Source of the DNA: a bacterium | Lineage (GTDB): Bacteria > Hinthialibacterota > Hinthialibacteria > Hinthialibacterales > Hinthialibacteraceae | Direction of reading: 5' to 3' | NCBI GenBank assembly: GCA_963662285.2 | Contig: CAXXMV010000006.1 | Location: 640,001 to 704,000, forward strand | DNA length: 64,000 nucleotides | In this document: positions 1 to 64,000 of the stretch, piece after piece | Layout of the letters: each line of letters opens with the position of its first letter | Numbering within the stretch: the first letter of the stretch is position 1 | Translations under genes and position numbers: made by a program | The notes under the pieces: model-generated | Told to the model about the DNA's origin: nothing | The model's input: the letters and a program-made list of their open reading frames with translations, nothing else | Databases searched by the model: none

Positions 1-3000
1 ATCCGGCCATTGGTAACTTATGACCGCGCTTTTCAAACCGTTGCGGTTGATGGAACGGTTTATTTTGGTTCATCAGCGGATGATAAAGTATATGCTCTGA
101 ATCAGGAAACCGGCAAAGTGCGATGGACGTTTTTCACTGGCGGCCCGGTTCGTCTGGCGCCGACCATATACAAAAATAAAGTTTATTTCGGCAGCGATGA
201 TGGTTACGCCTATTGCCTTAATTGCAAGGATGGATCGCTGGTATGGAAGACGCGTCCCGTACCTATAGATCATCGTCAGCCAGGCAATGGTCGCATGATT
301 TCACTGTGGCCTATCCGCACGGGAATCACTATCTATGATAATACGGCTTATTGTTTCGCTGGACTGTTTCCTGTGCAAGGCGTTTTTCTTTGCGCGCTGG
401 ATGTTGAAGATGGCTCTATTTTAATGAAAAAGCAGGTAGAGGAAGAGGGCGTATCTCCCAGCGGATATTTGCTGGCTTCCCAAGACCGTATCATAACTCC
501 AACCGGGCGTACCACTCCCGCTTTTTTTAATCGTAGAGACGGTAGTTTTATGGGGTATTTTGATGATCTAGGCGGCGCCTTTGCATTACTATCAGAAGAC
601 GACAGCGTGTTTCATGAATCAGGTAGAAACACCAATCAAATCAGTTTGTCTGATTTGAAAACCAAAGAACGCATCGCTACGTTTGACGGATTGCGGATTA
701 TCGTTGATGGTGATATGGCTTATTTGATGTCGAAAACGCAGATTTATTCTATCAACCGGACGCGGTATATCGATTTATCCAAGCAAAAAAATGCTCTTTC
801 CAAACGCGCCAATGAAATTGGCGAACTTCTAAAAAAAGCCCGTCGTAGTCAAAGCAATATAAACGCTGAAGAACTCACTAGTGAATTACGTGCTGGGAAA
901 GTTAAAATTGCAGAGATTGATAAAGATATGAAAGGTTGCGTCCGCTGGTCGCGCATCGGTTCTTTCCCTTACGTCATGATAAAATCCGCTAACCTGTTGT
1001 TTGCCGGCGGCGACGACATTGTCTCTGCATTTGATACGGAGACCGGCGAAGAGGTTTGGACCGATACTGTAATCGGTAGAGTTTATGGACTTACCGTTGC
1101 TAATGGCAATCTGATAGTAAGCACTGATAAAGGTTTTATTTACTCATACAGCAACCGAAGCCAGAGGCAGGGCGTTGTCGTATCCTATACCGATGATGAT
1201 CCCTATCCCCAGGATGAATATTCCGAAATCTATTCCACAGTTGCCCAACGCATCATTGAAGAAAGCGGCGTAGATAAAGGTTATTGCCTGATTCTGGGAT
1301 GCAAGACGGGGCGCCTGGCTTATGAAATCGCCAAACGAACCGAACTAAGAGTTATCGGACTAAGCGATAATGCTGACGATGTTGCTTTAGCGCGGGATAA
1401 ATTAGATAAAGCTGGTTGGTATGGCAACCGGATAGAAATTCATCATGGATCGCTTGAGAATCCTCCTTATGTACAATACTTCGCCAACCTCATTATTTCT
1501 GAATCCGCCATCTTTTCTGGAAAAATTACTACTCCAGTGGATCAAGTGTATCGTATGTTGCGTCCCTGTGGTGGATTCGCCTGTCTGGGGCAACTCGATG
1601 ATTCAGCTCAGCAGGATTTCGCTTATAATCCATCAGCCATTCGCAATTGGTTCTCATCGGCTGAGAATAGCGGCTGGAACACTATTGAAGATAATGGAAC
1701 CTGGGCTGCCTATAGGCGTGGAGTGGTTCCCGGAAGCGGTGAATGGACTCACCTGTATGCAGAACCGGGTAATAGCGTTTGCAGCCAAGACGCAGTTTAT
1801 GGCAAGATGGGTATACAATGGTATGGACAGCCCGGACCTCGATATATCATAGATCGCCATAATCGCCCTATGTCTCCCCTCTTCAAAAATGGCAGATTAT
1901 TCGTTAACGCCAGCGACCGTATTATCGCCGTCGATGCATATAATGGGGCTTATCTGTGGGAACTTGAAGTTCCTATGTCACGACGCATTGGGGCGCTCAA
2001 AGATTGCGGACAAACTACTGTGGCCGATGATTACGTCTATATTGCAGCCAAGAATGAATGTCATGCCATAGACGTCGAAAGCGGCAAAATTAAATTCAGC
2101 ATGAAAGTGCCTCCATCTGACAAAAACGAAACGCTGGACTGGGGATATAACGCTCTGGTCGGCGACCAGATTTTTGGCAGTGGAACCAAAGTCGGCGCCT
2201 CTTTCTACGAAATTAGTGAAAATTCATGCAATCTTTTAGAAGGCGACTTCCGTGAGATGATTCTCTGCGATATTCTCTTTTCTCTGGATCGGTATACCGG
2301 AGAAACTCTTTGGACTTATGAAGACGGCGTCATCTTCAATAACACCATAACTATCGGTGATGGTAAGTTTTTCTTTGTCGTCAGCCATAATGAAGAGACT
2401 GTTTCCGACCCCGATGGACGCATCTCGCCGCATAAGTTCTGCGCCAGCCAAACAACTTTAATCGCTTTGGATATGAAGACTGGCAAGGTTGTTTGGGAAA
2501 CGCCCTACGATTTTCCTTTCCAACAGATAATGTATTTATGTTTTTCTGATGGAAAAGTTATAGTATCCGGGAGTTATAACATAGATAAAAACGTCCATTA
2601 TGGACTGTATGCTTTCTCGTCCGCCGACGGAGATTTTCAATGGAATAACAGTTATAAAGGCGACTCCATCGGCGGTGAACATGGCGAACAGTGGCAGCAT
2701 CCCGTCATCATCGGCGACACAGTCTACAATCGGCCCTACGCCTTTGATCTGCACAGCGGCGAGAAGAAATTATATGAACTAGACCGTGGCGGCCATGGAT
2801 GTGGAGGTCTCTCGGCATCCGCCTCAAACATGTTCGGACGCGGACGCCATCCCCGCATGTATGAAATAGAGGGTGAAAAAGAGAGCGGAACTGCGCTTAC
2901 CCTGGTTAACCGTCCGGGATGCTGGATCAACATCATTCCCGTCGGTGGGCTAATCCTGCTGCCGGAATCAAGTTCAGGATGCACCTGCAACTTCCCCATG

Positions 3001-3045
3001 CAGATGTCGGTGGCCTTTTCACCTTTGGAAGTACAACTTAACTGA
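1..3045 (+). CDS. PQQ-type beta-propeller repeat protein with internal class I SAM-methyltransferase-like domain (5' partial)
   Basis: Frame open from base 1; propeller repeats (VYFGSSADDKVYAL, VYFGSDDGYAYCL); central GYCLILGCKTGRLAYEIA...VYRMLRPCGG segment; C-terminal RPGCWIN..ESSSGCTC. Confidence 0.8.
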   Translation: MRPLVTYDRAFQTVAVDGTVYFGSSADDKVYALNQETGKVRWTFFTGGPVRLAPTIYKNKVYFGSDDGYAYCLNCKDGSLVWKTRPVPIDHRQPGNGRMISLWPIRTGITIYDNTAYCFAGLFPVQGVFLCALDVEDGSILMKKQVEEEGVSPSGYLLASQDRIITPTGRTTPAFFNRRDGSFMGYFDDLGGAFALLSEDDSVFHESGRNTNQISLSDLKTKERIATFDGLRIIVDGDMAYLMSKTQIYSINRTRYIDLSKQKNALSKRANEIGELLKKARRSQSNINAEELTSELRAGKVKIAEIDKDMKGCVRWSRIGSFPYVMIKSANLLFAGGDDIVSAFDTETGEEVWTDTVIGRVYGLTVANGNLIVSTDKGFIYSYSNRSQRQGVVVSYTDDDPYPQDEYSEIYSTVAQRIIEESGVDKGYCLILGCKTGRLAYEIAKRTELRVIGLSDNADDVALARDKLDKAGWYGNRIEIHHGSLENPPYVQYFANLIISESAIFSGKITTPVDQVYRMLRPCGGFACLGQLDDSAQQDFAYNPSAIRNWFSSAENSGWNTIEDNGTWAAYRRGVVPGSGEWTHLYAEPGNSVCSQDAVYGKMGIQWYGQPGPRYIIDRHNRPMSPLFKNGRLFVNASDRIIAVDAYNGAYLWELEVPMSRRIGALKDCGQTTVADDYVYIAAKNECHAIDVESGKIKFSMKVPPSDKNETLDWGYNALVGDQIFGSGTKVGASFYEISENSCNLLEGDFREMILCDILFSLDRYTGETLWTYEDGVIFNNTITIGDGKFFFVVSHNEETVSDPDGRISPHKFCASQTTLIALDMKTGKVVWETPYDFPFQQIMYLCFSDGKVIVSGSYNIDKNVHYGLYAFSSADGDFQWNNSYKGDSIGGEHGEQWQHPVIIGDTVYNRPYAFDLHSGEKKLYELDRGGHGCGGLSASASNMFGRGRHPRMYEIEGEKESGTALTLVNRPGCWINIIPVGGLILLPESSSGCTCNFPMQMSVAFSPLEVQLN

Positions 3046-3074
3046 GGGCTATAATAACACTCGTATAATCAATC

Positions 3075-3110
3075 AAGCGGTTGCCGGAATGTTCTGGCAA
3101 CCGCTTTTTT
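3075..3110 (+). terminator. Intrinsic terminator
   Basis: AAGCGGTTGCCGGA...TCTGGCAACCGCTT hairpin followed by a T run, 30 nt after the stop. Confidence 0.8.
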
Positions 3111-3144
3111 CATGCAAAGAATTAATGTTTCCTGAAAAATAAAT

Positions 3145-3209
3145 ATGAGTAAACTCAACTTTTCTATTGACACTGTACAGGTTTTGAGATATAAAATGAG
3201 TGTACTCAT
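3145..3209 (+). promoter_or_regulatory. Sigma70 promoter flanked by two putative TetR operators
   Basis: TTGACA (3167) - 17 nt - TATAAA (3190); palindromes TGAGTAAACTCA (3146-3157) and ATGAGTGTACTCAT (3196-3209) upstream of a TetR gene. Confidence 0.7.
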
Positions 3210-3237
3210 AAATAAGAGACTATAGGAGGATGGGAGG

Positions 3238-3957
3238 ATGGTTAAGAAAAGCACGGTTAAAAAGAAAAGCGCAGCCAAAATCAAAAGTTCAGTTAAGAAA
3301 ACGCAGTCCAAAGATTCTCACAGCGATAATAAGAAAACCGGAAACCGGGAGAAGAAAAAGGAGCAGACTAAAGCACGCATCCTTCAATCAGCTTTGGAAT
3401 TATTCAGAAAGAAAGGTTTTTATAAGACCACTACCAAGGAAATATCCAAACGGTCAAATATCGCCGAAGGCACCTTGTTCAATTATTTTAAGACCAAGGA
3501 GGATTTAGCGCTCTATTTCTTCGAGATGGAAATTCAAAACTGCATCGACTGGTTTCATCAGGATGATTATATCAAAAGCGCGCCGCTGCCGGAAAAATTA
3601 TTCGCAGTAACCATGCATAGCCTTGACCGCTTTGAACCATACCAGGAATTTATCGGCGCTGTCTATCTACGCGCCTTTGAACCGTCATCCAAACTAAGTC
3701 CGCTCAGTCTGGATATCCAGGAACTGCGACTGAAAAACTTAAAGTTTATCCGAGGTATCCTCAATGAAGCGGAAGAGAAAGAAGAGATTCCTCCCTTGGG
3801 CGATTTCGGCGCCTATGCCTTGGGCCTCGGCTATCTGGGGATATTGACCTATTGGTTGAACGATAAATCTGAAGGCAAAGAAAACACTATAGCGCTCTTG
3901 GATCGTTCACTCAAAGTGGCGCACCATTTCTTGAATAAAGGGGGGTGGGACTGGTGA
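3238..3957 (+). CDS. TetR/AcrR family transcriptional regulator
   Basis: [55 protein letters not shown]. Confidence 0.92.
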
Positions 3958-5261
3958 AACATGATCAACCAACTACAACATTAAACCGCGCCTTAAAAAT
4001 GGGAAATCTAGGCTTTCGTATTGCCGGAAGTTATTTAAGTTATCAAACCCAGAATGCATTTCTGGATTCTGAGGGGCGCAAGGCCAACCGTAAATCGTTT
4101 GAGCAGAAGAGCGCCAAAAAAATTCGGGAAGAATTTCAGTCGTTGCGCGGCCCCATCATGAAATTGGGGCAGACCCTCAGTATGCAATCATATCTGCTTT
4201 CGGAGGATTTTGTGCAGGAACTGACCGAACTGCAAATGCACGCTCCACCCATGCACCCGACCTTGATGCGCACCCAATTCAAAAAATCGCTGGGGAAATA
4301 TCCGGAAGAAATATTCGCCAAATTTGATATGGATCCATTCGCCGCCGCTTCGCTGGGGCAGGTGCATTATGCTGTGACCCATGAAGGCGATGAGGTCGCG
4401 GTGAAGATTCAATATCCCGCTATCCGTCAGGCGATTAAGAACGATTTTCTTCTTCTGCGCTCAGTTACATATCCCATAAGAATTACAAAACTGGTTAACA
4501 AAGCGATGCTGCAAGAGATAGAGGATGGAATCCTCAAAGAGACTGATTATTATAATGAGGCCAGGAATATTGAAAATTTCCAAGAGGGATTAAAGGAACT
4601 TGATTTTGTAAGCGTTCCACGGGTGTTTTCTGACTATTCATCAGATAAAGTACTCACCATGTCTCTGGTCAGAGGCGATTTTCTGGAAGAATGGCTGCAA
4701 AAGAATCCAAGTCAGGAAAAGCGCAACCATCTCGGAAACCGCTTGTTTGAATTATTCTTCTATCAATTTATATATAAGAATATTGTCCATGCCGATCCCC
4801 ATCCGGGCAACTATTTTTATGACGATGAGGGCAATATAACCTTGATCGATTTCGGCTGCGTGAAATATATGTCTGACCGGATCGTTAATTTCGTGAAATT
4901 GATGATTAAGCGATCCTGGCTCCATGACGAAGAAGAATTTATCAATCTCATACAAACCATTTTCGGAAAAAAAACTGATCCCGATAATCCCAAAGACCGG
5001 GAACTTATGAACTCGTTTATCGAGTACAACCAAATAATTCTACCAATGGAAGGTCAAGAACAGGAAGTCGATTTTAGTACGCCAAAATTGTTTGATAAGA
5101 TTGGTGGGATATGGAATGATTCCCTGAGACGCAAGTTGCCCGATCCAGAATTCTTCTTTCTATGCCGCGCAGAATTAGGACTCTTCAATGTCCTTTATAA
5201 ACTGGGCGCCAAACTAAAGACCACCGAAATCTGGGATAGAATCAAAAATCAGTATGATTAG
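3954..5261 (+). CDS. AarF/ABC1/UbiB family atypical kinase
   Basis: [36 protein letters not shown] motifs; GTG start overlaps TetR stop. Confidence 0.92.
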
Positions 5262-5289
5262 AGCACCTCAGAGGGTTCTGAACAATGTT

Positions 5290-5550
5290 CTAATAAACTT
5301 TGTTATGAGTTCCGACCAAGATGAATTCGACGAGTTCGTAATTGCTATCCTCTTTAAATATTAAGCGCAAGTTTCCGCCAGCGGAAATGGCGTGATATCC
5401 CTGTAATTCGCCTTTAAGCGCGTGGTTTCGGAGTTGCTGGTTGTGAGGATTTTCTCGAAAAATATTGATTGCTTCATTAATTCTGACTTGTTGCTTTTGA
5501 GTGAGTTTTGCAAAAGCCTTGTCAAAATTTTTGTTATAAAGAATCTCCAT
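5290..5550 (-). CDS. Type II toxin, RelE/YafQ-like mRNA interferase
   Basis: 86 aa; LRNHALKGELQGYHAIS, LRLIF, VGTHNKVY. Confidence 0.85.
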   Translation of the reverse strand: MEILYNKNFDKAFAKLTQKQQVRINEAINIFRENPHNQQLRNHALKGELQGYHAISAGGNLRLIFKEDSNYELVEFILVGTHNKVY

Positions 5551-5814
5551 TTAGGATTTTCTCATCAGTCTTTGTAGATGTTCGTTTGCTTCTTTGCCAA
5601 CAAAGGGCCCACTCATATTGATTCCCTGTTTGGCTTCTTCACCAGCTTTAAGAATTTTGGCGATGTCTTCTGGAGAATAGTTCTCCTCTTCAATATATTC
5701 TTCTTCCTCTTCAGTGGACGCCACAAATTCAATGACGATCTGTTTCTGATCGGGGGCGAGTTTTTTGAATCCTTCAATATATTCAGCAGCGGTTTCCATA
5801 TTTATTGTCTCCAT
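5551..5814 (-). CDS. Putative antitoxin
   Basis: Small acidic ORF directly upstream of and abutting the toxin. Confidence 0.65.
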   Translation of the reverse strand: METINMETAAEYIEGFKKLAPDQKQIVIEFVASTEEEEEYIEEENYSPEDIAKILKAGEEAKQGINMSGPFVGKEANEHLQRLMRKS

Positions 5815-5876
5815 CTTAGTGGTTATTATCTCATATTAACTCGAATTTGTCAATAAAATACGACCGTCAGAGCGAT

Positions 5877-5915
5877 GGGTGCCAAGGGTAAGGACGCATT
5901 GCGTCCAGCCCTTGA
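5877..5915 (+). repeat. Palindromic repeat family A (long variant)
   Basis: GGGTGCCAAGGG...CCCTTGA; matches the inverted copy at 23210-23248, including flanking CCACCTATTATAA. Confidence 0.75.
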
Positions 5916-6056
5916 TCAAACCACCTATTATAAGGTTAGGGTGATTATAAAATAAATTGGATGACCTTTTCTTATTATTCCCCTATAACTACTGTACAAG
6001 TTTGTTGTATATTTGTTCAATTATCTTGATGAATAAATATTAAGGGGATACCGAAA

Positions 6057-6797
6057 ATGGTTACTAAAAAGAAACTACAAACTATCGTTGGAGAAATCAG
6101 GACGTTCTGCGCAGAAAATGGTGATGAGCGCGTCATCAAAAAATACAGCCGCTATTTCACCGAAGGTTATGATGCTTATGGCCTGACGCGCGAAATCTAT
6201 GAAGCGCAGCGCGATAAGTTTGTTGAAGCATACAAAGATTCTCTTGGTTTAGATGGTTTTCTAAAATTAGGAGATATTCTGATCCAGAGTGGTAAATATG
6301 AAGAAGCCTCGTTTGCTATATCGTTCATTACTCCATATAAATCTGAATTCACTGCTGAAACTTTTCAATATCTTGGGACATGGCTGGAAAATGGGATTTG
6401 CAACTGGGGGCATACCGACGTCCTTTGCGGCCTTCTTCTCTCACATTTCCTGGAAAACAATATTGTAAAACTGGATGACTTATCATCATGGCGGGAATCT
6501 TCCTCAAAATGGAAAAGAAGAGCCGTTCCGGTTGCGATGATCGCCTTGATAAACAAATCACGTAGTTTTAAGAAATTAATTGACTTTATTGATCCCATGA
6601 TGATGGATGACCAACGTTTCGTCCAGCAAGGTTTGGGTTGGTTTCTACGTGAAATGTGGAAAAAACAACCTGAACCTGTTGAGTCTTTTCTGTTGAAATG
6701 GAAAAACTCGGCGCCCCGCAAAATCTTCCAATATGCAACAGAGAAAATGTCCCCGGAAGAGAAGGAGCGATTCAGGAAGGATAAAAAAGCTAAGTAG
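6057..6797 (+). CDS. DNA alkylation repair protein (AlkD-like HEAT repeat)
   Basis: NWGHTD, WKRRAVPV, FVQQGLGWFLRE, YATEKM motifs. Confidence 0.85.
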   Translation: MVTKKKLQTIVGEIRTFCAENGDERVIKKYSRYFTEGYDAYGLTREIYEAQRDKFVEAYKDSLGLDGFLKLGDILIQSGKYEEASFAISFITPYKSEFTAETFQYLGTWLENGICNWGHTDVLCGLLLSHFLENNIVKLDDLSSWRESSSKWKRRAVPVAMIALINKSRSFKKLIDFIDPMMMDDQRFVQQGLGWFLREMWKKQPEPVESFLLKWKNSAPRKIFQYATEKMSPEEKERFRKDKKAK

Positions 6798-6990
6798 AAC
6801 GATAGTCAAAAATTTGTTTGTTATTATTAATTTCTATGAAAATATCAATACGGGTGCCAAGGGCAGCGTCCTTTCTGCCCTTGACGGCAAATAGAGAGGA
6901 ACTGAATAATTTCTATGATTATTTATCTTTTTTTATAGAATTTTTGAAATATGAAATATGGCTCCAACTGCTAAAGCTTTAAAGTATTTA

Positions 6991-8750
6991 GGGCTTGCTG
7001 AAAAACGTTTTCAACTACCGAAGATTATAATCTTCGGTAGTGACTCAGGGCGATGTACGAACGGGATCACTGCCGAATGAACTTTGATTGCTGAAAAAAT
7101 TGATCCAGCGTCTCCATTTTGATTTGATAAGCGTTTGAAGCGCCTCTTGTATTACCTCAATCCACAAATCGATAAACAAAAAGAACCGATTTAAATTACC
7201 CAGTCGTGAAATCTTATGCAGATTCATTACGAACAGGTTCAATCCGATAACCGTCAGTGAGGTTTCTGCCAGTTTAGCCATGATTCTCGCCAAGCCGAAG
7301 CGACGTTTTCCCTCTCCAAATTTTCCTTCAATGGCAACACGATCTATTTCATCTTGCCGGGCGAGTTGCTTTTGTTCCCGGCGAATGATTTTATCTTTGA
7401 CGGGACGTCCCATCGCTGGGCCGGATATTCTAATACCATATTTTTTGCAATAATCCCTATTACTTTTGTTCCGGTAAATTTGATCTACATGAACCGATTC
7501 AGGAAAGAAACCAAAATGGTGGCGAAAGTTTTTTATCGTTTGAATCAAATCTGTTGACTCGTTGAAATTGTTCCAATCAATTCTTTCCATAAACGCGAAT
7601 CCATTGACCAGACTGAGATTTAGTTTTGCGCCAAACTCCGTCTCGGCATTGGCTTTGCCGCGTTTAATGGGACGCACATACGGAAACCAAATACTGACAA
7701 TCCTGTCAGCAATACGCTTTTGTTTCGAGTCATACATGATTTTTTGTTGTCGATATAATTCGCTGATCACCAACAGCGCCCGATAGAGGTTCCGTTTCAA
7801 AACACCTAGGGAAACAGTCTGCGAGAGAGTTTTTATATGCGCCAGATTTCTATTCACATAACCCAATTGTTTACGAATGGCTCGACGAATTACTTTGTAT
7901 GGATTTCTTTTTTTCTTGGAGATAGCAAGATATTCTTTACGTGCATTTTCACGATAGGTACGTGGTTTCTTGCTGCCGTCCGGGCGTTCCTGATGGAGCC
8001 GATCAATTATCGCTTCCGTTTTTTCACGCGCTTCGTTGAGTAAATTCAAATCGGTGGGGTAACGAATATCGGCTGGAGTGCAAGTCGCATCGATCAATAA
8101 CTTGCCCCGGTTCTCAACCTCGAAAGTTTCATTGCCATCCTTATTGGACGTCGATTCATCTGATAACTTCATGGAATCTTTTGGAACGTCATCATCTTCA
8201 TCTGATGATTTATCATCTTTGGGTTTCGCCGCCGCCAAGGTCATCGCTTCGTTAATTTTATTCATCGATTCGACGGGAAAACGTTTGCGGAAATGAACCA
8301 TCATGGAAGCATCAAAAGGTTCTCCGGTTTGAAAACCGTCCAATCCGATAAAAAACTGGAGATAAGGATTTTCACGGATCTGTTCGACAGTTTCACGATC
8401 TGATGCTTTGAGTTCTTCTTTGATAACCAAAGAGCCAAATGCCATTCGGGCGGTCAGAGCCGGACAACCAGTCGTCGAGCCGCTTAACTTATTTTTGTAT
8501 TCACGCTCAACCACCTCCCAGGGAATCATGGCCGCTTTTTTCACCCAGCGATTATCGGGATCAAGATAACCGCCAAAGGGCAAACCAAATTCGGGAAACA
8601 TCGGAGTAAAAGAGTCGTTTTTATACATCTTTATCCACTCTCAAGTGCAAAGGTTTTAAGGGTTTTATGTAATTCCCCTTGCAGGATTCATAGAATGAGT
8701 GTAGCATAAACTATTCATTTGTCAAGACTTCCATCTAAAACAGCAAGCCC
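6991..8750 (-). mobile_element. IS5-family insertion sequence (1760 bp)
   Basis: Terminal IRs GGGCTTGCTG (6991-7000) / CAGCAAGCCC (8741-8750); direct repeat TATTTA on both flanks. Confidence 0.88.
7045..8628 (-). CDS. IS5-family DDE transposase
   Basis: LPFGGYLDPDNRWV, ENPYLQFFIG, LLIDATCTPADIRYPTD, EFGAK, IEGKFGEGKR. Confidence 0.93.
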   Translation of the reverse strand: MYKNDSFTPMFPEFGLPFGGYLDPDNRWVKKAAMIPWEVVEREYKNKLSGSTTGCPALTARMAFGSLVIKEELKASDRETVEQIRENPYLQFFIGLDGFQTGEPFDASMMVHFRKRFPVESMNKINEAMTLAAAKPKDDKSSDEDDDVPKDSMKLSDESTSNKDGNETFEVENRGKLLIDATCTPADIRYPTDLNLLNEAREKTEAIIDRLHQERPDGSKKPRTYRENARKEYLAISKKKRNPYKVIRRAIRKQLGYVNRNLAHIKTLSQTVSLGVLKRNLYRALLVISELYRQQKIMYDSKQKRIADRIVSIWFPYVRPIKRGKANAETEFGAKLNLSLVNGFAFMERIDWNNFNESTDLIQTIKNFRHHFGFFPESVHVDQIYRNKSNRDYCKKYGIRISGPAMGRPVKDKIIRREQKQLARQDEIDRVAIEGKFGEGKRRFGLARIMAKLAETSLTVIGLNLFVMNLHKISRLGNLNRFFLFIDLWIEVIQEALQTLIKSKWRRWINFFSNQSSFGSDPVRTSP

Positions 8751-8873
8751 TATTTATAAATTTGTTTATTGAGTGAATCGTTGATGACAATTATAAAAAA
8801 GGTGAACTCATTCAAGGGCAGAAAATACACTGCCCTTGCCACCCTTCATTGCTTAACGATTTTATTGAATCCG

Positions 8874-9995
8874 TTAAACTTCTGATGCTTCCCGCGCCAA
8901 TTCGTGACGAAGACGCAACTGCCCGCAGGCGGCGTCGATGTTCCGTCCCCGGCTATAGCGAACCGTTACATCGAATTTCCCATCCCGCAGGCAGTGCTTA
9001 AAATCTTGAATCTTCTTTGTAGATGATGGTTGGAACTCTGAGTCTAATACAGGATTGAATGGAATTAAGTTGACGTGACATTTGATGCCATCGCAGAATT
9101 TCTTGAGACGTTGGGCGTCTTTGTCTGAATCGTTAATCCCGTCAAGCATCATGTATTCAAATGATATTCTCCGGCCATTACTGCGTTGATATTCCTGAAC
9201 GGCATCGCGCAGTTGATCCAATTGATAAACCTTGGCAATCGGCATGAGTTTCGCCCGGATATTATTATCGGCGCTGTTCAAAGATACCGCCAATTTAACT
9301 TTCCATCTTTCGCGGGCCATGCGGTAAATCTCTGGAACAAGACCAACGGTGGAAATTGTTATGCGCCGGGGCGACATAGCCAAACCGGATTTGGATGTAA
9401 TGATTTCTATCGCCGTGCGTAATGAATCCAGGTTATGCAGTGGTTCTCCGGTTCCCATGAATACCACACGCGAGACGTCGCGCCCCATTCGTTTGAAAGC
9501 CAGAATTTGTGATATGATTTCTGATGGAGGCATATTGCGCTTGAAGCCGGCTTGTCCTGATGCGCAGAAACGGCAAGCGAACTGGCATCCAACCTGGGTA
9601 GTTAAGCAAACCGTGTAGCCTTCAATATCATTCAAATTGCAACTTTTGATTTTGCCGGTTTTGGGATTGGTCTTCACTTCCGATGAATATCGGGGCATCA
9701 ATACTGCTTCAACAAATTCATCATCGTTTAGTCGAAAAAGGAATTTTTCTGTATTATCACATGTATCTTTCTGTTTAGAATGAATCGGCAGTTCATTTAA
9801 GGAAAATGAAGCGCTTAATTCATCTCTAAGTTTGTTAGAGAGATCGGTCATATCAGAAATTGTCTTGACGCCGCGATGGAACAGCCACTGTGTTATCTGC
9901 TTGGAACGGTATGCCGGATGACCATGATCAATCAACCAGTTATTAATATTATCCGGTGTGCAATCGAGAATTGAGTTTTGGGGTTTGTTAGACAT
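8874..9995 (-). CDS. rlmN: 23S rRNA m2A2503 radical SAM methyltransferase
   Basis: TQVGCQFACRFC (CxxxCxxC), VFMGTGEP, ITISTVG, VNLIPFNP, RGRNIDAACGQL. Confidence 0.92.
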   Translation of the reverse strand: MSNKPQNSILDCTPDNINNWLIDHGHPAYRSKQITQWLFHRGVKTISDMTDLSNKLRDELSASFSLNELPIHSKQKDTCDNTEKFLFRLNDDEFVEAVLMPRYSSEVKTNPKTGKIKSCNLNDIEGYTVCLTTQVGCQFACRFCASGQAGFKRNMPPSEIISQILAFKRMGRDVSRVVFMGTGEPLHNLDSLRTAIEIITSKSGLAMSPRRITISTVGLVPEIYRMARERWKVKLAVSLNSADNNIRAKLMPIAKVYQLDQLRDAVQEYQRSNGRRISFEYMMLDGINDSDKDAQRLKKFCDGIKCHVNLIPFNPVLDSEFQPSSTKKIQDFKHCLRDGKFDVTVRYSRGRNIDAACGQLRLRHELAREASEV

Positions 9996-10226
9996 ACGCC
10001 TCTTGCTTTTAAATGTATTTGTATAAAGGTATAATGTTATTTAAGATTGAAAAGTCAACTAGAGCGATTACCTTTATAAAGTTAACCATAATGGTTATTC
10101 ATTATTTTCTGACCTATAGAGGCTAACAACCGCATTGACGTACGTTATTTTGAAAATCGCTCTAACCGTATAGTTTAACCGTTATAATTATTTAATAAAT
10201 CTATTCAAGAAACTGGTACAAGTAAT

Positions 10227-10895
10227 ATGTTTGGTAAAACTATTATCTCAGATTTTAAGTCATGCTTAGAAAATGATCCAGCTGCGCATGGTTTTTGGGG
10301 CGGGCTTGAAATCATATTCACTTATGCTGGTTTTCATGCCATTATTTCTCACAGATTGGCGCATTTTCTTCATGCTAAATTGCATATCCCGTTTATTCCA
10401 AGGCTGATTTCACAAATCAGCCGTTTTTTCACTGGCATTGAAATTCATCCCGGCGCTCAAATAGGCCAAGGCTTCTTTATCGATCATGGAATGGGAGTGG
10501 TTATTGGAGAAACTGCTATTATCGGAGATGGCTGCGTCCTGTTTCAGGGAGTAACCTTAGGTGGAACCGGTAAAGAATCGGGCAAACGCCATCCTACCTT
10601 AGGTGATAATGTCATGGTTAGCGCCGGAGCCAAGGTTTTGGGAAACATCACTCTGGGAGATAATGTCAAAATTGGCGCTCAATCGGTAGTTCTCAATGAT
10701 GTACCTGCTGATTGTACAGTAGTTGGCGTTCCTGGAAGGATTGTTATCAGGGAAGGGCAGAAAGTCAAAAAGAAAGGCGTCGACCTGGATCATATCCATC
10801 TTCCCGACCCAATTATGGAAAAACTGGCTGCTCTAACCAAAGATATAGAAACTATTCACAATGAAATAAAGCAACATCATCCCGAAAATAAATAA
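10227..10895 (+). CDS. cysE: Serine O-acetyltransferase
   Basis: DPAA, TGIEIHPGAQIG, FIDHGMGVVIGET, GVTLGGTGKESGKRHPT. Confidence 0.95.
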   Translation: MFGKTIISDFKSCLENDPAAHGFWGGLEIIFTYAGFHAIISHRLAHFLHAKLHIPFIPRLISQISRFFTGIEIHPGAQIGQGFFIDHGMGVVIGETAIIGDGCVLFQGVTLGGTGKESGKRHPTLGDNVMVSAGAKVLGNITLGDNVKIGAQSVVLNDVPADCTVVGVPGRIVIREGQKVKKKGVDLDHIHLPDPIMEKLAALTKDIETIHNEIKQHHPENK

Positions 10896-10920
10896 GTTTC
10901 ACTAATTGTATGTCTAACAA

Positions 10921-10978
10921 ATAATGTCGGTTATCCAAGTCCCCTCTCCCCGCCGGGAGTGGGCTAGGGTGAGGGGGA
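10921..10978 (+). repeat. Repeat family B (BoxC-like hairpin plus G-tract tail), intact copy
   Basis: ATAATGTCGGTTATCCAAGTCCCCTCTCCCCGCCGGGAGTGGGCTAGGGTGAGGGGG; related copies at 11661, 13974, 33221, 47514. Confidence 0.8.
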
Positions 10979-11049
10979 ATTGTAAATACTACCCGGCAAA
11001 ATGAGTTAGACGCACAACAAGTAGTTCTGAAAGGATTTATAGCATAACT

Positions 11050-11649
11050 GTGCGAGACCCACTTTGGATTTCTTTTCCCCGCTGGATTCAGGAGAGTGAT
11101 ATTCCCCGTCTACTTGTAGAACAGACGGGTTTGGAAGGCTGGATAGTCTTCTGTAAATTGGTTGAATTGGATTGTGAAACCAACCTGACTCCTGATTGGT
11201 TTAGTTTTACTGTAGATAAACTGGTTCATTGGACCGGGCTTCAACCAGATTTCATCAACCAGGCATTAAACGGATTAACTAATAAGGGCTGGATTGCCAG
11301 GAATAATATTGAACTGAAAGTGCAGGATGCCCGAATATCGACTCCACTGCCCATAACCATAGATGAAGATGAAATACGCCAGCGCCTGGCGGGGCAGGAA
11401 GTCGGAGGCCGGTTTGTCTTGCGTTATTTGCATAACCTGGGAATGATGGAAAAAGTCGAGCGGGTTATTTTTCTATATCAAATGATTTTCGGCGCCCGGT
11501 TCTCTCCTCGAATTGTGGACGATCTTGAAGAGATCGCCAATACTTACCCTATGGATATCATATACCAGGTTTTCCAGGAAGCTTTCCAAAAAAAAGTAAA
11601 AACTCTATCCTGGGTCAAAACCCATTTACCCGGCGCCGCTGAAGGTTAG
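11050..11649 (+). CDS. Hypothetical protein with DnaD-like C-terminal domain
   Basis: C-terminal FSPRIVDDLEEIANTYPMDIIYQVFQEAFQKKVKTLSWV resembles the DnaD/DnaB_2 domain; HTH-like N-terminus; precedes a DnaC-like ATPase. Confidence 0.5.
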   Translation: MRDPLWISFPRWIQESDIPRLLVEQTGLEGWIVFCKLVELDCETNLTPDWFSFTVDKLVHWTGLQPDFINQALNGLTNKGWIARNNIELKVQDARISTPLPITIDEDEIRQRLAGQEVGGRFVLRYLHNLGMMEKVERVIFLYQMIFGARFSPRIVDDLEEIANTYPMDIIYQVFQEAFQKKVKTLSWVKTHLPGAAEG

Positions 11650-11660
11650 TGCTCTTACCA

Positions 11661-11700
11661 ATAATGTTGGGTAACCAAGTCCCCTCTCCCGCCGGGAGGG
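11661..11700 (+). repeat. Repeat family B, truncated copy
   Basis: ATAATGTTGGGTAACCAAGTCCCCTCTCCCGCCGGGAGGG. Confidence 0.7.
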
Positions 11701-11757
11701 ATGCTGATTTTTACCCAAAAGTTTGGCCAGAATTTATTGCTATGAATAGATCAATAA

Positions 11758-11953
11758 GAGTGCCAAGGGCAGCGTCCTTTCTGCCCTTGACTGAAAACCT
11801 TGGAAAAACAAAATGAATCTTGATTATTTATAATCCAATTACAGATAAATGATATGGATTTTATTCTGTCTTCAATGTGTATTGTTGATATAAACTATAG
11901 AAATACAAAGGTGAACTAAATCAAGGGCAGAAAATACACTGCCCTTGCCACCC
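11758..11953. mobile_element. MITE/REPIN-like unit (196 bp) bounded by inverted family A palindromes
   Basis: TGCCAAGGGCAGCGTCCTTTCTGCCCTTGA ... TCAAGGGCAGAAAATACACTGCCCTTGCCACCC with an AT-rich interior. Confidence 0.65.
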
Positions 11954-12130
11954 GATGCCGGGAGAGGGCGGCTGCGAGAGAATGTGTTAAATATCTGAGT
12001 TATAATAATGCGGATACGAACGTTATAATACAAACCTCTCTAAATCAATTAAAATCGGGATAGAATGTTTGAGGTATTTGTGACATTATTACATTGCAGC
12101 GTTTAACTAAAGTTGATTTGAGAAAAGATC

Positions 12131-12904
12131 ATGAAGAAATTCACTCCAATTGCATCGTCCTTAAACGATGTGGCCGATAGAATCAGTAACCTGGATCACC
12201 TTCCAGACCATGATCCCGATGCCAGCAATTGCCCGCATTGTGATGGTTATGGTCACATTATCGATGAAAATGGCAAAGCCAGGCCATGCATCTGCGTGCG
12301 TAATGAAATTATTAAATCCGGCATCGAAGAAGCGCATATTCCAAATAAATTCAAAGATGCAACCTTGGATTCTTTTGATCCCTACGAATTCATTCTCAAA
12401 CAACGTCTAACTCAAGCCCGGCAATATGTTGAGAATTATTCCACTGACAATGCAAAAGGATTATTTATCTGCGGTACCACCGGAACCGGCAAAACCCATC
12501 TGGCTATCGGTATATTGAAGGGGCTAATTGAAAAAGGTTTCGACGGTGGATTTTTCAATGTCATCGAATTGCTTGATTCGATTCGCTCCTCCTTTGATCC
12601 AAACGCAACTGCGCCGCCAAGAATAAGGTTGACTCAGGAACTTGAACGCCAGATTATCATATTGGATGATTTCGGCGTAGAAAAAACATCCACCTGGGTG
12701 GTTGACCGTCTATACGCCATCATCAACCGGCGCTACCAGGATTGCAAAACCATTATTATCACATCCAATATTCACATGGATAATATCGCGGAACGGGTGG
12801 AAAGACGCCTGGCTTCCAGAATATATGATATGTGCGATGTTCTCGATATTCAGGCGCCTGATTTCCGTCAAAAAAACAATCAGTCTCAAGGTAGGCGCAT
12901 TTAG
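12131..12904 (+). CDS. DnaC/DnaI-like helicase loader ATPase (IstB-like AAA+)
   Basis: CPHCDG..RPCIC zinc motif, Walker A GTTGTGKTHLA, Walker B IILDDFG, IINRRY, IITSN, RLASRI. Confidence 0.85.
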   Translation: MKKFTPIASSLNDVADRISNLDHLPDHDPDASNCPHCDGYGHIIDENGKARPCICVRNEIIKSGIEEAHIPNKFKDATLDSFDPYEFILKQRLTQARQYVENYSTDNAKGLFICGTTGTGKTHLAIGILKGLIEKGFDGGFFNVIELLDSIRSSFDPNATAPPRIRLTQELERQIIILDDFGVEKTSTWVVDRLYAIINRRYQDCKTIIITSNIHMDNIAERVERRLASRIYDMCDVLDIQAPDFRQKNNQSQGRRI

Positions 12905-12966
12905 CCTTTGTATTTACCATAATCCGTTAATAATTATTTACCGATTCTCAATCAAGAGGAATATTA

Positions 12967-13944
12967 ATGAACGCGAAAAATACCAGTGATTTATCATTAG
13001 GCGAAGTTCGTAAAGCGGTAATTCCCGCAGCCGGATTAGGAACCCGTTTTTTGCCTGCTACTAAAGTTCAACCTAAAGAGATGCTGCCCATCATCGATAA
13101 GCCAACTATTCAATTCGTTATTGAAGAAGTGGTTCAATCCGGCATCACTGATATCCTGATCATCACTGGTAAAGGCAAGCGAGCCATTGAAGATCATTTT
13201 GACCGTTCATGGGAACTGGAAACCTCTCTTTCCTCTTCAGGCAATCAGGAAGCCTATGAAAGCATCACTGAGATATCCAATCTGGTCAATATTCACTATA
13301 TACGTCAAAAGGGAACCAACGGTCTCGGCGACGCCATCTATTACGCCAAGCAACATGTAGCTGGAGAACCTTTTGTGGTGCTGCTCGGAGACACCATAGT
13401 AAGTTCAGAAACTCCATGCACCAAACAACTGCTTGATTTTTACCGGACATGGCGCAGCCCGGTCATTGGAGTCGAATGCGTACCGCGTGATAAAGTAGTC
13501 AATTACGGCATCATTAAAGGTCAGGCGATTGATGACCGGACCTATATAGTTAAGGATTTGATCGAAAAACCATCGGTTAAATCGGCGCCATCAACTATGG
13601 CGGTGGGTGGACGCTATGTACTTACTGCCGATATATTTGATTACCTGGAACGCACTGAACCAGGTAAAAATGGAGAAATTCAACTCACCGACGCTTTACG
13701 CCTGATGTCTCAGGATCAGCGTATCTACGCCCATGAATTCGAAGGCAAGCGGCATGATATCGGCAACCGGCTTGATTACATCAAAACTTCAGTTGAGTTT
13801 GCATTGAAGCGCGATGATTTACGTGAAGATTTTATAAAGTTTCTCCAAAATGAAGTTCCTGAATTGATTCAACCGGGTAATCTTACTAAGAGTCTTCCCC
13901 AAAAAACAAAAAGAACCACCCGCAAAAAAACCAAAGAGAAATAA
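12967..13944 (+). CDS. galU: UTP--glucose-1-phosphate uridylyltransferase
   Basis: KAVIPAAGLGTRFLPATKVQPKEMLPIIDKP, IEKP, GEIQLTDA. Confidence 0.95.
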   Translation: MNAKNTSDLSLGEVRKAVIPAAGLGTRFLPATKVQPKEMLPIIDKPTIQFVIEEVVQSGITDILIITGKGKRAIEDHFDRSWELETSLSSSGNQEAYESITEISNLVNIHYIRQKGTNGLGDAIYYAKQHVAGEPFVVLLGDTIVSSETPCTKQLLDFYRTWRSPVIGVECVPRDKVVNYGIIKGQAIDDRTYIVKDLIEKPSVKSAPSTMAVGGRYVLTADIFDYLERTEPGKNGEIQLTDALRLMSQDQRIYAHEFEGKRHDIGNRLDYIKTSVEFALKRDDLREDFIKFLQNEVPELIQPGNLTKSLPQKTKRTTRKKTKEK

Positions 13945-14099
13945 ATACCGCGAGTAATATATCCCGCTTATAAATGTCAAGCAACCAAGTCCCCTCTCCC
14001 CGCGGGAGTGTAAAGGCCTGGGACATGGGTAACAGGTGTTCGGGGACATAGGTAACACATTTTCTGAGTGTATTCTAGCCTTGAAAGGAGGCGAAGAAT

Positions 14100-15266
14100 A
14101 TGCCCTGGAACGAGGTGGACCTTATGTCTCTGAGAAAAGAATTCGTATTGTTGAGCCAGCAAGAAGAAAGCAACATCAGCCAATTATGTAAACGGTTTGA
14201 TATCAGCCGTAAGACGGGTTACAAATGGATCAAACGGTACAAAGAAGGAGGAGTCGAAAATCTCCAAGACCGTTCCAAAAAACCCAATACTTGCCCTCAT
14301 CAAACAGATAAGTCTATCGAGCAAGCCATTACAGAAAATCGCGAAAAAGGATGGGGAGGACGCAAAATTCGCTCTCGTCTGATTCAATTGGGATACGAAA
14401 ATGTTCCTAGCGCCAGCACTATTACTGCCGTGTTACGCCGACTGGGATTGCTGGATGAAAAGGAAAGTCACAAGCACAAAGCCTATAAGCGTTTTGAAAA
14501 AGATACGCCCAACGAATTGTGGCAAATGGATTTCAAAGGAGATTTTCCCACGCTCAAAGCACGCTGTTATCCGCTCAGCATTCTGGATGATTGCACGCGC
14601 TTTGTTCCCGGATTATTTTCGTGCGCCAATCAGCAAAGGGAAACCGTGCAAGACTCCCTGGAAAGCGTGTTCAGGATGTATGGTATGCCTCGGGCGATGT
14701 TGATGGATAACGGAAGTCCGTGGGGAGGATGCAAAACCTGCGAATACACCAGATTGACAATATGGCTGATACGATTGGGTATTCGCGTGTATCACGGTCG
14801 CCCCTACCATCCGCAAACCCAAGGCAAGGTCGAGCGATTTCACCGGACCTTTAAGCAAGAATTGCTGATAAGGGAATCGTTTGTGGATTTGGAATATTGC
14901 CAAAGGCGGTTTGATGAGTGGCGTTATGAATACAATTTTGAGCGTCCTCACGAAGCCCTGGATATGGATGTCCCGGCTAACCATTATACGTCCAGTCCTT
15001 TTGTTTATCCGGGAAGTTTGCCGGATATCGAGTACGCGCCGGGCAGCATTATCAGGAAGGTGCAACAAGGAGGTCGGGTGGCGTACCGTGGTGAAGATTA
15101 CCGGGTGAGCCGCGCCCTGGTAGGATGCCCGGTTGCCTTGAAACCCGCTATGACCGATGGGATGATGGACGTATATTTTTGCCGACAAAAAATCAAGACG
15201 CTCGATCTGCGTTTGAATGAAATCAAAGAAGATAACTTGGCAATCCAGAAAAAGGCGTCACAATAG
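14100..15266 (+). CDS. IS481-family transposase
   Basis: MPW.EV, ISRKTGYKWIKRY, WQMDFKG, DNGSPW, PQTQGKVERFHRTFKQE, YNFERPHEAL. Confidence 0.95.
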   Translation: MPWNEVDLMSLRKEFVLLSQQEESNISQLCKRFDISRKTGYKWIKRYKEGGVENLQDRSKKPNTCPHQTDKSIEQAITENREKGWGGRKIRSRLIQLGYENVPSASTITAVLRRLGLLDEKESHKHKAYKRFEKDTPNELWQMDFKGDFPTLKARCYPLSILDDCTRFVPGLFSCANQQRETVQDSLESVFRMYGMPRAMLMDNGSPWGGCKTCEYTRLTIWLIRLGIRVYHGRPYHPQTQGKVERFHRTFKQELLIRESFVDLEYCQRRFDEWRYEYNFERPHEALDMDVPANHYTSSPFVYPGSLPDIEYAPGSIIRKVQQGGRVAYRGEDYRVSRALVGCPVALKPAMTDGMMDVYFCRQKIKTLDLRLNEIKEDNLAIQKKASQ

Positions 15267-15267
15267 A

Positions 15268-15426
15268 AATTGGTTGGGCGAAACGGAAGCGGGCGCTGCA
15301 GGAGTGCAACCCGCCAGGGATAGCCGATCCGAGGTGCGAGGGATAATGCAGGAGGTGAAATATTCACCTCCTCCCTCTAAGCCAACCAATTATCCTGAGC
15401 ATCTCTAGATGCCTAAAAAAAAACTC
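15268..15426 (+). ncRNA. Candidate structured ncRNA in the IS481 3' region (family not recognised)
   Basis: Nested stems; core GAAACGGA-stem-GCAGG loop-CAA bulge-stem-AGGGATA is shared, with covariation, with 57041-57100 (minus strand). Confidence 0.6.
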
Positions 15427-15572
15427 AAACAATAACCTGGGATAAATCCCGGTTTTGATAAAAAACTGTAACCCATGTCCCCGAACATGTGTTACCCATC
15501 TACCCGGTCTGTACAGGGAGAGGGTCAGGGTGAGGGGGGAATCTCCCAACACCCTAACTAATCAATCATCTA

Positions 15573-16823
15573 TCACTTTAGGTTAATGTATTCTGTTCCA
15601 GATTTTACATTATCATTCCGCCAAAAGTCGGCATGATATTCGCCGCCGTCCGAGTTCCATATTTTTGATACGATATCGATATCTCCATCACCGTCCACAT
15701 CGCCGATCTGGGCTTCATGCCATCCGGGGTTATCAATATGGAATACAACTGGTTTAAAGACTGGTTCTTTTTTTGTTCCGGTGTTTTCCCAGATGACTCC
15801 GCGTTCTTTCATGCCTGGAGGGCGCATGGGCAGTTTCCCGCTGCTCATCATATATGTGTCGGGATCTTCCTGTTCACCGCCAAAGATATCCAAATCTCCA
15901 TCACCGTCAAAATCAGCCACGCCCAACGAATGAAATGATCCAGTACCTTCAACATCGCCTTGCGCTACGGGTGGGTCGGATAATTTATGTTGTTTCCATA
16001 TTTGGCCTTTATCCAGATTTTCGATCCAATAGACATGCGAAAAACCTGTGTCGCAATCGCTGTATACAATGTCATTACGTCCGTCATGGTTCAGATCAAC
16101 CACCCAGCTGCGGGCGCTTGTTCCATAAGAGGCTTTAGGAATCAACACATGGGGCCACTGGTGCTGGTTCCATGTACCAACGCCCTGTCCCGGATTTTCG
16201 TACCACAGTCCAGGTAACACTACGTCAGCGTCACCATCGCCATCCAGATCGCCGATGCCGTTCGGGGCGTCGCCGCCATGAAAATCGTGGTCTTCGCAAA
16301 TGCGGTGTTTTTCTAAATTATTGGCCGTATCGAACCAAAAGACGCCTATATCGGCTACTATATCTTTTTTTCCATCGCCATTGATATCGGCGGCTACAAT
16401 GTCGTGCTTGCCGCCATCATAAGAATTTCCGGGCCAGGGCGTATCCGGTTTTTCTTTAAGATTGCCGGGATTTTTGAACCAGACATAGTTCATGGCTACA
16501 TCCAGCCAGCCATCATGGTCTATATCCAATACTGCCGCACCGAGACATTTATCCAGGGTTTTTGCGCTGCCCATAGTATGCTGAATCCATTTATTATCAG
16601 TCACCCGTTCATACCAGTACGCAGTAGCAACCGTGCGCCGGGATAGAGCAATATCCAAATCGCCGTCGCCATCAAAGTCAGCCAGCACCGGCCCGGATGT
16701 ACCCCATTTTTCACCCGGCAAAGGTTTGGCGATAGTGAAATGAGTCCACTGTGATACATCAGCTATTGAGTTAATAGAAAAAACTAAAATGAAAGAGAGA
16801 ATTGATAATAAGCGCATCTTCAT
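15573..16823 (-). CDS. Secreted FG-GAP/VCBS repeat protein
   Basis: Signal peptide; repeated D(F/I/L/V)DGDGDxD motifs. Confidence 0.88.
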   Translation of the reverse strand: MKMRLLSILSFILVFSINSIADVSQWTHFTIAKPLPGEKWGTSGPVLADFDGDGDLDIALSRRTVATAYWYERVTDNKWIQHTMGSAKTLDKCLGAAVLDIDHDGWLDVAMNYVWFKNPGNLKEKPDTPWPGNSYDGGKHDIVAADINGDGKKDIVADIGVFWFDTANNLEKHRICEDHDFHGGDAPNGIGDLDGDGDADVVLPGLWYENPGQGVGTWNQHQWPHVLIPKASYGTSARSWVVDLNHDGRNDIVYSDCDTGFSHVYWIENLDKGQIWKQHKLSDPPVAQGDVEGTGSFHSLGVADFDGDGDLDIFGGEQEDPDTYMMSSGKLPMRPPGMKERGVIWENTGTKKEPVFKPVVFHIDNPGWHEAQIGDVDGDGDIDIVSKIWNSDGGEYHADFWRNDNVKSGTEYINLK

Positions 16824-16981
16824 TGATTTCGCTCCAATTTGGTTAGATTATACGAATTTATTTATAAATATTGGCATAAATGGAATAACAATGCTACCTC
16901 ATGGAAATGTTATTGATCGAGATGATTGTTATGGTTCTGTTGTTCTTATTGGTAAAGGTCTTTGGGTTATCGTAGATTTAG

Positions 16982-17014
16982 TCAAGGGTAGAAAGGACAC
17001 TACCCTTGGCACCC
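16982..17014 (-). repeat. Palindromic repeat family A
   Basis: TCAAGGGTAGAAAGGACACTACCCTTGGCACCC (compensatory TAG/CTA stem). Confidence 0.75.
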
Positions 17015-17080
17015 GTATTTGGCGCCCGCAAGGGGCTGTAGGTGTTAGGGGGGATTTACATGACCAATTGGAAAAGTTAG

Positions 17081-18832
17081 TTAATTAATCTCCACTACCT
17101 TCCCATTTGATTCCATCGTAAATAAATGTGCATCTGGATCAATCATAAGACTCACGCCCCGGTATGGATACGCCTTTTCTGGCCGATAGGTTTCAAAGAA
17201 GGGACTGACTGCGATAGTGAATATCTCTCCCAGGCGATTATATACATACAGTCCACGTCCACGCGGATCAAGTTCCAGGTCTATAGCCATATCCAGGTTA
17301 GTCCAATAAGGCAGCAATGATTTAGCCACTGGCGGCGACTGGTGCGGTATGGAGGGCGATCCGCTGATTTGGTTAGAATGAACCGCGCCATACTGATCCA
17401 GCAGGTAATAACCATTTCCGAATGGTTCCAGTTCCATATCTACGATGGCTGGAATCTTAAACTGTAATTTATTGCTATCAGGAAAGATTTTGGGCTTCTT
17501 ACCTGCAATAATCATCTCGCCATAATTATTGATGATGAAAGCGGCTGAGTTATCAGGTAGAAACTCTATATCTACCGTATGATTATGACCTTCAGGAAAC
17601 GCTGCTATGTTTTCAAGAATTTCCAGCGGCTCAGAGGTCAGTATCTCACCGTTAGTTCGCAGAACTACATAGACTCCATCAACTATTTCCAGATCAATCG
17701 CGTCATTGAAATCTTCAGCTGGAGTCCAGTCGCGCCACAGATATCTTTCGTGGATGATATAAACTCTTCCCCAGCGGTCAAGCGAGTAAAAAGTTTTTGT
17801 TTCGACATCCATCTCCGCGTCCACCCAGACGCGGCTATTTTTTGCGTAATCGGGTCTAGTCTCCGGCATGTCCCACATGAATTCGTAATGCCATAGTTTT
17901 TTGAATAGATCAATATGTTTTGTGGGATAATCGCCAGCTGGAGGCAGGGCGTGGGCGCATAATCTGGGGTCGTTCTTGCGCATCGCCTGATAAGCCATGC
18001 GGTAGCGCATAAAAAACGGCCAATTCAAAAACTTGGGAATATCGCCTTTCACCAAAAGTCGGTCGTATACAAGGTTGTAATTATAAGCGGCTTGATATGG
18101 TTTGCGTTCAGCTCTAGCGATATCCTGGGGGGCGTCATACTTAAAGGGAGTCCACGCCCGTTCCAATCGACCCGCCTGATACCATAAACTCCATGTCTTA
18201 AAATTACCGCCCCAGACGCTCAGCGTTGTGAATCCCAGAATCAATAGTAATGGTATATGGCGCCTGCCCCGTTTCATCTGAGGCATTGATCTGGCAATAA
18301 TCGTTATGCATCCAATAACGGGAAGAACCATAAGCGAAGGAATAATTGAAGAATCCAGCAATGGCGCTTCTTGCCATAATTCAGTATGGGATATGAGTGA
18401 AGCAAGCCCTGCAACCATAAAACCAAAAAACGTTACTATCCAAATAGTCAACAAAAACACTGGATAAGCCCCGCAGGGACATAACTGAACCTTTGGGCGG
18501 TAGATAATCCCTATCAGCAGCAGCATAGGGAAGAGAACCGTCAACCAACCCAGTGAGTCTCCATAGCCGCGCAAAAAACCTAGCCATCCAATTGCATAAG
18601 GTATAGCGCATAACATGGCGGTTAGTAATGTATGGCTTTGTTCCGTCAGCTCCAGGCGCTGGTCATTTAATGCCCGCAGGCTGAGGTAAACGGTTAGAGC
18701 AAGTAGGATCAAATCTTCCTGGAAGGTGGTCTGGAATTGCGGAAGACAAAAAACTGTCAATGGCAGAACTACCGGAATCCACCGGGAGGCCTGTTTCCAA
18801 TCCACTTTTTCCATAAGATTTCCTGAAGCCAT
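17081..18832 (-). CDS. Hypothetical membrane protein with C-terminal propeller-like repeats
   Basis: Hydrophobic N-terminal third; repeats such as AIDLEL..GRGLYVYNRLGEI and GYYLLDQYGAVH. Confidence 0.7.
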   Translation of the reverse strand: MASGNLMEKVDWKQASRWIPVVLPLTVFCLPQFQTTFQEDLILLALTVYLSLRALNDQRLELTEQSHTLLTAMLCAIPYAIGWLGFLRGYGDSLGWLTVLFPMLLLIGIIYRPKVQLCPCGAYPVFLLTIWIVTFFGFMVAGLASLISHTELWQEAPLLDSSIIPSLMVLPVIGCITIIARSMPQMKRGRRHIPLLLILGFTTLSVWGGNFKTWSLWYQAGRLERAWTPFKYDAPQDIARAERKPYQAAYNYNLVYDRLLVKGDIPKFLNWPFFMRYRMAYQAMRKNDPRLCAHALPPAGDYPTKHIDLFKKLWHYEFMWDMPETRPDYAKNSRVWVDAEMDVETKTFYSLDRWGRVYIIHERYLWRDWTPAEDFNDAIDLEIVDGVYVVLRTNGEILTSEPLEILENIAAFPEGHNHTVDIEFLPDNSAAFIINNYGEMIIAGKKPKIFPDSNKLQFKIPAIVDMELEPFGNGYYLLDQYGAVHSNQISGSPSIPHQSPPVAKSLLPYWTNLDMAIDLELDPRGRGLYVYNRLGEIFTIAVSPFFETYRPEKAYPYRGVSLMIDPDAHLFTMESNGKVVEIN

Positions 18833-18947
18833 TACTAAAACCTTTCACCATGCTTTATCTGAATTATGTACAATCATACCTTCTTGATAAAGGAGAGGAT
18901 AACGCTATTGGACTTTTTCCTTACAATAATGATTCTAAAATAGTCCT

Positions 18948-19652
18948 ATGAAACAGAAACTTACTCCGGACGGTTCTATCGCTATCCTTATCCCTTGCTA
19001 TAACTGCGGCGACGCAGTTACTGATGTGGTTGATAAATGCAGGCAATATGCAGAGCGAATTCTAACCATTAATGATGGCAGTACGGATAATACGGCGGAA
19101 TGCCTCCAGCAATGCCAGACCGAGTCAATTGGCTGGCGCCATAATAGAGGAAAGGGCGCCGCTTTACGGGATGGATTCGCCCATTTAATACAACAAGATG
19201 ATTGTTCAGCCATCATAACCATCGATAGTGATGGTCAGCATGATCCATCGGATATCAGCCGGTTCGCGCAATTATTTGAGCAGTCAAAGGCCGATATCGT
19301 GGTTGGTTGGAGAAATTTTGATACGCCGGATATCCCCCTCATCCGTCGTTATTCCAATATCTACTCTTCCAGACTAATCGCCGCAATAACCGGCTGTGAT
19401 TTACGCGATTTGCAATGCGGTTACCGTTTGTTTTCTCGTTCCGCTTTGAAGCGCTTGCTTCCACTGATACATTCAGACCGTTACGCCGTTGAAACCGAGA
19501 TGATACTTATGGCGCATAAATTGGGCATGAAAATCGAAGAGACTCCTATTCAATGCATCTATACCGAAGAATCCAGCCAGCGTTCCTCATGGAAGCCATT
19601 GATAGACTCGTGGCATATCGCTAAAGTTGTGGCTCGTCATATTCAGATATAG
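18948..19652 (+). CDS. Glycosyltransferase family 2 (DPM1-like)
   Basis: LIPCYN, INDGSTDNT, NRGKGAAL, IDSDGQH, DLQCGYR. Confidence 0.92.
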   Translation: MKQKLTPDGSIAILIPCYNCGDAVTDVVDKCRQYAERILTINDGSTDNTAECLQQCQTESIGWRHNRGKGAALRDGFAHLIQQDDCSAIITIDSDGQHDPSDISRFAQLFEQSKADIVVGWRNFDTPDIPLIRRYSNIYSSRLIAAITGCDLRDLQCGYRLFSRSALKRLLPLIHSDRYAVETEMILMAHKLGMKIEETPIQCIYTEESSQRSSWKPLIDSWHIAKVVARHIQI

Positions 19653-19759
19653 TTATCTACATGTTGCTGTTCACTTGTTTCATGCAGTGAAAACGGATAA
19701 TTTCTTTGAGTTAGATTGAAATGTTAATTATTTAATGATATAAAAAGGAGACTTATAAA

Positions 19760-20164
19760 ATGAAAAGCGTTAGATTTTTACTGCCGCTGTTGATTATAGT
19801 TGGTCTGGTCGGCGCCATATCATTTGCCAGCGTTGATTTCAGCAAAGAACAACAGGGACTCTTAAAGCATGTGGTCTGCTTTAAGTTCAAAGAAGATGCC
19901 AAATCAGCTGAAATTGACAAAGTTGTTCAGGCGTTCAAAGACCTGCAACAGAAAATTCCTACCATCATCAATCTTGAATGCGGAACCAATGTCAGCCCGG
20001 AAAACTTAACCCGTGGCTTTACTCATTGCTTCATCCTGACTTTCAAAAGCGCTAAAGACCGTGATGCCTATCTGCTCTATCCCGCCCATAGAGCCTTTGG
20101 CGGCGTGCTTGGCCCGGTTATGGCCAAAGACGGCGTAATGGTTATCGATTTCTGGACAAAATAA
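19760..20164 (+). CDS. Dabb family (stress-responsive A/B barrel) protein with signal peptide
   Basis: LKHVVCFKFK, GTNVSPE, GFTHCFILTF, RDAYL..PAH. Confidence 0.88.
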   Translation: MKSVRFLLPLLIIVGLVGAISFASVDFSKEQQGLLKHVVCFKFKEDAKSAEIDKVVQAFKDLQQKIPTIINLECGTNVSPENLTRGFTHCFILTFKSAKDRDAYLLYPAHRAFGGVLGPVMAKDGVMVIDFWTK

Positions 20165-20240
20165 TTTATTATCCAAAGTATTGTATGTACAAATAAGATT
20201 TTATATTCATGAAATTTTGGAAATGAGGAGATTTGGAATT

Positions 20241-22994
20241 ATGAAATTACAAAAACGTTATGGAGCGATTTTTCTATCGATTGCCGCAACTATTTTATTG
20301 TCATCAACGGCTTATTGCGGCTCGATTCCACTTCCAGAACATCCACGGCCCGATTTTGTCCGGTCTCAGTGGATCAATCTTAATGGCGTGTGGAAATTTG
20401 AATTCGACGCTAAAGACCGGGGAATCACTGAAGAGTGGTTCAATAAAACCGCTTACACCAAAGAGATTACCGTCCCTTTCCCCTGGGGATCAAAATTATC
20501 CGGCGTCGAAGATGAAGCCGATATCGGTTGGTATACCCGCAAGATATGCATTCCAGAATCATGGAAAGATAACCGGGTTTTCTTGGTCATCGGCGCTTGC
20601 GACTGGCGCACGAGCATCTGGCTGGACGGCGTCAAAATCGGCGAACATCAAGGCGGTTATCTTCCCTTTGAGTTTGAACTGACCAGTCATATCAAGGTCG
20701 GACAGGATCATCAACTGGTGGTTCGCGCTGATGACGTACGGCGTCAGTTTACCCTATACGGCAAACAGGGTTATGGTAACGCCCGCGGCATCTGGCAAAC
20801 CCCATACCTAGAAGCCCGTGGAACCGCTGTGTTGCGCAAAGTTCATTTTTATCCGGATATCGATAATCAAAAGGTTATTGTCAAAGCAGCACTACTCGAA
20901 GCGGCGCCCGGTGATGTAGCGCTGAATATCGATTTTAAGCAGGATGGATTAGCAAAATCAACTCAGACAATTAAAAAGGGAGCGCAGGAGATAGAGTTCG
21001 AAATCCCTATCGTTAAACCCCGCCTCTGGACTTTGGATGATCCATTCTTGTATGAAGTGAGCGTCTCCGTCGAAGGCGATTCATTGATCAAAGATACAGT
21101 AGACGCCTATTTCGGCATGAGAAAAATAAGCGTCGTTAATCTGCCGGGTACTGAATTTCCCTATATCGCGTTAAATAACAAACCGGTTTATATGCAATTA
21201 ACCTTGGATCAGGCCTACCATCCTGATGGTTACTATACCTTCCCCAGCGACGAATTTATGCGCGATGAAATTTTGCGCAGCAAGAGCATCGGTCTCAACG
21301 GAATGCGGGTTCACGTCAAGGTTCCTCTTCCCCGCAAGTTATATTGGGCAGATAAATTGGGCATGTTGATCATGGAAGACCTGCCTAATAGTTGGGGCGC
21401 CCCTGACGAAGATATGCGCCAGGAAGTCGAAACCTCTTTGCCGCAGATGATCGCACGCGATTTCAATCATCCGGCAGTCTTCTCATGGATCATCTTCAAT
21501 GAAACCTGGGGGCTTAAGACCGGGAATAAATATCTTCCCGAAACCCAGCAATGGGTTGTATCAATGTTAAAGAAGGCTAAATCGTTGGATCCAACCCGCC
21601 TGGTTGAAGATAACTCTCCCTGCCTCAATGACCATACCGTCACCGATATCAATACCTGGCATGCCTATAAAGCCGGTTATGAATGGAAGGGGATTTTGGA
21701 TGAGTATTGCGCCAAAACTTTCGAAGGTTCTGAGTGGAATTACGCAAAAGGTTATAAGCAGAACAAGGAACCAATGTTTAATAGCGAGTGCGGCAATGTC
21801 TGGGGTTATGAAGGCAGCACCGGCGATGTTGATTGGAGTTGGGATTACCATCAGATGATGGATCAATTCCGCCGTCATCCCCAATGCAGCGGCTGGCTCT
21901 ATACCGAGCATCATGACGTAATCAATGAATGGAACGGCTACTGGCGTTTTGACCGTTCGGAAAAATTCACCGGATTTGATGAACTGGTTCCGGGCATGAC
22001 TTTACAGGATTTACATTCTCCAGTTTACCTTGCGCTGGCTGACGAATTGTGCAGTACTGTTAAAGCCGGAGAGCGCATCAGCGTTCCCGCTTATCTGTCA
22101 ATTTTCACTGATTCATTCGAGCCGCAGGATTTCACTCTCGAATGGGAGCTGGTTGGTTGGGATGAATTCGGCGGTTTGCATAAACTGGATAAATCATCCA
22201 GAGCCATTGCGGCTGCTCCCTGGATGAACCGGGAACTTGAACCAATCATGGTTACCATGCCTGAGTTCGAATTTCTTACTGTTCTGCGCACCTGTGTCAA
22301 AGATAAAACCGGACAGGTATTGCACCGCAACTTCACTACATTCATGGTTGAAAGCGGCAAAGAATACTGGCATAAAGTCACCATTGATCCATCAAGTTTT
22401 TCTGATGCCAAGTGGTCTCTCAAACAATGGAACGTGCTTGACGGCTTAAAGGTTAATGGCGCCGGCGCCGGATATTTTGAATACAAAATCCCTTGGCCGG
22501 AGAAGATAAATTTGGATGATTATGCTTCCGCCTCGCTTCGTCTTGAAGCATCGGCCAAGCAACTATTCGGCAAGGACAAAGAAGGCCAAAAGAAGGATAC
22601 TAGTGATTACATGACTGGTGGTGGATTGCATGATCCAAGCCAGAACAAGAATTCCTATCCCATGACTGATGAATACGAAACTCCATCTATGGTGAAAATT
22701 ACAGTCGACGGTCAGTCAGTCGGTTCATTCTATCTGAATGATGATCCCGCCGATCATCGCGGCGTCCTATCGTGGAATTCACAAAAACGCGATAAACGGC
22801 TACGCGAAGCCGGATCTTATGGTTATTTGATAAACGCAACTATACCCCAAGATGTATTGCAAAAAGCCTTTAAGAAGAAAGAGATCGTGATTCGTCTTGA
22901 GGTTAGCGAATCTCTAGCGGGCGGCCTAGCCATTTATGGTAAAAGTTTTGGACGCTATCCACTCGACCCGACTCTGGTCTTTAATAAGAAATAG
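20241..22994 (+). CDS. Glycoside hydrolase family 2
   Basis: PEHPRPDF, WINLNGVW, GIWQT, WADKLGML, RDFNHPAVFSWIIFNETWG; ATG after GAGGAG. Confidence 0.9.
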   Translation: MKLQKRYGAIFLSIAATILLSSTAYCGSIPLPEHPRPDFVRSQWINLNGVWKFEFDAKDRGITEEWFNKTAYTKEITVPFPWGSKLSGVEDEADIGWYTRKICIPESWKDNRVFLVIGACDWRTSIWLDGVKIGEHQGGYLPFEFELTSHIKVGQDHQLVVRADDVRRQFTLYGKQGYGNARGIWQTPYLEARGTAVLRKVHFYPDIDNQKVIVKAALLEAAPGDVALNIDFKQDGLAKSTQTIKKGAQEIEFEIPIVKPRLWTLDDPFLYEVSVSVEGDSLIKDTVDAYFGMRKISVVNLPGTEFPYIALNNKPVYMQLTLDQAYHPDGYYTFPSDEFMRDEILRSKSIGLNGMRVHVKVPLPRKLYWADKLGMLIMEDLPNSWGAPDEDMRQEVETSLPQMIARDFNHPAVFSWIIFNETWGLKTGNKYLPETQQWVVSMLKKAKSLDPTRLVEDNSPCLNDHTVTDINTWHAYKAGYEWKGILDEYCAKTFEGSEWNYAKGYKQNKEPMFNSECGNVWGYEGSTGDVDWSWDYHQMMDQFRRHPQCSGWLYTEHHDVINEWNGYWRFDRSEKFTGFDELVPGMTLQDLHSPVYLALADELCSTVKAGERISVPAYLSIFTDSFEPQDFTLEWELVGWDEFGGLHKLDKSSRAIAAAPWMNRELEPIMVTMPEFEFLTVLRTCVKDKTGQVLHRNFTTFMVESGKEYWHKVTIDPSSFSDAKWSLKQWNVLDGLKVNGAGAGYFEYKIPWPEKINLDDYASASLRLEASAKQLFGKDKEGQKKDTSDYMTGGGLHDPSQNKNSYPMTDEYETPSMVKITVDGQSVGSFYLNDDPADHRGVLSWNSQKRDKRLREAGSYGYLINATIPQDVLQKAFKKKEIVIRLEVSESLAGGLAIYGKSFGRYPLDPTLVFNKK

Positions 22995-23028
22995 TAGATA
23001 GTTTCAATAATCTATATGACTTTAACAT

Positions 23029-23061
23029 CACGACCCTCGCTTAATAAGCGGGGGTCGTGTT
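23029..23061 (+). terminator. Terminator-like hairpin
   Basis: CACGACCCTCGCTTA A TAAGCGGGGGTCGTG; weak U tail. Confidence 0.55.
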
Positions 23062-23192
23062 AGTCTATGGGTGTTTTTAAGATATTGTTGAACAGGGCGT
23101 AGGATGGATATGATTTACTGCAATGTTTTTAACTTACTTAAAACTACGTTAAATACCTGACATTGAAAATAAATAAAAGTCATCTAATTTGT

Positions 23193-23470
23193 TATAATAG
23201 GTGGCTTAATCAAGGGCTGGACACAATGCAGTTTTGCCCTTGGCGCCCGGCGGTTAGATTATGATTATAACATCAATTGAAAAATCCAAGGTTTTGAAAA
23301 CAACCCCCTAACCTCCCCCAGGCTTGGGGGAGGGATCCAACGCTTCAATCTCAGCGCATAGGGTGGGCTAAAAGCGATAGCGGGCGCCAAGGGTAGTGTA
23401 TTTTCTACCCTTGAAAACCACCGACGATTAAACCATAACCAAACGGATGGTGGGCTAAAAGCAAAACCAA
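23193..23470. repeat. Cluster of mixed repeats
   Basis: Family A at 23210-23248 and 23382-23414; family B variant at 23301-23335; partial REP GGTGGGCTAAAAGC at ~23362 and ~23449. Confidence 0.7.
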
Positions 23471-23499
23471 GAATCATTGCTGCAAAGGATAAAAGTAAC

Positions 23500-24939
23500 T
23501 TGAACGATCTAAAGTCTCAAAACATGGAACCTAATCAAACCACTCCCGCCCGTATTCTGGTTATTGATGATGAAGGCGTAGTCTGTCTCAGCTGCACCAG
23601 AATACTTACTCAAGATGGATATAATATCAAAACCATCCAGAATCCCCGGCTTGGATTAGAAGAAGCCCTGACCGAATCTTATGATGTGATCTTATTGGAT
23701 ATCGTCATGCAGGATATCGACGGCCTGGAGATTCTTAAACAGATCAAACAATCCGGCGCCTTTTCTGAGATTGTCATGATGACCGGATACTCAACCGTAG
23801 AGACCGCCGTGCAGGCCATGAAACTGGGCGCCGCCGATTATATCAGTAAACCTTTCACCCCCGACGAAATGCGGATCGTCGTCAAACGGGTATTAGAACG
23901 CTCGGCTTTGATCCAGGAAAACATCGCCCTACGGAAACGACTCGAAGAACGCAGCGGTTTTGAGGGAATGCTTGGTGAGAGCAAAGCCATGGAAAAAATC
24001 TACTCCATGATCCAACGGGTAGCCCATACCGACGGTACGGTTCTCATTACAGGTGAAAGCGGTACAGGTAAAGAACTTGCGGCCCGCGCCATACATAAAC
24101 TGAGTCCCCGCTGCAATGAAGCCTTTATCCCCTGTGATTGCAGCACCTTAACCCCATCGCTGCTCGAAAGTGAACTCTTCGGACACGTCAAAGGTTCATT
24201 CTCCGGCGCTGTATCAACCAAAAAAGGCCTATTCGAAGCAGCCCATAAGGGAACCCTGTTTCTGGATGAACTATCTAACATCAGCCTCGAAACTCAGGGC
24301 AAACTGTTGCGCGTGTTGGAGACTCATAAAGTCAAGAAAGTGGGCGACGCATCTGAAACCGATGTCGATATTCGCCTGATTGGCGCCACCAACCGCGACC
24401 TCAATGAGATGATCGAAAACAAGGAATTCCGCGAAGACCTCTTCTACCGCATCAACGTTGTACCAATATACATGCCGCCCCTCCGTGAACGCAAAGGCGA
24501 TATCCTTCTGTTGATGATGTACTTTCTGGAGCGGTTCAAAAAGCATAATCCTATTGAAATACAGGGATTCAGCCAAGAGGCCATCCTTCTGATGGAGTCC
24601 TACAAATGGCAGGGTAATGTACGCGAACTCAAAAACATCGTCGAACGCCTGGCCATTTTATGCAACTCAGACCGCATTACTCCCGCAGACCTGCCGCCCG
24701 AAATCCGCAACAATCAAACTATCAAGACGCCGTCATCCATCCCCCAGAAATGGGAAGATTTCAAAGAATATAAGAAACAGGCGCGAGACGCCGCCGTGCA
24801 GGAAATAGAACGCAGTTTCATACTCCAATCGCTCGAACGGAACGATTATAACGTCACCAAAACTGCTGAAGACGTCGGTATGCAACGAACCCAGCTTCAT
24901 GCCCTGGTTTCCAAATATGGATTACAGGACAAAAACTGA
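23500..24939 (+). CDS. Sigma54-dependent response regulator (NtrC/AtoC family)
   Basis: REC domain, GESGTGKE, ESELFGHVKGSFSGA, LFLDE, FREDLFYRINV, WQGNVREL, Fis HTH; start may be ATG 23524. Confidence 0.95.
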   Translation: MNDLKSQNMEPNQTTPARILVIDDEGVVCLSCTRILTQDGYNIKTIQNPRLGLEEALTESYDVILLDIVMQDIDGLEILKQIKQSGAFSEIVMMTGYSTVETAVQAMKLGAADYISKPFTPDEMRIVVKRVLERSALIQENIALRKRLEERSGFEGMLGESKAMEKIYSMIQRVAHTDGTVLITGESGTGKELAARAIHKLSPRCNEAFIPCDCSTLTPSLLESELFGHVKGSFSGAVSTKKGLFEAAHKGTLFLDELSNISLETQGKLLRVLETHKVKKVGDASETDVDIRLIGATNRDLNEMIENKEFREDLFYRINVVPIYMPPLRERKGDILLLMMYFLERFKKHNPIEIQGFSQEAILLMESYKWQGNVRELKNIVERLAILCNSDRITPADLPPEIRNNQTIKTPSSIPQKWEDFKEYKKQARDAAVQEIERSFILQSLERNDYNVTKTAEDVGMQRTQLHALVSKYGLQDKN

Positions 24940-24960
24940 TTCAGTAGGTAGTGGGGAGTG

Positions 24961-25175
24961 GGGAGCATCGGCTTCTAGCCGGTGCATCAATCCCTTCCTA
25001 ACCGGATTGTTTCTATTGATGTATAACTTTTAATGCTATGAATTATTGTTGGGATCGAATGATATCCAAGGTTTGAAATTTCCAATGGCGTCATGAGGAT
25101 TTTGCATGTGAGGAAGGTATCTTGGCACAAAGGGCTTTGACCGGGGACACATACCGGCTAGAAGCCGATGCTCCC
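24961..25175. mobile_element. 215-bp element with perfect 23-bp terminal IRs and a probable RAYT transposase remnant
   Basis: GGGAGCATCGGCTTCTAGCCGGT / ACCGGCTAGAAGCCGATGCTCCC; minus-strand peptides RYLPH and IIHSIKSYTS. Confidence 0.55.
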
Positions 25176-25401
25176 CTTTCTGTCTTTTGGATAATCTCTA
25201 CCTCGCCTTCCTTACAGTGTAAGATTCCTTCATACACTTATTCATGGTTTTCCAGCCCGAAACGCTCCAGCATTTAACATCGTTTAACTGACTGCATCTC
25301 TATCTCAACAATATTTTTCATCCAATAAGTCATTACAAATCTTGCTCTTACATATCAACGAATCCATAAATCTCCACTACATCCAACCTGATTTTCCGTT
25401 G

Positions 25402-25418
25402 TTGGCACGATAGATGCA
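25402..25418 (+). promoter_or_regulatory. Sigma54 -24/-12 promoter
   Basis: TTGGCACGATAGATGCA (GG-N10-GC), about 75 nt upstream of 25494 and next to a sigma54 activator gene. Confidence 0.75.
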
Positions 25419-25493
25419 ATTACTGATTGATGTATCAAACATACAAGATGCGCACTCAGTAAAAGACAGGCATCATCTTAAGGAGAGAATATC

Positions 25494-27194
25494 ATGATGA
25501 CGGAACGCAAACTGCTTGTTGTAGATGACGAACCTATTGTCGGACAAAGTTGCAAGCGGATTTTCAACCGGGCTGGTTATCAGGTTGAAGCATGCACTGA
25601 TTCCCGTGAAGGTCTAAACCGGGTAATCGAACAAAACAACTATTCTCTCATTCTGGTGGACATGAAAATGCCTGGTATGGACGGGCTTGAATTCATCACT
25701 GAATTACGTAAAACGCATCCCGATTTACCGGTAATGATTATCACCGGATACGCCAGCGTTCCCTCGGCTACAGCAGCCATGAGACTGGGCGCGTCCGATT
25801 ACCTTCCCAAGCCATTTACGCCCGACGAAATCATTAAAGCCGTCGAACGAATCTTCGCGGAGGAAGATGAGAAAAAACCTGTTATCAAGACTGAAGTCAA
25901 GGCTCTTGCTCCAGCCATTGATCAACAAACAGCTTTGTCTTTATTTGCTTCAATGCAGCATAAAGAAGAGTATAAGCCGCGCGAAAGTGAATTCCATTTT
26001 CATGATGAAGCCTGGCTGCAATTGGAATCGACTGATGATGAAACAAAGGCAGCTACGGTTCGCGTCGGTTCACTGATCGCCGGGTTGGAAAAAGGCGGCA
26101 ATATCAAGGTTCAGCTGCCTAAAAAAGATGACAAAGTTTTCCGGGGGCTGCCCTTGGCCTCATTCACCATGCAAAACGGACTGACATATTCCATTCCGTC
26201 GCCCGTAACGGGAGTCATTCAGCAGGTTAATCCCGATCTGGTCGAGAATCCCCAACTGGCGGCTGACGATCCTTGTGGAGAGGGATGGATTGCCTCGGTT
26301 CTGCCAGACAACCTTACTGAAGAACTCCAGTCATTGAGCAATCGCACTGTTCTTCTGGCCACTAACTGTGAAGCAAACTGGACGCAAACCAAAACCCGCA
26401 TCAACGATCTGGGTTGCAACATCAGAGTGGTCGATTCATATATGGATATCCAAAGGACGCTGGATAAAGAAAATATCCACATGCTGCTGTTCGATGCCAG
26501 CGCGTTCGGCATCAGCGGCCCCAGGCTGATCAGGATCATCAACCAGATGCATCCAGACGTTAAAATCGCCGTGGCCGAAGACAAAGATAACGCCCAGGAA
26601 AAAGCATACCGCTTAAACAAGGTGCTCTATTATTCCGGAGAGAAATTCGACAATCAGGAAATCAGCGAGATTCTTTATTCGGCTTTTCGTCCGGTCAAAC
26701 GTTCAACAAGCGTTGACAGGTCTTCTTCAGACCTGCCCCAGTGGATCAGCCGCTTTCAGATCAAAGACAGCCAAGGTCAAACCGTCACTTTTCTGGCGCC
26801 TGATGAAAAATTAGCCCGCAACAAAGGCTTGGGCTGGATGATGGCTCAAACCCTGCTGCGCACCGGATATCCATTGCAAACCGACTTGACGGCGCGTCCG
26901 GGATCATTCGACGATGTCTTAAAAGCCATCAAGGAGAGCGACAGCGTCTTTATCCTGAAATCGGTTGACGCAAAACGCATCCCCGGAACTTTGGTCAAAA
27001 AGGAAATCAGCGAACCCACCGGAATTATGATCGAAGCGGGTAAAAAAGTAGTGACCTATTTCGTGCAACCCGGCGAGGCTTCTGATAGCGCATTATCCTT
27101 CGAGCCGCATGTCGGCAACGCGCTTTCGCAGTTCCTGGTTTACGAAATGATTTCAGCGCTGAAAAAGAATAATGGACATTATACAAGGCATTAA
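25494..27194 (+). CDS. Response regulator fused to a glycine-cleavage-H-like domain and a degenerate second receiver
   Basis: N-terminal REC (LLVVDDE, DMKMPGMDG, KPF); HDEAW...SIPSPVTGVIQQVNPDLVENPQLAADDPCGEGWI matches the GcvH fold. Confidence 0.8.
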   Translation: MMTERKLLVVDDEPIVGQSCKRIFNRAGYQVEACTDSREGLNRVIEQNNYSLILVDMKMPGMDGLEFITELRKTHPDLPVMIITGYASVPSATAAMRLGASDYLPKPFTPDEIIKAVERIFAEEDEKKPVIKTEVKALAPAIDQQTALSLFASMQHKEEYKPRESEFHFHDEAWLQLESTDDETKAATVRVGSLIAGLEKGGNIKVQLPKKDDKVFRGLPLASFTMQNGLTYSIPSPVTGVIQQVNPDLVENPQLAADDPCGEGWIASVLPDNLTEELQSLSNRTVLLATNCEANWTQTKTRINDLGCNIRVVDSYMDIQRTLDKENIHMLLFDASAFGISGPRLIRIINQMHPDVKIAVAEDKDNAQEKAYRLNKVLYYSGEKFDNQEISEILYSAFRPVKRSTSVDRSSSDLPQWISRFQIKDSQGQTVTFLAPDEKLARNKGLGWMMAQTLLRTGYPLQTDLTARPGSFDDVLKAIKESDSVFILKSVDAKRIPGTLVKKEISEPTGIMIEAGKKVVTYFVQPGEASDSALSFEPHVGNALSQFLVYEMISALKKNNGHYTRH

Positions 27195-27260
27195 GTAATA
27201 AATCGGTATCAATCGCCCCCTGCGGCGCATATCCGAAATCTGATCAAAAAGAGGCGCATT

Positions 27261-27572
27261 ATGAGTATGAACGTTTACTACAACTGCGGTATCTGCGGAC
27301 TGTTTGAAGATACCGGCTTCTGGTCTTTCATCAAAGAAAATTACGACGACGCAGAAGTTATATTCGAAGAAGTGGTCGACATGGCCACCCGGTGCAGTAA
27401 AGACCGCCGCTGTCTGGCAAGACGCTTGAAAATGCTGGAAGAAATCTATAACTCCGAAGGCAAACAAGCAAAACAATTAGAAACCCATCGACGCCTGCGG
27501 CAATTACTCGACCAGTATCCATTCGAAATTGAATCTGATCTGAATGAAATAGTTGAATCAATGAAAAATTAA
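27261..27572 (+). CDS. Hypothetical protein
   Basis: 103-aa ORF with AGAGG RBS, followed by a terminator. Confidence 0.6.
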   Translation: MSMNVYYNCGICGLFEDTGFWSFIKENYDDAEVIFEEVVDMATRCSKDRRCLARRLKMLEEIYNSEGKQAKQLETHRRLRQLLDQYPFEIESDLNEIVESMKN

Positions 27573-27612
27573 AAAGGACTCATACATCCTTCTGAACACA
27601 TATCGAACACTC

Positions 27613-27648
27613 GCGCTCAGGATTCGCTCCCTGAGCGCACTTTTTTTT
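27613..27648 (+). terminator. Intrinsic terminator
   Basis: GCGCTCAGG...CCTGAGCGC followed by T8. Confidence 0.8.
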
Positions 27649-27679
27649 GTTTGCGTATATGCACAGTTAATTCAAAACC

Positions 27680-27750
27680 GATGGGATGCGCTGGCGCTTT
27701 GTCCCATCACACTTCGCTTTGGTGGGTCGGAAAAGCGCGACCCACCCTAC
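27680..27750 (-). repeat. GTAG-type REP palindromes
   Basis: GGTGGGTCGGAAAAGCGCGACCCACCCTAC (reverse complement begins GTAG) plus an adjacent GATGGGA..TCCCATC hairpin. Confidence 0.7.
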
Positions 27751-27779
27751 TCATTTTTCCATCCCGCTCAGCTGGATGT

Positions 27780-29324
27780 TCATGTATTCTTCTTATAATA
27801 ATCAATAATCTCCTCGCGGTGACTCAGATCTGATGAGGGTACATTGGGTTGATTGATTTGCGGGGCGTTATGATCTACGAATGTTTTTTTCTGACGATAC
27901 TCTTCCGGTTGCCAGGCATTGATTGAATCCGTCAGTTTTTTGATTTCAGCTTTATATTTTGGATTATCATATTGGTTATTCATTTCCAATGGATCTTTTT
28001 GGAGGTCGAAGAACAGGTTCGGGGCATTTTTACGACCTGACTGGATCAGTTTGTGGGTTTTAGTACGAGCCATGACGCTTGTTCTGCCGCTGAAGATTGT
28101 TTCATGACCGGAGTTTGGGCTGTTTAAATCGAATCCCTTCATGCTGATACCCGGTTTGATTCCAGCCGAGGACAGAATGGTTGGCGCCAGGTCGATATTA
28201 TTTACCAGATTTTTGGAAACTGTTCCCGCCTTAAAACTGCCGGGATTCTTGATGATCAAAGGAACCTTGGCCAGGGGATCGTACAAATAATTACCCTTCA
28301 ACAGCATGTGGTGAAATCCCAGATATTCTCCATGGTCGCTGGTGAAAATAATCATAGTATCATCATACATATTTCTCTTTTTCAGCAGTTTAATTATGTT
28401 TCCAATTTGGGCATCGATATGGGATATGGTGGCGTAATAATAGGCCATCACCTTGCGTAAGGCCTTTTTGTTGAGGGTTTTGTTATCAAAATAGCCTTTG
28501 CTGTATTGATAATCATATTCCAGGCAGTCTTCCGTCCAGCCGGGAAGAAGGTTCATTTTGTCAGGATCATACATCTCATTCCAGGGAGCGGGTGGATCAA
28601 AGGGATGATGCGGTTTGATGAATCCAACCATTAGTAAATTGGGAGATGACTCATCCCAACCGTTAATATCTTCAGCCGCCCTATTTCCTACCCAGGTTGT
28701 TGAGTGGTCGGTTTCTTTCAGGTTGGAAACCATTGCTCCGAAACTATCCCGGTATTCCTGAGGTGCGTTTTTACGGTATTCACTGCGCTGGTCAACCAGA
28801 TCATTGCGGTCTACCAAACCATGTTTCATCAGATAGCGGTGATAGTCATCATCCCACCGGCCCGGGCCATCCTGTTCAGACAGGGTCATCTTGTCAAAAC
28901 CGACATCCAGATAGGTGGGAGTGAAATGCATTTTACCGACGGCGCTGGTTTTATATCCTGCTGAACGTAATTGTTTGGGGAATGTATCGATGTCTGGTGA
29001 AAGCGTGCTCCGGTTGTTGAATCCTCCGTGTTGATGGACATACTGGCCGGAAATCAAGGAATAGCGGGATGGCGTGCAAACCGGATATGGGCAAAAACTG
29101 TTCTCGTATTGCACTCCATCGGCTGCCAGTTTATCGATATTAGGGGTTAGCACATCCCGGTTGCCGCAAACCCCTAAACAATCATGGCGATGCTGGTCGA
29201 CATGGAGTAACAGGATATTAGGTTTCTTTTGATCCTGCGTTCTTCCAATTTGGACGCTGGATAGAGACAGGGCGCCTAAACCAGTGTTTCTTATAAAATC
29301 GCGGCGTGAGAATTGGTCTCTCAT
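27780..29324 (-). CDS. Tat-exported sulfatase (Cys-type formylglycine)
   Basis: SRRDFI signal, KPNIL, CTPSR, GKMH, PHHP, SDHG. Confidence 0.92.
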   Translation of the reverse strand: MRDQFSRRDFIRNTGLGALSLSSVQIGRTQDQKKPNILLLHVDQHRHDCLGVCGNRDVLTPNIDKLAADGVQYENSFCPYPVCTPSRYSLISGQYVHQHGGFNNRSTLSPDIDTFPKQLRSAGYKTSAVGKMHFTPTYLDVGFDKMTLSEQDGPGRWDDDYHRYLMKHGLVDRNDLVDQRSEYRKNAPQEYRDSFGAMVSNLKETDHSTTWVGNRAAEDINGWDESSPNLLMVGFIKPHHPFDPPAPWNEMYDPDKMNLLPGWTEDCLEYDYQYSKGYFDNKTLNKKALRKVMAYYYATISHIDAQIGNIIKLLKKRNMYDDTMIIFTSDHGEYLGFHHMLLKGNYLYDPLAKVPLIIKNPGSFKAGTVSKNLVNNIDLAPTILSSAGIKPGISMKGFDLNSPNSGHETIFSGRTSVMARTKTHKLIQSGRKNAPNLFFDLQKDPLEMNNQYDNPKYKAEIKKLTDSINAWQPEEYRQKKTFVDHNAPQINQPNVPSSDLSHREEIIDYYKKNT

Positions 29325-29454
29325 AATGGCTTTTTCCCTTTTATATAAATAAATTGCCTACGGATTGATTAACCTTATTACATTATGCCATTAATTATAG
29401 AGGAAATCTATCATACCTTAGGAGAAATTAGATGGTAGACGTAGGTTGATATTT

Positions 29455-29483
29455 GGTGGCTACGCTTCGCTTTTAGCCTACCC
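29455..29483. repeat. REP-like palindrome
   Basis: GGTGGCTACGCTTCGCTTTTAGCCTACCC; matches copies at 60237 and 60360. Confidence 0.65.
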
Positions 29484-29574
29484 TGTTGCCTGCTGCTCAA
29501 TGCATTGACATATAATGTCGGTTTATGAGATTATTGGGTTATATAAAAATCCATAGAAATGATTGGGGACAATT

Positions 29575-30810
29575 ATGAGACGATTTATCCTTGCTATGCT
29601 TTTTGTTTTTTGTTCTTCTATTATTCATGCCGCATCGTTGGACTCTCTGGATGCTTTTTGCGGTAAGTATCGTTTAAATGATTTGCTTATTACTATCGCG
29701 CAAGAAGAGGAAAAACTTATTTTTTCCACTCCGTTTATACCAGTAGGATTCCCACTCACCCGTCAATCTGAAACAGTCTTTAATAACGATAACGTCCCTA
29801 TCCTGAATATACCTTTTCAAATCGAATTCAAGAAAGATGAAAATGGCGTATTCCAATCAATGGTATTTAACTTCCAAAACCGGGAGCACACCGCTCAACG
29901 AATGATAATGGGCAACTGGCAGGGCGCCTTTGAATCCGGGCCATACAAGGACCGCGCATTGAACGCCAAGGTTATCGCTTATGGCCAGGGCAAATATCAT
30001 GCGGCTTTTATTATGGATGATAAGACGCGCCTTGAGATTCCAGGCGCCAAAAATCAAAGCAAGACTATCTTCGAGGGAAAAACTGAACTGGCTAAATCCT
30101 ATAACATCAAAGCGGAAATTATTAGCGGACAATTTACGGGAACGCTTAAAGTTGATGATGCTGAATCCAAGTTCAGCCTGCGCCAGGTATTTTTATCATC
30201 ACCAACTCTCGGAATGAAACCTCCTGAAGATGCTGTTGTTTTACTATCAAACAAGAAGACGCCTGATGCTGAACAGTTGCTGAAATATGAATGGAATATC
30301 GCGCCTCATTGGCAATTGGATGACAATGGCGCCATCCGCATTGCAGGCAGCAGCATAAGCACCAAACGAAAATTCGGCGACGCCCAAATTCACCTCGAAT
30401 TCAAGACTCCCTTCATGCCCAACGACCGGGGACAGGCGCGGGGCAACAGCGGCGTCTATATCCAAGAGCGTTATGAGATTCAGGTTCTGGACAGTTTCGG
30501 GCTTGAAGTCAAAGACAATTTATGCGGCGGAATCTACAAATTCGCCGTACCAACCGCCGACGTTTGCCTCCCACCATTGGAATGGCAAACCTACGATATA
30601 ACCTTCAAGGCCCCCCGCTCCGACCAGAATGGAAACATAATCAAAGCCGCCGTTATCACTGTCAAACACAACGGAACCATTATCCATGATAATGTTTTGC
30701 TGAATTATGGCGCCAATAGCAACCTGCCCCTGACAGGCTCAATCCTCCTACAAGACCACAGCATGGACCGCGTGTCTTACCGCAACATGTGGGTTGTTCC
30801 ATTGGATTAA
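29575..30810 (+). CDS. Secreted DUF1080 (3-keto-disaccharide hydrolase-like) protein
   Basis: FGDAQIHLEF, GQARGNSGVYIQERYEIQVLDS, WQTYDI, LLQDH, YRNMW. Confidence 0.88.
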   Translation: MRRFILAMLFVFCSSIIHAASLDSLDAFCGKYRLNDLLITIAQEEEKLIFSTPFIPVGFPLTRQSETVFNNDNVPILNIPFQIEFKKDENGVFQSMVFNFQNREHTAQRMIMGNWQGAFESGPYKDRALNAKVIAYGQGKYHAAFIMDDKTRLEIPGAKNQSKTIFEGKTELAKSYNIKAEIISGQFTGTLKVDDAESKFSLRQVFLSSPTLGMKPPEDAVVLLSNKKTPDAEQLLKYEWNIAPHWQLDDNGAIRIAGSSISTKRKFGDAQIHLEFKTPFMPNDRGQARGNSGVYIQERYEIQVLDSFGLEVKDNLCGGIYKFAVPTADVCLPPLEWQTYDITFKAPRSDQNGNIIKAAVITVKHNGTIIHDNVLLNYGANSNLPLTGSILLQDHSMDRVSYRNMWVVPLD

Positions 30811-30962
30811 TAATGCATGGTTAATCAGGCAGAGTGGGCTGAATGTATAGCCCACTCTGTAATAATGTTACCTACAAAAACCAAGGCTTCCAGTTTACAA
30901 CACACCATATTTCATGAGATATTAGATCATTACTGATCTGTTTCTTAAAGGAGATATGGGAT

Positions 30963-32426
30963 ATGTGTTCTTCAGATGATAAACATAGTGGATGTTGTTC
31001 GCGGCGTACTTTTTTGAATACGGCCGCCGGGGCTTCGGTGGGGGGAGTTTTATTGTCGTCCGGGCTTATAGCCAGCAGCGCCTGGGGTGGTGAGACCATT
31101 AAGCCATGCGGTCCGGCGTCTAAATATACAACTACGCTGAAAGCGGCTTTTGTGCGACGTAAGGAAGAGTATGGCATGTGGTGGCCCGGGCAGGTTTATG
31201 ACGGCAAATCGGCTCTGGAAAACTATAAAGAACAGATCATCAAGACGGCTCAGTCTTTAGGCATGAAACTGGACCTGCGTTCCGAACCGATCTATTCGGA
31301 AGAAGAAGCCGATCAATGGACATCGCAGGCCGCGCAGCAGAAACCTGACGGTCTGCTGTTGGTCATGATGGACCGCCAGCAACATGCATGGCCCACCGCC
31401 CGCAAGACGGCTGAGCTGGGCATCCCGACAGTTATCTTCTCTCCCGTCGGAACGTCGTTTACCACCAACACAGATTATTTCGCCAACCGCAAAGGCGTGT
31501 TCGTAAGTTCGACCTCCGATTTCAGCCAGGCGGCGTTTGGTATGAAAATGATCAAAGCTAACGCCAAACTACGCGAGACGCGCTACATCGTCATCAAAGG
31601 CGAGGAACGCAGAGACGCGCAGATAGCCGGCATCGGAACAAGTTTACGCTACATACCCGCCAACACTTTTGCTGAGATATACAACCAGACTCCAGTGACC
31701 AAGGAAGTCAAGCAAATCGCCAGCGAATACCTGCGCAGAGCAAAGAAGGTACATAAGGCCAGTAAGCAGGATGTGATCAATGGCGTTAAGAGTTATGTCG
31801 TGGCGCGCACCATCCTGGAGCGTGAGGAGGGCGACGCGATCACCATGGATTGCCTGGGGGCGTTGCACGATAAGCCTATCAGCCTGCCCTGCATCTCCTG
31901 GTCGCGTATGCTCGATCATGGCATCCCCGCCGCATGTGAGGCCGATCTGGGCGCCGCGGTTACTCATGCGCTGGTTCAATATCTATTCGACCGCCCGGGA
32001 TTCCAGCAAGACCCGGTGGCCGAGACCTTGGCCGGAGGCTTAATTGGAGCGCATTGCACCTGCCCGACCCGTCTGGAAGGATTCGACCGCCCACCAGAGC
32101 CGTTCCATATCGCCCATCATCACGGCAACCGTGATGCGGTTCCCATCCCCCGTTGGAAACCGGGACAAAGAGTTACGGTAGCCGATGTGGAGTTGAACGC
32201 CGAAGAAGGTAAACCGCACCGCATGATAATATCAGCGGGTGAAGTAATGAAGAATATATCAGTCCCCCCGGCAGGTGGATGCGTGGTTTCGGTGCTGATT
32301 AAACTGGATGGTGTAGAGCAATATCTGGATTACCCCGGATTTCATCAAATATTCTTCTACGGCGATTACAAGAAAGAACTACAATGGTATTGCAATCTAT
32401 TCGGCATCGAACCAGTGGTTATTTGA
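30963..32426 (+). CDS. Tat-signal protein with L-fucose-isomerase-like C-terminal region
   Basis: SRRTFL; DAITMDCL, GIPAACEADL, GAHCTCP, GFHQ..FYGDY. Confidence 0.65.
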   Translation: MCSSDDKHSGCCSRRTFLNTAAGASVGGVLLSSGLIASSAWGGETIKPCGPASKYTTTLKAAFVRRKEEYGMWWPGQVYDGKSALENYKEQIIKTAQSLGMKLDLRSEPIYSEEEADQWTSQAAQQKPDGLLLVMMDRQQHAWPTARKTAELGIPTVIFSPVGTSFTTNTDYFANRKGVFVSSTSDFSQAAFGMKMIKANAKLRETRYIVIKGEERRDAQIAGIGTSLRYIPANTFAEIYNQTPVTKEVKQIASEYLRRAKKVHKASKQDVINGVKSYVVARTILEREEGDAITMDCLGALHDKPISLPCISWSRMLDHGIPAACEADLGAAVTHALVQYLFDRPGFQQDPVAETLAGGLIGAHCTCPTRLEGFDRPPEPFHIAHHHGNRDAVPIPRWKPGQRVTVADVELNAEEGKPHRMIISAGEVMKNISVPPAGGCVVSVLIKLDGVEQYLDYPGFHQIFFYGDYKKELQWYCNLFGIEPVVI

Positions 32427-32437
32427 GGAGAAAAATC

Positions 32438-33166
32438 ATGAACTTACGCAATTGGTTAATAATGGGTTTAGTTATACTGGTGGGATTATTCGGAATCGCA
32501 GAGGGATTATCCCAAAATACAAACCAGGAAGACTCTGTAGAAAAAGCATTAAAAATGCTTCGCGATGGAAACCATAGATTTGTCAGTGGAAACAGAACCT
32601 TCCCCCATTTGGATAAAGCGCGTCTTAAAGAATTATTGAGCGGGCAGCATCCCTATGCGACAGTAATAACCTGTTCAGATTCACGCGTTGCGCCAGAACA
32701 CATTTTCGATACAGGTTTAGGCGACATCTTTACTATACGAGTGGCCGGGAATGTATGCGATACCGATGAGGTTGGCTCTATTGAATATGGAGTCGATCAT
32801 CTAGGTACGCCAATCCTGGTCGTGATGGGACATACATCTTGCGGGGCAGTTACGGCGGTTGCGACTAAGGCGGAATTGCATGGCAGTATCCCGGCGTTAG
32901 TAGATAATATAAAACCAGCCATAGAAAAAGTTCAAAGCGAACATCCCAATTTACATGGAAATGATCTTGTCAGCGCAGCGATAAAAGCCAATGTCTGGCA
33001 ATCAATAGACGATTTACTCAAAACCAGCCACGCCACGAGAGAACGGATTAAAGACGGTCGATTGAAAGTTATCGGCGCCATCTATCATCTCGAAGATGGT
33101 AAAGTGGACTGGCTGGGTATTCACCCTCAACAAACAAAACTACTAAAACGCTCATCGGATCACTAA
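32438..33166 (+). CDS. Beta-class carbonic anhydrase with signal peptide
   Basis: GNHRF, GQHP, CSDSRV, RVAGN, GHTSCGAV; ATG after GAGGAG. Confidence 0.93.
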   Translation: MNLRNWLIMGLVILVGLFGIAEGLSQNTNQEDSVEKALKMLRDGNHRFVSGNRTFPHLDKARLKELLSGQHPYATVITCSDSRVAPEHIFDTGLGDIFTIRVAGNVCDTDEVGSIEYGVDHLGTPILVVMGHTSCGAVTAVATKAELHGSIPALVDNIKPAIEKVQSEHPNLHGNDLVSAAIKANVWQSIDDLLKTSHATRERIKDGRLKVIGAIYHLEDGKVDWLGIHPQQTKLLKRSSDH

Positions 33167-33331
33167 GTCCTCTCCCCCTCCAGAAAAGGGCTAAGACAAT
33201 GTCATTAAGTTAACCGTGTTGTCCCCTCTCCCGCTGGGGTTGTAAAGGCCTGGGACATGGGTAACAGGTGTTCGGGGACATAGGTAACACATTCCCTGAG
33301 TGTATTCTAGCCTTGAAAGGAGGCGAAGAAT

Positions 33332-34498
33332 ATGCCCTGGAACGAGGTGGACCTTATGTCTCTGAGAAAAGAATTCGTATTGTTGAGCCAGCAAGAAGAA
33401 AGCAACATCAGCCAATTATGTAAACGGTTTGATATCAGCCGTAAGACGGGTTACAAATGGATCAAACGGTACAAAGAAGGAGGAGGCGAAAATCTCCAAG
33501 ACCGTTCCAAAAAACCCAATACTTGCCCTCATCAAACAGATAAGTCTATCGAGCAAGCCATTACAGAAAATCGCGAAAAAGGATGGGGAGGACGCAAAAT
33601 TCGCTCTCGTCTGATTCAATTGGGATACGAAAATGTTCCTAGCGCCAGCACTATTACTGCCGTGTTACGCCGACTGGGATTGCTGGATGAAAAGGAAAGT
33701 CACAAGCACAAAGCCTATAAGCGTTTTGAAAAAGATACGCCCAACGAATTGTGGCAAATGGATTTCAAAGGAGATTTTCCCACGCTCAAAGCACGCTGTT
33801 ATCCGCTCAGCATTCTGGATGATTGCACGCGCTTTGTTCCCGGATTATTTTCGTGCGCCAATCAGCAAAGGGAAACCGTGCAAGACTCCCTGGAAAGCGT
33901 GTTCAGGATGTATGGTATGCCTCGGGCGATGTTGATGGATAACGGAAGTCCGTGGGGAGGATGCAAAACCTGCGAATACACCAGATTGACAATATGGCTG
34001 ATACGATTGGGTATTCGCGTGTATCACGGTCGCCCCTACCATCCGCAAACCCAAGGCAAGGTCGAGCGATTTCACCGGACCTTTAAGCAAGAATTGCTGA
34101 TAAGGGAATCGTTTGTGGATTTGGAATATTGCCAAAGGCGGTTTGATGAGTGGCGTTATGAATACAATTTTGAGCGTCCTCACGAAGCCCTGGATATGGA
34201 TGTCCCGGCTAACCATTATACGTCCAGTCCTTTTGTTTATCCGGGAAGTTTGCCGGATATCGAGTACGCGCCGGGCAGCATTATCAGGAAGGTGCAACAA
34301 GGAGGTCGGGTGGCGTACCGTGGTGAAGATTACCGGGTGAGCCGCGCCCTGGTAGGATGCCCGGTTGCCTTGAAACCCGCTATGACCGATGGGATGATGG
34401 ACGTATATTTTTGCCGACAAAAAATCAAGACGCTCGATCTGCGTTTGAATGAAATCAAAGAAGATAACTTGGCAATCCAGAAAAAGGCGTCACAATAG
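33332..34498 (+). CDS. IS481-family transposase
   Basis: Same as 14100-15266 except EGGVEN to EGGGEN. Confidence 0.95.
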   Translation: MPWNEVDLMSLRKEFVLLSQQEESNISQLCKRFDISRKTGYKWIKRYKEGGGENLQDRSKKPNTCPHQTDKSIEQAITENREKGWGGRKIRSRLIQLGYENVPSASTITAVLRRLGLLDEKESHKHKAYKRFEKDTPNELWQMDFKGDFPTLKARCYPLSILDDCTRFVPGLFSCANQQRETVQDSLESVFRMYGMPRAMLMDNGSPWGGCKTCEYTRLTIWLIRLGIRVYHGRPYHPQTQGKVERFHRTFKQELLIRESFVDLEYCQRRFDEWRYEYNFERPHEALDMDVPANHYTSSPFVYPGSLPDIEYAPGSIIRKVQQGGRVAYRGEDYRVSRALVGCPVALKPAMTDGMMDVYFCRQKIKTLDLRLNEIKEDNLAIQKKASQ

Positions 34499-34499
34499 A

Positions 34500-34658
34500 A
34501 ATTGGTTGGGCGAAACGGAAGCGGGCGCTGCAGGAGTGCAACCCGCCAGGGATAGCCGATCCGAGGTGCGAGGGATAATGCAGGAGGTGAAATATTCACC
34601 TCCTCCCTCTAAGCCAACCAATTATCCTGAGCATCTCTAGATGCCTAAAAAAAAACTC
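34500..34658 (+). ncRNA. Candidate structured ncRNA, copy of 15268-15426
   Basis: Same sequence within the duplicated IS. Confidence 0.6.
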
Positions 34659-34811
34659 AAACAATAACCTGGGATAAATCCCGGTTTTGATAAAAAACTG
34701 TAACCCATGTCCCCGAACATGTGTTACCCATCTACCCGGTCTGTACAGGGGTTAGGGTGAGGGGGATATACAAAAACAACATAACTTAATAACATTAGAA
34801 ATAGGTGATGT

Positions 34812-35410
34812 ATGAAAAGAAATTCAGGCTTCACTCTAATCGAATTATTAATTGTTGTAGCAATCATCGGGATACTGGCGGCAATCGCCGTGCCCAATTT
34901 TCTCAACGCTCAGACGCGGGCGCGCGTGGCTCGGGTAATGGGCGATCACAAAGCCCTCGGAACCGCCTTGGAGATGTATTCACTGGATAACAATAATTTT
35001 CCATGGCCCATCGGAAACGGGCAAGGTCATTCGTCCTACTCGGTCTATATCGAATACCTTCACGAATTAACCACTCCCACTCCATATATAGCCAGCGTAT
35101 CCTACACCGATATCTTCAAACCCCAGCGTGAAAAAACCAACTGGTATCCGGATGACACGGTATTCAGTTATCAATATGTAAGTTACAACGGCAGTTGGGC
35201 GCGGTTGTCCAATGTATCTGCCGCCATGAATGGCACCCCGGTTACTGCATCTCCAGTTATGGTCCGGATCATGGCGCCAACGGGGTGGAATGGCATCCTA
35301 TCACCGGAGATTCCATCTCCCTTTACACATCCAGCAACGGCCTGGTCAGCAGCGGCGACATAGGCCGTTTTGGAGGATCAGTTAAATCACGCACCATCCT
35401 GGGTGGATAA
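34812..35410 (+). CDS. Prepilin-type (type IV pilin/T2SS pseudopilin-like) protein, frameshifted near 35236-35239
   Basis: GFTLIELLIVVAIIGILAAIAVPNF; one extra C in a C4 run joins it to GYCISSYGPD...SNGLVSSGDI. Confidence 0.8.
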
Positions 35411-35510
35411 CCAACCAGTTCTTTCGCTAATCCAAGTAGACTCTCCCGCAATTTTTTGAGATAATCGAACTATTCGATTTATTATGCTATTTCTTATTGC
35501 AGGAGAAATC

Positions 35511-37604
35511 ATGGTCCGGCGAACATCTACTCATTTAATACTTCTGTTTTGCGGCTTCGTTGCATTCTCTTTCCTACTGGATATCCCTTGCTCAGCGCAG
35601 GAAACCGCTAATCCCATCATCTTCGGCGCCACTGTTGATTGGGGCTTGAAGCCGGAATTCGGGCCGAAGGTAGGAGAATATAAAGTTTCAGACCGAGTGA
35701 CTGTATCTGGCAGTGATGATAACCTTATTTACGATGTCTATGGGAATGGGGATAGCTTGGCCTATGCAAAAATATCAGAAGTCGAGTTCTTAACTCCAGA
35801 AACAAAAATCCTAGCAGAGCGAAAACTTGCGCCTACAGGTTATTCAGAAGATATCGATGTGTTTATAGAAGTCACGAACATATCATCATCTGCCAAAACA
35901 GTGAATATTATCGAACAACCTCCTGCTCGATATTCATTAAATAAGATCAGCCATAATGGAATAGTAGAAAACGGAAGCATTCTCTGGAATGTAAATCTTG
36001 ATCCGGGAACTACAATCTTACACTATACAGCTTATCCGTTTTCTTCTGATATTCGCAACGCAACGTTTCATGGCTCAATTGGATCTGATTCGATTTTGGG
36101 ACAAAACCAAACAATCAATTATAGAATTTACATAAGCAGTTTTAACTTCATGGTTTTTACAGGAATACCACTAGTCTTATTTCTGATTCATTTCTGTTTA
36201 TTCTTGTTTTATCCCCGCTTAAAAGAACATCTTTACTATGCTTTATTTCTCCTTTTCTCCGCAACAACTCACTATTTTTGTTTCAAATATCCCTTCATTG
36301 GTACTCATTCATACGAGGCAACCGCAAGATTTTACATTACACTTTTTTTTAACAGTCTACAATTTGTGATGCTTTTAATATTTTTTCATAAACATGTATT
36401 TCAAAAACTGACTTGGTATATCTGGATATTAATTATTCTCTTTATTTCAAAAGCATTATTCTATGCTTTAGCTCTCTGTATGCTGGTACATTTCCCCGAT
36501 CACGACTTTTCATATATAGTAAATTCTCCATTTTCTCTAGTGTTTACGAGTTATTATGCTTCTTTTCTTGTTCACATTGTGCTTGTTAGAGTACTTTTTT
36601 ATGTGTTATACAAGAAATTATCTGGAAGCCTATTTATCGCAATCGGTCTTTTTTTATGGTCCATAATAAACCTATGGGGATTTCTTAATTATTATCTAGA
36701 TTTTCCTGCTCCACCAATCAAATACCCTGAAATGGGAGGAATAGCGAACATACTGCTTCTGTTATCCATGTCAATATATTTGGCCTATCGCTTCGCCAAG
36801 ACGCAAGAAGAATTAGAAATCTTAAACGTTGAACTCGAAGACCGGGTTGAGCAGCGCACCCAGGACCTCAACACCATGAACACGGAACTTCAAGAAGCCA
36901 ACGCGCAATTAATTCAATTAGACCAAATGAAAACCCAATTCGTCTCCCAGGCTTCCCATGATCTACGCACCCCTCTTACCGCTATCAAAGGCAGCCTGGA
37001 TAACCTGCTGATGGGCATCGCAGGCGCTCTTAACGAAAAGCAGCAGAAGGTTATGACCCGCGCTACTTCATCAGTCGACCGCCTGACTAACCTGATCAAC
37101 GACGTCCTAGATCTAAACCGCATCGAGACCGGCCGCATAGTTCTAGAAAAAACCAATATCCCCTTCAAAACGCTGGTAGAAAATATTATTAATGAAAACA
37201 GTCCTGCGGCTGAGCAAAAGTGGATCACGCTTAATGCAAATCTTAGAGAAGAAATCAACCTTCACATTGATGGCGGCAAGATTGAGCGGGTGGTGGGAGA
37301 ATTGATATCTAACGCTATTAAGTACACCCCGGATGACGGTACAGTTGAAGTTGATATGTCCTGTGATGATGATATGCTTTCGCTATCGGTGAAGGATTCC
37401 GGTATTGGAATGACTCCAGAGGAATGCGCCAAAATCTGGGAGCGCTTCTACCGGACATCGGCATCACAAAAATTCGCCAAAGGTTCGGGGCTGGGGCTTT
37501 CGATTGCTAAAGAGTTGGTTGAGTTGCATGAGGGAACGCTTACAGTGGAAAGCGCGCAGGGTTTAGGAACCAAGTTTACTTTATCATTACCGCTAAATTG
37601 TTGA
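35511..37604 (+). CDS. Membrane sensor histidine kinase (extracellular domain, multi-TM region, HisKA, HATPase)
   Basis: SHDLRTPLT, ISNAIKYT, DSGIGM, GSGLGLSI. Confidence 0.9.
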   Translation: MVRRTSTHLILLFCGFVAFSFLLDIPCSAQETANPIIFGATVDWGLKPEFGPKVGEYKVSDRVTVSGSDDNLIYDVYGNGDSLAYAKISEVEFLTPETKILAERKLAPTGYSEDIDVFIEVTNISSSAKTVNIIEQPPARYSLNKISHNGIVENGSILWNVNLDPGTTILHYTAYPFSSDIRNATFHGSIGSDSILGQNQTINYRIYISSFNFMVFTGIPLVLFLIHFCLFLFYPRLKEHLYYALFLLFSATTHYFCFKYPFIGTHSYEATARFYITLFFNSLQFVMLLIFFHKHVFQKLTWYIWILIILFISKALFYALALCMLVHFPDHDFSYIVNSPFSLVFTSYYASFLVHIVLVRVLFYVLYKKLSGSLFIAIGLFLWSIINLWGFLNYYLDFPAPPIKYPEMGGIANILLLLSMSIYLAYRFAKTQEELEILNVELEDRVEQRTQDLNTMNTELQEANAQLIQLDQMKTQFVSQASHDLRTPLTAIKGSLDNLLMGIAGALNEKQQKVMTRATSSVDRLTNLINDVLDLNRIETGRIVLEKTNIPFKTLVENIINENSPAAEQKWITLNANLREEINLHIDGGKIERVVGELISNAIKYTPDDGTVEVDMSCDDDMLSLSVKDSGIGMTPEECAKIWERFYRTSASQKFAKGSGLGLSIAKELVELHEGTLTVESAQGLGTKFTLSLPLNC

Positions 37605-37677
37605 CACGGTCCTGTTGTTATCTGACTTGTTCTTATGAAGTGATAAGTAAAATAAATTTTTACAGGAGGAAAGTTTC

Positions 37678-38898
37678 ATGAAAGTTGGAGTTGGATATTG
37701 TAATAAACAAGATGCTTTTGATTCTGGCAGAACAGTGGCGAGTGAAGCCATTCGTAGTGGTAATATAAATAAACCTGATATTGCCATAGCTTTTTGCAGC
37801 GGACAATTGAACCATGAAGAATTTTTGCAAGGCATCAAAGATACTGTCGAGGATACACCTGTAATTGGGGGTTCAACAATTGGAATTATTACTAATGATT
37901 ATTTATCATATGAAGACTACCCTTCAGGCGTCGCGATATTTCAATTAGATGACGTAAAATGTCAAATTGCCGTGTCTCACGGTCTAGATAAAGATGAAAA
38001 GTTAGCAGGATGTAATCTAACAAGGGAATTATCCAGAACACCAGAGGACAGACTTCTGCTTATGTTCTATGATTCAATAAAAGTTACCACATCCCCTGCA
38101 TCTCCTCCTGTTATGAATGCTTCTCCTCCACTAATTGAAGGAATTGAATCAATACTCCAATCAAATGCACCAATCATCGGCGCAGGATTAATCGGGGATT
38201 ATCAATTTAGTAATACAAAACAATTCTGTGGTTCTAATGTATTAGAGCAGAGTGTTGTTGGTGCGCTTCTTTCAGGTTCTGTTAATGTTTATCATAGTGT
38301 AATGCACGGGTGCTCTCCTATTGATGGTATATATCATAAAATAACCAAAATGCAAGACTCCGTTATCTATGAACTGGATGGAAAACCAATTGTAGAGATA
38401 ATTGATCAAATATATGGAGATCAAAGATGGAGAGAACAACGCCCTCTCAATCTTTTGACAATTGGAGTAAATTATGGTGAGAGATTTCAACATCAAGAAG
38501 ACGCTTATGTTAATAGATTGATTACAGGAATTCTTCCAGATTGCAGCGGCATTGGGATATTTGAGTCTGATCTTGAACAAGGCATGGAAATCCAGTTTAT
38601 GTTGAGAGACGGTAATCAAATGATTGAATCTGCCAGGAAAAATTCTGAAAGCTTAATGAAGAAGATTAACGATGAAGGGAAAATACCTGTTTTTGGTTTA
38701 TATATTGATTGCGCAGGAAGAGCGGCAGAGTGCTCAAATACAGAATCAGAAGAAGCAGCGGAAGTTCAACAAGTAATGAATAAATACGTAACTCCTTTGT
38801 TAGGTTTTTATTCTGGCGTTGAAGTTGCTCCTATTCTCGGAAAGAGCAAGGGGCTTGATTGGACAGGCGTCTTATTAGTTTTATCTAAGGACAAGTAA
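37678..38898 (+). CDS. FIST N/C domain sensory protein
   Basis: PVIGGSTIG, HGCSPI, VIYELDGKP, IDCAGR, PLLGFYSGVE. Confidence 0.85.
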   Translation: MKVGVGYCNKQDAFDSGRTVASEAIRSGNINKPDIAIAFCSGQLNHEEFLQGIKDTVEDTPVIGGSTIGIITNDYLSYEDYPSGVAIFQLDDVKCQIAVSHGLDKDEKLAGCNLTRELSRTPEDRLLLMFYDSIKVTTSPASPPVMNASPPLIEGIESILQSNAPIIGAGLIGDYQFSNTKQFCGSNVLEQSVVGALLSGSVNVYHSVMHGCSPIDGIYHKITKMQDSVIYELDGKPIVEIIDQIYGDQRWREQRPLNLLTIGVNYGERFQHQEDAYVNRLITGILPDCSGIGIFESDLEQGMEIQFMLRDGNQMIESARKNSESLMKKINDEGKIPVFGLYIDCAGRAAECSNTESEEAAEVQQVMNKYVTPLLGFYSGVEVAPILGKSKGLDWTGVLLVLSKDK

Positions 38899-38899
38899 A

Positions 38900-40600
38900 A
38901 TGGATGAAAAAGACGATTTAGCAAAAGAATTAAAAAAAAGATGCACAGAGTTAGAAAATAAGGCGGAATATTACCAAGGTATTGCAGAAAAAGCTGGACA
39001 AAAACGTTTAAGAGAAGTTGAACAATTAAACAGACTTATATCTGACCACAAGAAATCAGAAAAGGCGTTGCGGGAGAGTGAGCAGCATTTTAGACTTATT
39101 GCTCAATCAACCAATGACATTTTCTACGAGTGGGATATTGAGAGTGGAGAATTGAACTGGTTTGGTGAAATTGATATCGTATTGGGTTATGAGGCTGGAG
39201 AAATCCAACATACCCTGGAGGATTGGTTACGTTTAATTCATCCAGAAGATAGACCCCTACTTGATGACGCCGTTTTACTACACAAGGAATCAACAAAACC
39301 TATAGATTATATATACCGGGTAATGTGTAAAGATGGCTCAATAAGATTTTGGAACGATATTGGTTCTCCTATTTTGGATCAGGAAGGTAAACCAAAGAAA
39401 TGGATTGGCGGCATTTCTGATATCACCGAACGAAAAAGATCAGAAGAATTCTTAAGGCAAAAAACTATAATGGAAGCAGTAGGTTCCTTGGCAGGAGGAA
39501 TTGCACATGATTTCAAAAACATCCTTGCTGGGATATTAGGATATACTGAACTTCTTCAGATGGATTTAAGTAGTAGTAATTTCTCTCCTAAACGGATAGA
39601 GTCACGATTAGATAAGATTCTTACTGCAGGCAATCGTGCTAAAGAATTAACCTCTCAACTATTGGGATTTTCAAGACAGGGACAATATAGCCCCAAAAAC
39701 ATTGATCCAAATCTAATTGTTTCTGAAGCATATGGATTAGTAGAGCGGTTGGCGAATGTTGAAGGGCAACAACTGTCTTTTTCTGGAAATGCAGCATCTT
39801 ATATTTACGCTGATCAAACACAATTTTATCAAGTCATTCAAAATATTATGATCAATGCAATATATGCAGGCAGCATAGGTAATAAGGTTAGTGTTACCAC
39901 GGAAGATGTTGCTGTTAAGAAACTTATATCTACAACAATGGGAAACATTCCTGAAGGACAATATGTTAAATTGACTATCAATGACAATGGGACAGGTATT
40001 GAAGAAAAAGTTCTTCCGAGAATATTTGAACCTTTCTTTACTACAAAAGAAAAAGGCAAAGGAACAGGAATGGGGCTTGCAATGGTTTATGGAATTGTTA
40101 AAAATCATAATGGTTACATCTCTGTTGAAACAGATACATCACCAGAAAACCATGGAACTACTTTTAGTGTATATTTCCCTGCTGTAGAAAAAAGAGAAAT
40201 TGAAAAAAATGAATATAATGGAAATATTACAGGAACTGGAAAAATACTTATTATCGATGATGAACTTTCCATAAGAGAGATGGTTCAAGATGCTTTAGAA
40301 ATGAAAGGTTATGAAGTTGTTACAGCTGCTGAAGGCCAAGAGGGACTTGAAAAATTTAGAAGTGGTAGTTTTGATGTTGTAATTACTGATTTGATTATGC
40401 CGCTTGGAATGGATGGTATTGAATTATGCAGAGAAGTCAGAGAACTTGATCCCAACGTTCCTATCTATGCAATGAGTGGATATCATCAAGATAAAAGTGT
40501 TCAGCAAATGCTTAGTAAAGGCGCTACTGGTTTTATAGGAAAACCTTTTAAGTTGGAAGAATTATATCAAATAATAAGTTCTGCATTAGCCCTCAAATGA
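38900..40600 (+). CDS. Hybrid PAS histidine kinase/response regulator
   Basis: PAS (IHPED, DITERK), LAGGIAHDFKN, FEPFFTTK, C-terminal REC. Confidence 0.92.
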   Translation: MDEKDDLAKELKKRCTELENKAEYYQGIAEKAGQKRLREVEQLNRLISDHKKSEKALRESEQHFRLIAQSTNDIFYEWDIESGELNWFGEIDIVLGYEAGEIQHTLEDWLRLIHPEDRPLLDDAVLLHKESTKPIDYIYRVMCKDGSIRFWNDIGSPILDQEGKPKKWIGGISDITERKRSEEFLRQKTIMEAVGSLAGGIAHDFKNILAGILGYTELLQMDLSSSNFSPKRIESRLDKILTAGNRAKELTSQLLGFSRQGQYSPKNIDPNLIVSEAYGLVERLANVEGQQLSFSGNAASYIYADQTQFYQVIQNIMINAIYAGSIGNKVSVTTEDVAVKKLISTTMGNIPEGQYVKLTINDNGTGIEEKVLPRIFEPFFTTKEKGKGTGMGLAMVYGIVKNHNGYISVETDTSPENHGTTFSVYFPAVEKREIEKNEYNGNITGTGKILIIDDELSIREMVQDALEMKGYEVVTAAEGQEGLEKFRSGSFDVVITDLIMPLGMDGIELCREVRELDPNVPIYAMSGYHQDKSVQQMLSKGATGFIGKPFKLEELYQIISSALALK

Positions 40601-40828
40601 TTTTGATTTAATTAAATTCTCTGTTGGTCATCCTGATGGATATCACTTGGGTAATAAAATAATTCTGGCTTTGTATAAGATACAGTAATCCAATTCAGAA
40701 GATGTAATAGGAAACAGAACGATGTCCGTTCCACTTTGATTTCGTAGAGGAGCGTTAGAAAAATCTAATTCAAATCATGTCTTGTATATTTGCATTGCTA
40801 GTGCATAATTACAAGATAGGAGATTGCG

Positions 40829-41143
40829 ATGTCAGGATATATTCAACGCTCACTGGAAGATGTGCTGAAACGTTCAATCAAAGAATTTCCCGCTGTCGTT
40901 TTAACCGGACCACGCCAATCGGGTAAAACAACACTCCTGAAACATCTTCTTCTCAAAAAATTCAAATATGTTTCTTTAGAACCGCCTGATGTGAGAAATG
41001 CTGCCATCGCGGACCCGCGAGGTTTTTTAGATTTATATCAACCGCCAGTAATCTTTGATGAAATTCAGAACGCTCCCGATTTACTTTTCTATATTAAGGA
41101 ACATATCGATAATAACCGAAATAAATGCGGGAAGGCTTCATAG
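40829..41143 (+). pseudogene. Truncated AAA_14/DUF4143-type ATPase (N-terminal part)
   Basis: YIQRSL, LTGPRQSGKTTL, IFDEIQNAP; ends before the expected LTGSQ motif. Confidence 0.8.
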
Positions 41144-41282
41144 GCTGCACCATGCTAAAAAAGACGTAATTATTTACGATTATGTTGATTCGGAGATCCC
41201 CATGTTAACCAGAATGAGTGAAAAGAGAATACGAGGTTACCGAAGCCTTGGATATGAAATAATGACTAAAACGAATTCATGA
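41125..41282 (+). pseudogene. C-terminal remnant of a superfamily 2 (DEAD/DEAH-type) helicase
   Basis: AGRLHRLHHAKKDVIIYDYVDSEIPMLTRMSEKRIRGYRSLGY (motif VI plus C-terminus). Confidence 0.7.
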
Positions 41283-41298
41283 TAAGAATGAGCGAACA

Positions 41299-43731
41299 AT
41301 GAAATCAATAGCGAAAACAAAAAAAACAAAACAACCCAAACCAAAGAAAACGCCGCGAACCCGGAAACCAGAAAATATGTCGTTGTCCGAGTGGCAAACG
41401 GCGCTACGGAAAGAGTATGGACGCGACCAAGAGTTTCAAATAAAAAATATTGGAAACGAACCCATCTTCTCTGAATTCTTAGTGACCAATCCTCAAAGTG
41501 AAAGAACGTATCGTGTAGCAATCCGGGGGAATCAACCGGGACAGAATTATTGTTCCTGCCCGGACTTCGCCGTTAACTTGCTGGGAACCTGCAAGCATAT
41601 TGAATTCACTCTATCGAAATTAGAACGGAAGCGCGGCGCTACAAAACAATTCCGCGAGGGTTTTATTCCTACCTATTCAGAAATCTATCTGCGTTATGGT
41701 AAGAAACGAGAGGTCTGCTTCATCCCAGGCAGCGATTGTCCCGAAGATTTGCGGAAATATTCTTTCAGATTCTTCAACAAAGAAGGAAAACTTCGCCCCC
41801 ACGCGTATCTGAAATTTCATACATTCTTGAAGAACGCACCTATAAACGGACACGATTTCCGATGCTATGAAGACGCCATCCAGTTCATCGCTCAACTCCG
41901 TGATGACGATCAACGGGAAAAGCGCATTGATCGTGAATACCGTCAGGGAATAACCAGCGCAAAATTCAAGTCACTACTAAAGGTCGATTTGTATCCCTAT
42001 CAGCGAAAAGGAGCACTGTTCGCCGCCAAAGCAGGACGTTGCTTGATCGGGGATGATATGGGATTAGGCAAGACAATCCAGGCCATTGCGGCAACAGAGA
42101 TTCTCGCTCAAACATCAGGCGTTGAAAAAGTGCTCGTTATTTGCCCGACGTCCTTAAAGCACCAATGGAGGCAAGAAATCGATAGATTTACGAAGAGGTC
42201 TTTTGCCGTCGTGGAAGGCTCGATAAAAAAACGCAAAGAGATATACCAAAACGATTCGTTTTACAAAATTGTCAATTATGATGTCATTCACCGCGACCGT
42301 ATTCTTATTAAAGAATGGTCGCCGGATTTGATTGTTCTGGATGAAGCGCAACGCATTAAAAATTGGAACACGCGCAGGGCGCAGAGCGTGAAACGATTGA
42401 AATCAAAATACGCTTTTGTGTTAACCGGTACGCCTTTGGAAAACCGTTTGGAAGAACTGCATTCCATCGTGGAATTTATCGACTGTTTCCGCCTGGGGCC
42501 TCTTTACAACTATTTGGCCGAACACCAGCATACCGACGAGGTTGGGAAAGTTATCGGCTACAAAAATTTATCTAAAATCTCAGAATCCCTCCAGCCGGTA
42601 TTGATACGCCGCACCAAAGGCGAAGTCTTGAAGGAGCTTCCAGAGCGCATCGATAAACATTTCTTTGTGCCTATGACAAAACAACAAAGTGAAATCCATG
42701 AGAGCAGCCAGGAAGCCGTCGCTCAAATTGTACATAAATGGAGAAGACTTGGTTTCCTTACTGATAAAGATCAACGCCGTCTTATGGCGGCGCTGCAATG
42801 TATGCGTATGTCGTGCAACAGCACTTTTCTGATTAACCAACAATCCGATCACGGTACAAAAGCCGATGAGGCGGTTCAATTGTTCGATGAGATTTTAGAA
42901 GATCCCAAGGCAAAAATCGTCGTTTTCAGTCAATGGCTTGGCACCCATCAAATCATCATCAACCGCCTCGAATCGAAACCCTGGCAATATGCATTCTTCC
43001 ACGGATCATTGACAAGTGAGGAACGTGGCAAACTCATCAATAATTTTAAGAACGACCCGGAGTGCCGGATATTCTTTTCAACCGATGTCGGCGGCGTCGG
43101 CTTAAACCTTCAAAATGCATCGGTTGTGATCAATATGGATCAACCCTGGAATCCGGCTGTGCTCGAACAACGGATAGGACGAGTCCACCGTTTGGGGCAA
43201 AAAAGATCTGTGCAAGTTTTCAACTTCGTTGCGGAAGGAACGATTGAACATGGGATGCTGGATGTTTTGAAATTCAAGAAATCCGTTTTCGCCGGAGTTC
43301 TCGATGGCGGTGAGAACGAGGTGTTTCTCGGCGGGACAAAACTCAAAAAATTCATGGATACCGTCGATCAAGTTTCACAAAATATTCCCAGTACGCCGCC
43401 TCCGCAAGAAGAGCAATTTGATGACAGTCATGATGATTTTATATCCGATGAAGACCGCCTCGAAGAAAAGGAACAGTCCGCTCAGAAACCAGTTGGCCAA
43501 GAACAAGATATTTTGACAGATCTTCTTTCGACTGGATTGGACTTCATTAATAAACTCGGACAAACATTAGAAAACTCAAACACTGACAGAGACAATAAAT
43601 TTATTGGCAAGGATGAAAAAACTGGAGAACGTTTTATAAAATTACCCATCCCGGATCAAGACACTGTTAAAAAAATATCCGAGATAGCCGAACCGTTTCT
43701 TGATATCATTCGAAACTGGTCTAGCAAGTAA
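41299..43731 (+). CDS. SWIM zinc-finger SNF2-family helicase
   Basis: CSCPDF..CKH, DDMGLGKT, LDEAQRIKN, LTGTPLEN, GLNLQ, WNPAVLEQRIGRVHRLGQ. Confidence 0.92.
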   Translation: MKSIAKTKKTKQPKPKKTPRTRKPENMSLSEWQTALRKEYGRDQEFQIKNIGNEPIFSEFLVTNPQSERTYRVAIRGNQPGQNYCSCPDFAVNLLGTCKHIEFTLSKLERKRGATKQFREGFIPTYSEIYLRYGKKREVCFIPGSDCPEDLRKYSFRFFNKEGKLRPHAYLKFHTFLKNAPINGHDFRCYEDAIQFIAQLRDDDQREKRIDREYRQGITSAKFKSLLKVDLYPYQRKGALFAAKAGRCLIGDDMGLGKTIQAIAATEILAQTSGVEKVLVICPTSLKHQWRQEIDRFTKRSFAVVEGSIKKRKEIYQNDSFYKIVNYDVIHRDRILIKEWSPDLIVLDEAQRIKNWNTRRAQSVKRLKSKYAFVLTGTPLENRLEELHSIVEFIDCFRLGPLYNYLAEHQHTDEVGKVIGYKNLSKISESLQPVLIRRTKGEVLKELPERIDKHFFVPMTKQQSEIHESSQEAVAQIVHKWRRLGFLTDKDQRRLMAALQCMRMSCNSTFLINQQSDHGTKADEAVQLFDEILEDPKAKIVVFSQWLGTHQIIINRLESKPWQYAFFHGSLTSEERGKLINNFKNDPECRIFFSTDVGGVGLNLQNASVVINMDQPWNPAVLEQRIGRVHRLGQKRSVQVFNFVAEGTIEHGMLDVLKFKKSVFAGVLDGGENEVFLGGTKLKKFMDTVDQVSQNIPSTPPPQEEQFDDSHDDFISDEDRLEEKEQSAQKPVGQEQDILTDLLSTGLDFINKLGQTLENSNTDRDNKFIGKDEKTGERFIKLPIPDQDTVKKISEIAEPFLDIIRNWSSK

Positions 43732-43781
43732 TTGATCTTAGATTAAATCAATCTCCTCATGGTATACCTCTTTTGCACAGG

Positions 43782-44120
43782 TCAGCCATTTGAAGTGATG
43801 ACAGGAGGGAATGGGGGTATTTTTTCTGTTCGAATATAATCACAGAGAGCAGACACGAGTGTACTGATAGGATTGTATCCTCGTCTTTTGAGTGTGCGAA
43901 AGATGGTCATAAGAACTGATTGAGTCAACGTGAAATGTAAGTGGAAATTGAGGGTGTCCAGAATTTGTGAAATCGTCATTCCCAAAGCGTAATGCCAATA
44001 GGCCGTCAGGCACAGCAATCGATTGCCGATAGCCGCCCTTGGCAAGGCGGTCTCGATTTTGGGTTCAACGTGATTCCGGCAGTGAGGACAATAATCCCGA
44101 TGAATGATATGTTCCGTCAC
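43782..44120 (-). pseudogene. Internally deleted IS66 transposase remnant
   Basis: HRDYCPHC..VEP..ALP..IG (zf-IS66 region) joined directly to C-terminal QSVLMTIFRTLKRRGYNP. Confidence 0.75.
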
Positions 44121-44421
44121 TTCGGGAAAGTGGATGTCCCTAGACAGATGTTGAAATATATCATGGATTCATCTCATACTGTTTTAATTGTTTAACAGTA
44201 GCAATAATCGATTTTTCTGAAATCACTCAAATATCGGTAAATATTTCCTCATCAAAAAACAGGTATTCCTGGTCAATTGAACCCGATTGTAAGGATGGTC
44301 TCATGATTCCAAATGTTATCATTTCAGATAATATTGTCAATAGAATTTTCCATCTATACAACCAGTACTCCACTAAAGCACTCTATTAAAATACTTCTTA
44401 GAAAGTTATCATAAAACCACT

Positions 44422-45087
44422 ATGCGTATATATCAGCGGCTCATCATAATACTAATAGGTTTATCTTTCATGTTCTTTTTTAAGTCCCATAATCCCCAGG
44501 AGAAAAAGCCTATTAATATTGATATTCCAAGCAAAACTATCTCTTTTGAAGGAGTTATTTATCCTGATAGGTATAATTCGCGCAAAGACCGGGCTAATGG
44601 TCACCATTTGATTGTATGGTCTGGTGGAGGAAATGCGCGTAAGGCTCTTATAAATACAGAACATCCTGATATAACAATACTTAACGCCCTCACAACAATT
44701 GGCGCCATACCAGGAAATAACCTCACTCCGGAGACATGGACTGATCGGAATGATCCGAATTCCTCTGAACCGGATAAGCGCGTCGAAGGCGATAAAATAT
44801 CCATAACAATCGTTTGGGATGGCGCCTCGCACAATCTTGAAGAATTTCTATTAGATAGCAGCGCAGATGATTTGGAGATACGCTTTGGGGGGCATGCAGA
44901 ATTGATTCCAGTATGGAAATCAGGCTGCATCACCTGTCTTTTCTCCTGTCCGGGAGGTAGAACCAGCAACGCATCATACTCAATCCGCGACCAACATCTC
45001 AATCACAAAACATTCATGGCTGATCAATCAAAACTCCCACCTGATGGAACCCCAGTCTGGATTTATATGAAAATTGCATGCGACTGA
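44422..45087 (+). CDS. YdjY-like exported protein
   Basis: N-terminal hydrophobic helix; IGAIPGNN, VEGD, IRFGG, GCITCLFSCP..TSNA. Confidence 0.65.
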   Translation: MRIYQRLIIILIGLSFMFFFKSHNPQEKKPINIDIPSKTISFEGVIYPDRYNSRKDRANGHHLIVWSGGGNARKALINTEHPDITILNALTTIGAIPGNNLTPETWTDRNDPNSSEPDKRVEGDKISITIVWDGASHNLEEFLLDSSADDLEIRFGGHAELIPVWKSGCITCLFSCPGGRTSNASYSIRDQHLNHKTFMADQSKLPPDGTPVWIYMKIACD

Positions 45088-45186
45088 TAATATTATAGGA
45101 TAATATTTATATAACTTCGAAAAATGTGATAAAATATACTATACTATTAAGAGTTTGGTATCCAATACATTCTGAATAGGATAATA

Positions 45187-46044
45187 ATGATGTTTAAATC
45201 GCTGCTGCTAGCCGTAGACGCATCACATTACAGTGAAGTTTGCACCCGATATGCGATGGAACACGCCAAACTGCTAGGCGCAAAAATCACCGGTTTGAGC
45301 GTAATTGACCGTAAGGAAATTGCGATCATTTACCCCTATTATTATCCAAGCGCCGATTTCCCACCAGTTTTTGACGAATCTATTCAGGAAAATAATGAAT
45401 TGTTTCAAGAACAAAAGGAACGGGCTGAAGAAATTCTCAGTAAAGTCGAATCAAAGTGCCTGCAGATGGATATTCCCTTTTCCAGGGAAATCCGCGAGGG
45501 TCTGGTTTCAGAAGTGATCCTGGATGAAGCGCAATCATGCGACATGCTGTTCGCTGGCCAGAGGGGGTCGGGAGCGCAATTCAGCACAGGTTTTATAGGT
45601 TCTAATCTGGAAAAAGTTATAAGGCACTCAAGCATGCCAGTTATAATAACTCCACATTCATATAGAACACTGCAAAAAATATTGGTCTGTTTTGACGGAA
45701 GCGAATATGCTTTAAGAGCGCTTCGCGCCGCCGTGCATCTTGCCGTTTCGTGTCCCAAAGGAAGCATTACTTTTAAGCTATTAGTAGTCAATAACAGCGA
45801 AGAAGAAGCACAGATAATTGCCCAAGCCGCCCTTAAATATTTAGACGCCTATCAAATGCACGATATCTTTATTCATCGCACAGGTGATACAGTCAAACAA
45901 ATAATTTCTTGCGTCAAGGAAGAAGATATTGATTTAGTCGCCATTGGCGCCTATGGACAGAGTCGCATCCGTGAATGGGTTTTGGGCAGCACAACAGAAT
46001 CTATTCTTCGTGAGATCAACCGCGCAATTCTGCTGCATCATTAG
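45187..46044 (+). CDS. Tandem universal stress protein
   Basis: LLAVDAS, GQRG..IGSNLE, ILVCFDGS, GAYGQSRIREWVLGSTT. Confidence 0.92.
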   Translation: MMFKSLLLAVDASHYSEVCTRYAMEHAKLLGAKITGLSVIDRKEIAIIYPYYYPSADFPPVFDESIQENNELFQEQKERAEEILSKVESKCLQMDIPFSREIREGLVSEVILDEAQSCDMLFAGQRGSGAQFSTGFIGSNLEKVIRHSSMPVIITPHSYRTLQKILVCFDGSEYALRALRAAVHLAVSCPKGSITFKLLVVNNSEEEAQIIAQAALKYLDAYQMHDIFIHRTGDTVKQIISCVKEEDIDLVAIGAYGQSRIREWVLGSTTESILREINRAILLHH

Positions 46045-46298
46045 AGAGGTTTAATAATTACGTTCCTTATTCGCGTTTCCCAAAACCCCAGTTCTAAAAA
46101 TAAGACTATAACTAGTCTCACCTATAGTTCGGAATATGGATATCACATAAAGCCATGCGAATATCTTACTATTTATTTACAAATATATTATTTATTGCTA
46201 TTATTCATTATATGAATAATCTAGTTAATTAATTACTATATATCTTAACAAGTTAATTATAAAAATTAATAAATTAATAAAACGTAAGGAACAATCAA

Positions 46299-47403
46299 TT
46301 GCCTCCTGTTGCAAAACGCGAAGAACGCTGCCGTACAAATGAACCATGTTTGTGGTGTTCAGCTAATTCGATGAATGTGGAAACCGGTAAAATTGTAAAT
46401 GAAAGCGCCAGCGGCGTTTTACTGGAGACGCAAACAACATTAAAACTGGAAGACCGCATCTGGCTTTTATCGTTTCCCGGAGATGATCCAACCGATCAAG
46501 AATTAACGATCGAAGATATTCAATCTCATCCTTTAAGCCGACTTGGAGTAGTTGTCCGGATTGACAGACAGAGTCAAGTGGGCATTCATTTCGACCAGGA
46601 TGTTAAAGAACATCCTCAATATCAAAGATGGTACCGGGGTGAGAGTTCAATACTGACTCTCTTCGATGGCAAAAAGGCAATTTTCACTTTTTCAGGTCCA
46701 TTGCAAATCGAGACGGCTTCTCTGTTAGGATAGAATTCTTAAACGACTTAATTACCCGTTTAATGATATTATCATCTCATTTCATAATGTCTTTCAGATC
46801 AATAAAACCGCTTTGACAGTATTTCGTTCTGCGCTTCGCCGATACGATACGAACGGCGTTACATTAACCATCATAACAAGCAATGAAGAGTCGCGAATTA
46901 TTGAAAAAGGTTTGGGATTAAAGAACGGTTTCATCGTTAACATTGGTGATTACATAGAACTGGCGGATTCTGGAGATTTGGAAGAGATTGAAATTGGTGA
47001 AATAGAATCGATACAACCTGCTCAGGAAACAGAATTTGAGAAGGATACTACTGATTACCCATGGAGTTTCCGGATTACACCGCCTGACCAAACCATTGGA
47101 GCGCCTGGACATTGAAACATTGCAAACTCAAAATTTCAGAGAGGCTGCGGAATTGATCGCATACAATCCGATCAGACTGGTTGTAATAGATTTTGATATT
47201 GAACATTGTTCGTCATTAATAGAAATCAACATGATCCGAAATTGAATCCAAAAAAAATTCCCCCGGCTTTGATAATTGGTCCACAGCATTTAGGTGAATT
47301 AGTAAAAGCGGCGTTGGCTTTGCCAGTAAAAATTTATATTACCAAGCCATCCACTGATAGAGAATATACTCAAGCCCTGCAAAGTATATTAAACCAAGCT
47401 TAA
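46299..47403 (+). pseudogene. PilZ-like + STAS-like + receiver-like protein split by three frameshifts
   Basis: KREER..NESASG..VVR..VGIHF; FSGPL..ISFHNVFQIN; RILLI..VVID..ITKP; shifts near 46728, 47040, 47240. Confidence 0.55.
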
Positions 47404-47513
47404 AATAGAATAGTTAACATAACAACGTTCTTATTCGCGTAATAAACAAGCATTTTTTTGAGAACCGCACTAGTAGTATGACAGTTTCTTTTGTCAGGTA
47501 GGGTTCTGTGATT

Positions 47514-47570
47514 CCCCCTCACCCTAGCCCTCTCCCGGAGGGAGAGGGGACTTTGTTAGCCCAACATTAT
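47514..47570 (-). repeat. Repeat family B, intact copy
   Basis: Reverse complement ATAATGTTGGGCTAACAAAGTCCCCTCTCCCTCCGGGAGAGGGCTAGGGTGAGGGGG. Confidence 0.8.
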
Positions 47571-47595
47571 GAGTTGGTCATAGTACTAGCAACAT

Positions 47596-48026
47596 ATGAA
47601 AATTTGAAGAAAAATGATAGAGACGACAACGACGGAAAGCGGAGAGTATCTGTTCTCCATGTAAGCGGCGAACCGGAAAGTGACGATTATCGAACACTGG
47701 TGCAGGAGTGGCTAAAATCGCCAGCGAAACGCCGCATCATATCGCTGTAGACTTGGGGAGTTTAATAACATTCCAATTTTTTACTATACCTCTCATACAA
47801 TTAGTAATGCCTCCAGGTCGCTCGGTAAAAGTTACTAATCGTCAATATTGAATCAAATTTTAAATTCATTCTTAAAGTCGCCAAAATCGATCACTTATTT
47901 GAGATTCACAATTCCATAGATTCCTTGAAAGAAGATTTTCCTGCCCGGAATAAAGAAGCAATAGATAACTATGGTGAATTGCCGGTAATTTTCCGACGTA
48001 TTGCAGAAAGAAAACGCCAAACATGA
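47596..48026 (+). pseudogene. STAS (anti-sigma antagonist-like) gene with several frameshifts
   Basis: Fragments VSVLHVSGE, IAVDLG and KLLIVNIESNFKFILKVAKIDHLFEIHNS in different frames. Confidence 0.5.
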
Positions 48027-48723
48027 ATAGCCCGAAACTAATATTATCTTTTCAGAAAAATCTGATACCGGATTTGAACAATGGTTTGATACTGCGTTGG
48101 CATCATTAGAAGAGATTCGCAAAACAGAAGCGAACTCCTTCATTGAACTACCCATTGAGAGACATGGACGGAACGGGATATTTTCTGACAATCCTCCCAT
48201 AGATGACCTGGATGTAGTATTACAACGGCTTATAAAATCAGATTCACCTCTGGGTTCCGTCCTCATTCCTGTCAGTATGGATCAACCAGAGGAGAATATA
48301 GGAATAGAAATTTCCGCAATTGATGGGTGGGCCGATCTGGCTTCTTATGCAGGCATTGAATTGGCGCGGTTCACTATTATCTCTCTGGATACATTGGATA
48401 AAGAGTATGTTCAGGAAGCTCTATCAGTCACAATCGGATATATGAATGAACAAGAGATTACTGTTACGCTCTCTTCATCAGGTGATGACAGCATATTGTC
48501 AAGCATTGTTGAACAACAGAGAAAGATACCTGATCGCAAATGCGGCTTGAATAGAACCATAGGTTTACAGGATGTGGATTCGTTCAATTCCCTGCCTATC
48601 ACTGAAACTGTATCGATCCGTCTGCCCGGATCATTTTCCGCTCAAACTGTGCTGGATAATTTCAGCAAAATTCGTGCTATCCTGAAAAATCCTGTTCATG
48701 CAATTGTGTATGAAATTGAATAG
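48023..48723 (+). CDS. Hypothetical protein (possible TIM-barrel-like), frameshift in the A5 run at ~48056
   Basis: ATG overlaps the upstream stop; one extra A joins it to the 48097-48723 ORF. Confidence 0.5.
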
Positions 48724-48732
48724 GCAACTCAA

Positions 48733-48765
48733 TCAAGGGCAGAAAATACACTGCCCTTGGCACCC
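48733..48765 (-). repeat. Palindromic repeat family A
   Basis: TCAAGGGCAGAAAATACACTGCCCTTGGCACCC. Confidence 0.75.
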
Positions 48766-48838
48766 GCCTTGATTATACAACATGCGATTTTATATGAGCG
48801 TCTCTGGGATTACTCAATTACCTTTATTGTGTTTTATA

Positions 48839-49981
48839 TCAAGTAGAGACTGCCTGGAGTATTACTTGCAACGCGTTTTCGATGCGGTGCGGGTAGGTGT
48901 GATCTCTCAAAACTCTGGCGCGTCCTTGCTTGATAATCTGACGGCGCTCGTTGGGGAATTCTAAATAATAGGCAATCTTGTTTCTCAAATCCTCTATAGA
49001 ACTCAAAAAATAGCCTCCTTACCCGGATCGAAGAACCGTCCCGCAGCAGGAACCCAGTCGGATAGCAGAAAACCATCCGCCACTGGTGCATTGAAATCAC
49101 GCTGATTTAAGCTACCCCGGCATTGTATGCTATGAATATTCAAGTTGACCTTGGAAGAGGCAAACACTGAAGGCAGTTCATTAATGGGATCAACCGGACC
49201 ATAAAAACGCTCCAGTAGTGGGGAACCTTGCAGCAGAAATTGCCCAATCCTGATTACCGTAAATCCGTAAATCAAAATCCTGCAACGCTTCCAATACTTG
49301 AATCCGACGGCGATTATTGGCTTCCCAATAAAGGTAATGGGCGACGGTCGCATTGATGTTAATCTGTTTGCCCGGTTCGATAGGATTCTCTTCAGCGATT
49401 TGAAAGAAATTTTTGTCACGATTTTCCAATTGCAAATCAACTAACCGGTCGATATAAGACTGCATTTGCGTCGGTAATTGCGCTCTACGTTTGGATTGAT
49501 CAATCACTCCACCGACGAAAGATACATCACAAGCAAAACGTGCATCAAACGATCCTGCTGAATTTATATCACAGGCTAAAGGCAGGCAACCGCAGGCATG
49601 AGGATTATGCTTTGTGATAAAATCCAGATAGGTATCATCAAAACTGAAAACAAATTCATTCGCTTCAAAAGGCCGGTCAATATAAAAATGGGGATCATCC
49701 AGATACCAGACCCATTTTTTCGCGTCATGAGGACATTGGTTATCGGGGATTTCAAGATATTCGTATAATTGTGAAGCGGATTGATTAATCAATAGTATCC
49801 AATCAGGCTTATTTTCCAACAGGTGGCGGCGTAGTAGTGGTTTAGATGCCGGCTCCAATAGCGGAGCGCTGGCCATCCAGGTTTGCCAGCCATGAGTTTG
49901 CAGTTGCTGGAAGACGCGTCTTTTGAAAAGCCCGAATCCCCGGTCTTCACCATCGGAATATGTCCAAATTGATTTCGCCAT
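48839..49981 (-). CDS. CgeB-like glycosyltransferase, two frameshifts (~49240, ~49005)
   Basis: WYLDDP, LPLACD, DVSFVG, IYG..W, SSKVNLNIH, LNQRDF, then EDLRNKIAYYL..RVLRDHTYPHR in a third frame. Confidence 0.75.
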
Positions 49982-50096
49982 GTCGCACTTTCTGATATTT
50001 ATTCGATTCTGACTTGGTTATCAGCCGGGATTTGTTATACTTAAATTCTGAATTACTTTAATGAATGACGCCAAACATTAAACCTAGGGGCAATCT

Positions 50097-53000
50097 GTGA
50101 CCAAGTATATTCTCTCTACTATCCGTTTTTTATCCTCTACTAAACTAGCTGTTGTTCTTCTTGTCGGTTTAACCATTATATTAAGCATCGCTACTTTTTA
50201 TGAATCAAGCACCAGCGCATCCGACGCCCAACGCTTATTCTATAAATCTTTCTGGTTTAATATCCTTTTATTTCTACTCGGATTAAACGTATTATGCTCT
50301 GCTTTAATCCGTTGGCCATGGAAGAAACAGCAGATTGGATTTGTTATAACCCATTTAGGGATTATTCTAATTCTAATCGGTGCAGTGATTACCAGCACTA
50401 CCGGCATCGAAGGCCAACTAGCGCTGATTGAAGGCCAAACTGGCGATTCGATAACCATTCCTGAATCCGTTTTTACTGTAAAAGCGCCACGTTTGAAAGT
50501 CCAACAGGATTTTGATCCCTGGTTTTTAGAGTCACCTATTCCCGACGGGAAAGAGATTTTATTTAACGTCGATCAAACTGCTATCAACTGTTACATCACC
50601 AGATTACTGTTTAATCCAAGAGTAATCGAGCATGTCACCGAAAATGGCCATGTCGATAATCCGGCCGTTCAAATCAAGTTTCACCATTCAGGACAATCAA
50701 TGTCAGAGGCGCATGAGTGGCTATTGGCCAATTCAGCGCAACGCAACCAGTTGAATTTAGGAGCGGGTTCTATAGTATTCAAACGCATCCAATCTCAAGC
50801 AGAGATGCAATCCATACTTGATTCAACCAAGGCGCCGACCAACCAGTTTACCATTCTGCTCAATGAATCCAATCAACTATCTTACATATCATTCGATTCA
50901 TCGGGTAATGCCAAAAACAATCAAATAACTCTTGAAAAGATTATTGAAACGCCCTGGCCATCACTTAAAATTTCAGTGGAGAAGTTATATCCCAAAGCGC
51001 AAATAAGTCAGGAACTGATAGACGCCGATGATCAGATGGGGGGTGGGCATCCTCTTCCTTTAGCGCAAGCCCGAATTGAATACCAAGGACAATCGCAACA
51101 ACTGAACATTTTCTATAACAGGCCAGAGACAATTACTATCGCCGGTGAAACAGTAGAAATTGAGTTTGGCCAAAAACAGGTTCCACTAGGTTTTTCTATT
51201 CAGCTGATTGACTTCCAAGCGCCCCGGTATCCGGGAACCAACCGCCCTTCGCGTTTTCAAAGCCAGGTCAAGCTGATAGATAAATCTCAAGGAATTAATG
51301 AAGAACGTTTGATATATATGAATAATCCTTTGGCATACAATGGCTTTCTGGTATATCAATCCAGTTATGAGGAAGGTGTTAATGGCAGGCCGGATACTTC
51401 TATATTCAGCGTAGCGCTGGCGCCGGGAACGCCATTGGTTTACCTGGGTTCCTTTGTACTATGCTGCGGAATGGCTTTTATGTTCTTTAGAAAAATGAAG
51501 AGAAAACAAGAAAATATATTAACCAACCAAGGGCAAGGAGTAGGCTCTATCGTGAGACGCAGTCTTCTGCTCTTAGGATTGATGGCAATTATCATTCCTA
51601 CGGTTCAAGCAGTTGAAGTTCCCAAGAACCTTAATTACGACATTGTCCGCAGCATCCCCATTCTCGAAGGCGGACGCTATAAACCGCTCGGTACATTCGC
51701 TGGCGAATCGATGCAGGAGATCACCGGACGTTGGAAATTCAATAAGACTGATCCCATGGCGTATCTATGCGCCATGATGATTTCGCAGGAATGGTATAAC
51801 GAACCACTTATCAAGATTAATTATCATGCGCTCAAAGAGATGTTGGGCTACAAACCTGAGCGAACCCATTTCTCATATAAAGAGTTGGTATCCAATCAGC
51901 AATTCATGGATTTGGTCGAACGGATTCGGCAGCGCATGATGATGCATACTGAACTGACCCGTTTGGAAACTGAACTGACCATAGTTTATAACAAACTGGA
52001 ACTGTTTGATCAGATTCAAACCGGCGAAGCCTTAACAATCGTACCAGCGACAGGCGATGATGAAGAAAAGCCCTGGCTGCCAATTATTAAACCGTCGGAT
52101 TACCCGCAAGAGACGCAGCAGGAATTACATACAGTTTTTGTACATCTACTGGATGCCGCCAAAGCTGATGACGCGGCCATGTTCAATAAGTATGGATTAG
52201 AATTAAAGAATATCCTGGCTGGATTGAACAACGAACTTTACCCTCCAATCATAGATATAGAGCGTGAAGTGGTTTATAACAGTTCCCGGCCTTTTCTTAA
52301 ATCATGGATTTTTTATCTGCTCTCATTTCTAATGTTCCTGGCGTCGTTTTATTTTATGAAATCCAGGCCGCTTTATTGGGGCGCTATGGCCGTCTGCCTG
52401 ATCGGCTTCAGTTATAACACCTGGGGACTGATATTCCGGGGTATGATTGCGCACCGGGCGCCGGTCTCTAATATGTATGAATCGGTGATATTCGTCGGTT
52501 GGGGGATATTGCTGTTCGCTTTGATCTATGAATTGATATACCGCGCCAGATGGTTCGGCGCCCCGGCGTCGTTGCTGGGAGTATGCACCTTGATCCTGGC
52601 CGATATCCTGCCCTTTGATCCTAATATCGAACCACTGCAACCAGTGCTGCGCAGCAACTACTGGCTGATAACCCATGTTCTGACTATCACCCTGAGTTAC
52701 AGCGCCTTCTTGCTGGCTATGGGATTAGCGCACATAAATCTCGCCGTCTATTTCTACATTCCCAACCGTAAGGATTTACTCAATAATTTGAGTTTGTTCC
52801 TATACCGCATCCTGCAAGCGGGAGTAATTCTACTCGCCGCAGGGACGCTGCTGGGCGGGGTATGGGCGGCTGAATCCTGGGGGCGCTTTTGGGGTTGGGA
52901 CCCTAAAGAGACCTGGGCATTGATATCACTATTAGGATATATGGCAATCCTGCACGCCCGCTTTACTGACTGGATCGCGGATTATGGAACCGCGGTTTGC

Positions 53001-53216
53001 TCAATCATCGGCTTCTGGCTTATCCTGATGACCTGGTATGGGGTTAATTTTATATTGGCTTCGGGTTTGCATAGCTATGGATTCGGCGCGGGTGGAACCA
53101 TTTATATCATTATCTTTATGATTGTTGAAACCCTGTTCCTGATTATTGTTGGCGTTAAATATCTCATCGCTATATTTAAGGGTGGTTATTGTCTGAATCA
53201 GGATGACCAGGATTAA
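50097..53216 (+). CDS. System II cytochrome c biogenesis protein, ResB/CcsB-like fused to CcsA
   Basis: THLG, IYMNNPL..YQSSY; GRYKP; APVSNMYES, LQPVLRSNYWL, WAAESWGRFWGWDPKETW, GLHSY. Confidence 0.88.
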   Translation: MTKYILSTIRFLSSTKLAVVLLVGLTIILSIATFYESSTSASDAQRLFYKSFWFNILLFLLGLNVLCSALIRWPWKKQQIGFVITHLGIILILIGAVITSTTGIEGQLALIEGQTGDSITIPESVFTVKAPRLKVQQDFDPWFLESPIPDGKEILFNVDQTAINCYITRLLFNPRVIEHVTENGHVDNPAVQIKFHHSGQSMSEAHEWLLANSAQRNQLNLGAGSIVFKRIQSQAEMQSILDSTKAPTNQFTILLNESNQLSYISFDSSGNAKNNQITLEKIIETPWPSLKISVEKLYPKAQISQELIDADDQMGGGHPLPLAQARIEYQGQSQQLNIFYNRPETITIAGETVEIEFGQKQVPLGFSIQLIDFQAPRYPGTNRPSRFQSQVKLIDKSQGINEERLIYMNNPLAYNGFLVYQSSYEEGVNGRPDTSIFSVALAPGTPLVYLGSFVLCCGMAFMFFRKMKRKQENILTNQGQGVGSIVRRSLLLLGLMAIIIPTVQAVEVPKNLNYDIVRSIPILEGGRYKPLGTFAGESMQEITGRWKFNKTDPMAYLCAMMISQEWYNEPLIKINYHALKEMLGYKPERTHFSYKELVSNQQFMDLVERIRQRMMMHTELTRLETELTIVYNKLELFDQIQTGEALTIVPATGDDEEKPWLPIIKPSDYPQETQQELHTVFVHLLDAAKADDAAMFNKYGLELKNILAGLNNELYPPIIDIEREVVYNSSRPFLKSWIFYLLSFLMFLASFYFMKSRPLYWGAMAVCLIGFSYNTWGLIFRGMIAHRAPVSNMYESVIFVGWGILLFALIYELIYRARWFGAPASLLGVCTLILADILPFDPNIEPLQPVLRSNYWLITHVLTITLSYSAFLLAMGLAHINLAVYFYIPNRKDLLNNLSLFLYRILQAGVILLAAGTLLGGVWAAESWGRFWGWDPKETWALISLLGYMAILHARFTDWIADYGTAVCSIIGFWLILMTWYGVNFILASGLHSYGFGAGGTIYIIIFMIVETLFLIIVGVKYLIAIFKGGYCLNQDDQD

Positions 53217-53237
53217 AGGATATGCAGGATTTCCGTT

Positions 53238-53317
53238 TAGGGCAACCATGAAGGATTGCCCCTACTTGTTATCGTTGGTGGATTTTTGATGGGTCGGTGA
53301 AGCGTGACCCATCCTAC
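53238..53317 (-). repeat. Two GTAG-type REP palindromes
   Basis: TAGGGCAACCATGAAGGATTGCCCCTAC and GATGGGTCGGTGAAGCGTGACCCATCCTAC. Confidence 0.75.
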
Positions 53318-53413
53318 GCATTGGTGGATTTTTGGTTAAGGTATCTTATAGTGGTTATCATGAATAAACCTATTCATGATAACCACTTTTTTCGTCATTT
53401 CTTCCCTATTCAA

Positions 53414-55270
53414 TCAAAACATCTTCTTCAAGACGCCAACTTCTATGTTGCTGGGGTATTTTGCAGAGCGATATATGCTGTTAGTTACTTTGATGAAATC
53501 ATCTTGATCCGCTTCAAAAATATTGGGGACGTATTTCTGTGGATTGCGGTCGATAAACGGGAACCAGGTGCTTTGTACGTGAACCATGATCCGGTGTCCG
53601 CGCTTGAAGTTGTGTAAGACATCCCACAACTCAAATGATACTTCGGTAATTTCATTTGGGTTAAATGGCTTGGGTTTCTCGTAACTTTCGCGGAAGCGGC
53701 CCCGGAAGGCTTCAGCGCGAATTAAGGCTTGTTGAGCCGACTTTTCTTCCAAATCATCTGGATATACATCAATCAATTTTACGATCCAATCCGAATCGGT
53801 TCCGGTGGTGGAAACGAATAGATTGGCTTGGATGGTTCCAGCCAGCGTTACGTCTTCTTCGAGAATGTCTGTTTGATACACCAATACATCCGGCCTGCGG
53901 GATGCGAAGCGTTGGTCTTCTGTGTAAAAGGTGTTGTTTATAAACTGCGAATTATCCTTGGTATGGGGAACAGGTTTGGCGGGATCGCTGATATAAGAAT
54001 CAAGAGCCTTGGAACCTTCTTTGGGTTTGTTAAATGACAACGCCCCGTTTTTGTTGAAATAGAATTTGGTTCTCTCAGCCGATTTGGGCGGCCATTGATC
54101 GAAATGCCGCCAACGATTGGCGCCGGTTTCAAACATTAAGGCTTCGGGAAGGTTGAGTTCGCCTGCTTCATCTTTTAAGTAATGCTTAAAGAATTGTAAG
54201 TCGACGTTGTTCTTGAAATACTCAGAGGTGGGGAATCCAAAATCTGCATCGCCCAACTCGCTTCCCTGGTCGCCAAGCCATCCACCATGGCGCCACGGCC
54301 CCATGACCAGCATGTTAAAGATATCTGGATTCTCCTGCTCAATCTTCTCATAGGTTTTTAATGGCCCGAATAGGTCTTCGCGGTCGTACCATCCGCCGAC
54401 CACCATAACCGCCGCTTTGATGTTTTTGAGATGAGGCCGGATATTGCGTTTCTGCCAGAACGAGTCGTAATTGGGATGTTGCGTTACATTAGTCCATAAT
54501 TTGGATTTCTTTTCAAAATAGGATTTATCAACATTTTTCAATGGCCCTACATCCATAAAGAATTTGTATGCATCGGTTGTTTCGATTTCATAGATGGGAT
54601 CAGACCATTCATCAACAAGCCCTTCCCGTTTTTGCGGAACTCTATTGAGAAAGCCAAACCAATGATTAAGTAAATAGGCGCCGTGATGGTAAACATCATC
54701 CCAACAAAAATCCGTAACCGGCGCTTGCGGGGAGACCGCTTTTAAGGCGGGGTGAGAATCTATAGAACCGGCTGACGCGTAAAAACCGGGATAGGATATT
54801 CCCCATTGCCCGACTTTTTCATTATGATTGGGGATATTATTCAGGAGCCATTCAATCGTATCATAAGTATCAGTACTTTCATCGATATCTTTATTGCTTT
54901 TCTTGTCAGCGATATGCGGAGTCATGTGAACAAACTCACCCTCCGACATAAAACGCCCCCTTACATCCTGATAGACGAATATAAAGCCTTCTTTCTCGAA
55001 CGCGCCATGCGGACTGATAGCGCCCCGGTATTGATCGGGTCCATAGGGGCCAACGCTATATGGGGTGCGTAACAGTAATATTGGATATTTTTTATAGACA
55101 TCGTTGGGAGTATAAATTGAGGTGAATAGTTTCACCCCGTCACGCATGGGGATGCGGCATTCATACTTAGTGTAATTAGCGCGGATATAATCCGCCCGTT
55201 CATCCGCTTGAACTAAACCAAATTGCATACAAAACAAGAAGAGACAAACATACAAAACTTGTTTTTTCAT
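53414..55270 (-). CDS. CocE/NonD family hydrolase (secreted)
   Basis: IPMRDGVKL, RTPY, QDVRGRFMSEG, WGISYPG, GGWYDRED, GPWRHG. Confidence 0.92.
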   Translation of the reverse strand: MKKQVLYVCLFLFCMQFGLVQADERADYIRANYTKYECRIPMRDGVKLFTSIYTPNDVYKKYPILLLRTPYSVGPYGPDQYRGAISPHGAFEKEGFIFVYQDVRGRFMSEGEFVHMTPHIADKKSNKDIDESTDTYDTIEWLLNNIPNHNEKVGQWGISYPGFYASAGSIDSHPALKAVSPQAPVTDFCWDDVYHHGAYLLNHWFGFLNRVPQKREGLVDEWSDPIYEIETTDAYKFFMDVGPLKNVDKSYFEKKSKLWTNVTQHPNYDSFWQKRNIRPHLKNIKAAVMVVGGWYDREDLFGPLKTYEKIEQENPDIFNMLVMGPWRHGGWLGDQGSELGDADFGFPTSEYFKNNVDLQFFKHYLKDEAGELNLPEALMFETGANRWRHFDQWPPKSAERTKFYFNKNGALSFNKPKEGSKALDSYISDPAKPVPHTKDNSQFINNTFYTEDQRFASRRPDVLVYQTDILEEDVTLAGTIQANLFVSTTGTDSDWIVKLIDVYPDDLEEKSAQQALIRAEAFRGRFRESYEKPKPFNPNEITEVSFELWDVLHNFKRGHRIMVHVQSTWFPFIDRNPQKYVPNIFEADQDDFIKVTNSIYRSAKYPSNIEVGVLKKMF

Positions 55271-55352
55271 GATACGGTTCCTCCTTTAATGTAATTATCC
55301 ATACTTTATTATGGTTCCATGCTGCATTTTCTTTTACAAGAGTGGTCATTAT

Positions 55353-55390
55353 CAACCCTCTCCTAACCTCTCCCAATCTTGGGAGAGGGA
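55353..55390 (-). repeat. Repeat family B variant
   Basis: CAACCCTCTCCTAACCTCTCCCAATCTTGGGAGAGGGA. Confidence 0.7.
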
Positions 55391-55578
55391 TGTATGATTA
55401 AAGTGTTTTCAAGAACTAAGTCTAAACGATCTAAATGTCTATGTATCATAACCCCTCTCCCCCAAGCCTGGGGGAGAATTCAAGTGTATGAACCGGGCAC
55501 ATCCTTTACAGAATAAACCGGGCACATGGTTTACACAAGTCGATACTAAGAACCGACCAGAAGAAAGGAGTCGGTTCG

Positions 55579-56790
55579 ATGACTTGGAAGGAAAACAGTG
55601 CCATGGATGCAAGAATGAAATTTATTGCGGATGTCCTCCGCAAAGAAGACACACTAAGCGCCTTATGCCAAGCATATGGCATTAGTAGACCAACCGGATA
55701 TAAATGGATCAAGCGCTATCAGGAAGACGGTCCTGGTGGATTGGAGGAGCGATCCCGGGCGCCCCATACCCAAGCACTAGCCGTTTCTAAAGAGACCGAA
55801 AAAGAAGTGAAGGCTATGCGAAAAAAGTTTCCGCACTACGGTCCTAAAAAATTACGGGTGGAACTGAAAAAAAAGGATGCGACGAAGCACTGGTCGGCAA
55901 CCAGTACGATTGGCGAGATACTAAAACGCAAAAATCTGATTGTCAGCCGCAAGCAAAAAGATCGCGCCAAACCAAGTGGTGAAGCGTTAACCGAATTCGA
56001 CCAAGTGAACCGCGTATGGTGCGCGGATTTCAAAGGAGATTTTCTAACGGGAGACGAACATCGATGTTTCCCTTTAACCGTATCGGAAGGGGCTAGCCGC
56101 TATTTACTCTGCTGCCAAGGCATGCAAGAAACCAATGGCGCATTGGTACGCGTAATTTTCGAGCAGATTTTTCGCGAGTATGGTTTACCAGAAGTCATTC
56201 GAACGGATAACGGGGCGCCCTTTGCGTCGACCGGAATCGGAGGGTTAACCAAATTATCCGTGTGGTGGATAAAACTGAGAATTTATCCAGAACGAATCCA
56301 GCCGGGTCGGCCTCAACAAAATGGCCGTCATGAGCGAATTCACCGGACCTTGAAAGCAGAGGCCATTTCTCCACCAGCGCCAACGCTGCGTGAACAACAA
56401 AAACGTTTTGATCAATTTCAAAAAGTGTACAACGAAGAGCGGCCTCATGAGAGTTTGGGACAACGACCTCCCGCGCAGTTGTATCAACCCTCGCCGCGCG
56501 TCTATTCAGGTAAAGCGCCGAATTGGGAGTATCCAGAGACCATGCAGGTGCGCCAAGTGAAAACCCATGGTGAAATCAGTTGGCGAAGCAAGCATTGGTA
56601 TTTGGGGGAAGCTTTGGGAGGTGAATTGGTGGGACTAGAGGAATTGGAAGAGAATAATTGGCGCATTAGTTTGGGTAACGTGATTCTCGGTTGGTTGAAT
56701 ATGTCAAAAGGTGAGGTGGTGCGTGAATTGTCTTTGAGACGCATCAATCATCCAAAAGCAATCAGTCACCCGGCAGTATGTCCCAGGTAA
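55579..56790 (+). CDS. IS481-family transposase
   Basis: MTWKE, ISRPTGYKWIKRY, WCADFKG, DNGAPF, PQQNGRHERIHRTLK, YNEERPHESL. Confidence 0.95.
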   Translation: MTWKENSAMDARMKFIADVLRKEDTLSALCQAYGISRPTGYKWIKRYQEDGPGGLEERSRAPHTQALAVSKETEKEVKAMRKKFPHYGPKKLRVELKKKDATKHWSATSTIGEILKRKNLIVSRKQKDRAKPSGEALTEFDQVNRVWCADFKGDFLTGDEHRCFPLTVSEGASRYLLCCQGMQETNGALVRVIFEQIFREYGLPEVIRTDNGAPFASTGIGGLTKLSVWWIKLRIYPERIQPGRPQQNGRHERIHRTLKAEAISPPAPTLREQQKRFDQFQKVYNEERPHESLGQRPPAQLYQPSPRVYSGKAPNWEYPETMQVRQVKTHGEISWRSKHWYLGEALGGELVGLEELEENNWRISLGNVILGWLNMSKGEVVRELSLRRINHPKAISHPAVCPR

Positions 56791-56916
56791 AAAATGAGCT
56801 AGGGAAGTATCAAGATGATGAATAATTCAGGTATTAATTTTCCTGAGATTGAATCCAGATCGTCTCTTTTTCGAGAAAATCAAAGAGCGCACGGGTGAAA
56901 AAAAAGGTGGCAATAT

Positions 56917-57119
56917 CGGGGGCGCCGCCCCCGTACCCCCGGAGTTTTTTTAGGCATTAGCACAAACTCCAGATAGTATGCAAAAAAAAGCAAAGGGACG
57001 GTTCTAAATCCGTCCCTTTAGCGACTATCCGTCGCCCGTGCACCAGGATATCCCTTGACAGGTTGCTCTCCAGCAGAGCCTGTCTCCGTTTCTCCTGGTG
57101 ATAATAACTATCGGATAGC
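56917..57119 (-). ncRNA. Candidate structured ncRNA homologous to 15268-15426, antisense to the transposase
   Basis: Minus strand CACCAGGA-GAAACGGA-GACAGG-CTCT-GCTGG-AGAG-CAA-CCTGTC-AAGGGATA-TCCTGGTG, then a hairpin and ATGCCT-A7-CTC. Confidence 0.6.
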
Positions 57120-57329
57120 TCGAAATAATCTGTAGAAAAAGAAGTAAAAAAACAGTTCTAGCAAGTAAGCAATTCAGAATACGTTGATATACCTGAAAAC
57201 GGATTATCTCTTTAAAAAAACAGATAAGTTGCCATAATTTGCGAGACAAAAGTGTAAACCATGTGCCCGGTCTAAAGTGTAAACTATGTGCCCGGTCATT
57301 CACAAGGAGGGGGTTGATTGGTCTAAACG

Positions 57330-57368
57330 CAACCCCCCTCTAACTCCCCCCAGGCTTGGGGGGAGAAT
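57330..57368 (-). repeat. Repeat family B variant
   Basis: CAACCCCCCTCTAACTCCCCCCAGGCTTGGGGGGAGAA; similar to 23301-23335 and 55451-55478. Confidence 0.7.
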
Positions 57369-57412
57369 TCTATGTTTCAAGACTTAATAGGATGCCTATT
57401 TTATATGTCGAA

Positions 57413-59332
57413 CTACTCTAGTTCTTTATCTGCCATTTCCGGGAAAATAAGGGTGAATGCCGTGCCTTCTCCCAGTTCGCTTTCAACTTTGATATCTCCG
57501 CCGTGGCTTTGTAGGATGCCGTAACTGACGCTTAAGCCCAGGCCGGTTCCCTTGCCAACCGGTTTGGTGGTGAAGAAGGGATCAAAAACCTTGGCGATAT
57601 TTTCCTCAGACACGCCGCAGCCGGAATCGGCGACAGTTAGCATTATATTTTGAGACTCGGCGTCATGGGAGGAGGTGATTGATAAGCGCCCTCCTTTCGG
57701 CATTGCTTCGCAGGCGTTGAGGAATAGATTGAGCAGCACTTGTTGAATCTGGTTTTTATCCGCATTGACCGCTGGCAGAGAATCGTCCAGGTCTAGTTCA
57801 GTGATGATATCGCGGAACTCTTTTTGATTGCGCAGCAAATTAAGGGTCTGTTTTACAACCTCATTGAGATTGAGCGACTCACGGGTGGAGGGCGACTCGC
57901 GGGCGAAATCCAACAAGCCCCGGATTATTTCCCGCACCCTGGTGGTCTCTTTGATGATAACATCTACGTCTTCTTTATCCTGCTGGTTCAGGTTTTCATT
58001 TTGGTGCAGCAAGTGGGCGAAGGTGAGGACGCCGGTGAGTGGATTGTTGATCTCGTGGGCGATGCCCGCCGCCAGGCGTCCGATAGAAGCCAATTTTTCG
58101 CTTTGGCCGATCTGTCTTTGAGTGGTCTGTTTCAGTTGGTTCTCTCTATCGCTGACGGCGTCGGCCATTTTATTGATGACATCGCACAGTTGCCCCATCT
58201 CGCCCGATGGTTTGATATTAATGCGCGCCGACAGGTCGCCTTTGATCAATTTTTTAGACATTTGGATTATTAATCCAATCGGTTTCAAAATATGCCTGGC
58301 GGTTAATCCCAGAAGCAGGAGGCTGACTGTAGTGGTAATGATTACCATGATCAGGAAGAAAATGATGATTATATTGCGCGTACTTTGGAAAGGTTTTTCC
58401 GGGATGCCGACATATAATGCGCCGATGATTTTATTATCAGGGTCTTTGATGGGTTCGTAGGCGGTAATATACCAATCGTTGACCACGAAAGCCCGGTTAG
58501 CCCAGATTTCACCTTTTTCAATAACCTTCCGGTAAACTTCAGCGCTTAGCCGCGTGCCGATGGCTCTCGAGCCATCAGTGTTGAGGACATTGGTGGATAT
58601 GCGAAGGTCTCCCATGAAGATAGTGGCCATGCCGTTCTGTTTGTTTTGGCGGAGATCGTTTTGAAAGAATTCGTCTTGGATGGCGTCGACGATCTCATTG
58701 CGGCGGTTGAGTAGATTGGCGCCATAGAGAATTCCGGTTAACCGGTGATTTTGAGGGTCTATGATGGGAACCGCTGCGGCGGAAATCATTCCATTTTGTT
58801 CAGTTGTCTTGTCCGACGGCAGCGCGGCAGGGGTGTCTTTAATCTGTATGAAGGCGCGCCGGGCGAGGTCTTCACTTTCACGTTGCAACTCTTGCCGGGA
58901 AAGGATTATAGTTCCAGAGGCTGGTTTTTGATTTTGTAAAACACGGGCTAAGATGAGATTGGTAGATAAATCATCTCCCGAAGAAGTGGGATTATGAGCG
59001 CGAAAGATGACTTGACCGTCATTACCAATATATGTAAGAATGTCGAATGGTTCTTCCATATTATGGAATGCGGTATCGATGATTTTATGGAAATTAACTG
59101 GAGATAACGGTTCGCTCTCTTGATGAATAGACAGGATATGAAGGATGCGTTCCATTTCAGCCAGCCGGTTGTCGTAGGATCGACGGGCGGAATTCAAGTC
59201 GAGCCGGATGCGGGTTTGCACTTCATTAATCAGGACATCCCCTACCCGCATGATGGTGATTAAGGCAAAGAGCGAATTGGCGACCAGAATGATGGATATT
59301 ATCCAGAGCGTGAGACGGAAACGTATTGTCAT
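57413..59332 (-). CDS. Cache-HAMP sensor histidine kinase (NtrB-like)
   Basis: [58 protein letters not shown]. Confidence 0.93.
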
Positions 59333-59662
59333 AATTATGGTTTAGATCTTATGGTTTAGAATTCTAGTACTGTTTAAGCATAGCATTTATATTATTACAT
59401 CCTGAGGCGCCGGTTTTTAATAATGACGGATTTTATGGATTTTTGCTTCTGAATCAATCATGAATCCGGCGTAACAGTTGAGGAGATGAAAAACAAAGGC
59501 GCGGAAAATCAAAACTGCTCTAACCAAGTCATAATAATTATGTATTATAGTCATATAGAGTGAGTTTTGAAGAAATTGTTGGTTCAAATGTATAAATCGG
59601 GACATGCAATCGGTATAGTTTTATCAATTTTTCTAAAAGTATGAAATAGGAGTTTATATTCG

Positions 59663-60228
59663 ATGAGAAACAATGGCTCAAATGGTTTTACTTTGATTGA
59701 ACTATTGATAGTTGTGGCGATTATAGGCATTTTGGCGGCTATTGCGGTGCCCAATTTCTTGAATGCGCAGGTAAGAGCCAAAGTCAGCAGAGTTTTCGCC
59801 GACCTTCGGTCTTTGGGGAACGCCATCGAGATGTATACCATCGATAATAATACTCAACCAGGGGAGAATTGTGGAATAGCGGAACCAAATGGTGGCAGAA
59901 GCATTCATACCGATTCCATGTCCTTACTACGCCCGTATCTTATATGTCATCCATACCCATCGATCCGTTTCAGACCGCAACGCCGCAAAGCATCATGCCA
60001 TCTTTGGGCGATATCTGGGATGGGGCATACGTCTATGATGATGTCAGTCGAACCGGGCAAACCATGAATGTTTATGGACGATCCTATAAATATACCATCC
60101 GCAGCCCGGGACCGGCTTTGGATTGGAGTCTGGCCCATGCCTCATACGTTAACTATTTTTGTATGTCCAACGGCTTGAGGAGCCAAGGCGTTATTGCATG
60201 GCTCGGACCGGGGGGGACGATATTTTAG
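59663..60228 (+). CDS. Prepilin-type protein, frameshifted at the G4 run 59861-59864
   Basis: GFTLIELLIVVAIIGILAAIAVPNF; one extra G joins it to LTTPVSYMSSIPIDPF..SPGP..SNGLRSQG. Confidence 0.8.
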
Positions 60229-60236
60229 GTGGTTTT

Positions 60237-60392
60237 GGTGGGCTACGCTTCGCTTTTAGCCCACCATACTTTCGGGGGGACTACGGTTGAAAATAGGTGG
60301 TTTTGGTGGGTCGGTGAGGCGTGACCCACCCTACTTTCTTTTGTGACAGAAGTGGCTTTGGTGGGCTACGCTTCGCTTTTAGCCCACCCTAC
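60237..60392 (-). repeat. Three tandem GTAG-type REP palindromes
   Basis: Copies at 60237-60269, 60305-60334 and 60360-60392 (GGTGGG...CCCACC(C/A)TAC). Confidence 0.75.
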
Positions 60393-60585
60393 ATTGTTGT
60401 AACCGCTTGGTGATAACCTGCGATTAGATGTATATTGCCTCGAAATTAAAAATAAGCAGAAAACAATAGAAAATAATAGAAAAGTCTTTGTGGAAGTTGA
60501 AAAGGTTTTGAGACGATCTCCTTGTGGACGACCGAACAAACATATAACTCAACTGACTATGACAGTAATTCAAGGGGAGAAACTC

Positions 60586-62774
60586 ATGCGTAAAAAATTT
60601 GTATTTTATTTATTCTTGTTCTCAATAAGCTTGGTCATACTAGAGACCAATAGTTATGCCAACGACAACGCAATAAATCCAAACGCCCCGATAGGCCAAC
60701 CGGGACTCTCAGTCCAATACCGTATTGATTCATCTGGAGACATCCCTGTATCGATGGTTGAGACTTTCATCCTAAGCCTCGGCGTAGTAGAACAAATAGA
60801 TAAACAACCTTTCCAATGGATTCAACTCAGCGCTACTAAAGCTAACCATGAAAAATTCGCGCTATCGATTCTCGCAAAAAATTATCCATCGGCGAATATT
60901 GAAGAAGCCCAAACCTCCATCGCCCGTTATCTCCTCAAAGAAGGCGACAGGGAAACCATAGAGTTTCGTCATGAATTCACCGGACAGGTTGTCCTGCCAA
61001 TCCTGGGCGCCTGGGAATATCTTATCCCGCAACCAATCAAGCAACTTTCATCTAATAATCCATTCCCCAAAACTCTACGCTATTTGGGACATCAATACCT
61101 GCTCGATAATCAACAAAAATCCCGAACTTTCACGCCTCCCGCTCAAACTAAAGTTATTGCGCTTCTGCCGGATGCGTTGATCGGCGTTCCCCATAATACC
61201 AAGCAAAAAGATACTACACGGCTTTATGATGATTCTGATTATGAATTGATCCGACTCACCCAAGACGATTTCAACGAAATGATCGAAGCGGGTATGAATT
61301 GCTTTCGAGCGGATAAAGATGATATAGCATGGCTTGAATACCGCAACGTATATTACTGGGGAATCAGCGCCGCTGATATGCCCTATCCCGAATACCTTTA
61401 CCGCAGCAACTACCTTGGTCCGATACTGTTTTTGGATGAACCGGGAGTCTGCACCAGGGATCATGTAATCCGCCCGCGGTTACGTAAAGACCAGCAATTC
61501 CGCAAGTCAATTACGCCGCAAACCTGCTATGAAGATTTTCAAAATTCTTTGACGAAGCCAAAAACCAGAAGAATCCGACCTTACTGCTTAAGCAATTAAC
61601 CTCGCGCCCTGATGTAAATATCGGCGATATGGATTTCCTACAGCAAAATCTTTACAGTTGGGAAACCATTGTCAGCACAGCCTTACATCAGCTGGGCGCT
61701 GATAAACGAGGACCGCCTTCATCAATCGTCTTCGAACCTCCCGGACGCGTTGGAACCACCAGGACGTTGCCGGAATTCAATATGGCGTATCAATGTCAAA
61801 TCCCAATCGACAGCCCCAAAAATCTGCTCGATATCATTTATGGATTTCTACGCGGCGCCGCCCGGTCAACCGACAAGGGTTGGGGAACCAGCATCTATGG
61901 TTCAGTCAACCGTGATGACGCTTTCTGGTTTTTTACCCACGCCTACGACCTGGGCGCTGAGAAATTCTTCTTCTGGGATTCACACCGTCTGGCCTGTGTA
62001 CCCTATGACGACTGTCTGGCCGTCACCAGAAACCTGCGCAACCATATCAACCATTATCCCCGCAGAGATTCCGCTAAATTAAAACACGCAGCTGAGGTCG
62101 CCATATTACTACCAGCTGGTTATAACCTGGGGCACGTCCACCTGGGCCGGGGAAACCTATGGGGTCTGGGAGAACTGAACCTGGAGCGCCTTAACCAAAA
62201 AGGCGTGAAATACCGCACCGTCATGCATAATTTCTTCACCGAAATTGAACGCTGCATCCGCATGGGAATTGCATTCGATCTGCTGTGGGATATCGAATCA
62301 TTCAATCCATCCGGCTACCGGGAAATTGTACGCGTTCATGAAGACGGCAAGGTAGAAGTCAAAACAAATGGTCAATCCGCCATCCACCAAGGCGCCAGAA
62401 TTCCCGCTCGTCCACGAGGCGACGCCCCGCAGATTGCGGTTGAAATTACATCCAGTGGCAAGGCGCCGCTGGAAATTACCGCTCAAGCCCGCTTAACCGA
62501 AGGCTCATCGCTGATTTATTATACTCCGGGTTCTAATGCCAAAGGCGTCTATATCAACACCAAGGTTCTGTGGGAATTATATGGACCACAAGATGAAGAT
62601 TACCAAACCTTATCTCATGCATTCAACAAAGTTGATATCAAAGACGATGGCGATCAAAGCCTCGTCGAGGTAAAATTCAAAATCGAACAACCTGGGAAAT
62701 ACCGCTTGCGGGCAGCTGCCTGCGACATGGCGGGACGTACAACCGTAGTATGGAAAGAGATTACGATCAATTGA
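60586..62774 (+). CDS. Large secreted hypothetical protein, frameshift at the A4 run 61541-61544
   Basis: Signal peptide MRKKFVFYLFLFS after GGGGAG; one extra A joins ORFs 60490-61599 and 61629-62774. Confidence 0.65.
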
Positions 62775-62798
62775 TGATATTTCCTAAGAGGTTTCTGT

Positions 62799-64000
62799 AT
62801 GTCTGATTGGACGCCAATGCGCAGTTTTGCTCCCGATGTATTGGAAGCCAATCTACGTCTGCTTAGAGAGCATCATCCCGGTTTATTGGATAGACTCATT
62901 GCACTGATTGATGATGACAGCGTCCTACTACGAACTACAGAAGATGGTTATGCAGAATGCGCGGTTCTTGAAAATAATGAACTGTGCATTCTGATAAATA
63001 ACTCCGCCATTCAAAAATCGCTGCCGAATATTAGAAAATCGCTGCCGCCTAAATCCGCCCGATCAGAAGCCAGCCTGATCTTCGTTATGGGATGGGATTT
63101 AGGCTATGCATTCAAAATGATGTTCGATGAGTATCTGGATGGTTCATTATTAAAAGTCGCTGTTATTGTCGAACCCGATATCCGGCTCTTCGCCGCTTCA
63201 CTGGCGGTGCATTCATTTCAAAAAGAACTCGCATCAGACAACATCTTCTTTGCTATTGGCGCCAACTGGGCTGATGACTTACACTGTCTCGCCCAAGATG
63301 AACACCTGTTTTCCATCTCGCGCATCGAGGCTTTTTCTTCCTGCCCATCGGCAACTGTATATAATCCTCCCCTACAGATTCAGGTTCGGCGTATCGCGCA
63401 ACAGGCATTAGCCAGCGCTCAAAAGAAATTCGAAAATGATTTAACTCAAACCCAACATTATTACAATAACAAACCGCCCGAAGATATCAAAAAACTGTTA
63501 GCTATTGATTTCACCGGCGGCATGGCGGTCTATTATATCTACAAGCGCTTCCTGGATGAATGCGCCGCACAGGGAACCGAAGTGGTTTACCACAAACCAT
63601 CAGCCATCGGCGGCATCAGCCTGATCCAGGCTATTATCAAAGATAAGCCCGACGCCCTGGTATTCGTAAATCTCGCGCCGGAAATTTATGCGCCATTGGT
63701 TATATTGAATAAGTTGCGCTTGCCGCGCATGGTATGGTTTCTTGACGACCCGCATAATTTCATTGAAGAAGAAATCCGCTTTGGTCAGCATGATTTTATT
63801 TTCAGCTGGGATGATTCATACCAACAGTTCTTTCGTGCGCACAACGCCCAATCGGTGGATCATTTTCCTTACGTCGCCGACCTGGATAAAGCAACTGCGG
63901 TTGAACGCGCTGAATTTAAGTCACCCATTAGTTATATCGGCCAAGTGGGAAAACTCGTTCCAAAGTATCACAATCTGGATTCAACTACCGCTAAACTTGT
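62799..64000 (+). CDS. Maf-like N-terminal domain plus CgeB-like glycosyltransferase (3' partial)
   Basis: Own translation from ATG 62799: LEANLRLL, LIFVMGWDLGY, VIVEPDIRLF, VWFLDDP, IFSWD, ISYIG; runs off the window. Confidence 0.7.
   Translation, partial: MSDWTPMRSFAPDVLEANLRLLREHHPGLLDRLIALIDDDSVLLRTTEDGYAECAVLENNELCILINNSAIQKSLPNIRKSLPPKSARSEASLIFVMGWDLGYAFKMMFDEYLDGSLLKVAVIVEPDIRLFAASLAVHSFQKELASDNIFFAIGANWADDLHCLAQDEHLFSISRIEAFSSCPSATVYNPPLQIQVRRIAQQALASAQKKFENDLTQTQHYYNNKPPEDIKKLLAIDFTGGMAVYYIYKRFLDECAAQGTEVVYHKPSAIGGISLIQAIIKDKPDALVFVNLAPEIYAPLVILNKLRLPRMVWFLDDPHNFIEEEIRFGQHDFIFSWDDSYQQFFRAHNAQSVDHFPYVADLDKATAVERAEFKSPISYIGQVGKLVPKYHNLDSTTAKL

Follow-up and report, generated by a model that had tools for sequence, protein, structure and literature searches.

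Two related IS481-type insertion sequences insert at short palindromic repeats, a habit shared with relatives in many phyla

Introduction

Insertion into palindromic repeats is a known behaviour of insertion sequences (ISs), with a published precedent within the IS481 family. Target duplications in this family range from 4 to 15 bp. The Bordetella elements IS481 and IS1002 duplicate a 6-bp target with a palindromic tetranucleotide core, a two-fold symmetric taste that fits the behaviour described here, although what they target is a short motif rather than the middle of a 20-30 bp hairpin repeat. The published precedent is an IS481-family element of Pseudomonas fluorescens SBW25, for which the available text of the report describes one REP position targeted in five out of five copies (PMC11708052). 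It resembles the elements studied here in its family, its single transposase gene, its inverted repeats of ~49 bp and its 4-bp duplication, and it differs from them in host phylum, repeat sequence and length (~1.3 kb); the same available text describes it without an RNA module (PMC11708052). That account, as available, covers one genome (PMC11708052), whereas 18 + 5 copies are considered here together with relatives in ~20 genomes of many phyla.

The IS3-family elements IS1397 and ISKpn1 carry DDE (rve) transposases closely related to those of IS481 elements, but they use two frames with a programmed frameshift and another repeat family. Their insertion takes place in the loop of the palindromic unit. 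As far as the source text at hand goes, both insert specifically in palindromic units of enterobacterial BIMEs, and this specificity was attributed to the transposase (PMC1525189). REP targeting is also found in the IS110 family, from which the two elements described below differ in having DDE enzymes and targeting that is independent of RNA. The IS110-family enzyme is a DEDD recombinase. In the excerpts available, IS621, ISPpu9, ISPpu10 and ISPa11 are described as targeting REP sequences (PMC1525189, PMC8450116, PMC12288879; see also PMC11208160), and their enzymes are assigned to Pfam Transposase_9/20 (PMC1525189). Their target is specified by an RNA, the bridge RNA.

Results

The window, a stretch of 64,000 nucleotides, harbors two types of IS that we call ISA and ISB. 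ISA is a 1507-bp element present in two copies in the window and in 18 copies in the whole 7.29-Mb genome, with a mutual identity of 99.7-100%. The features of the two window copies are as follows.

14009-15515, forward strand: ISA copy 1, bounded by TGT...ACA, its terminal inverted repeats (~50 bp) being imperfect (sequence read directly)
14100-15266, forward strand: transposase gene of ISA copy 1, a single ORF of 388 aa (ORF list, Pfam, NCBIfam)
13991-14008: left repeat half of ISA copy 1 (C-tract arm and loop), including the 5-bp duplication at 14004-14008
15516-15539: right repeat half of ISA copy 1, with the duplication (15516-15520) first and then two G-tract arms
15271-15432, forward strand (that of the transposase): structured RNA module of ISA copy 1, with a conserved 5' domain at 15271-15347 (fold, covariation, R1 model match)
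15437-15452: terminator-like hairpin 3' of the RNA module of ISA copy 1
33241-34747, forward strand: ISA copy 2, with the transposase gene at 33332-34498 and the RNA 5' domain at 34503-34579
33223-33240: repeat half to the left of ISA copy 2, including the duplicated bases (33236-33240)
34748-34765: repeat half to the right of ISA copy 2, including the second copy of the duplicated bases (34748-34752); this palindrome is imperfect

ISA belongs to the IS481 family, as its model score, domains, single ORF, TGT ends and short duplications all fit. Its transposase scored 268 bits against the NCBIfam IS481 model NF033577, above the cut-off of 224. Pfam assigned rve, rve_3, HTH_32/HTH_28 and LZ_Tnp_IS481 to the transposases of both ISA and ISB, that is, a DDE core with helix-turn-helix domains and the IS481 leucine zipper in front of it, and each enzyme (388 and 403 aa) is encoded by one uninterrupted ORF without the programmed frameshift of IS3 elements. 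The left and right ends of ISA match at ~80% across 55 nt. A 5-bp target duplication was present in 17 of the 18 copies, the exception being the copy at C2:917640.

ISB is an IS481-like relative of ISA, 1818 bp in length, with one copy in the window and five in the genome.

55485-57302, forward strand: ISB, with ends set by comparison of the five genomic copies
55579-56790, forward strand: gene for the 403-aa ISB transposase, which shares 35% identity with that of ISA
55450-55484: left part of a composite repeat, running from an outer C-rich arm through an inner hairpin that is intact (55456-55477) and a spacer to the 4-bp duplication (55481-55484)
57303-57316: right part of the composite repeat, with the duplication (57303-57306) followed by the outer G-rich arm
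56945-57125, reverse strand (opposite to the transposase gene): structured RNA module of ISB, with its 5' domain at 57101-57024
57020-56991, reverse strand: terminator-like hairpin with a U run

The ISB transposase reached 217.3 bits with NF033577, slightly below the cut-off of 224, with IS481 far ahead of the next family (IS3, 112 bits). The element starts with TGT at its left end, its inverted repeats are imperfect, and a 4-bp duplication was found in four of the five copies. Insertion occurred beside the inner hairpin and not in its loop. Three of the five copies lie beside a hairpin of the strict class defined below, 3-4 nt to its 3' side and in constant relative orientation; one copy is inside an ISA end, where the flanks are unrelated, and one has chimeric flanks and no duplication.

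The interrupted repeats are built of a C-tract arm, a centre of 2-8 nt and a G-tract arm. A narrower first definition (a 6-nt arm with 5 C) misses the commonest arm type, and a widened definition was used for the counts. The strict class amounts to 397 intact loci genome-wide (8485 bp, ~0.12% of the genome, range 0.116-0.124%), compared to 15 loci in a shuffled genome. REP elements in the strict sense (REP/BIME) form sets of hundreds of intergenic palindromes of 20-40 bp and go together with a gene for an associated tyrosine transposase (RAYT); the 397 loci compare with such sets in number. Several interrupted sites have intact paralogues in the genome. Besides the interrupted repeats, the window contains five intact hairpins of the target class with a total of 109 bp, including those at the following positions.

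23312-23333: paralogue of two interrupted sites, C2:1206393 and C8:559146
47528-47548: hairpin of the target class
55367-55388: paralogue of the ISA-interrupted site C1:606204
57344-57365: hairpin adjoining the ISB insertion

Genome-wide, the 5-bp duplication of ISA falls within a strict C-arm hairpin in 13 of 18 copies (binomial P = 1.4e-34, a value that overstates independence because the copies share descent within the genome and several targets are paralogous repeats). The other five copies occupy imperfect or half repeats, two of which (C6:993229 and C8:566204) consist of the C-rich half only; measured against the description of REP-targeting ISs by Tobes and Pareja (2006), this is a ‘type 1 association’. 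Across all 17 copies with a 5-bp duplication, a pyrimidine-rich run extends from -13 to -3, and in most of them a purine-rich run extends from +5 to +14. In ISA the duplication is not centred but lies -1.5 to +4 nt off the dyad, and the sites span several arm sub-families within this genome. Four more left-end remnants or footprints of ISA, at C2:869209, C2:88599, C8:1557663 and C2:1208013, also abut repeats of the target class.

These counts bear on an original prediction made for this DNA. It had reconstructed the three empty sites in the window, and direct reading of the junctions gave exactly these sites, each with a short centre between one arm rich in C and another rich in G. It had also described the repeats as rare, which is borne out in the window and genome-wide, and had argued that the duplicated bases are not the recognized feature; they vary among the ISA copies without conservation. 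The genome-wide flank analysis that it proposed was performed and gave the placements reported above for the two elements, not random sites. An orientation of the IS that is constant relative to the repeat was confirmed for both window copies of ISA but not beyond the window, as ISA occurs in both orientations: in the asymmetric three-arm repeats, the third arm lies at the right-end side in five copies and at the left-end side in eight.

Among the contigs holding this stretch from two sequencing runs of one sample, no empty site was found for ISA copy 1, and only the occupied site was present. A single joint across the element was considered as an empty allele; it has four different letters and was read as a paralogous intact repeat. 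Two metagenome runs gave only small diverged pieces of the stretch, which support nothing.

We extended the analysis to 29 insertions of relatives in 20 genomes from many phyla, with IS481 transposases 38-55% identical. In an automatic test, perfect inverted repeats with a minimum length of 6 bp enclosed the duplication at 22 of the 29 sites (15 of 20 genomes), compared to 50 of 1160 control positions; with the minimum raised to 8 bp, this was so at 17 of the 29 sites, compared to 9 of 1160 controls. The duplication was placed exactly on the dyad in 15 of the 22 palindrome sites. No palindrome of at least 6 bp was present at 7 of the 29 sites (5 of 20 genomes). Every copy was located in a palindrome of its own host in the multi-copy sets of an alphaproteobacterium (6 copies), a Chloroflexia genome (3), Paraburkholderia (4+1), a Reyranellaceae genome (3) and Planctomycetaceae (5, four in one genome and one in another). 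The arm sequences differ from host to host, and many relatives of different phyla are also found in C-tract/G-tract palindromes. In six related genomes of the same order, a C-tract arm precedes 8 of 10 ISA-like left ends (count by eye). Apart from the SBW25 case, no general statement of palindrome-centre targeting by the IS481 family was found in the literature searched.

Discussion

With the enrichment, the insertion geometry and the spread across the clade established, we consider that ISA and ISB most likely (roughly 80%) owe their insertion at the centres of short palindromic repeats to a choice made by protein, as a trait of an IS481 subgroup. Both would be putatively active IS481-family DDE insertion sequences, with a transposase complex that may pick the centre of short intergenic palindromic repeats as its target. 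Staggered cuts, 5 bp apart for ISA or 4 bp for ISB, would fall on the dyad axis or immediately next to it, so that the variable loop bases would form the target duplication and the two arms would end on opposite sides of the element. The choice of site could be made by a two-fold symmetric complex reading a two-fold symmetric site, with the sequence class of the arms probably counting in addition to symmetry. We infer that some part of the protein reads the target in one of two candidate physical forms, either duplex DNA with a readily bent dyad or an extruded hairpin or cruciform, and that insertion into intergenic repeat DNA, with little disruption, would bring a safe-landing benefit. The trait appears to be passed down in a large subgroup of IS481 elements, which would use the palindrome family available in their host.

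Recognition of structure alone, with any stable extruded hairpin or cruciform being hit and the C/G-tract class merely being the main hairpin family of this genome, is unlikely. Relatives elsewhere that hit palindromes with unrelated arms, often exactly at the dyad, would be expected on such grounds, as would the several arm sub-families used by ISA. However, ISA made 0 insertions in 999 other GC-rich hairpins with a perfect stem of at least 8 bp (421 with a stem of at least 10 bp), compared to 13 in 334 C-arm hairpins, its two C-rich half sites have no partner arm, and C-tract/G-tract palindromes were chosen again by many relatives across phyla. The structure-directed choice offered by the original prediction agrees with the strong targeting of a hairpin-forming class and, as a purely structural rule, is supported only in part.

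Both ISA and ISB carry a structured, covarying RNA module of ~170 nt, which shares the strand of the transposase gene in ISA and lies on the opposite strand in ISB. The fold z-score of the ISA module is -3.95. We also considered its conserved tail as a promoter on the opposite strand and rejected this, as alignment folding favours the transposase-sense strand of ISA (-25.2 vs -13.8 kcal/mol); the terminator-like sites agree with this strand. The module is also carried by IS3, IS21 and IS110 elements (the ‘phylum’-scope search covered the same 35 genomes as the ‘class’ search, and an order-level search added none). The loci of ISA, ISB and six relatives gave no Rfam family match at E values up to 1 other than a single hit at chance level (E = 0.58), and no description of a comparable IS-borne structured RNA was found in the literature searched. 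The module looks new.

Guidance of the transposase by an RNA from the 3' region of the two elements, in the manner of the IS110 bridge RNAs, was part of the original prediction, and we regard it as very unlikely. A conserved covarying RNA in both elements, with a variable hairpin rich in G and C tracts, does invite the idea. Nevertheless, in most relatives the transposase gene is followed by no more than 21-120 nt, and they still insert at palindrome centres, and since these compact elements leave no room for the RNA, guidance by it is not supported. With model R1, no RNA was found in five related genomes (G008, G019, G022, G024 and G025) whose ISA-like elements have C-tract flanks. Conversely, the IS3 element of G007 carries the module and inserts at unrelated, non-hairpin sites. 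The opposite orientations in ISA and ISB and the presence in three other families also speak against a guide. A search for covariation between variable RNA segments and targets had been proposed as a check; the variable hairpin covaries as a stem and does not track the targets. By the features of RNA-guided ISs, the enzymes of ISA and ISB are rve DDE transposases and not Transposase_9/20, and no target-matching variable RNA loops are supported. Targeting is independent of the RNA module, a negative result that matters because bridge RNAs invite the guided reading for every REP-targeting element.

Random insertion with subsequent selection, in which copies survive where they are harmless and the repeats serve as just neutral DNA, would be compatible with the intergenic position of all ISA and ISB copies on the ORF map of the window; it is extremely unlikely given that the repeats constitute ~0.12% of the genome, that 13 of 18 copies still gives P = 1.4e-21 with the permissive fraction of the genome set to 10%, and that the insertions are placed within the repeat to a precision of a few nucleotides. 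There is practically no chance that the flanking halves are extended terminal repeats or otherwise made by the element, even though their arms flank every copy in inverted orientation to each other, as would be expected of terminal repeats, since copies 99.7-100% identical differ in arms, loops and third-arm arrangement, 397 intact repeats exist without any IS, one ISB lies within an ISA end with unrelated flanks, and the IS ends look unlike the arms; the halves are target DNA, as originally proposed.

Insertion at palindromic repeats explains how two dozen near-identical IS copies can be present without gene loss, and the targeted repeats may become hot spots for rearrangement. The occurrence of the habit across phyla, with differing arms and often on the dyad, turns a single-genome anecdote into a family trait. 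These natural pairs of enzyme and target also make it testable whether a DDE transposase reads a duplex or a cruciform.

The RNA common to four IS families is an unexplained cargo that merits separate study. A broader joint reading, to which we give a little less than even odds, combines two proposals. An undescribed, promiscuous module of ~170 nt may be moving among at least four unrelated IS families (IS481, IS3, IS21 and IS110) in this small phylum, acting on transposition control or on the host and not as a guide; and palindrome-centre capture may be an ancestral, protein-encoded trait of a large IS481 clade that lets lineages adopt any host repeat family. Another REP-targeting IS, ISPpu9, has a gene for a small RNA, ssr9, located downstream of its transposase gene; ssr9 also has solo genomic copies and, in the portions of the reports available, is given as dispensable for transposition and termed a selfish hitchhiker (PMC8450116, PMC12288879). 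The RNAs and the IS families are unrelated in the two cases, and the module of ISA and ISB differs in occurring in four IS families and in both orientations.

Insertion sites of ISA and ISB

Three insertions lie in the window, two copies of the IS481-family element ISA and one of its relative ISB:
14009-15515, ISA copy 1, 1507 bp
33241-34747, ISA copy 2, 1507 bp
55485-57302, ISB, 1818 bp

The ends of ISA are TGT...ACA, with imperfect terminal inverted repeats, and its single 388-aa ORF is followed by about 250 nt of non-coding DNA; ISB has a 403-aa ORF with about 510 nt downstream. In both transposases, which are 35% identical, HTH domains and the IS481 leucine zipper accompany an rve DDE core. 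With 268 bits, the ISA transposase clears the cut-off of 224 set for the curated IS481 model, and that of ISB falls just below it at 217 bits, with IS481 still its top-scoring family. Both elements are candidates for transpositional activity. The coordinates, the three rebuilt empty sites and their 5-bp and 4-bp duplications agreed with the original prediction, which had placed all three insertions in one class of hairpin repeat.

The window occupies C6:640001-704000 in the assembly (7.29 Mb, 44% GC, 8 contigs), in which a blastn search identified 18 full-length ISA copies with 99.7-100% identity and five ISB copies. The flanks of all copies were oriented by element and the empty sites reconstructed, giving a 5-bp duplication in 17 of the 18 ISA copies and a 4-bp duplication in four of the five ISB copies. 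The target class was defined by a perfect stem of at least 6-7 nt, an all-pyrimidine 5' arm containing five or more C and a 2-12-nt loop, criteria that were fixed without reference to insertion positions. Intact loci of this class number 397 (8485 bp, 0.116% of the genome) compared to 15 in a block-shuffled genome. The flank enrichment that the prediction implied for all genomic copies was borne out, as the ISA duplication lies inside such a strict hairpin in 13/18 copies (P = 1.4e-34, or 1.4e-21 if just a tenth of the genome is permissive) and ISB lies beside one in 3/5, 3-4 nt 3' of the hairpin within a larger composite repeat and in constant orientation. These P values assume independent copies; because duplications and flanks differ, most copies, though not all, can be taken as independent events. 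The remaining five ISA copies occupy imperfect palindromes or half repeats, and one ISB copy has chimeric flanks without a duplication.

Some copies depart from the simple pattern. The ISA copy at C2:917640-919146 lacks the 5-bp duplication and possibly has an imperfect 9-bp one, and in the ISB copy at C6:136574-138391 the left flank is of the loop type and the right one resembles other ISB sites; inter-copy recombination or adjacent deletion likely accounts for both. At C1:606204-609516, an ISA copy that is itself within a hairpin repeat carries ISB 12 nt into its left end, which displaces its first 12 nt; this ISB copy has a 4-bp duplication. Repeats with a C-tract arm, short centre and G-tract arm (C-arm repeats) likewise adjoin a solo 53-nt ISA left end and three short remnants of this end. 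The remnants, all outside the window, measure 18 nt and lie inside hairpin repeats:
C2:88599, ISA left-end remnant
C8:1557663, ISA left-end remnant
C2:1208013, ISA left-end remnant

Two of them are identical, each with one repeat half on either side. They look like footprints of old insertions later deleted, and the deletion may have run between short G runs. Contigs of two sequencing runs showed only the occupied site at ISA copy 1. Compared with window positions 13300-16200, metagenome runs X1 and X3 contained short pieces 90-95% like ISA, a share too small to support anything; in one of the two, an ISA-like left end was again preceded by a C-tract arm.

Nature of the target signal

When the sites were aligned on the duplication, a pyrimidine-rich run appeared from -13 to -3 and a purine-rich run from +5 to +14, with no conserved base within the duplication. 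The duplicated bases are therefore not the recognized signal, as the prediction had held. The arms are target DNA outside the element. Identical IS copies differ in their arms, loops and third-arm arrangement, which removes the possibility, raised at the outset, that the repeat halves belong to the IS ends, and interrupted sites have intact paralogues, three of them inside the window. The center of the ISA duplication is offset from the dyad axis by -1.5 to +4 nt, and 11 of the 13 sites that could be measured have it on the right-end side. A constant orientation relative to the repeat, proposed from the window copies, did not hold genome-wide: in asymmetric repeats read by eye, five copies have the third arm on the right-end side and eight have it on the left.

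Structure-directed targeting was the first of two mechanisms proposed. Targeting of a hairpin class is supported; structure alone is not, as ISA uses 13 of 334 C-arm hairpins and none of the 999 other GC-rich hairpins in the genome with a perfect stem of at least 8 bp. Hairpin structure by itself is thus insufficient for ISA target choice. Both the form that the target DNA takes and the part of the protein that reads it are inferred. The roughly 1000 unused hairpins, 421 of them with stems of at least 10 bp, might represent terminators or another family of palindromic repeats.

At several ISA target repeats, shared conservation extends some tens of bases further on each side (window 33195-33222 and 34766-34812; flanks of C2:1486325 and C6:993229). 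The window context lies upstream of a gene (ORF from 34813) whose product has an N-terminal prepilin-type motif.

Relatives in other genomes

Across six further genera of this order, ISA-like left ends follow a C-tract arm at 8/10 loci, as judged by eye. Species-representative genomes were also scanned, which identified 80 loci in many phyla with transposases 38-55% identical to that of ISA. In multi-copy genomes every copy lies in the host's own palindrome, with arm sequences varying by host: six copies in an Alphaproteobacterium, three in a Chloroflexia genome, four in Paraburkholderia plus one in a second genome, three in a Reyranellaceae genome and five in Planctomycetaceae (four in one genome, one in another).

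An automatic site test was restricted to loci at least 5000 nt long that included both flanks, and it required terminal repeats matched at 17 or more of 25 positions and a duplication. It solved 38 loci, and 29 from 20 genomes were kept (duplication of at least 3 bp, no masked bases). A perfect inverted repeat of at least 6 bp encloses the duplication at 22/29 sites (15/20 genomes) versus 50/1160 control positions in the same loci, and one of at least 8 bp at 17/29 versus 9/1160. Among the 22 enclosed sites, 15 have the duplication exactly on the dyad, and in the others it is off by +1 to +3 nt.

REP targeting has been reported for elements of the IS3, IS110, IS4, IS256 and IS5 families (PMC1525189, which never uses the term IS481). 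As an IS481-family element of P. fluorescens SBW25 is described at one REP position in 5/5 copies (2024, PMC11708052), targeting of palindromic repeats is of a known kind with precedent in this family. New here are the scale (23 copies plus remnants in a single genome), the preference for a sequence class, the presence of the trait across phyla and the evidence against an RNA guide.

A structured RNA module carried by the elements

The 3' part of ISA and ISB contains a structured RNA of about 170 nt, also present elsewhere:
15271-15432, plus strand, RNA module in ISA copy 1
56945-57125, minus strand, RNA module in ISB
C8:756387-756463 and C8:769336-769413, further modules in the same genome
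L155-L184, loci of the module in related genomes

The 3' region of ISA folds more stably than shuffled sequences (z = -3.95), and other genomes conserve a part of this region where they do not conserve the transposase. The 5' domain forms three helices, with 91.8% of cells paired, double changes in 11/17 pairs and a covariation score of 0.469 versus 0.186 for shuffles (0/500 reach the observed value) and 0.04-0.08 for slid controls (18 sequences). Over the whole module, compensatory changes occur in 22/30 predicted pairs (16 sequences). The strand was assigned from alignment folding energy and terminator-like sites, and an Rfam search of the module gave no match. A covariance model places the RNA in 19 of the 35 class genomes, which are all those available for the phylum, with 25 copies in this genome (18 in ISA, five in ISB, two solo), 20 and six in two related genomes and one to three elsewhere. 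It is adjoined by transposase-gene 3' ends of IS3, IS21 (IstB), IS110 and IS481 types, and it is carried inside elements of these four families, in either orientation relative to the transposase gene.

RNA-assisted targeting, the second mechanism proposed, is contradicted by several observations. Compact relatives, mostly with 21-120 nt after the transposase gene and so without room for the RNA, yet insert at palindrome centers. The RNA model found no match in five related, possibly incomplete genomes whose ISA-like ends are flanked by C-tracts. A 1531-bp IS3 of one relative bears the module, and its five copies lie at unrelated sites. Together with the differing orientation of the module in ISA and ISB, these findings are evidence against its being a targeting guide. 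Among published modules, ssr9 of ISPpu9 comes closest; it is described as dispensable for transposition and called a hitchhiker (PMC8450116, PMC12288879). At one locus of a related genome (L131, G007:C17), a single RNA-bearing IS3 copy lies between two direct repeats resembling a CRISPR repeat.

Follow-up and report, generated by a model that had tools for sequence, protein, structure and literature searches.

Insertion sequences (IS) in this 64,000-nt stretch of bacterial DNA (the window) carry in their tails a structured RNA of about 190 nt, and all three copies of it in the window belong to one RNA family. The preferred reading, to which we give a probability of roughly 45%, is that this RNA is a self-contained structured RNA gene, carried as cargo in IS tails, that acts through a conserved host partner or ligand. 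From 5′ to 3′, the unit consists of a predicted −10 box, a three-helix domain 1, a domain 2, a box of the form AUGCCU-N3-A-run, and a 3′ tail. A sequence-only reading of the window had proposed a conserved, covarying structured RNA inside insertion sequences, at 15268-15426 (+ strand) for copy 1 and at 57100-57041 (− strand) for copy 3. The strings it quoted lie at those places, and the proposal is supported by the covariation and the negative Rfam searches described below; the motif is genuine, but it is larger than first described and far more widespread. When the conserved unpaired parts were used as a pattern, three matches were found in the window against 0.04 expected, and three or more matches were obtained in 0 of 100 shuffles.

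Carrier elements in the window

Copy 1 of the RNA module (15272-15457, +) lies in the 3′ tail of an IS481-type element of 1507 bp, here called type A (14009..15515, +). The type A transposase (388 aa; ORF at 14100..15266, +) has the Pfam domains rve, rve_3, HTH_32 and LZ_Tnp_IS481. Copy 2 (34504-34689, +) lies 19232 nt downstream of copy 1, is identical to it over 191 aligned nt, and is carried by a second type A element (33241..34747, +; transposase 33332-34498). Type A is present in the genome in 18 full-length copies at 99-100% identity (BLAST). It is polymorphic in public sequencing runs, where contigs join position 14000 to 15517 with four other letters between, the form expected of the empty site. 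Copy 3 (57100-56898, −) lies in an IS481-type element of ~1.82 kb, here called type B (55485..57302, +; transposase 55579-56790, +), of which the genome has five copies.

Both carriers belong to IS481, with the same four Pfam domains and inverted repeats at both ends. Their earlier description as two divergent IS481 elements holds (both have rve and LZ_Tnp_IS481 domains, and they are 35% identical), although its IS481-only scope proves too narrow. The non-coding tails measure ~249 nt in type A (stop 15266, IS end 15515) and ~512 nt in type B (stop 56790, IS end about 57302), matching the previous estimates of ~250 and ~510 nt. Copies 1 and 2 are co-oriented with their transposase genes. Copy 3 had been placed correctly on the minus strand, but its inversion relative to the plus-strand type B transposase gene had been overlooked. 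In a related genome, an IS481-type transposase of 45% identity is found without the module.

Domain 1

Domain 1 is formed by three helices (P1, P2 and P3) around two conserved internal loops. In copy 1 it spans 15272..15329 (+), as delimited from sequence, fold and covariation, and reads in order P1, GAAACGGA, P2, a CGC bulge, P3 (TGCA-GGAG-TGCA), A, P2′, AGGGATA and P1′. In copy 3 it spans 57041..57100 (−), antisense to the type B transposase gene, with a fold z-score of −4.9. The covariation claimed for the outer stem P1 and the middle stem P2 was borne out in a larger alignment of 54 diverse copies. Across domain 1, 96.1% of alignment cells are paired, compared with 75.1% in shuffles, and controls with slid strands reach ≤44%. 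Double changes occupy 176 cells, compared with 44.5 in shuffles, and 0 of 500 shuffles reached the observed value. The alignment also contains 69 G-U wobble cells versus 16 A-C cells, which favours as the RNA the same strand that had been named at the outset.

The third stem had been read as CGCT/AGTG in copy 1 and CTCT/AGAG in copy 3, a register that the wide alignment and RNAfold contradict. In the correct register, a 3-nt bulge precedes P3, in which UGCN/NGCA closes a GGNN tetraloop. A candidate private pairing, AATTGGTTGG/CCAACCAATT, is present in copy 1 and is seen in the type A IS only. The internal loops are near-invariant across elements with different ends; since copies from outside the phylum were retrieved with a pattern that fixes GAAACGGA, GCNGG, YAA and AGGGATA, part of the invariance of these letters follows from the way the copies were retrieved. 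That pattern did not include the helices, the −10 box, the 3′ box or the pseudoknot.

Domain 2, the 3′ box and a long-range pseudoknot

In domain 2, the long-range helices P4 and P5 close around a variable hairpin, P6. Consensus folds place domain 2 of copy 1 at 15331..15405 (+), with P4 formed by GAGGTGC/GCATCTC, P5 by GGGATAAT/ATTATCC, and P6 at 15350-15375 (+). The corresponding region of copy 3 (56961..57040, −) has P4 CACGGGC/GTTTGTG and P5 CGGATAGT/ACTATCTG; its P6 reads GGGACGG...CCGTCCC followed by a T-run (56994-56982, −) and is terminator-like. Duplexes of cognate 5′ and 3′ strands of domain 2 have a mean energy of −18.8 kcal/mol versus −10.0 kcal/mol for non-cognate strands, and the cognate strand is the best partner in 25 of 54 copies and among the top five in 47 of 54. 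All four domain-2 subfamilies (4/4) have the same fold with different sequences. P6 is the sole part that varies freely between elements.

The 3′ box, defined by a logo of 91 copies, lies at 15409..15426 (+) in copy 1 and consists of ATGCCT, A9 and CTC (15424-15426). In copy 3, it lies at 56942..56957 (−) and consists of ATGCCT, A7 and a CTC tail. The stem previously drawn as enclosing ATGCCT-A(n)-CTC is not what is conserved. The conserved interaction is a different one: the CTC that follows the A-run pairs with the tetraloop of domain 1 (GGAG in copy 1, at 15301-15304, and also in copy 3). The result is a 3-bp pseudoknot between the GGNN tetraloop and the 3′ tail that spans at least 100 nt. 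The pairing is fully Watson-Crick in 88 of 92 copies, whereas 10000 shuffles gave 34.3 on average and 50 at most. Sorted by loop-tail type, the matches are GGAG-CUC in 18 of 18 copies, GGCG-CGC in 9 of 9, GGGA-UCC in 50 of 51, and GGGG-CCC in 11 of 12, and the loop type changes inside domain-2 subfamilies. This loop-tail covariation supports a real long-range pseudoknot.

Predicted promoter and transcript ends

A −10 box is predicted 6-7 nt ahead of the first helix. A logo of 120 copies gives TAnAAT at −19..−14 from GAAACGGA, and TANNNT is found at the predicted place in 81 of 119 copies, compared with 7 of 238 control windows. The box is present in each arrangement relative to the transposase gene (14 of 18 co-oriented, 11 of 19 convergent and 56 of 82 other copies). 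In copy 1, the −10-like box is CAATAG (15261..15266, +), a weak match that overlaps the transposase stop codon; in copy 3, sequence and logo point to GATAGT/ATAGTT (57106..57112, −). The −35 region has only a weak T-rich signal at −42/−41. By eye, only three copies show promoter boxes of the Bacteroidota type.

Downstream of the tail there is a hairpin, frequently accompanied by a U-run, and a similar hairpin is found in several other phyla. In copy 1, the sequence has a terminator-like hairpin, CCTGGGATAAATCCCGG, followed by TTTT (15437..15457, +), which is likely the 3′ end of the copy 1 RNA. In copy 3, the RNA is followed by a GC hairpin, GGGGGTACGGGGGCGGCGCCCCCG, with a T8 run (56898..56940, −). 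The domain-2 hairpin can also resemble an intrinsic terminator, and does so in 10 of 19 convergent versus 2 of 18 co-oriented copies (Fisher p = 0.013, on copies that are not independent). Where it is terminator-like, the RNA would stop before the 3′ box and the pseudoknot. Six lineages (L025, L073, L092, L104, L070 and L160) have only domain 1, a hairpin and a terminator. The internal terminator and these domain-1-only lineages suggest that the long fold may not be the sole active form, and they would also fit a read-through switch.

Distribution and genomic neighbours

The source genome has 25 copies of the RNA. Within the phylum, the distribution is patchy, with a match in 18 of 35 genomes and 0-19 copies across 34 relatives. 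A pattern scan found at least 116 stretches, including some from Acidobacteriota, Planctomycetota, Bacteroidota and others, and at least eight phylum-level groups are represented among the 80 matches listed. Bacillota, Actinomycetota and Gammaproteobacteria are apparently absent among the matches obtained, which include one complete isolate genome, that of Planctomycetaceae bacterium SH139 (L116). Because many copies are related, the counts given throughout exceed the number of independent events. Viral contigs account for two matches in the collection, which gives no sign of a phage link.

A transposase of a tested family lies within about 2 kb of 56 of the 124 distinct copies. The nearest transposase is upstream on the same strand in 26 of these, downstream on the opposite strand in 22, and placed otherwise in 8; the RNA is thus mostly at the 3′ end of the transposase gene. 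Adjoining transposases confirmed by Pfam belong to IS481, IS3-type rve, IstB/IS21, IS110 and ISL3, with IS110-family genes near 7 of the 124 copies. The carriers are therefore not limited to IS481, contrary to what the sequence-only reading had implied: the RNA accompanies five transposase families in either orientation, and some copies lie beside ordinary genes. This range makes it less likely that the RNA is a dedicated cofactor or guide of any single transposase. The earlier suggestion of an IS-encoded non-coding RNA that serves as a transposase cofactor or guide, ribozyme or regulator survives as regards an IS-encoded non-coding RNA, but is weakened as regards a transposase cofactor or guide. 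Among the 25 most frequent Pfam families (98 more lie beyond these) of 148 neighbouring ORFs, there was no TnpB or IscB. All-against-all clustering of neighbour ORFs was dominated by spurious high-GC frames and was left out of the counts.

Right-end-like sequence (TGARCC..ACA) is shared by the ends of 36 copies. For copies that lack a transposase, an inverted partner was sought in the 2.6 kb upstream, with up to 4 mismatches tolerated over 16 positions. All convincing partners lay a full element away (about 1560-1630 bp in L071, L108, L109, L126 and L146) and no clear short element emerged, which speaks against reading these copies as MITEs. Several such "solo" copies have broken transposase remains upstream (tblastn), and others share only the last 18 transposase codons, which are domain 1 itself. 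The genuinely solo copies may be free genes, decayed elements or miniature derivatives.

Comparison with known RNAs

A literature search that included the motif names Solibacter-1, Rhodopirellula-1 and Soil-1 found no description of this RNA in the portions of the sources consulted; an earlier uncatalogued motif, for example Solibacter-1 or Rhodopirellula-1, may cover part of the family (PMC2864571, consulted in part). That no Rfam family matches, as novelty of the motif would demand, was confirmed: Rfam 15 (4227 models) gave 0 matches at gathering thresholds in the whole window. Nor was there a match at the module in 16 loci of other phyla, where the only hits, a tRNA and a hammerhead, lay elsewhere. 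At permissive E-values, three regions gave weak, unrelated Rfam matches (E ≥0.12), none of them over domain 1. Models for the hammerhead, twister, twister-sister, pistol, hatchet, HDV-like and hairpin ribozymes did not match the module.

To our knowledge, each known transposon RNA, be it an antisense regulator, an omega RNA or a bridge RNA, is dedicated to a single cognate protein or message. The module has conservation of riboswitch or ribozyme grade, yet accompanies IS481, IS3, IS21, IS110 and ISL3 elements in either orientation. RNA-OUT of IS10 is an element-encoded small RNA with its own promoter. The same is described for art200 of IS200 in the part of the report consulted (PMC4513863). 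The module likewise is element-encoded with a promoter of its own, as predicted; however, RNA-OUT and art200 overlap the 5′ end of the transposase message, whereas the module lies at the 3′ tail, on the sense strand in 26 of 56 cases, and has a conserved tertiary fold, which simple antisense pairing would not require. An element-specific antisense repressor, in which a conserved scaffold presents P6 for pairing with the ribosome-binding region of the cognate transposase, strikes us as very improbable. It draws on two short runs in P6 of types A and B that are complementary by eye to their own Shine-Dalgarno/start regions, and on the free variation of P6. When RNAduplex was applied to 60-nt windows along the message of 22 elements with a single full-length transposase gene, however, the best duplex fell at the start region in one (L103) and was scattered along the gene in the others; the test excluded carriers of the IS3 and IS21 types, on the grounds that the gene beside their module is not the first one. 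As a general rule, P6 as antisense to the transposase start region was rejected. 

Even less credence is due to the idea that the RNA guides or assists a recombinase or nuclease in the manner of bridge or omega RNAs, which we consider highly improbable. The bridge RNA (seekRNA) of IS110/IS1111 elements is a structured non-coding RNA in a non-coding IS end, according to the portions consulted of two reports (PMC11208160, PMC11208158), and the module resembles it in size and in location at a non-coding IS end. Bridge RNAs go with one recombinase family, the DEDD (IS110-family) recombinases; the module goes with five unrelated transposase families in both orientations, has an IS110-family gene nearby in only 7 of 124 cases, and is carried in the window by IS481-type elements. 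Guide loops would also be expected to vary, whereas the internal loops of domain 1 hardly do so. We saw no sign of programmable guide loops, and comparison of the variable helix with one target, the transposase start region, gave no enriched complementarity. The layout of omega-type sense-overlapping transcripts of IS1341-type genes, as described in the text consulted (PMC4615843), is matched in an acidobacterial lineage: there the RNA begins within the 3′ end of the transposase ORF, from a predicted internal promoter, and runs towards the element end. Unlike TnpB/IscB omega RNAs, the module has no TnpB or IscB among its 25 most frequent neighbour families and no HEARO match in Rfam; its neighbours are DDE/DEDD transposases or ordinary genes. 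Moreover, about half of the copies point into the element (22 of the 56 that are transposase-linked), away from flanking DNA, so their 3′ end cannot carry a flank-derived guide. The closest parallel for a modular RNA cargo is Ssr9 of ISPpu9 in Pseudomonas putida, a small RNA gene that some copies of the element carry downstream of their transposase gene and that has extra copies elsewhere in the genome, in the parts of the reports consulted (PMC8450116, PMC12288879). The likeness lies in the gene arrangement, and Ssr9 belongs to one IS110-family element in one species, as opposed to the many phylum-level groups of the module.

Other possible functions were weighed against the fold and the transcript signals. 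An unlikely one is a cis-acting, riboswitch-like attenuator in which domain 1 decides whether RNA polymerase reads through the domain-2 hairpin. Read-through of a convergent copy would yield RNA antisense to the transposase gene along its length; that of a co-oriented copy would exit at the right end and, in an intermediate that is circular or tandem, continue into the transposase gene. The carrier transposase families transpose through circular intermediates, which suits this model, as does the excess of terminator-like domain-2 hairpins among convergent copies. A local hairpin also rivals the long-range P5 pairing in three subfamilies, as judged by eye. Known aptamers combine a pseudoknot, conserved loops and a variable linker, and those of the preQ1/ZTP type use an A-rich strand or a variable linker. 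The module is aptamer-like in this sense: a hairpin loop pairs with the downstream tail after an A-run, a variable insert joins the conserved parts, and the fold has aptamer-grade conservation with covariation and a tertiary pairing. On the other hand, the full fold cannot be complete when the decision is taken, as the pseudoknot partner lies past the hairpin, and type A has a separate terminator-like hairpin past the tail with no visible competing pairing. Nor, unlike the preQ1/ZTP class, does the module match an Rfam riboswitch or lead a coherent set of genes; what lies downstream is the antisense strand of the transposase gene, element ends, or unrelated genes. It is quite improbable that the RNA is a self-cleaving ribozyme acting to trim transcripts at the element tail. 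Small ribozymes are often compact, multi-copy and associated with mobile elements, and the module has a compact fold, a pseudoknot and near-invariant unpaired nucleotides (partly by construction), in multiple copies linked to mobile elements in both orientations. However, no Rfam 15 ribozyme model matches, no cleavage site can be named, and the positioned −10 box is predicted to start the RNA at P1, which leaves nothing upstream to be cut off. We find it scarcely credible that the conserved entity is not RNA but a DNA site, single-stranded DNA hairpins or a short protein-coding region. In translation, domain 1 does recur in ORF lists as a peptide-like string, and one lineage has it coding for the C-terminus of the transposase. 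Against this stand the compensatory changes, whose G-U pairs favour one strand, the occurrence of promoter and U-run signals on that same strand, the loop-tail pseudoknot with its span of ≥100 nt, and indels of 1 and 2 nt between P2′ and AGGGATA, which shift any reading frame.

Proposed role of the RNA

The preferred reading, an RNA gene carried in IS tails that acts through the host, builds on the predicted start and stop signals that the module has in any orientation and beside any transposase; these suggest that the RNA works free and not within the transposase message. In H-type pseudoknots, an A-run can lie in a helix groove. The A-run of the 3′ box probably occupies the groove of the invariant P3 helix and, together with the conserved loops, would form a compact core. 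This core may bind a target that is conserved across phyla, such as a host protein, an RNA machine or a small molecule, and binding would alter host tolerance or expression of the element. If a host factor or metabolite is bound, mobile elements would sense or manipulate their hosts independently of the transposase, and a widespread RNA class that current catalogues miss would be added, with hosts among the Acidobacteriota, Planctomycetota, Bacteroidota and other little-studied groups.

A broader reading, held only tentatively, is that the module represents a new class of functional RNA (ligand-sensing, catalytic or a decoy for universal host machinery) that has been captured repeatedly by at least five unrelated IS families and has spread across phyla. 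If so, transposable elements would have a general "accessory RNA" that acts via the host and not via one transposase. The covariance model and the pseudoknot rule make the function of the RNA directly testable. A separate observation concerns the acidobacterial lineage in which the transposase reading frame extends into domain 1: the overlap is 36 nt long, and it also fits a cis role on the transposase message.

Motif copies in two types of IS481 element

The motif strings that a sequence-only reading had reported from the tails of two IS481 families were found where it placed them, at 15268-15426 (+) for copy 1 and at 57100-57041 (-) for copy 3. Copy 2 (34504-34689, +) is identical to copy 1 and lies 19232 nt further downstream. 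A pattern built from the parts that this reading had described as conserved matched three times in the window, against 0.04 matches expected. The element holding copies 1 and 2 (type A) is 1507 bp long; both copies lie in its 249-nt tail, on the strand of its 388-aa transposase, which has rve, HTH and LZ_Tnp_IS481 domains. Copy 3 sits in the ~510-nt tail of a 1.82-kb element (type B), which encodes a 403-aa transposase with the same domains and 35% identity to that of type A. Here the motif, on the (-) strand, faces a transposase gene on the (+) strand, a convergent arrangement that had been overlooked.

An empty-site form of type A is present in contigs of two public runs from one sample, which join 14000 to 15517 with the letters GCCA between, at depths of 2 and 8.4 versus ~10 for the flanks; the carrier element is thus missing from part of the sampled population. 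Type B is flanked by a palindrome-containing repeat of ~65-70 nt (including CCCCAAGCCTGGGG), on the right at 57305-57373 and with similar sequence at 55440-55484, for which BLAST gives ~60 copies across contigs at 85-100% identity. The IS elements here seem to lie in or beside a REP-like repeat, and the flanks of type A (13989-14008 and 15516-15545) have similar C-rich and G-rich arms. Separately, a 66-nt direct repeat with a GC hairpin (GGGCAGCGTCCTTTCTGCCC) occurs at 6826-6891 and 11732-11797, the two units being 88% alike and 4.9 kb apart. One of five type B transposase genes in the source genome (G000:C6:136668-137729, locus L189) has an in-frame TAA.

Distribution

Copies were sought with the pattern first and then with a covariance model of domain 1 (helices P1-P3). 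This approach gave 25 copies of the module in the 7.29-Mb source genome: 18 in type A and 5 in type B elements, all of them full length, one (locus L022) lying downstream of an IS21 IstB gene in antisense orientation, and one adjoining ordinary ORFs. Of the 35 species genomes covered within the phylum, 12 match the pattern when a single mismatch is allowed, and the domain-1 model finds matches at E 0.001 or better in 18, with 0-19 matches per relative. A pattern scan of one genome per species returned at least 116 stretches. Among the 80 matches listed, 38 are by their titles from Acidobacteriota, 25 from Planctomycetota, 9 from Bacteroidota (Rhodothermales included), 2 from Cloacimonadota, and one each from Verrucomicrobiales, Nitrospira, Desulfomonilaceae, Armatimonadota, a "Deltaproteobacteria" MAG and a Ramlibacter MAG. 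Viral contigs gave only 2 matches.

With duplicates removed, the working set held 124 distinct copies. The pattern that retrieved the copies found outside the phylum fixes GAAACGGA, GCNGG, YAA and AGGGATA, so the invariance of these parts is partly by construction; the findings on structure, signals and context refer to positions that the pattern left free.

Covariation and a pseudoknot

Domain 1 consists, in order, of P1 (7 bp), GAAACGGA, P2 (5-6 bp), a 3-nt bulge, P3, A, P2', (R)AGGGAUA and P1', where P3 is UGCN/NGCA with a GGNN tetraloop. In a set of 54 copies less than ~85% alike, 96.1% of domain-1 cells are paired versus 75.1% when shuffled, and 176 cells are changed on both sides versus 44.5; slid controls were each at most 44% paired. 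The third stem proposed from the sequence, CGCT/AGTG, fails in this alignment, and the RNAfold register UGCN/NGCA holds, with a closing pair that covaries (UA 31, GC 14, AU 7, CG 1). The choice of RNA strand made in the sequence-only reading is supported by the wobble pairs: with 69 G-U cells versus 16 A-C cells, pairing would be poorer on the complementary strand.

A perfect 10-bp pairing remarked on earlier, AATTGGTTGG/CCAACCAATT (15268-15277 with 15382-15391), would compete with P1 and P5'. It was met in type A only, where P1 is unusually weak (GGUUGG/CCGAUC, two wobbles). The pairing may represent an alternative fold or have arisen by chance; type A copies, at 99-100% identity, are too alike to offer any covariation.

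Domain 2 is formed by long-range helices P4 and P5 around a variable hairpin, P6, and four subfamilies with unrelated helix sequences yield one consensus fold. Pairing of the first 24 nt past domain 1 with the last 25 nt ahead of the 3' box gave a mean energy of -18.8 kcal/mol within the same copy and -10.0 (sd 4.0) when strands of different copies were combined; the partner from the same copy ranked best in 25 of 54 cases and among the top five in 47. The box itself, AUGCCU-N(1-3)-A(4-9), is present in 92 of 124 copies, usually 82-100 nt past domain 1. The stem once thought to enclose ATGCCT-A(n)-CTC is superseded by a pseudoknot, formed between the P3 tetraloop and the three bases past the A-run. 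This pairing is Watson-Crick throughout in 88 of 92 copies, whereas 10000 shuffles gave 34.3 on average and never more than 50. The tetraloop-tail combinations are GGAG-CUC (18/18), GGCG-CGC (9/9), GGGA-UCC (50/51) and GGGG-CCC (11/12). Loop types switch within single domain-2 subfamilies, so the changes are compensatory events that have recurred.

The 3' box is not a conserved reading frame: most copies have a stop as its third codon, and in others the frames that follow are longer and unlike one another. A conserved coding region is ruled out by 1-2-base indels between P2' and AGGGATA, which shift the frame.

Predicted transcription signals and neighbouring genes

In a logo of 120 upstream regions, TAnAAT stands out at -19 to -14 from GAAACGGA; this putative -10 box lies 6-7 nt ahead of the first base of P1, usually G. 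TANNNT occurs at this place in 81 of 119 copies versus 7 of 238 control windows: 14/18 where the module is on the transposase strand (co-oriented), 11/19 where the two converge, and 56/82 of the others. Hairpins lie past the tail, CCTGGGATAAATCCCGG with TTTT in type A and a GC hairpin with a GAAG-type loop in many other copies. In some lineages, domain 1 is kept with nothing but a small hairpin and terminator.

Using jackhmmer seeds for IS481, IS3, IstB, IstA, ISL3 and IS110, a transposase was found within ~2 kb of 56 of 124 copies. In 26 of these the closest transposase gene precedes the module on the same strand, and the RNA would begin at or just past its stop codon; in 22 it lies downstream on the other strand, and 8 show another arrangement. 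The three ISL3 cases are divergent. Pfam families among 148 neighbouring ORFs include rve (13), rve_3 (11), IstB (5) and ISL3, IS1595, IS110 and DDE_Tnp_1 (2 each); no non-transposase family among the 25 listed occurs more than three times. Additional copies with broken transposase remains were detected by tblastn. The same method showed that at acidobacterial loci L053, L065, L086, L098, L109, L118 and L128 the rve transposase frame extends 36 nt into domain 1, with its TGA stop in ..CTGAGGGATA, so that the last ~12 transposase codons and the 5' half of the RNA lie on common bases. Other copies adjoin genes for an oxidoreductase, aldehyde dehydrogenase, response regulator, RlmN, WD40 protein and peptidase, among others. 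At L167, where the phylum has its sole other IS481-type homologue (45% identical), the module is absent.

In Planctomycetaceae bacterium SH139, a type II hammerhead ribozyme (L116:3119-3186, -; 49.4 bits, gathering score 37) is ~2.5 kb from the module, and in the "Deltaproteobacteria" MAG a group II intron reverse transcriptase/maturase gene (L119:5163-6671, -) converges on it.

Proposed action and alternatives

The module is very probably a genuine gene for a structured RNA that IS elements carry as cargo. In any orientation and with any transposase it retains a -10 box, a fold and a 3' hairpin of its own, for which the simplest reading is an autonomous passenger RNA gene. The product would act as a free molecule. 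A compact core is suggested by the invariant P3, by the near-invariant internal loops and by the A-run that leads to the pseudoknot; this core may recognise a target conserved across phyla, either a small molecule or a protein or RNA machine of the host. We hold this reading as a whole tentatively, at a probability of roughly 0.45.

The main rival, a cis-acting read-through switch, appears unlikely. Among convergent copies, 10 of 19 have an internal domain-2 hairpin that resembles an intrinsic terminator, versus 2 of 18 co-oriented copies; this association with convergent orientation favours a switch, as does a competing local hairpin. Against it, the pseudoknot partner is transcribed later than the hairpin. 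That the RNA is a ribozyme is quite improbable, and we think it very unlikely to be an antisense repressor specific to its element. Antisense action on the transposase start was rejected as a general rule: the transposase 5' end is not overlapped, and the variable hairpin is not enriched for complementarity to the start region, where its best duplex with the message fell in 1 of 22 single-gene elements. A guide RNA has only a slim chance. The module is not restricted to IS110 and so, by association, is not a bridge RNA; nor is it an omega RNA, as neither TnpB nor IscB is among the 25 Pfam families listed for neighbouring ORFs and half of the copies point into the element. A non-RNA feature is scarcely credible.

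The module matched none of the Rfam 15 families at the gathering threshold or at permissive E-values, and no description of it was found in Rfam or the literature searched. Partial overlap is possible with motifs of PMC2864571; its Table 1 names Solibacter-1, Rhodopirellula-1, Soil-1 and Transposase-resistance, motifs never entered into Rfam. As far as the searches show, an RNA fold common to five transposase families, in both orientations, is without precedent in that literature. In the literature covered, the published concept that comes nearest is an sRNA gene, Ssr9, located behind the transposase of ISPpu9.
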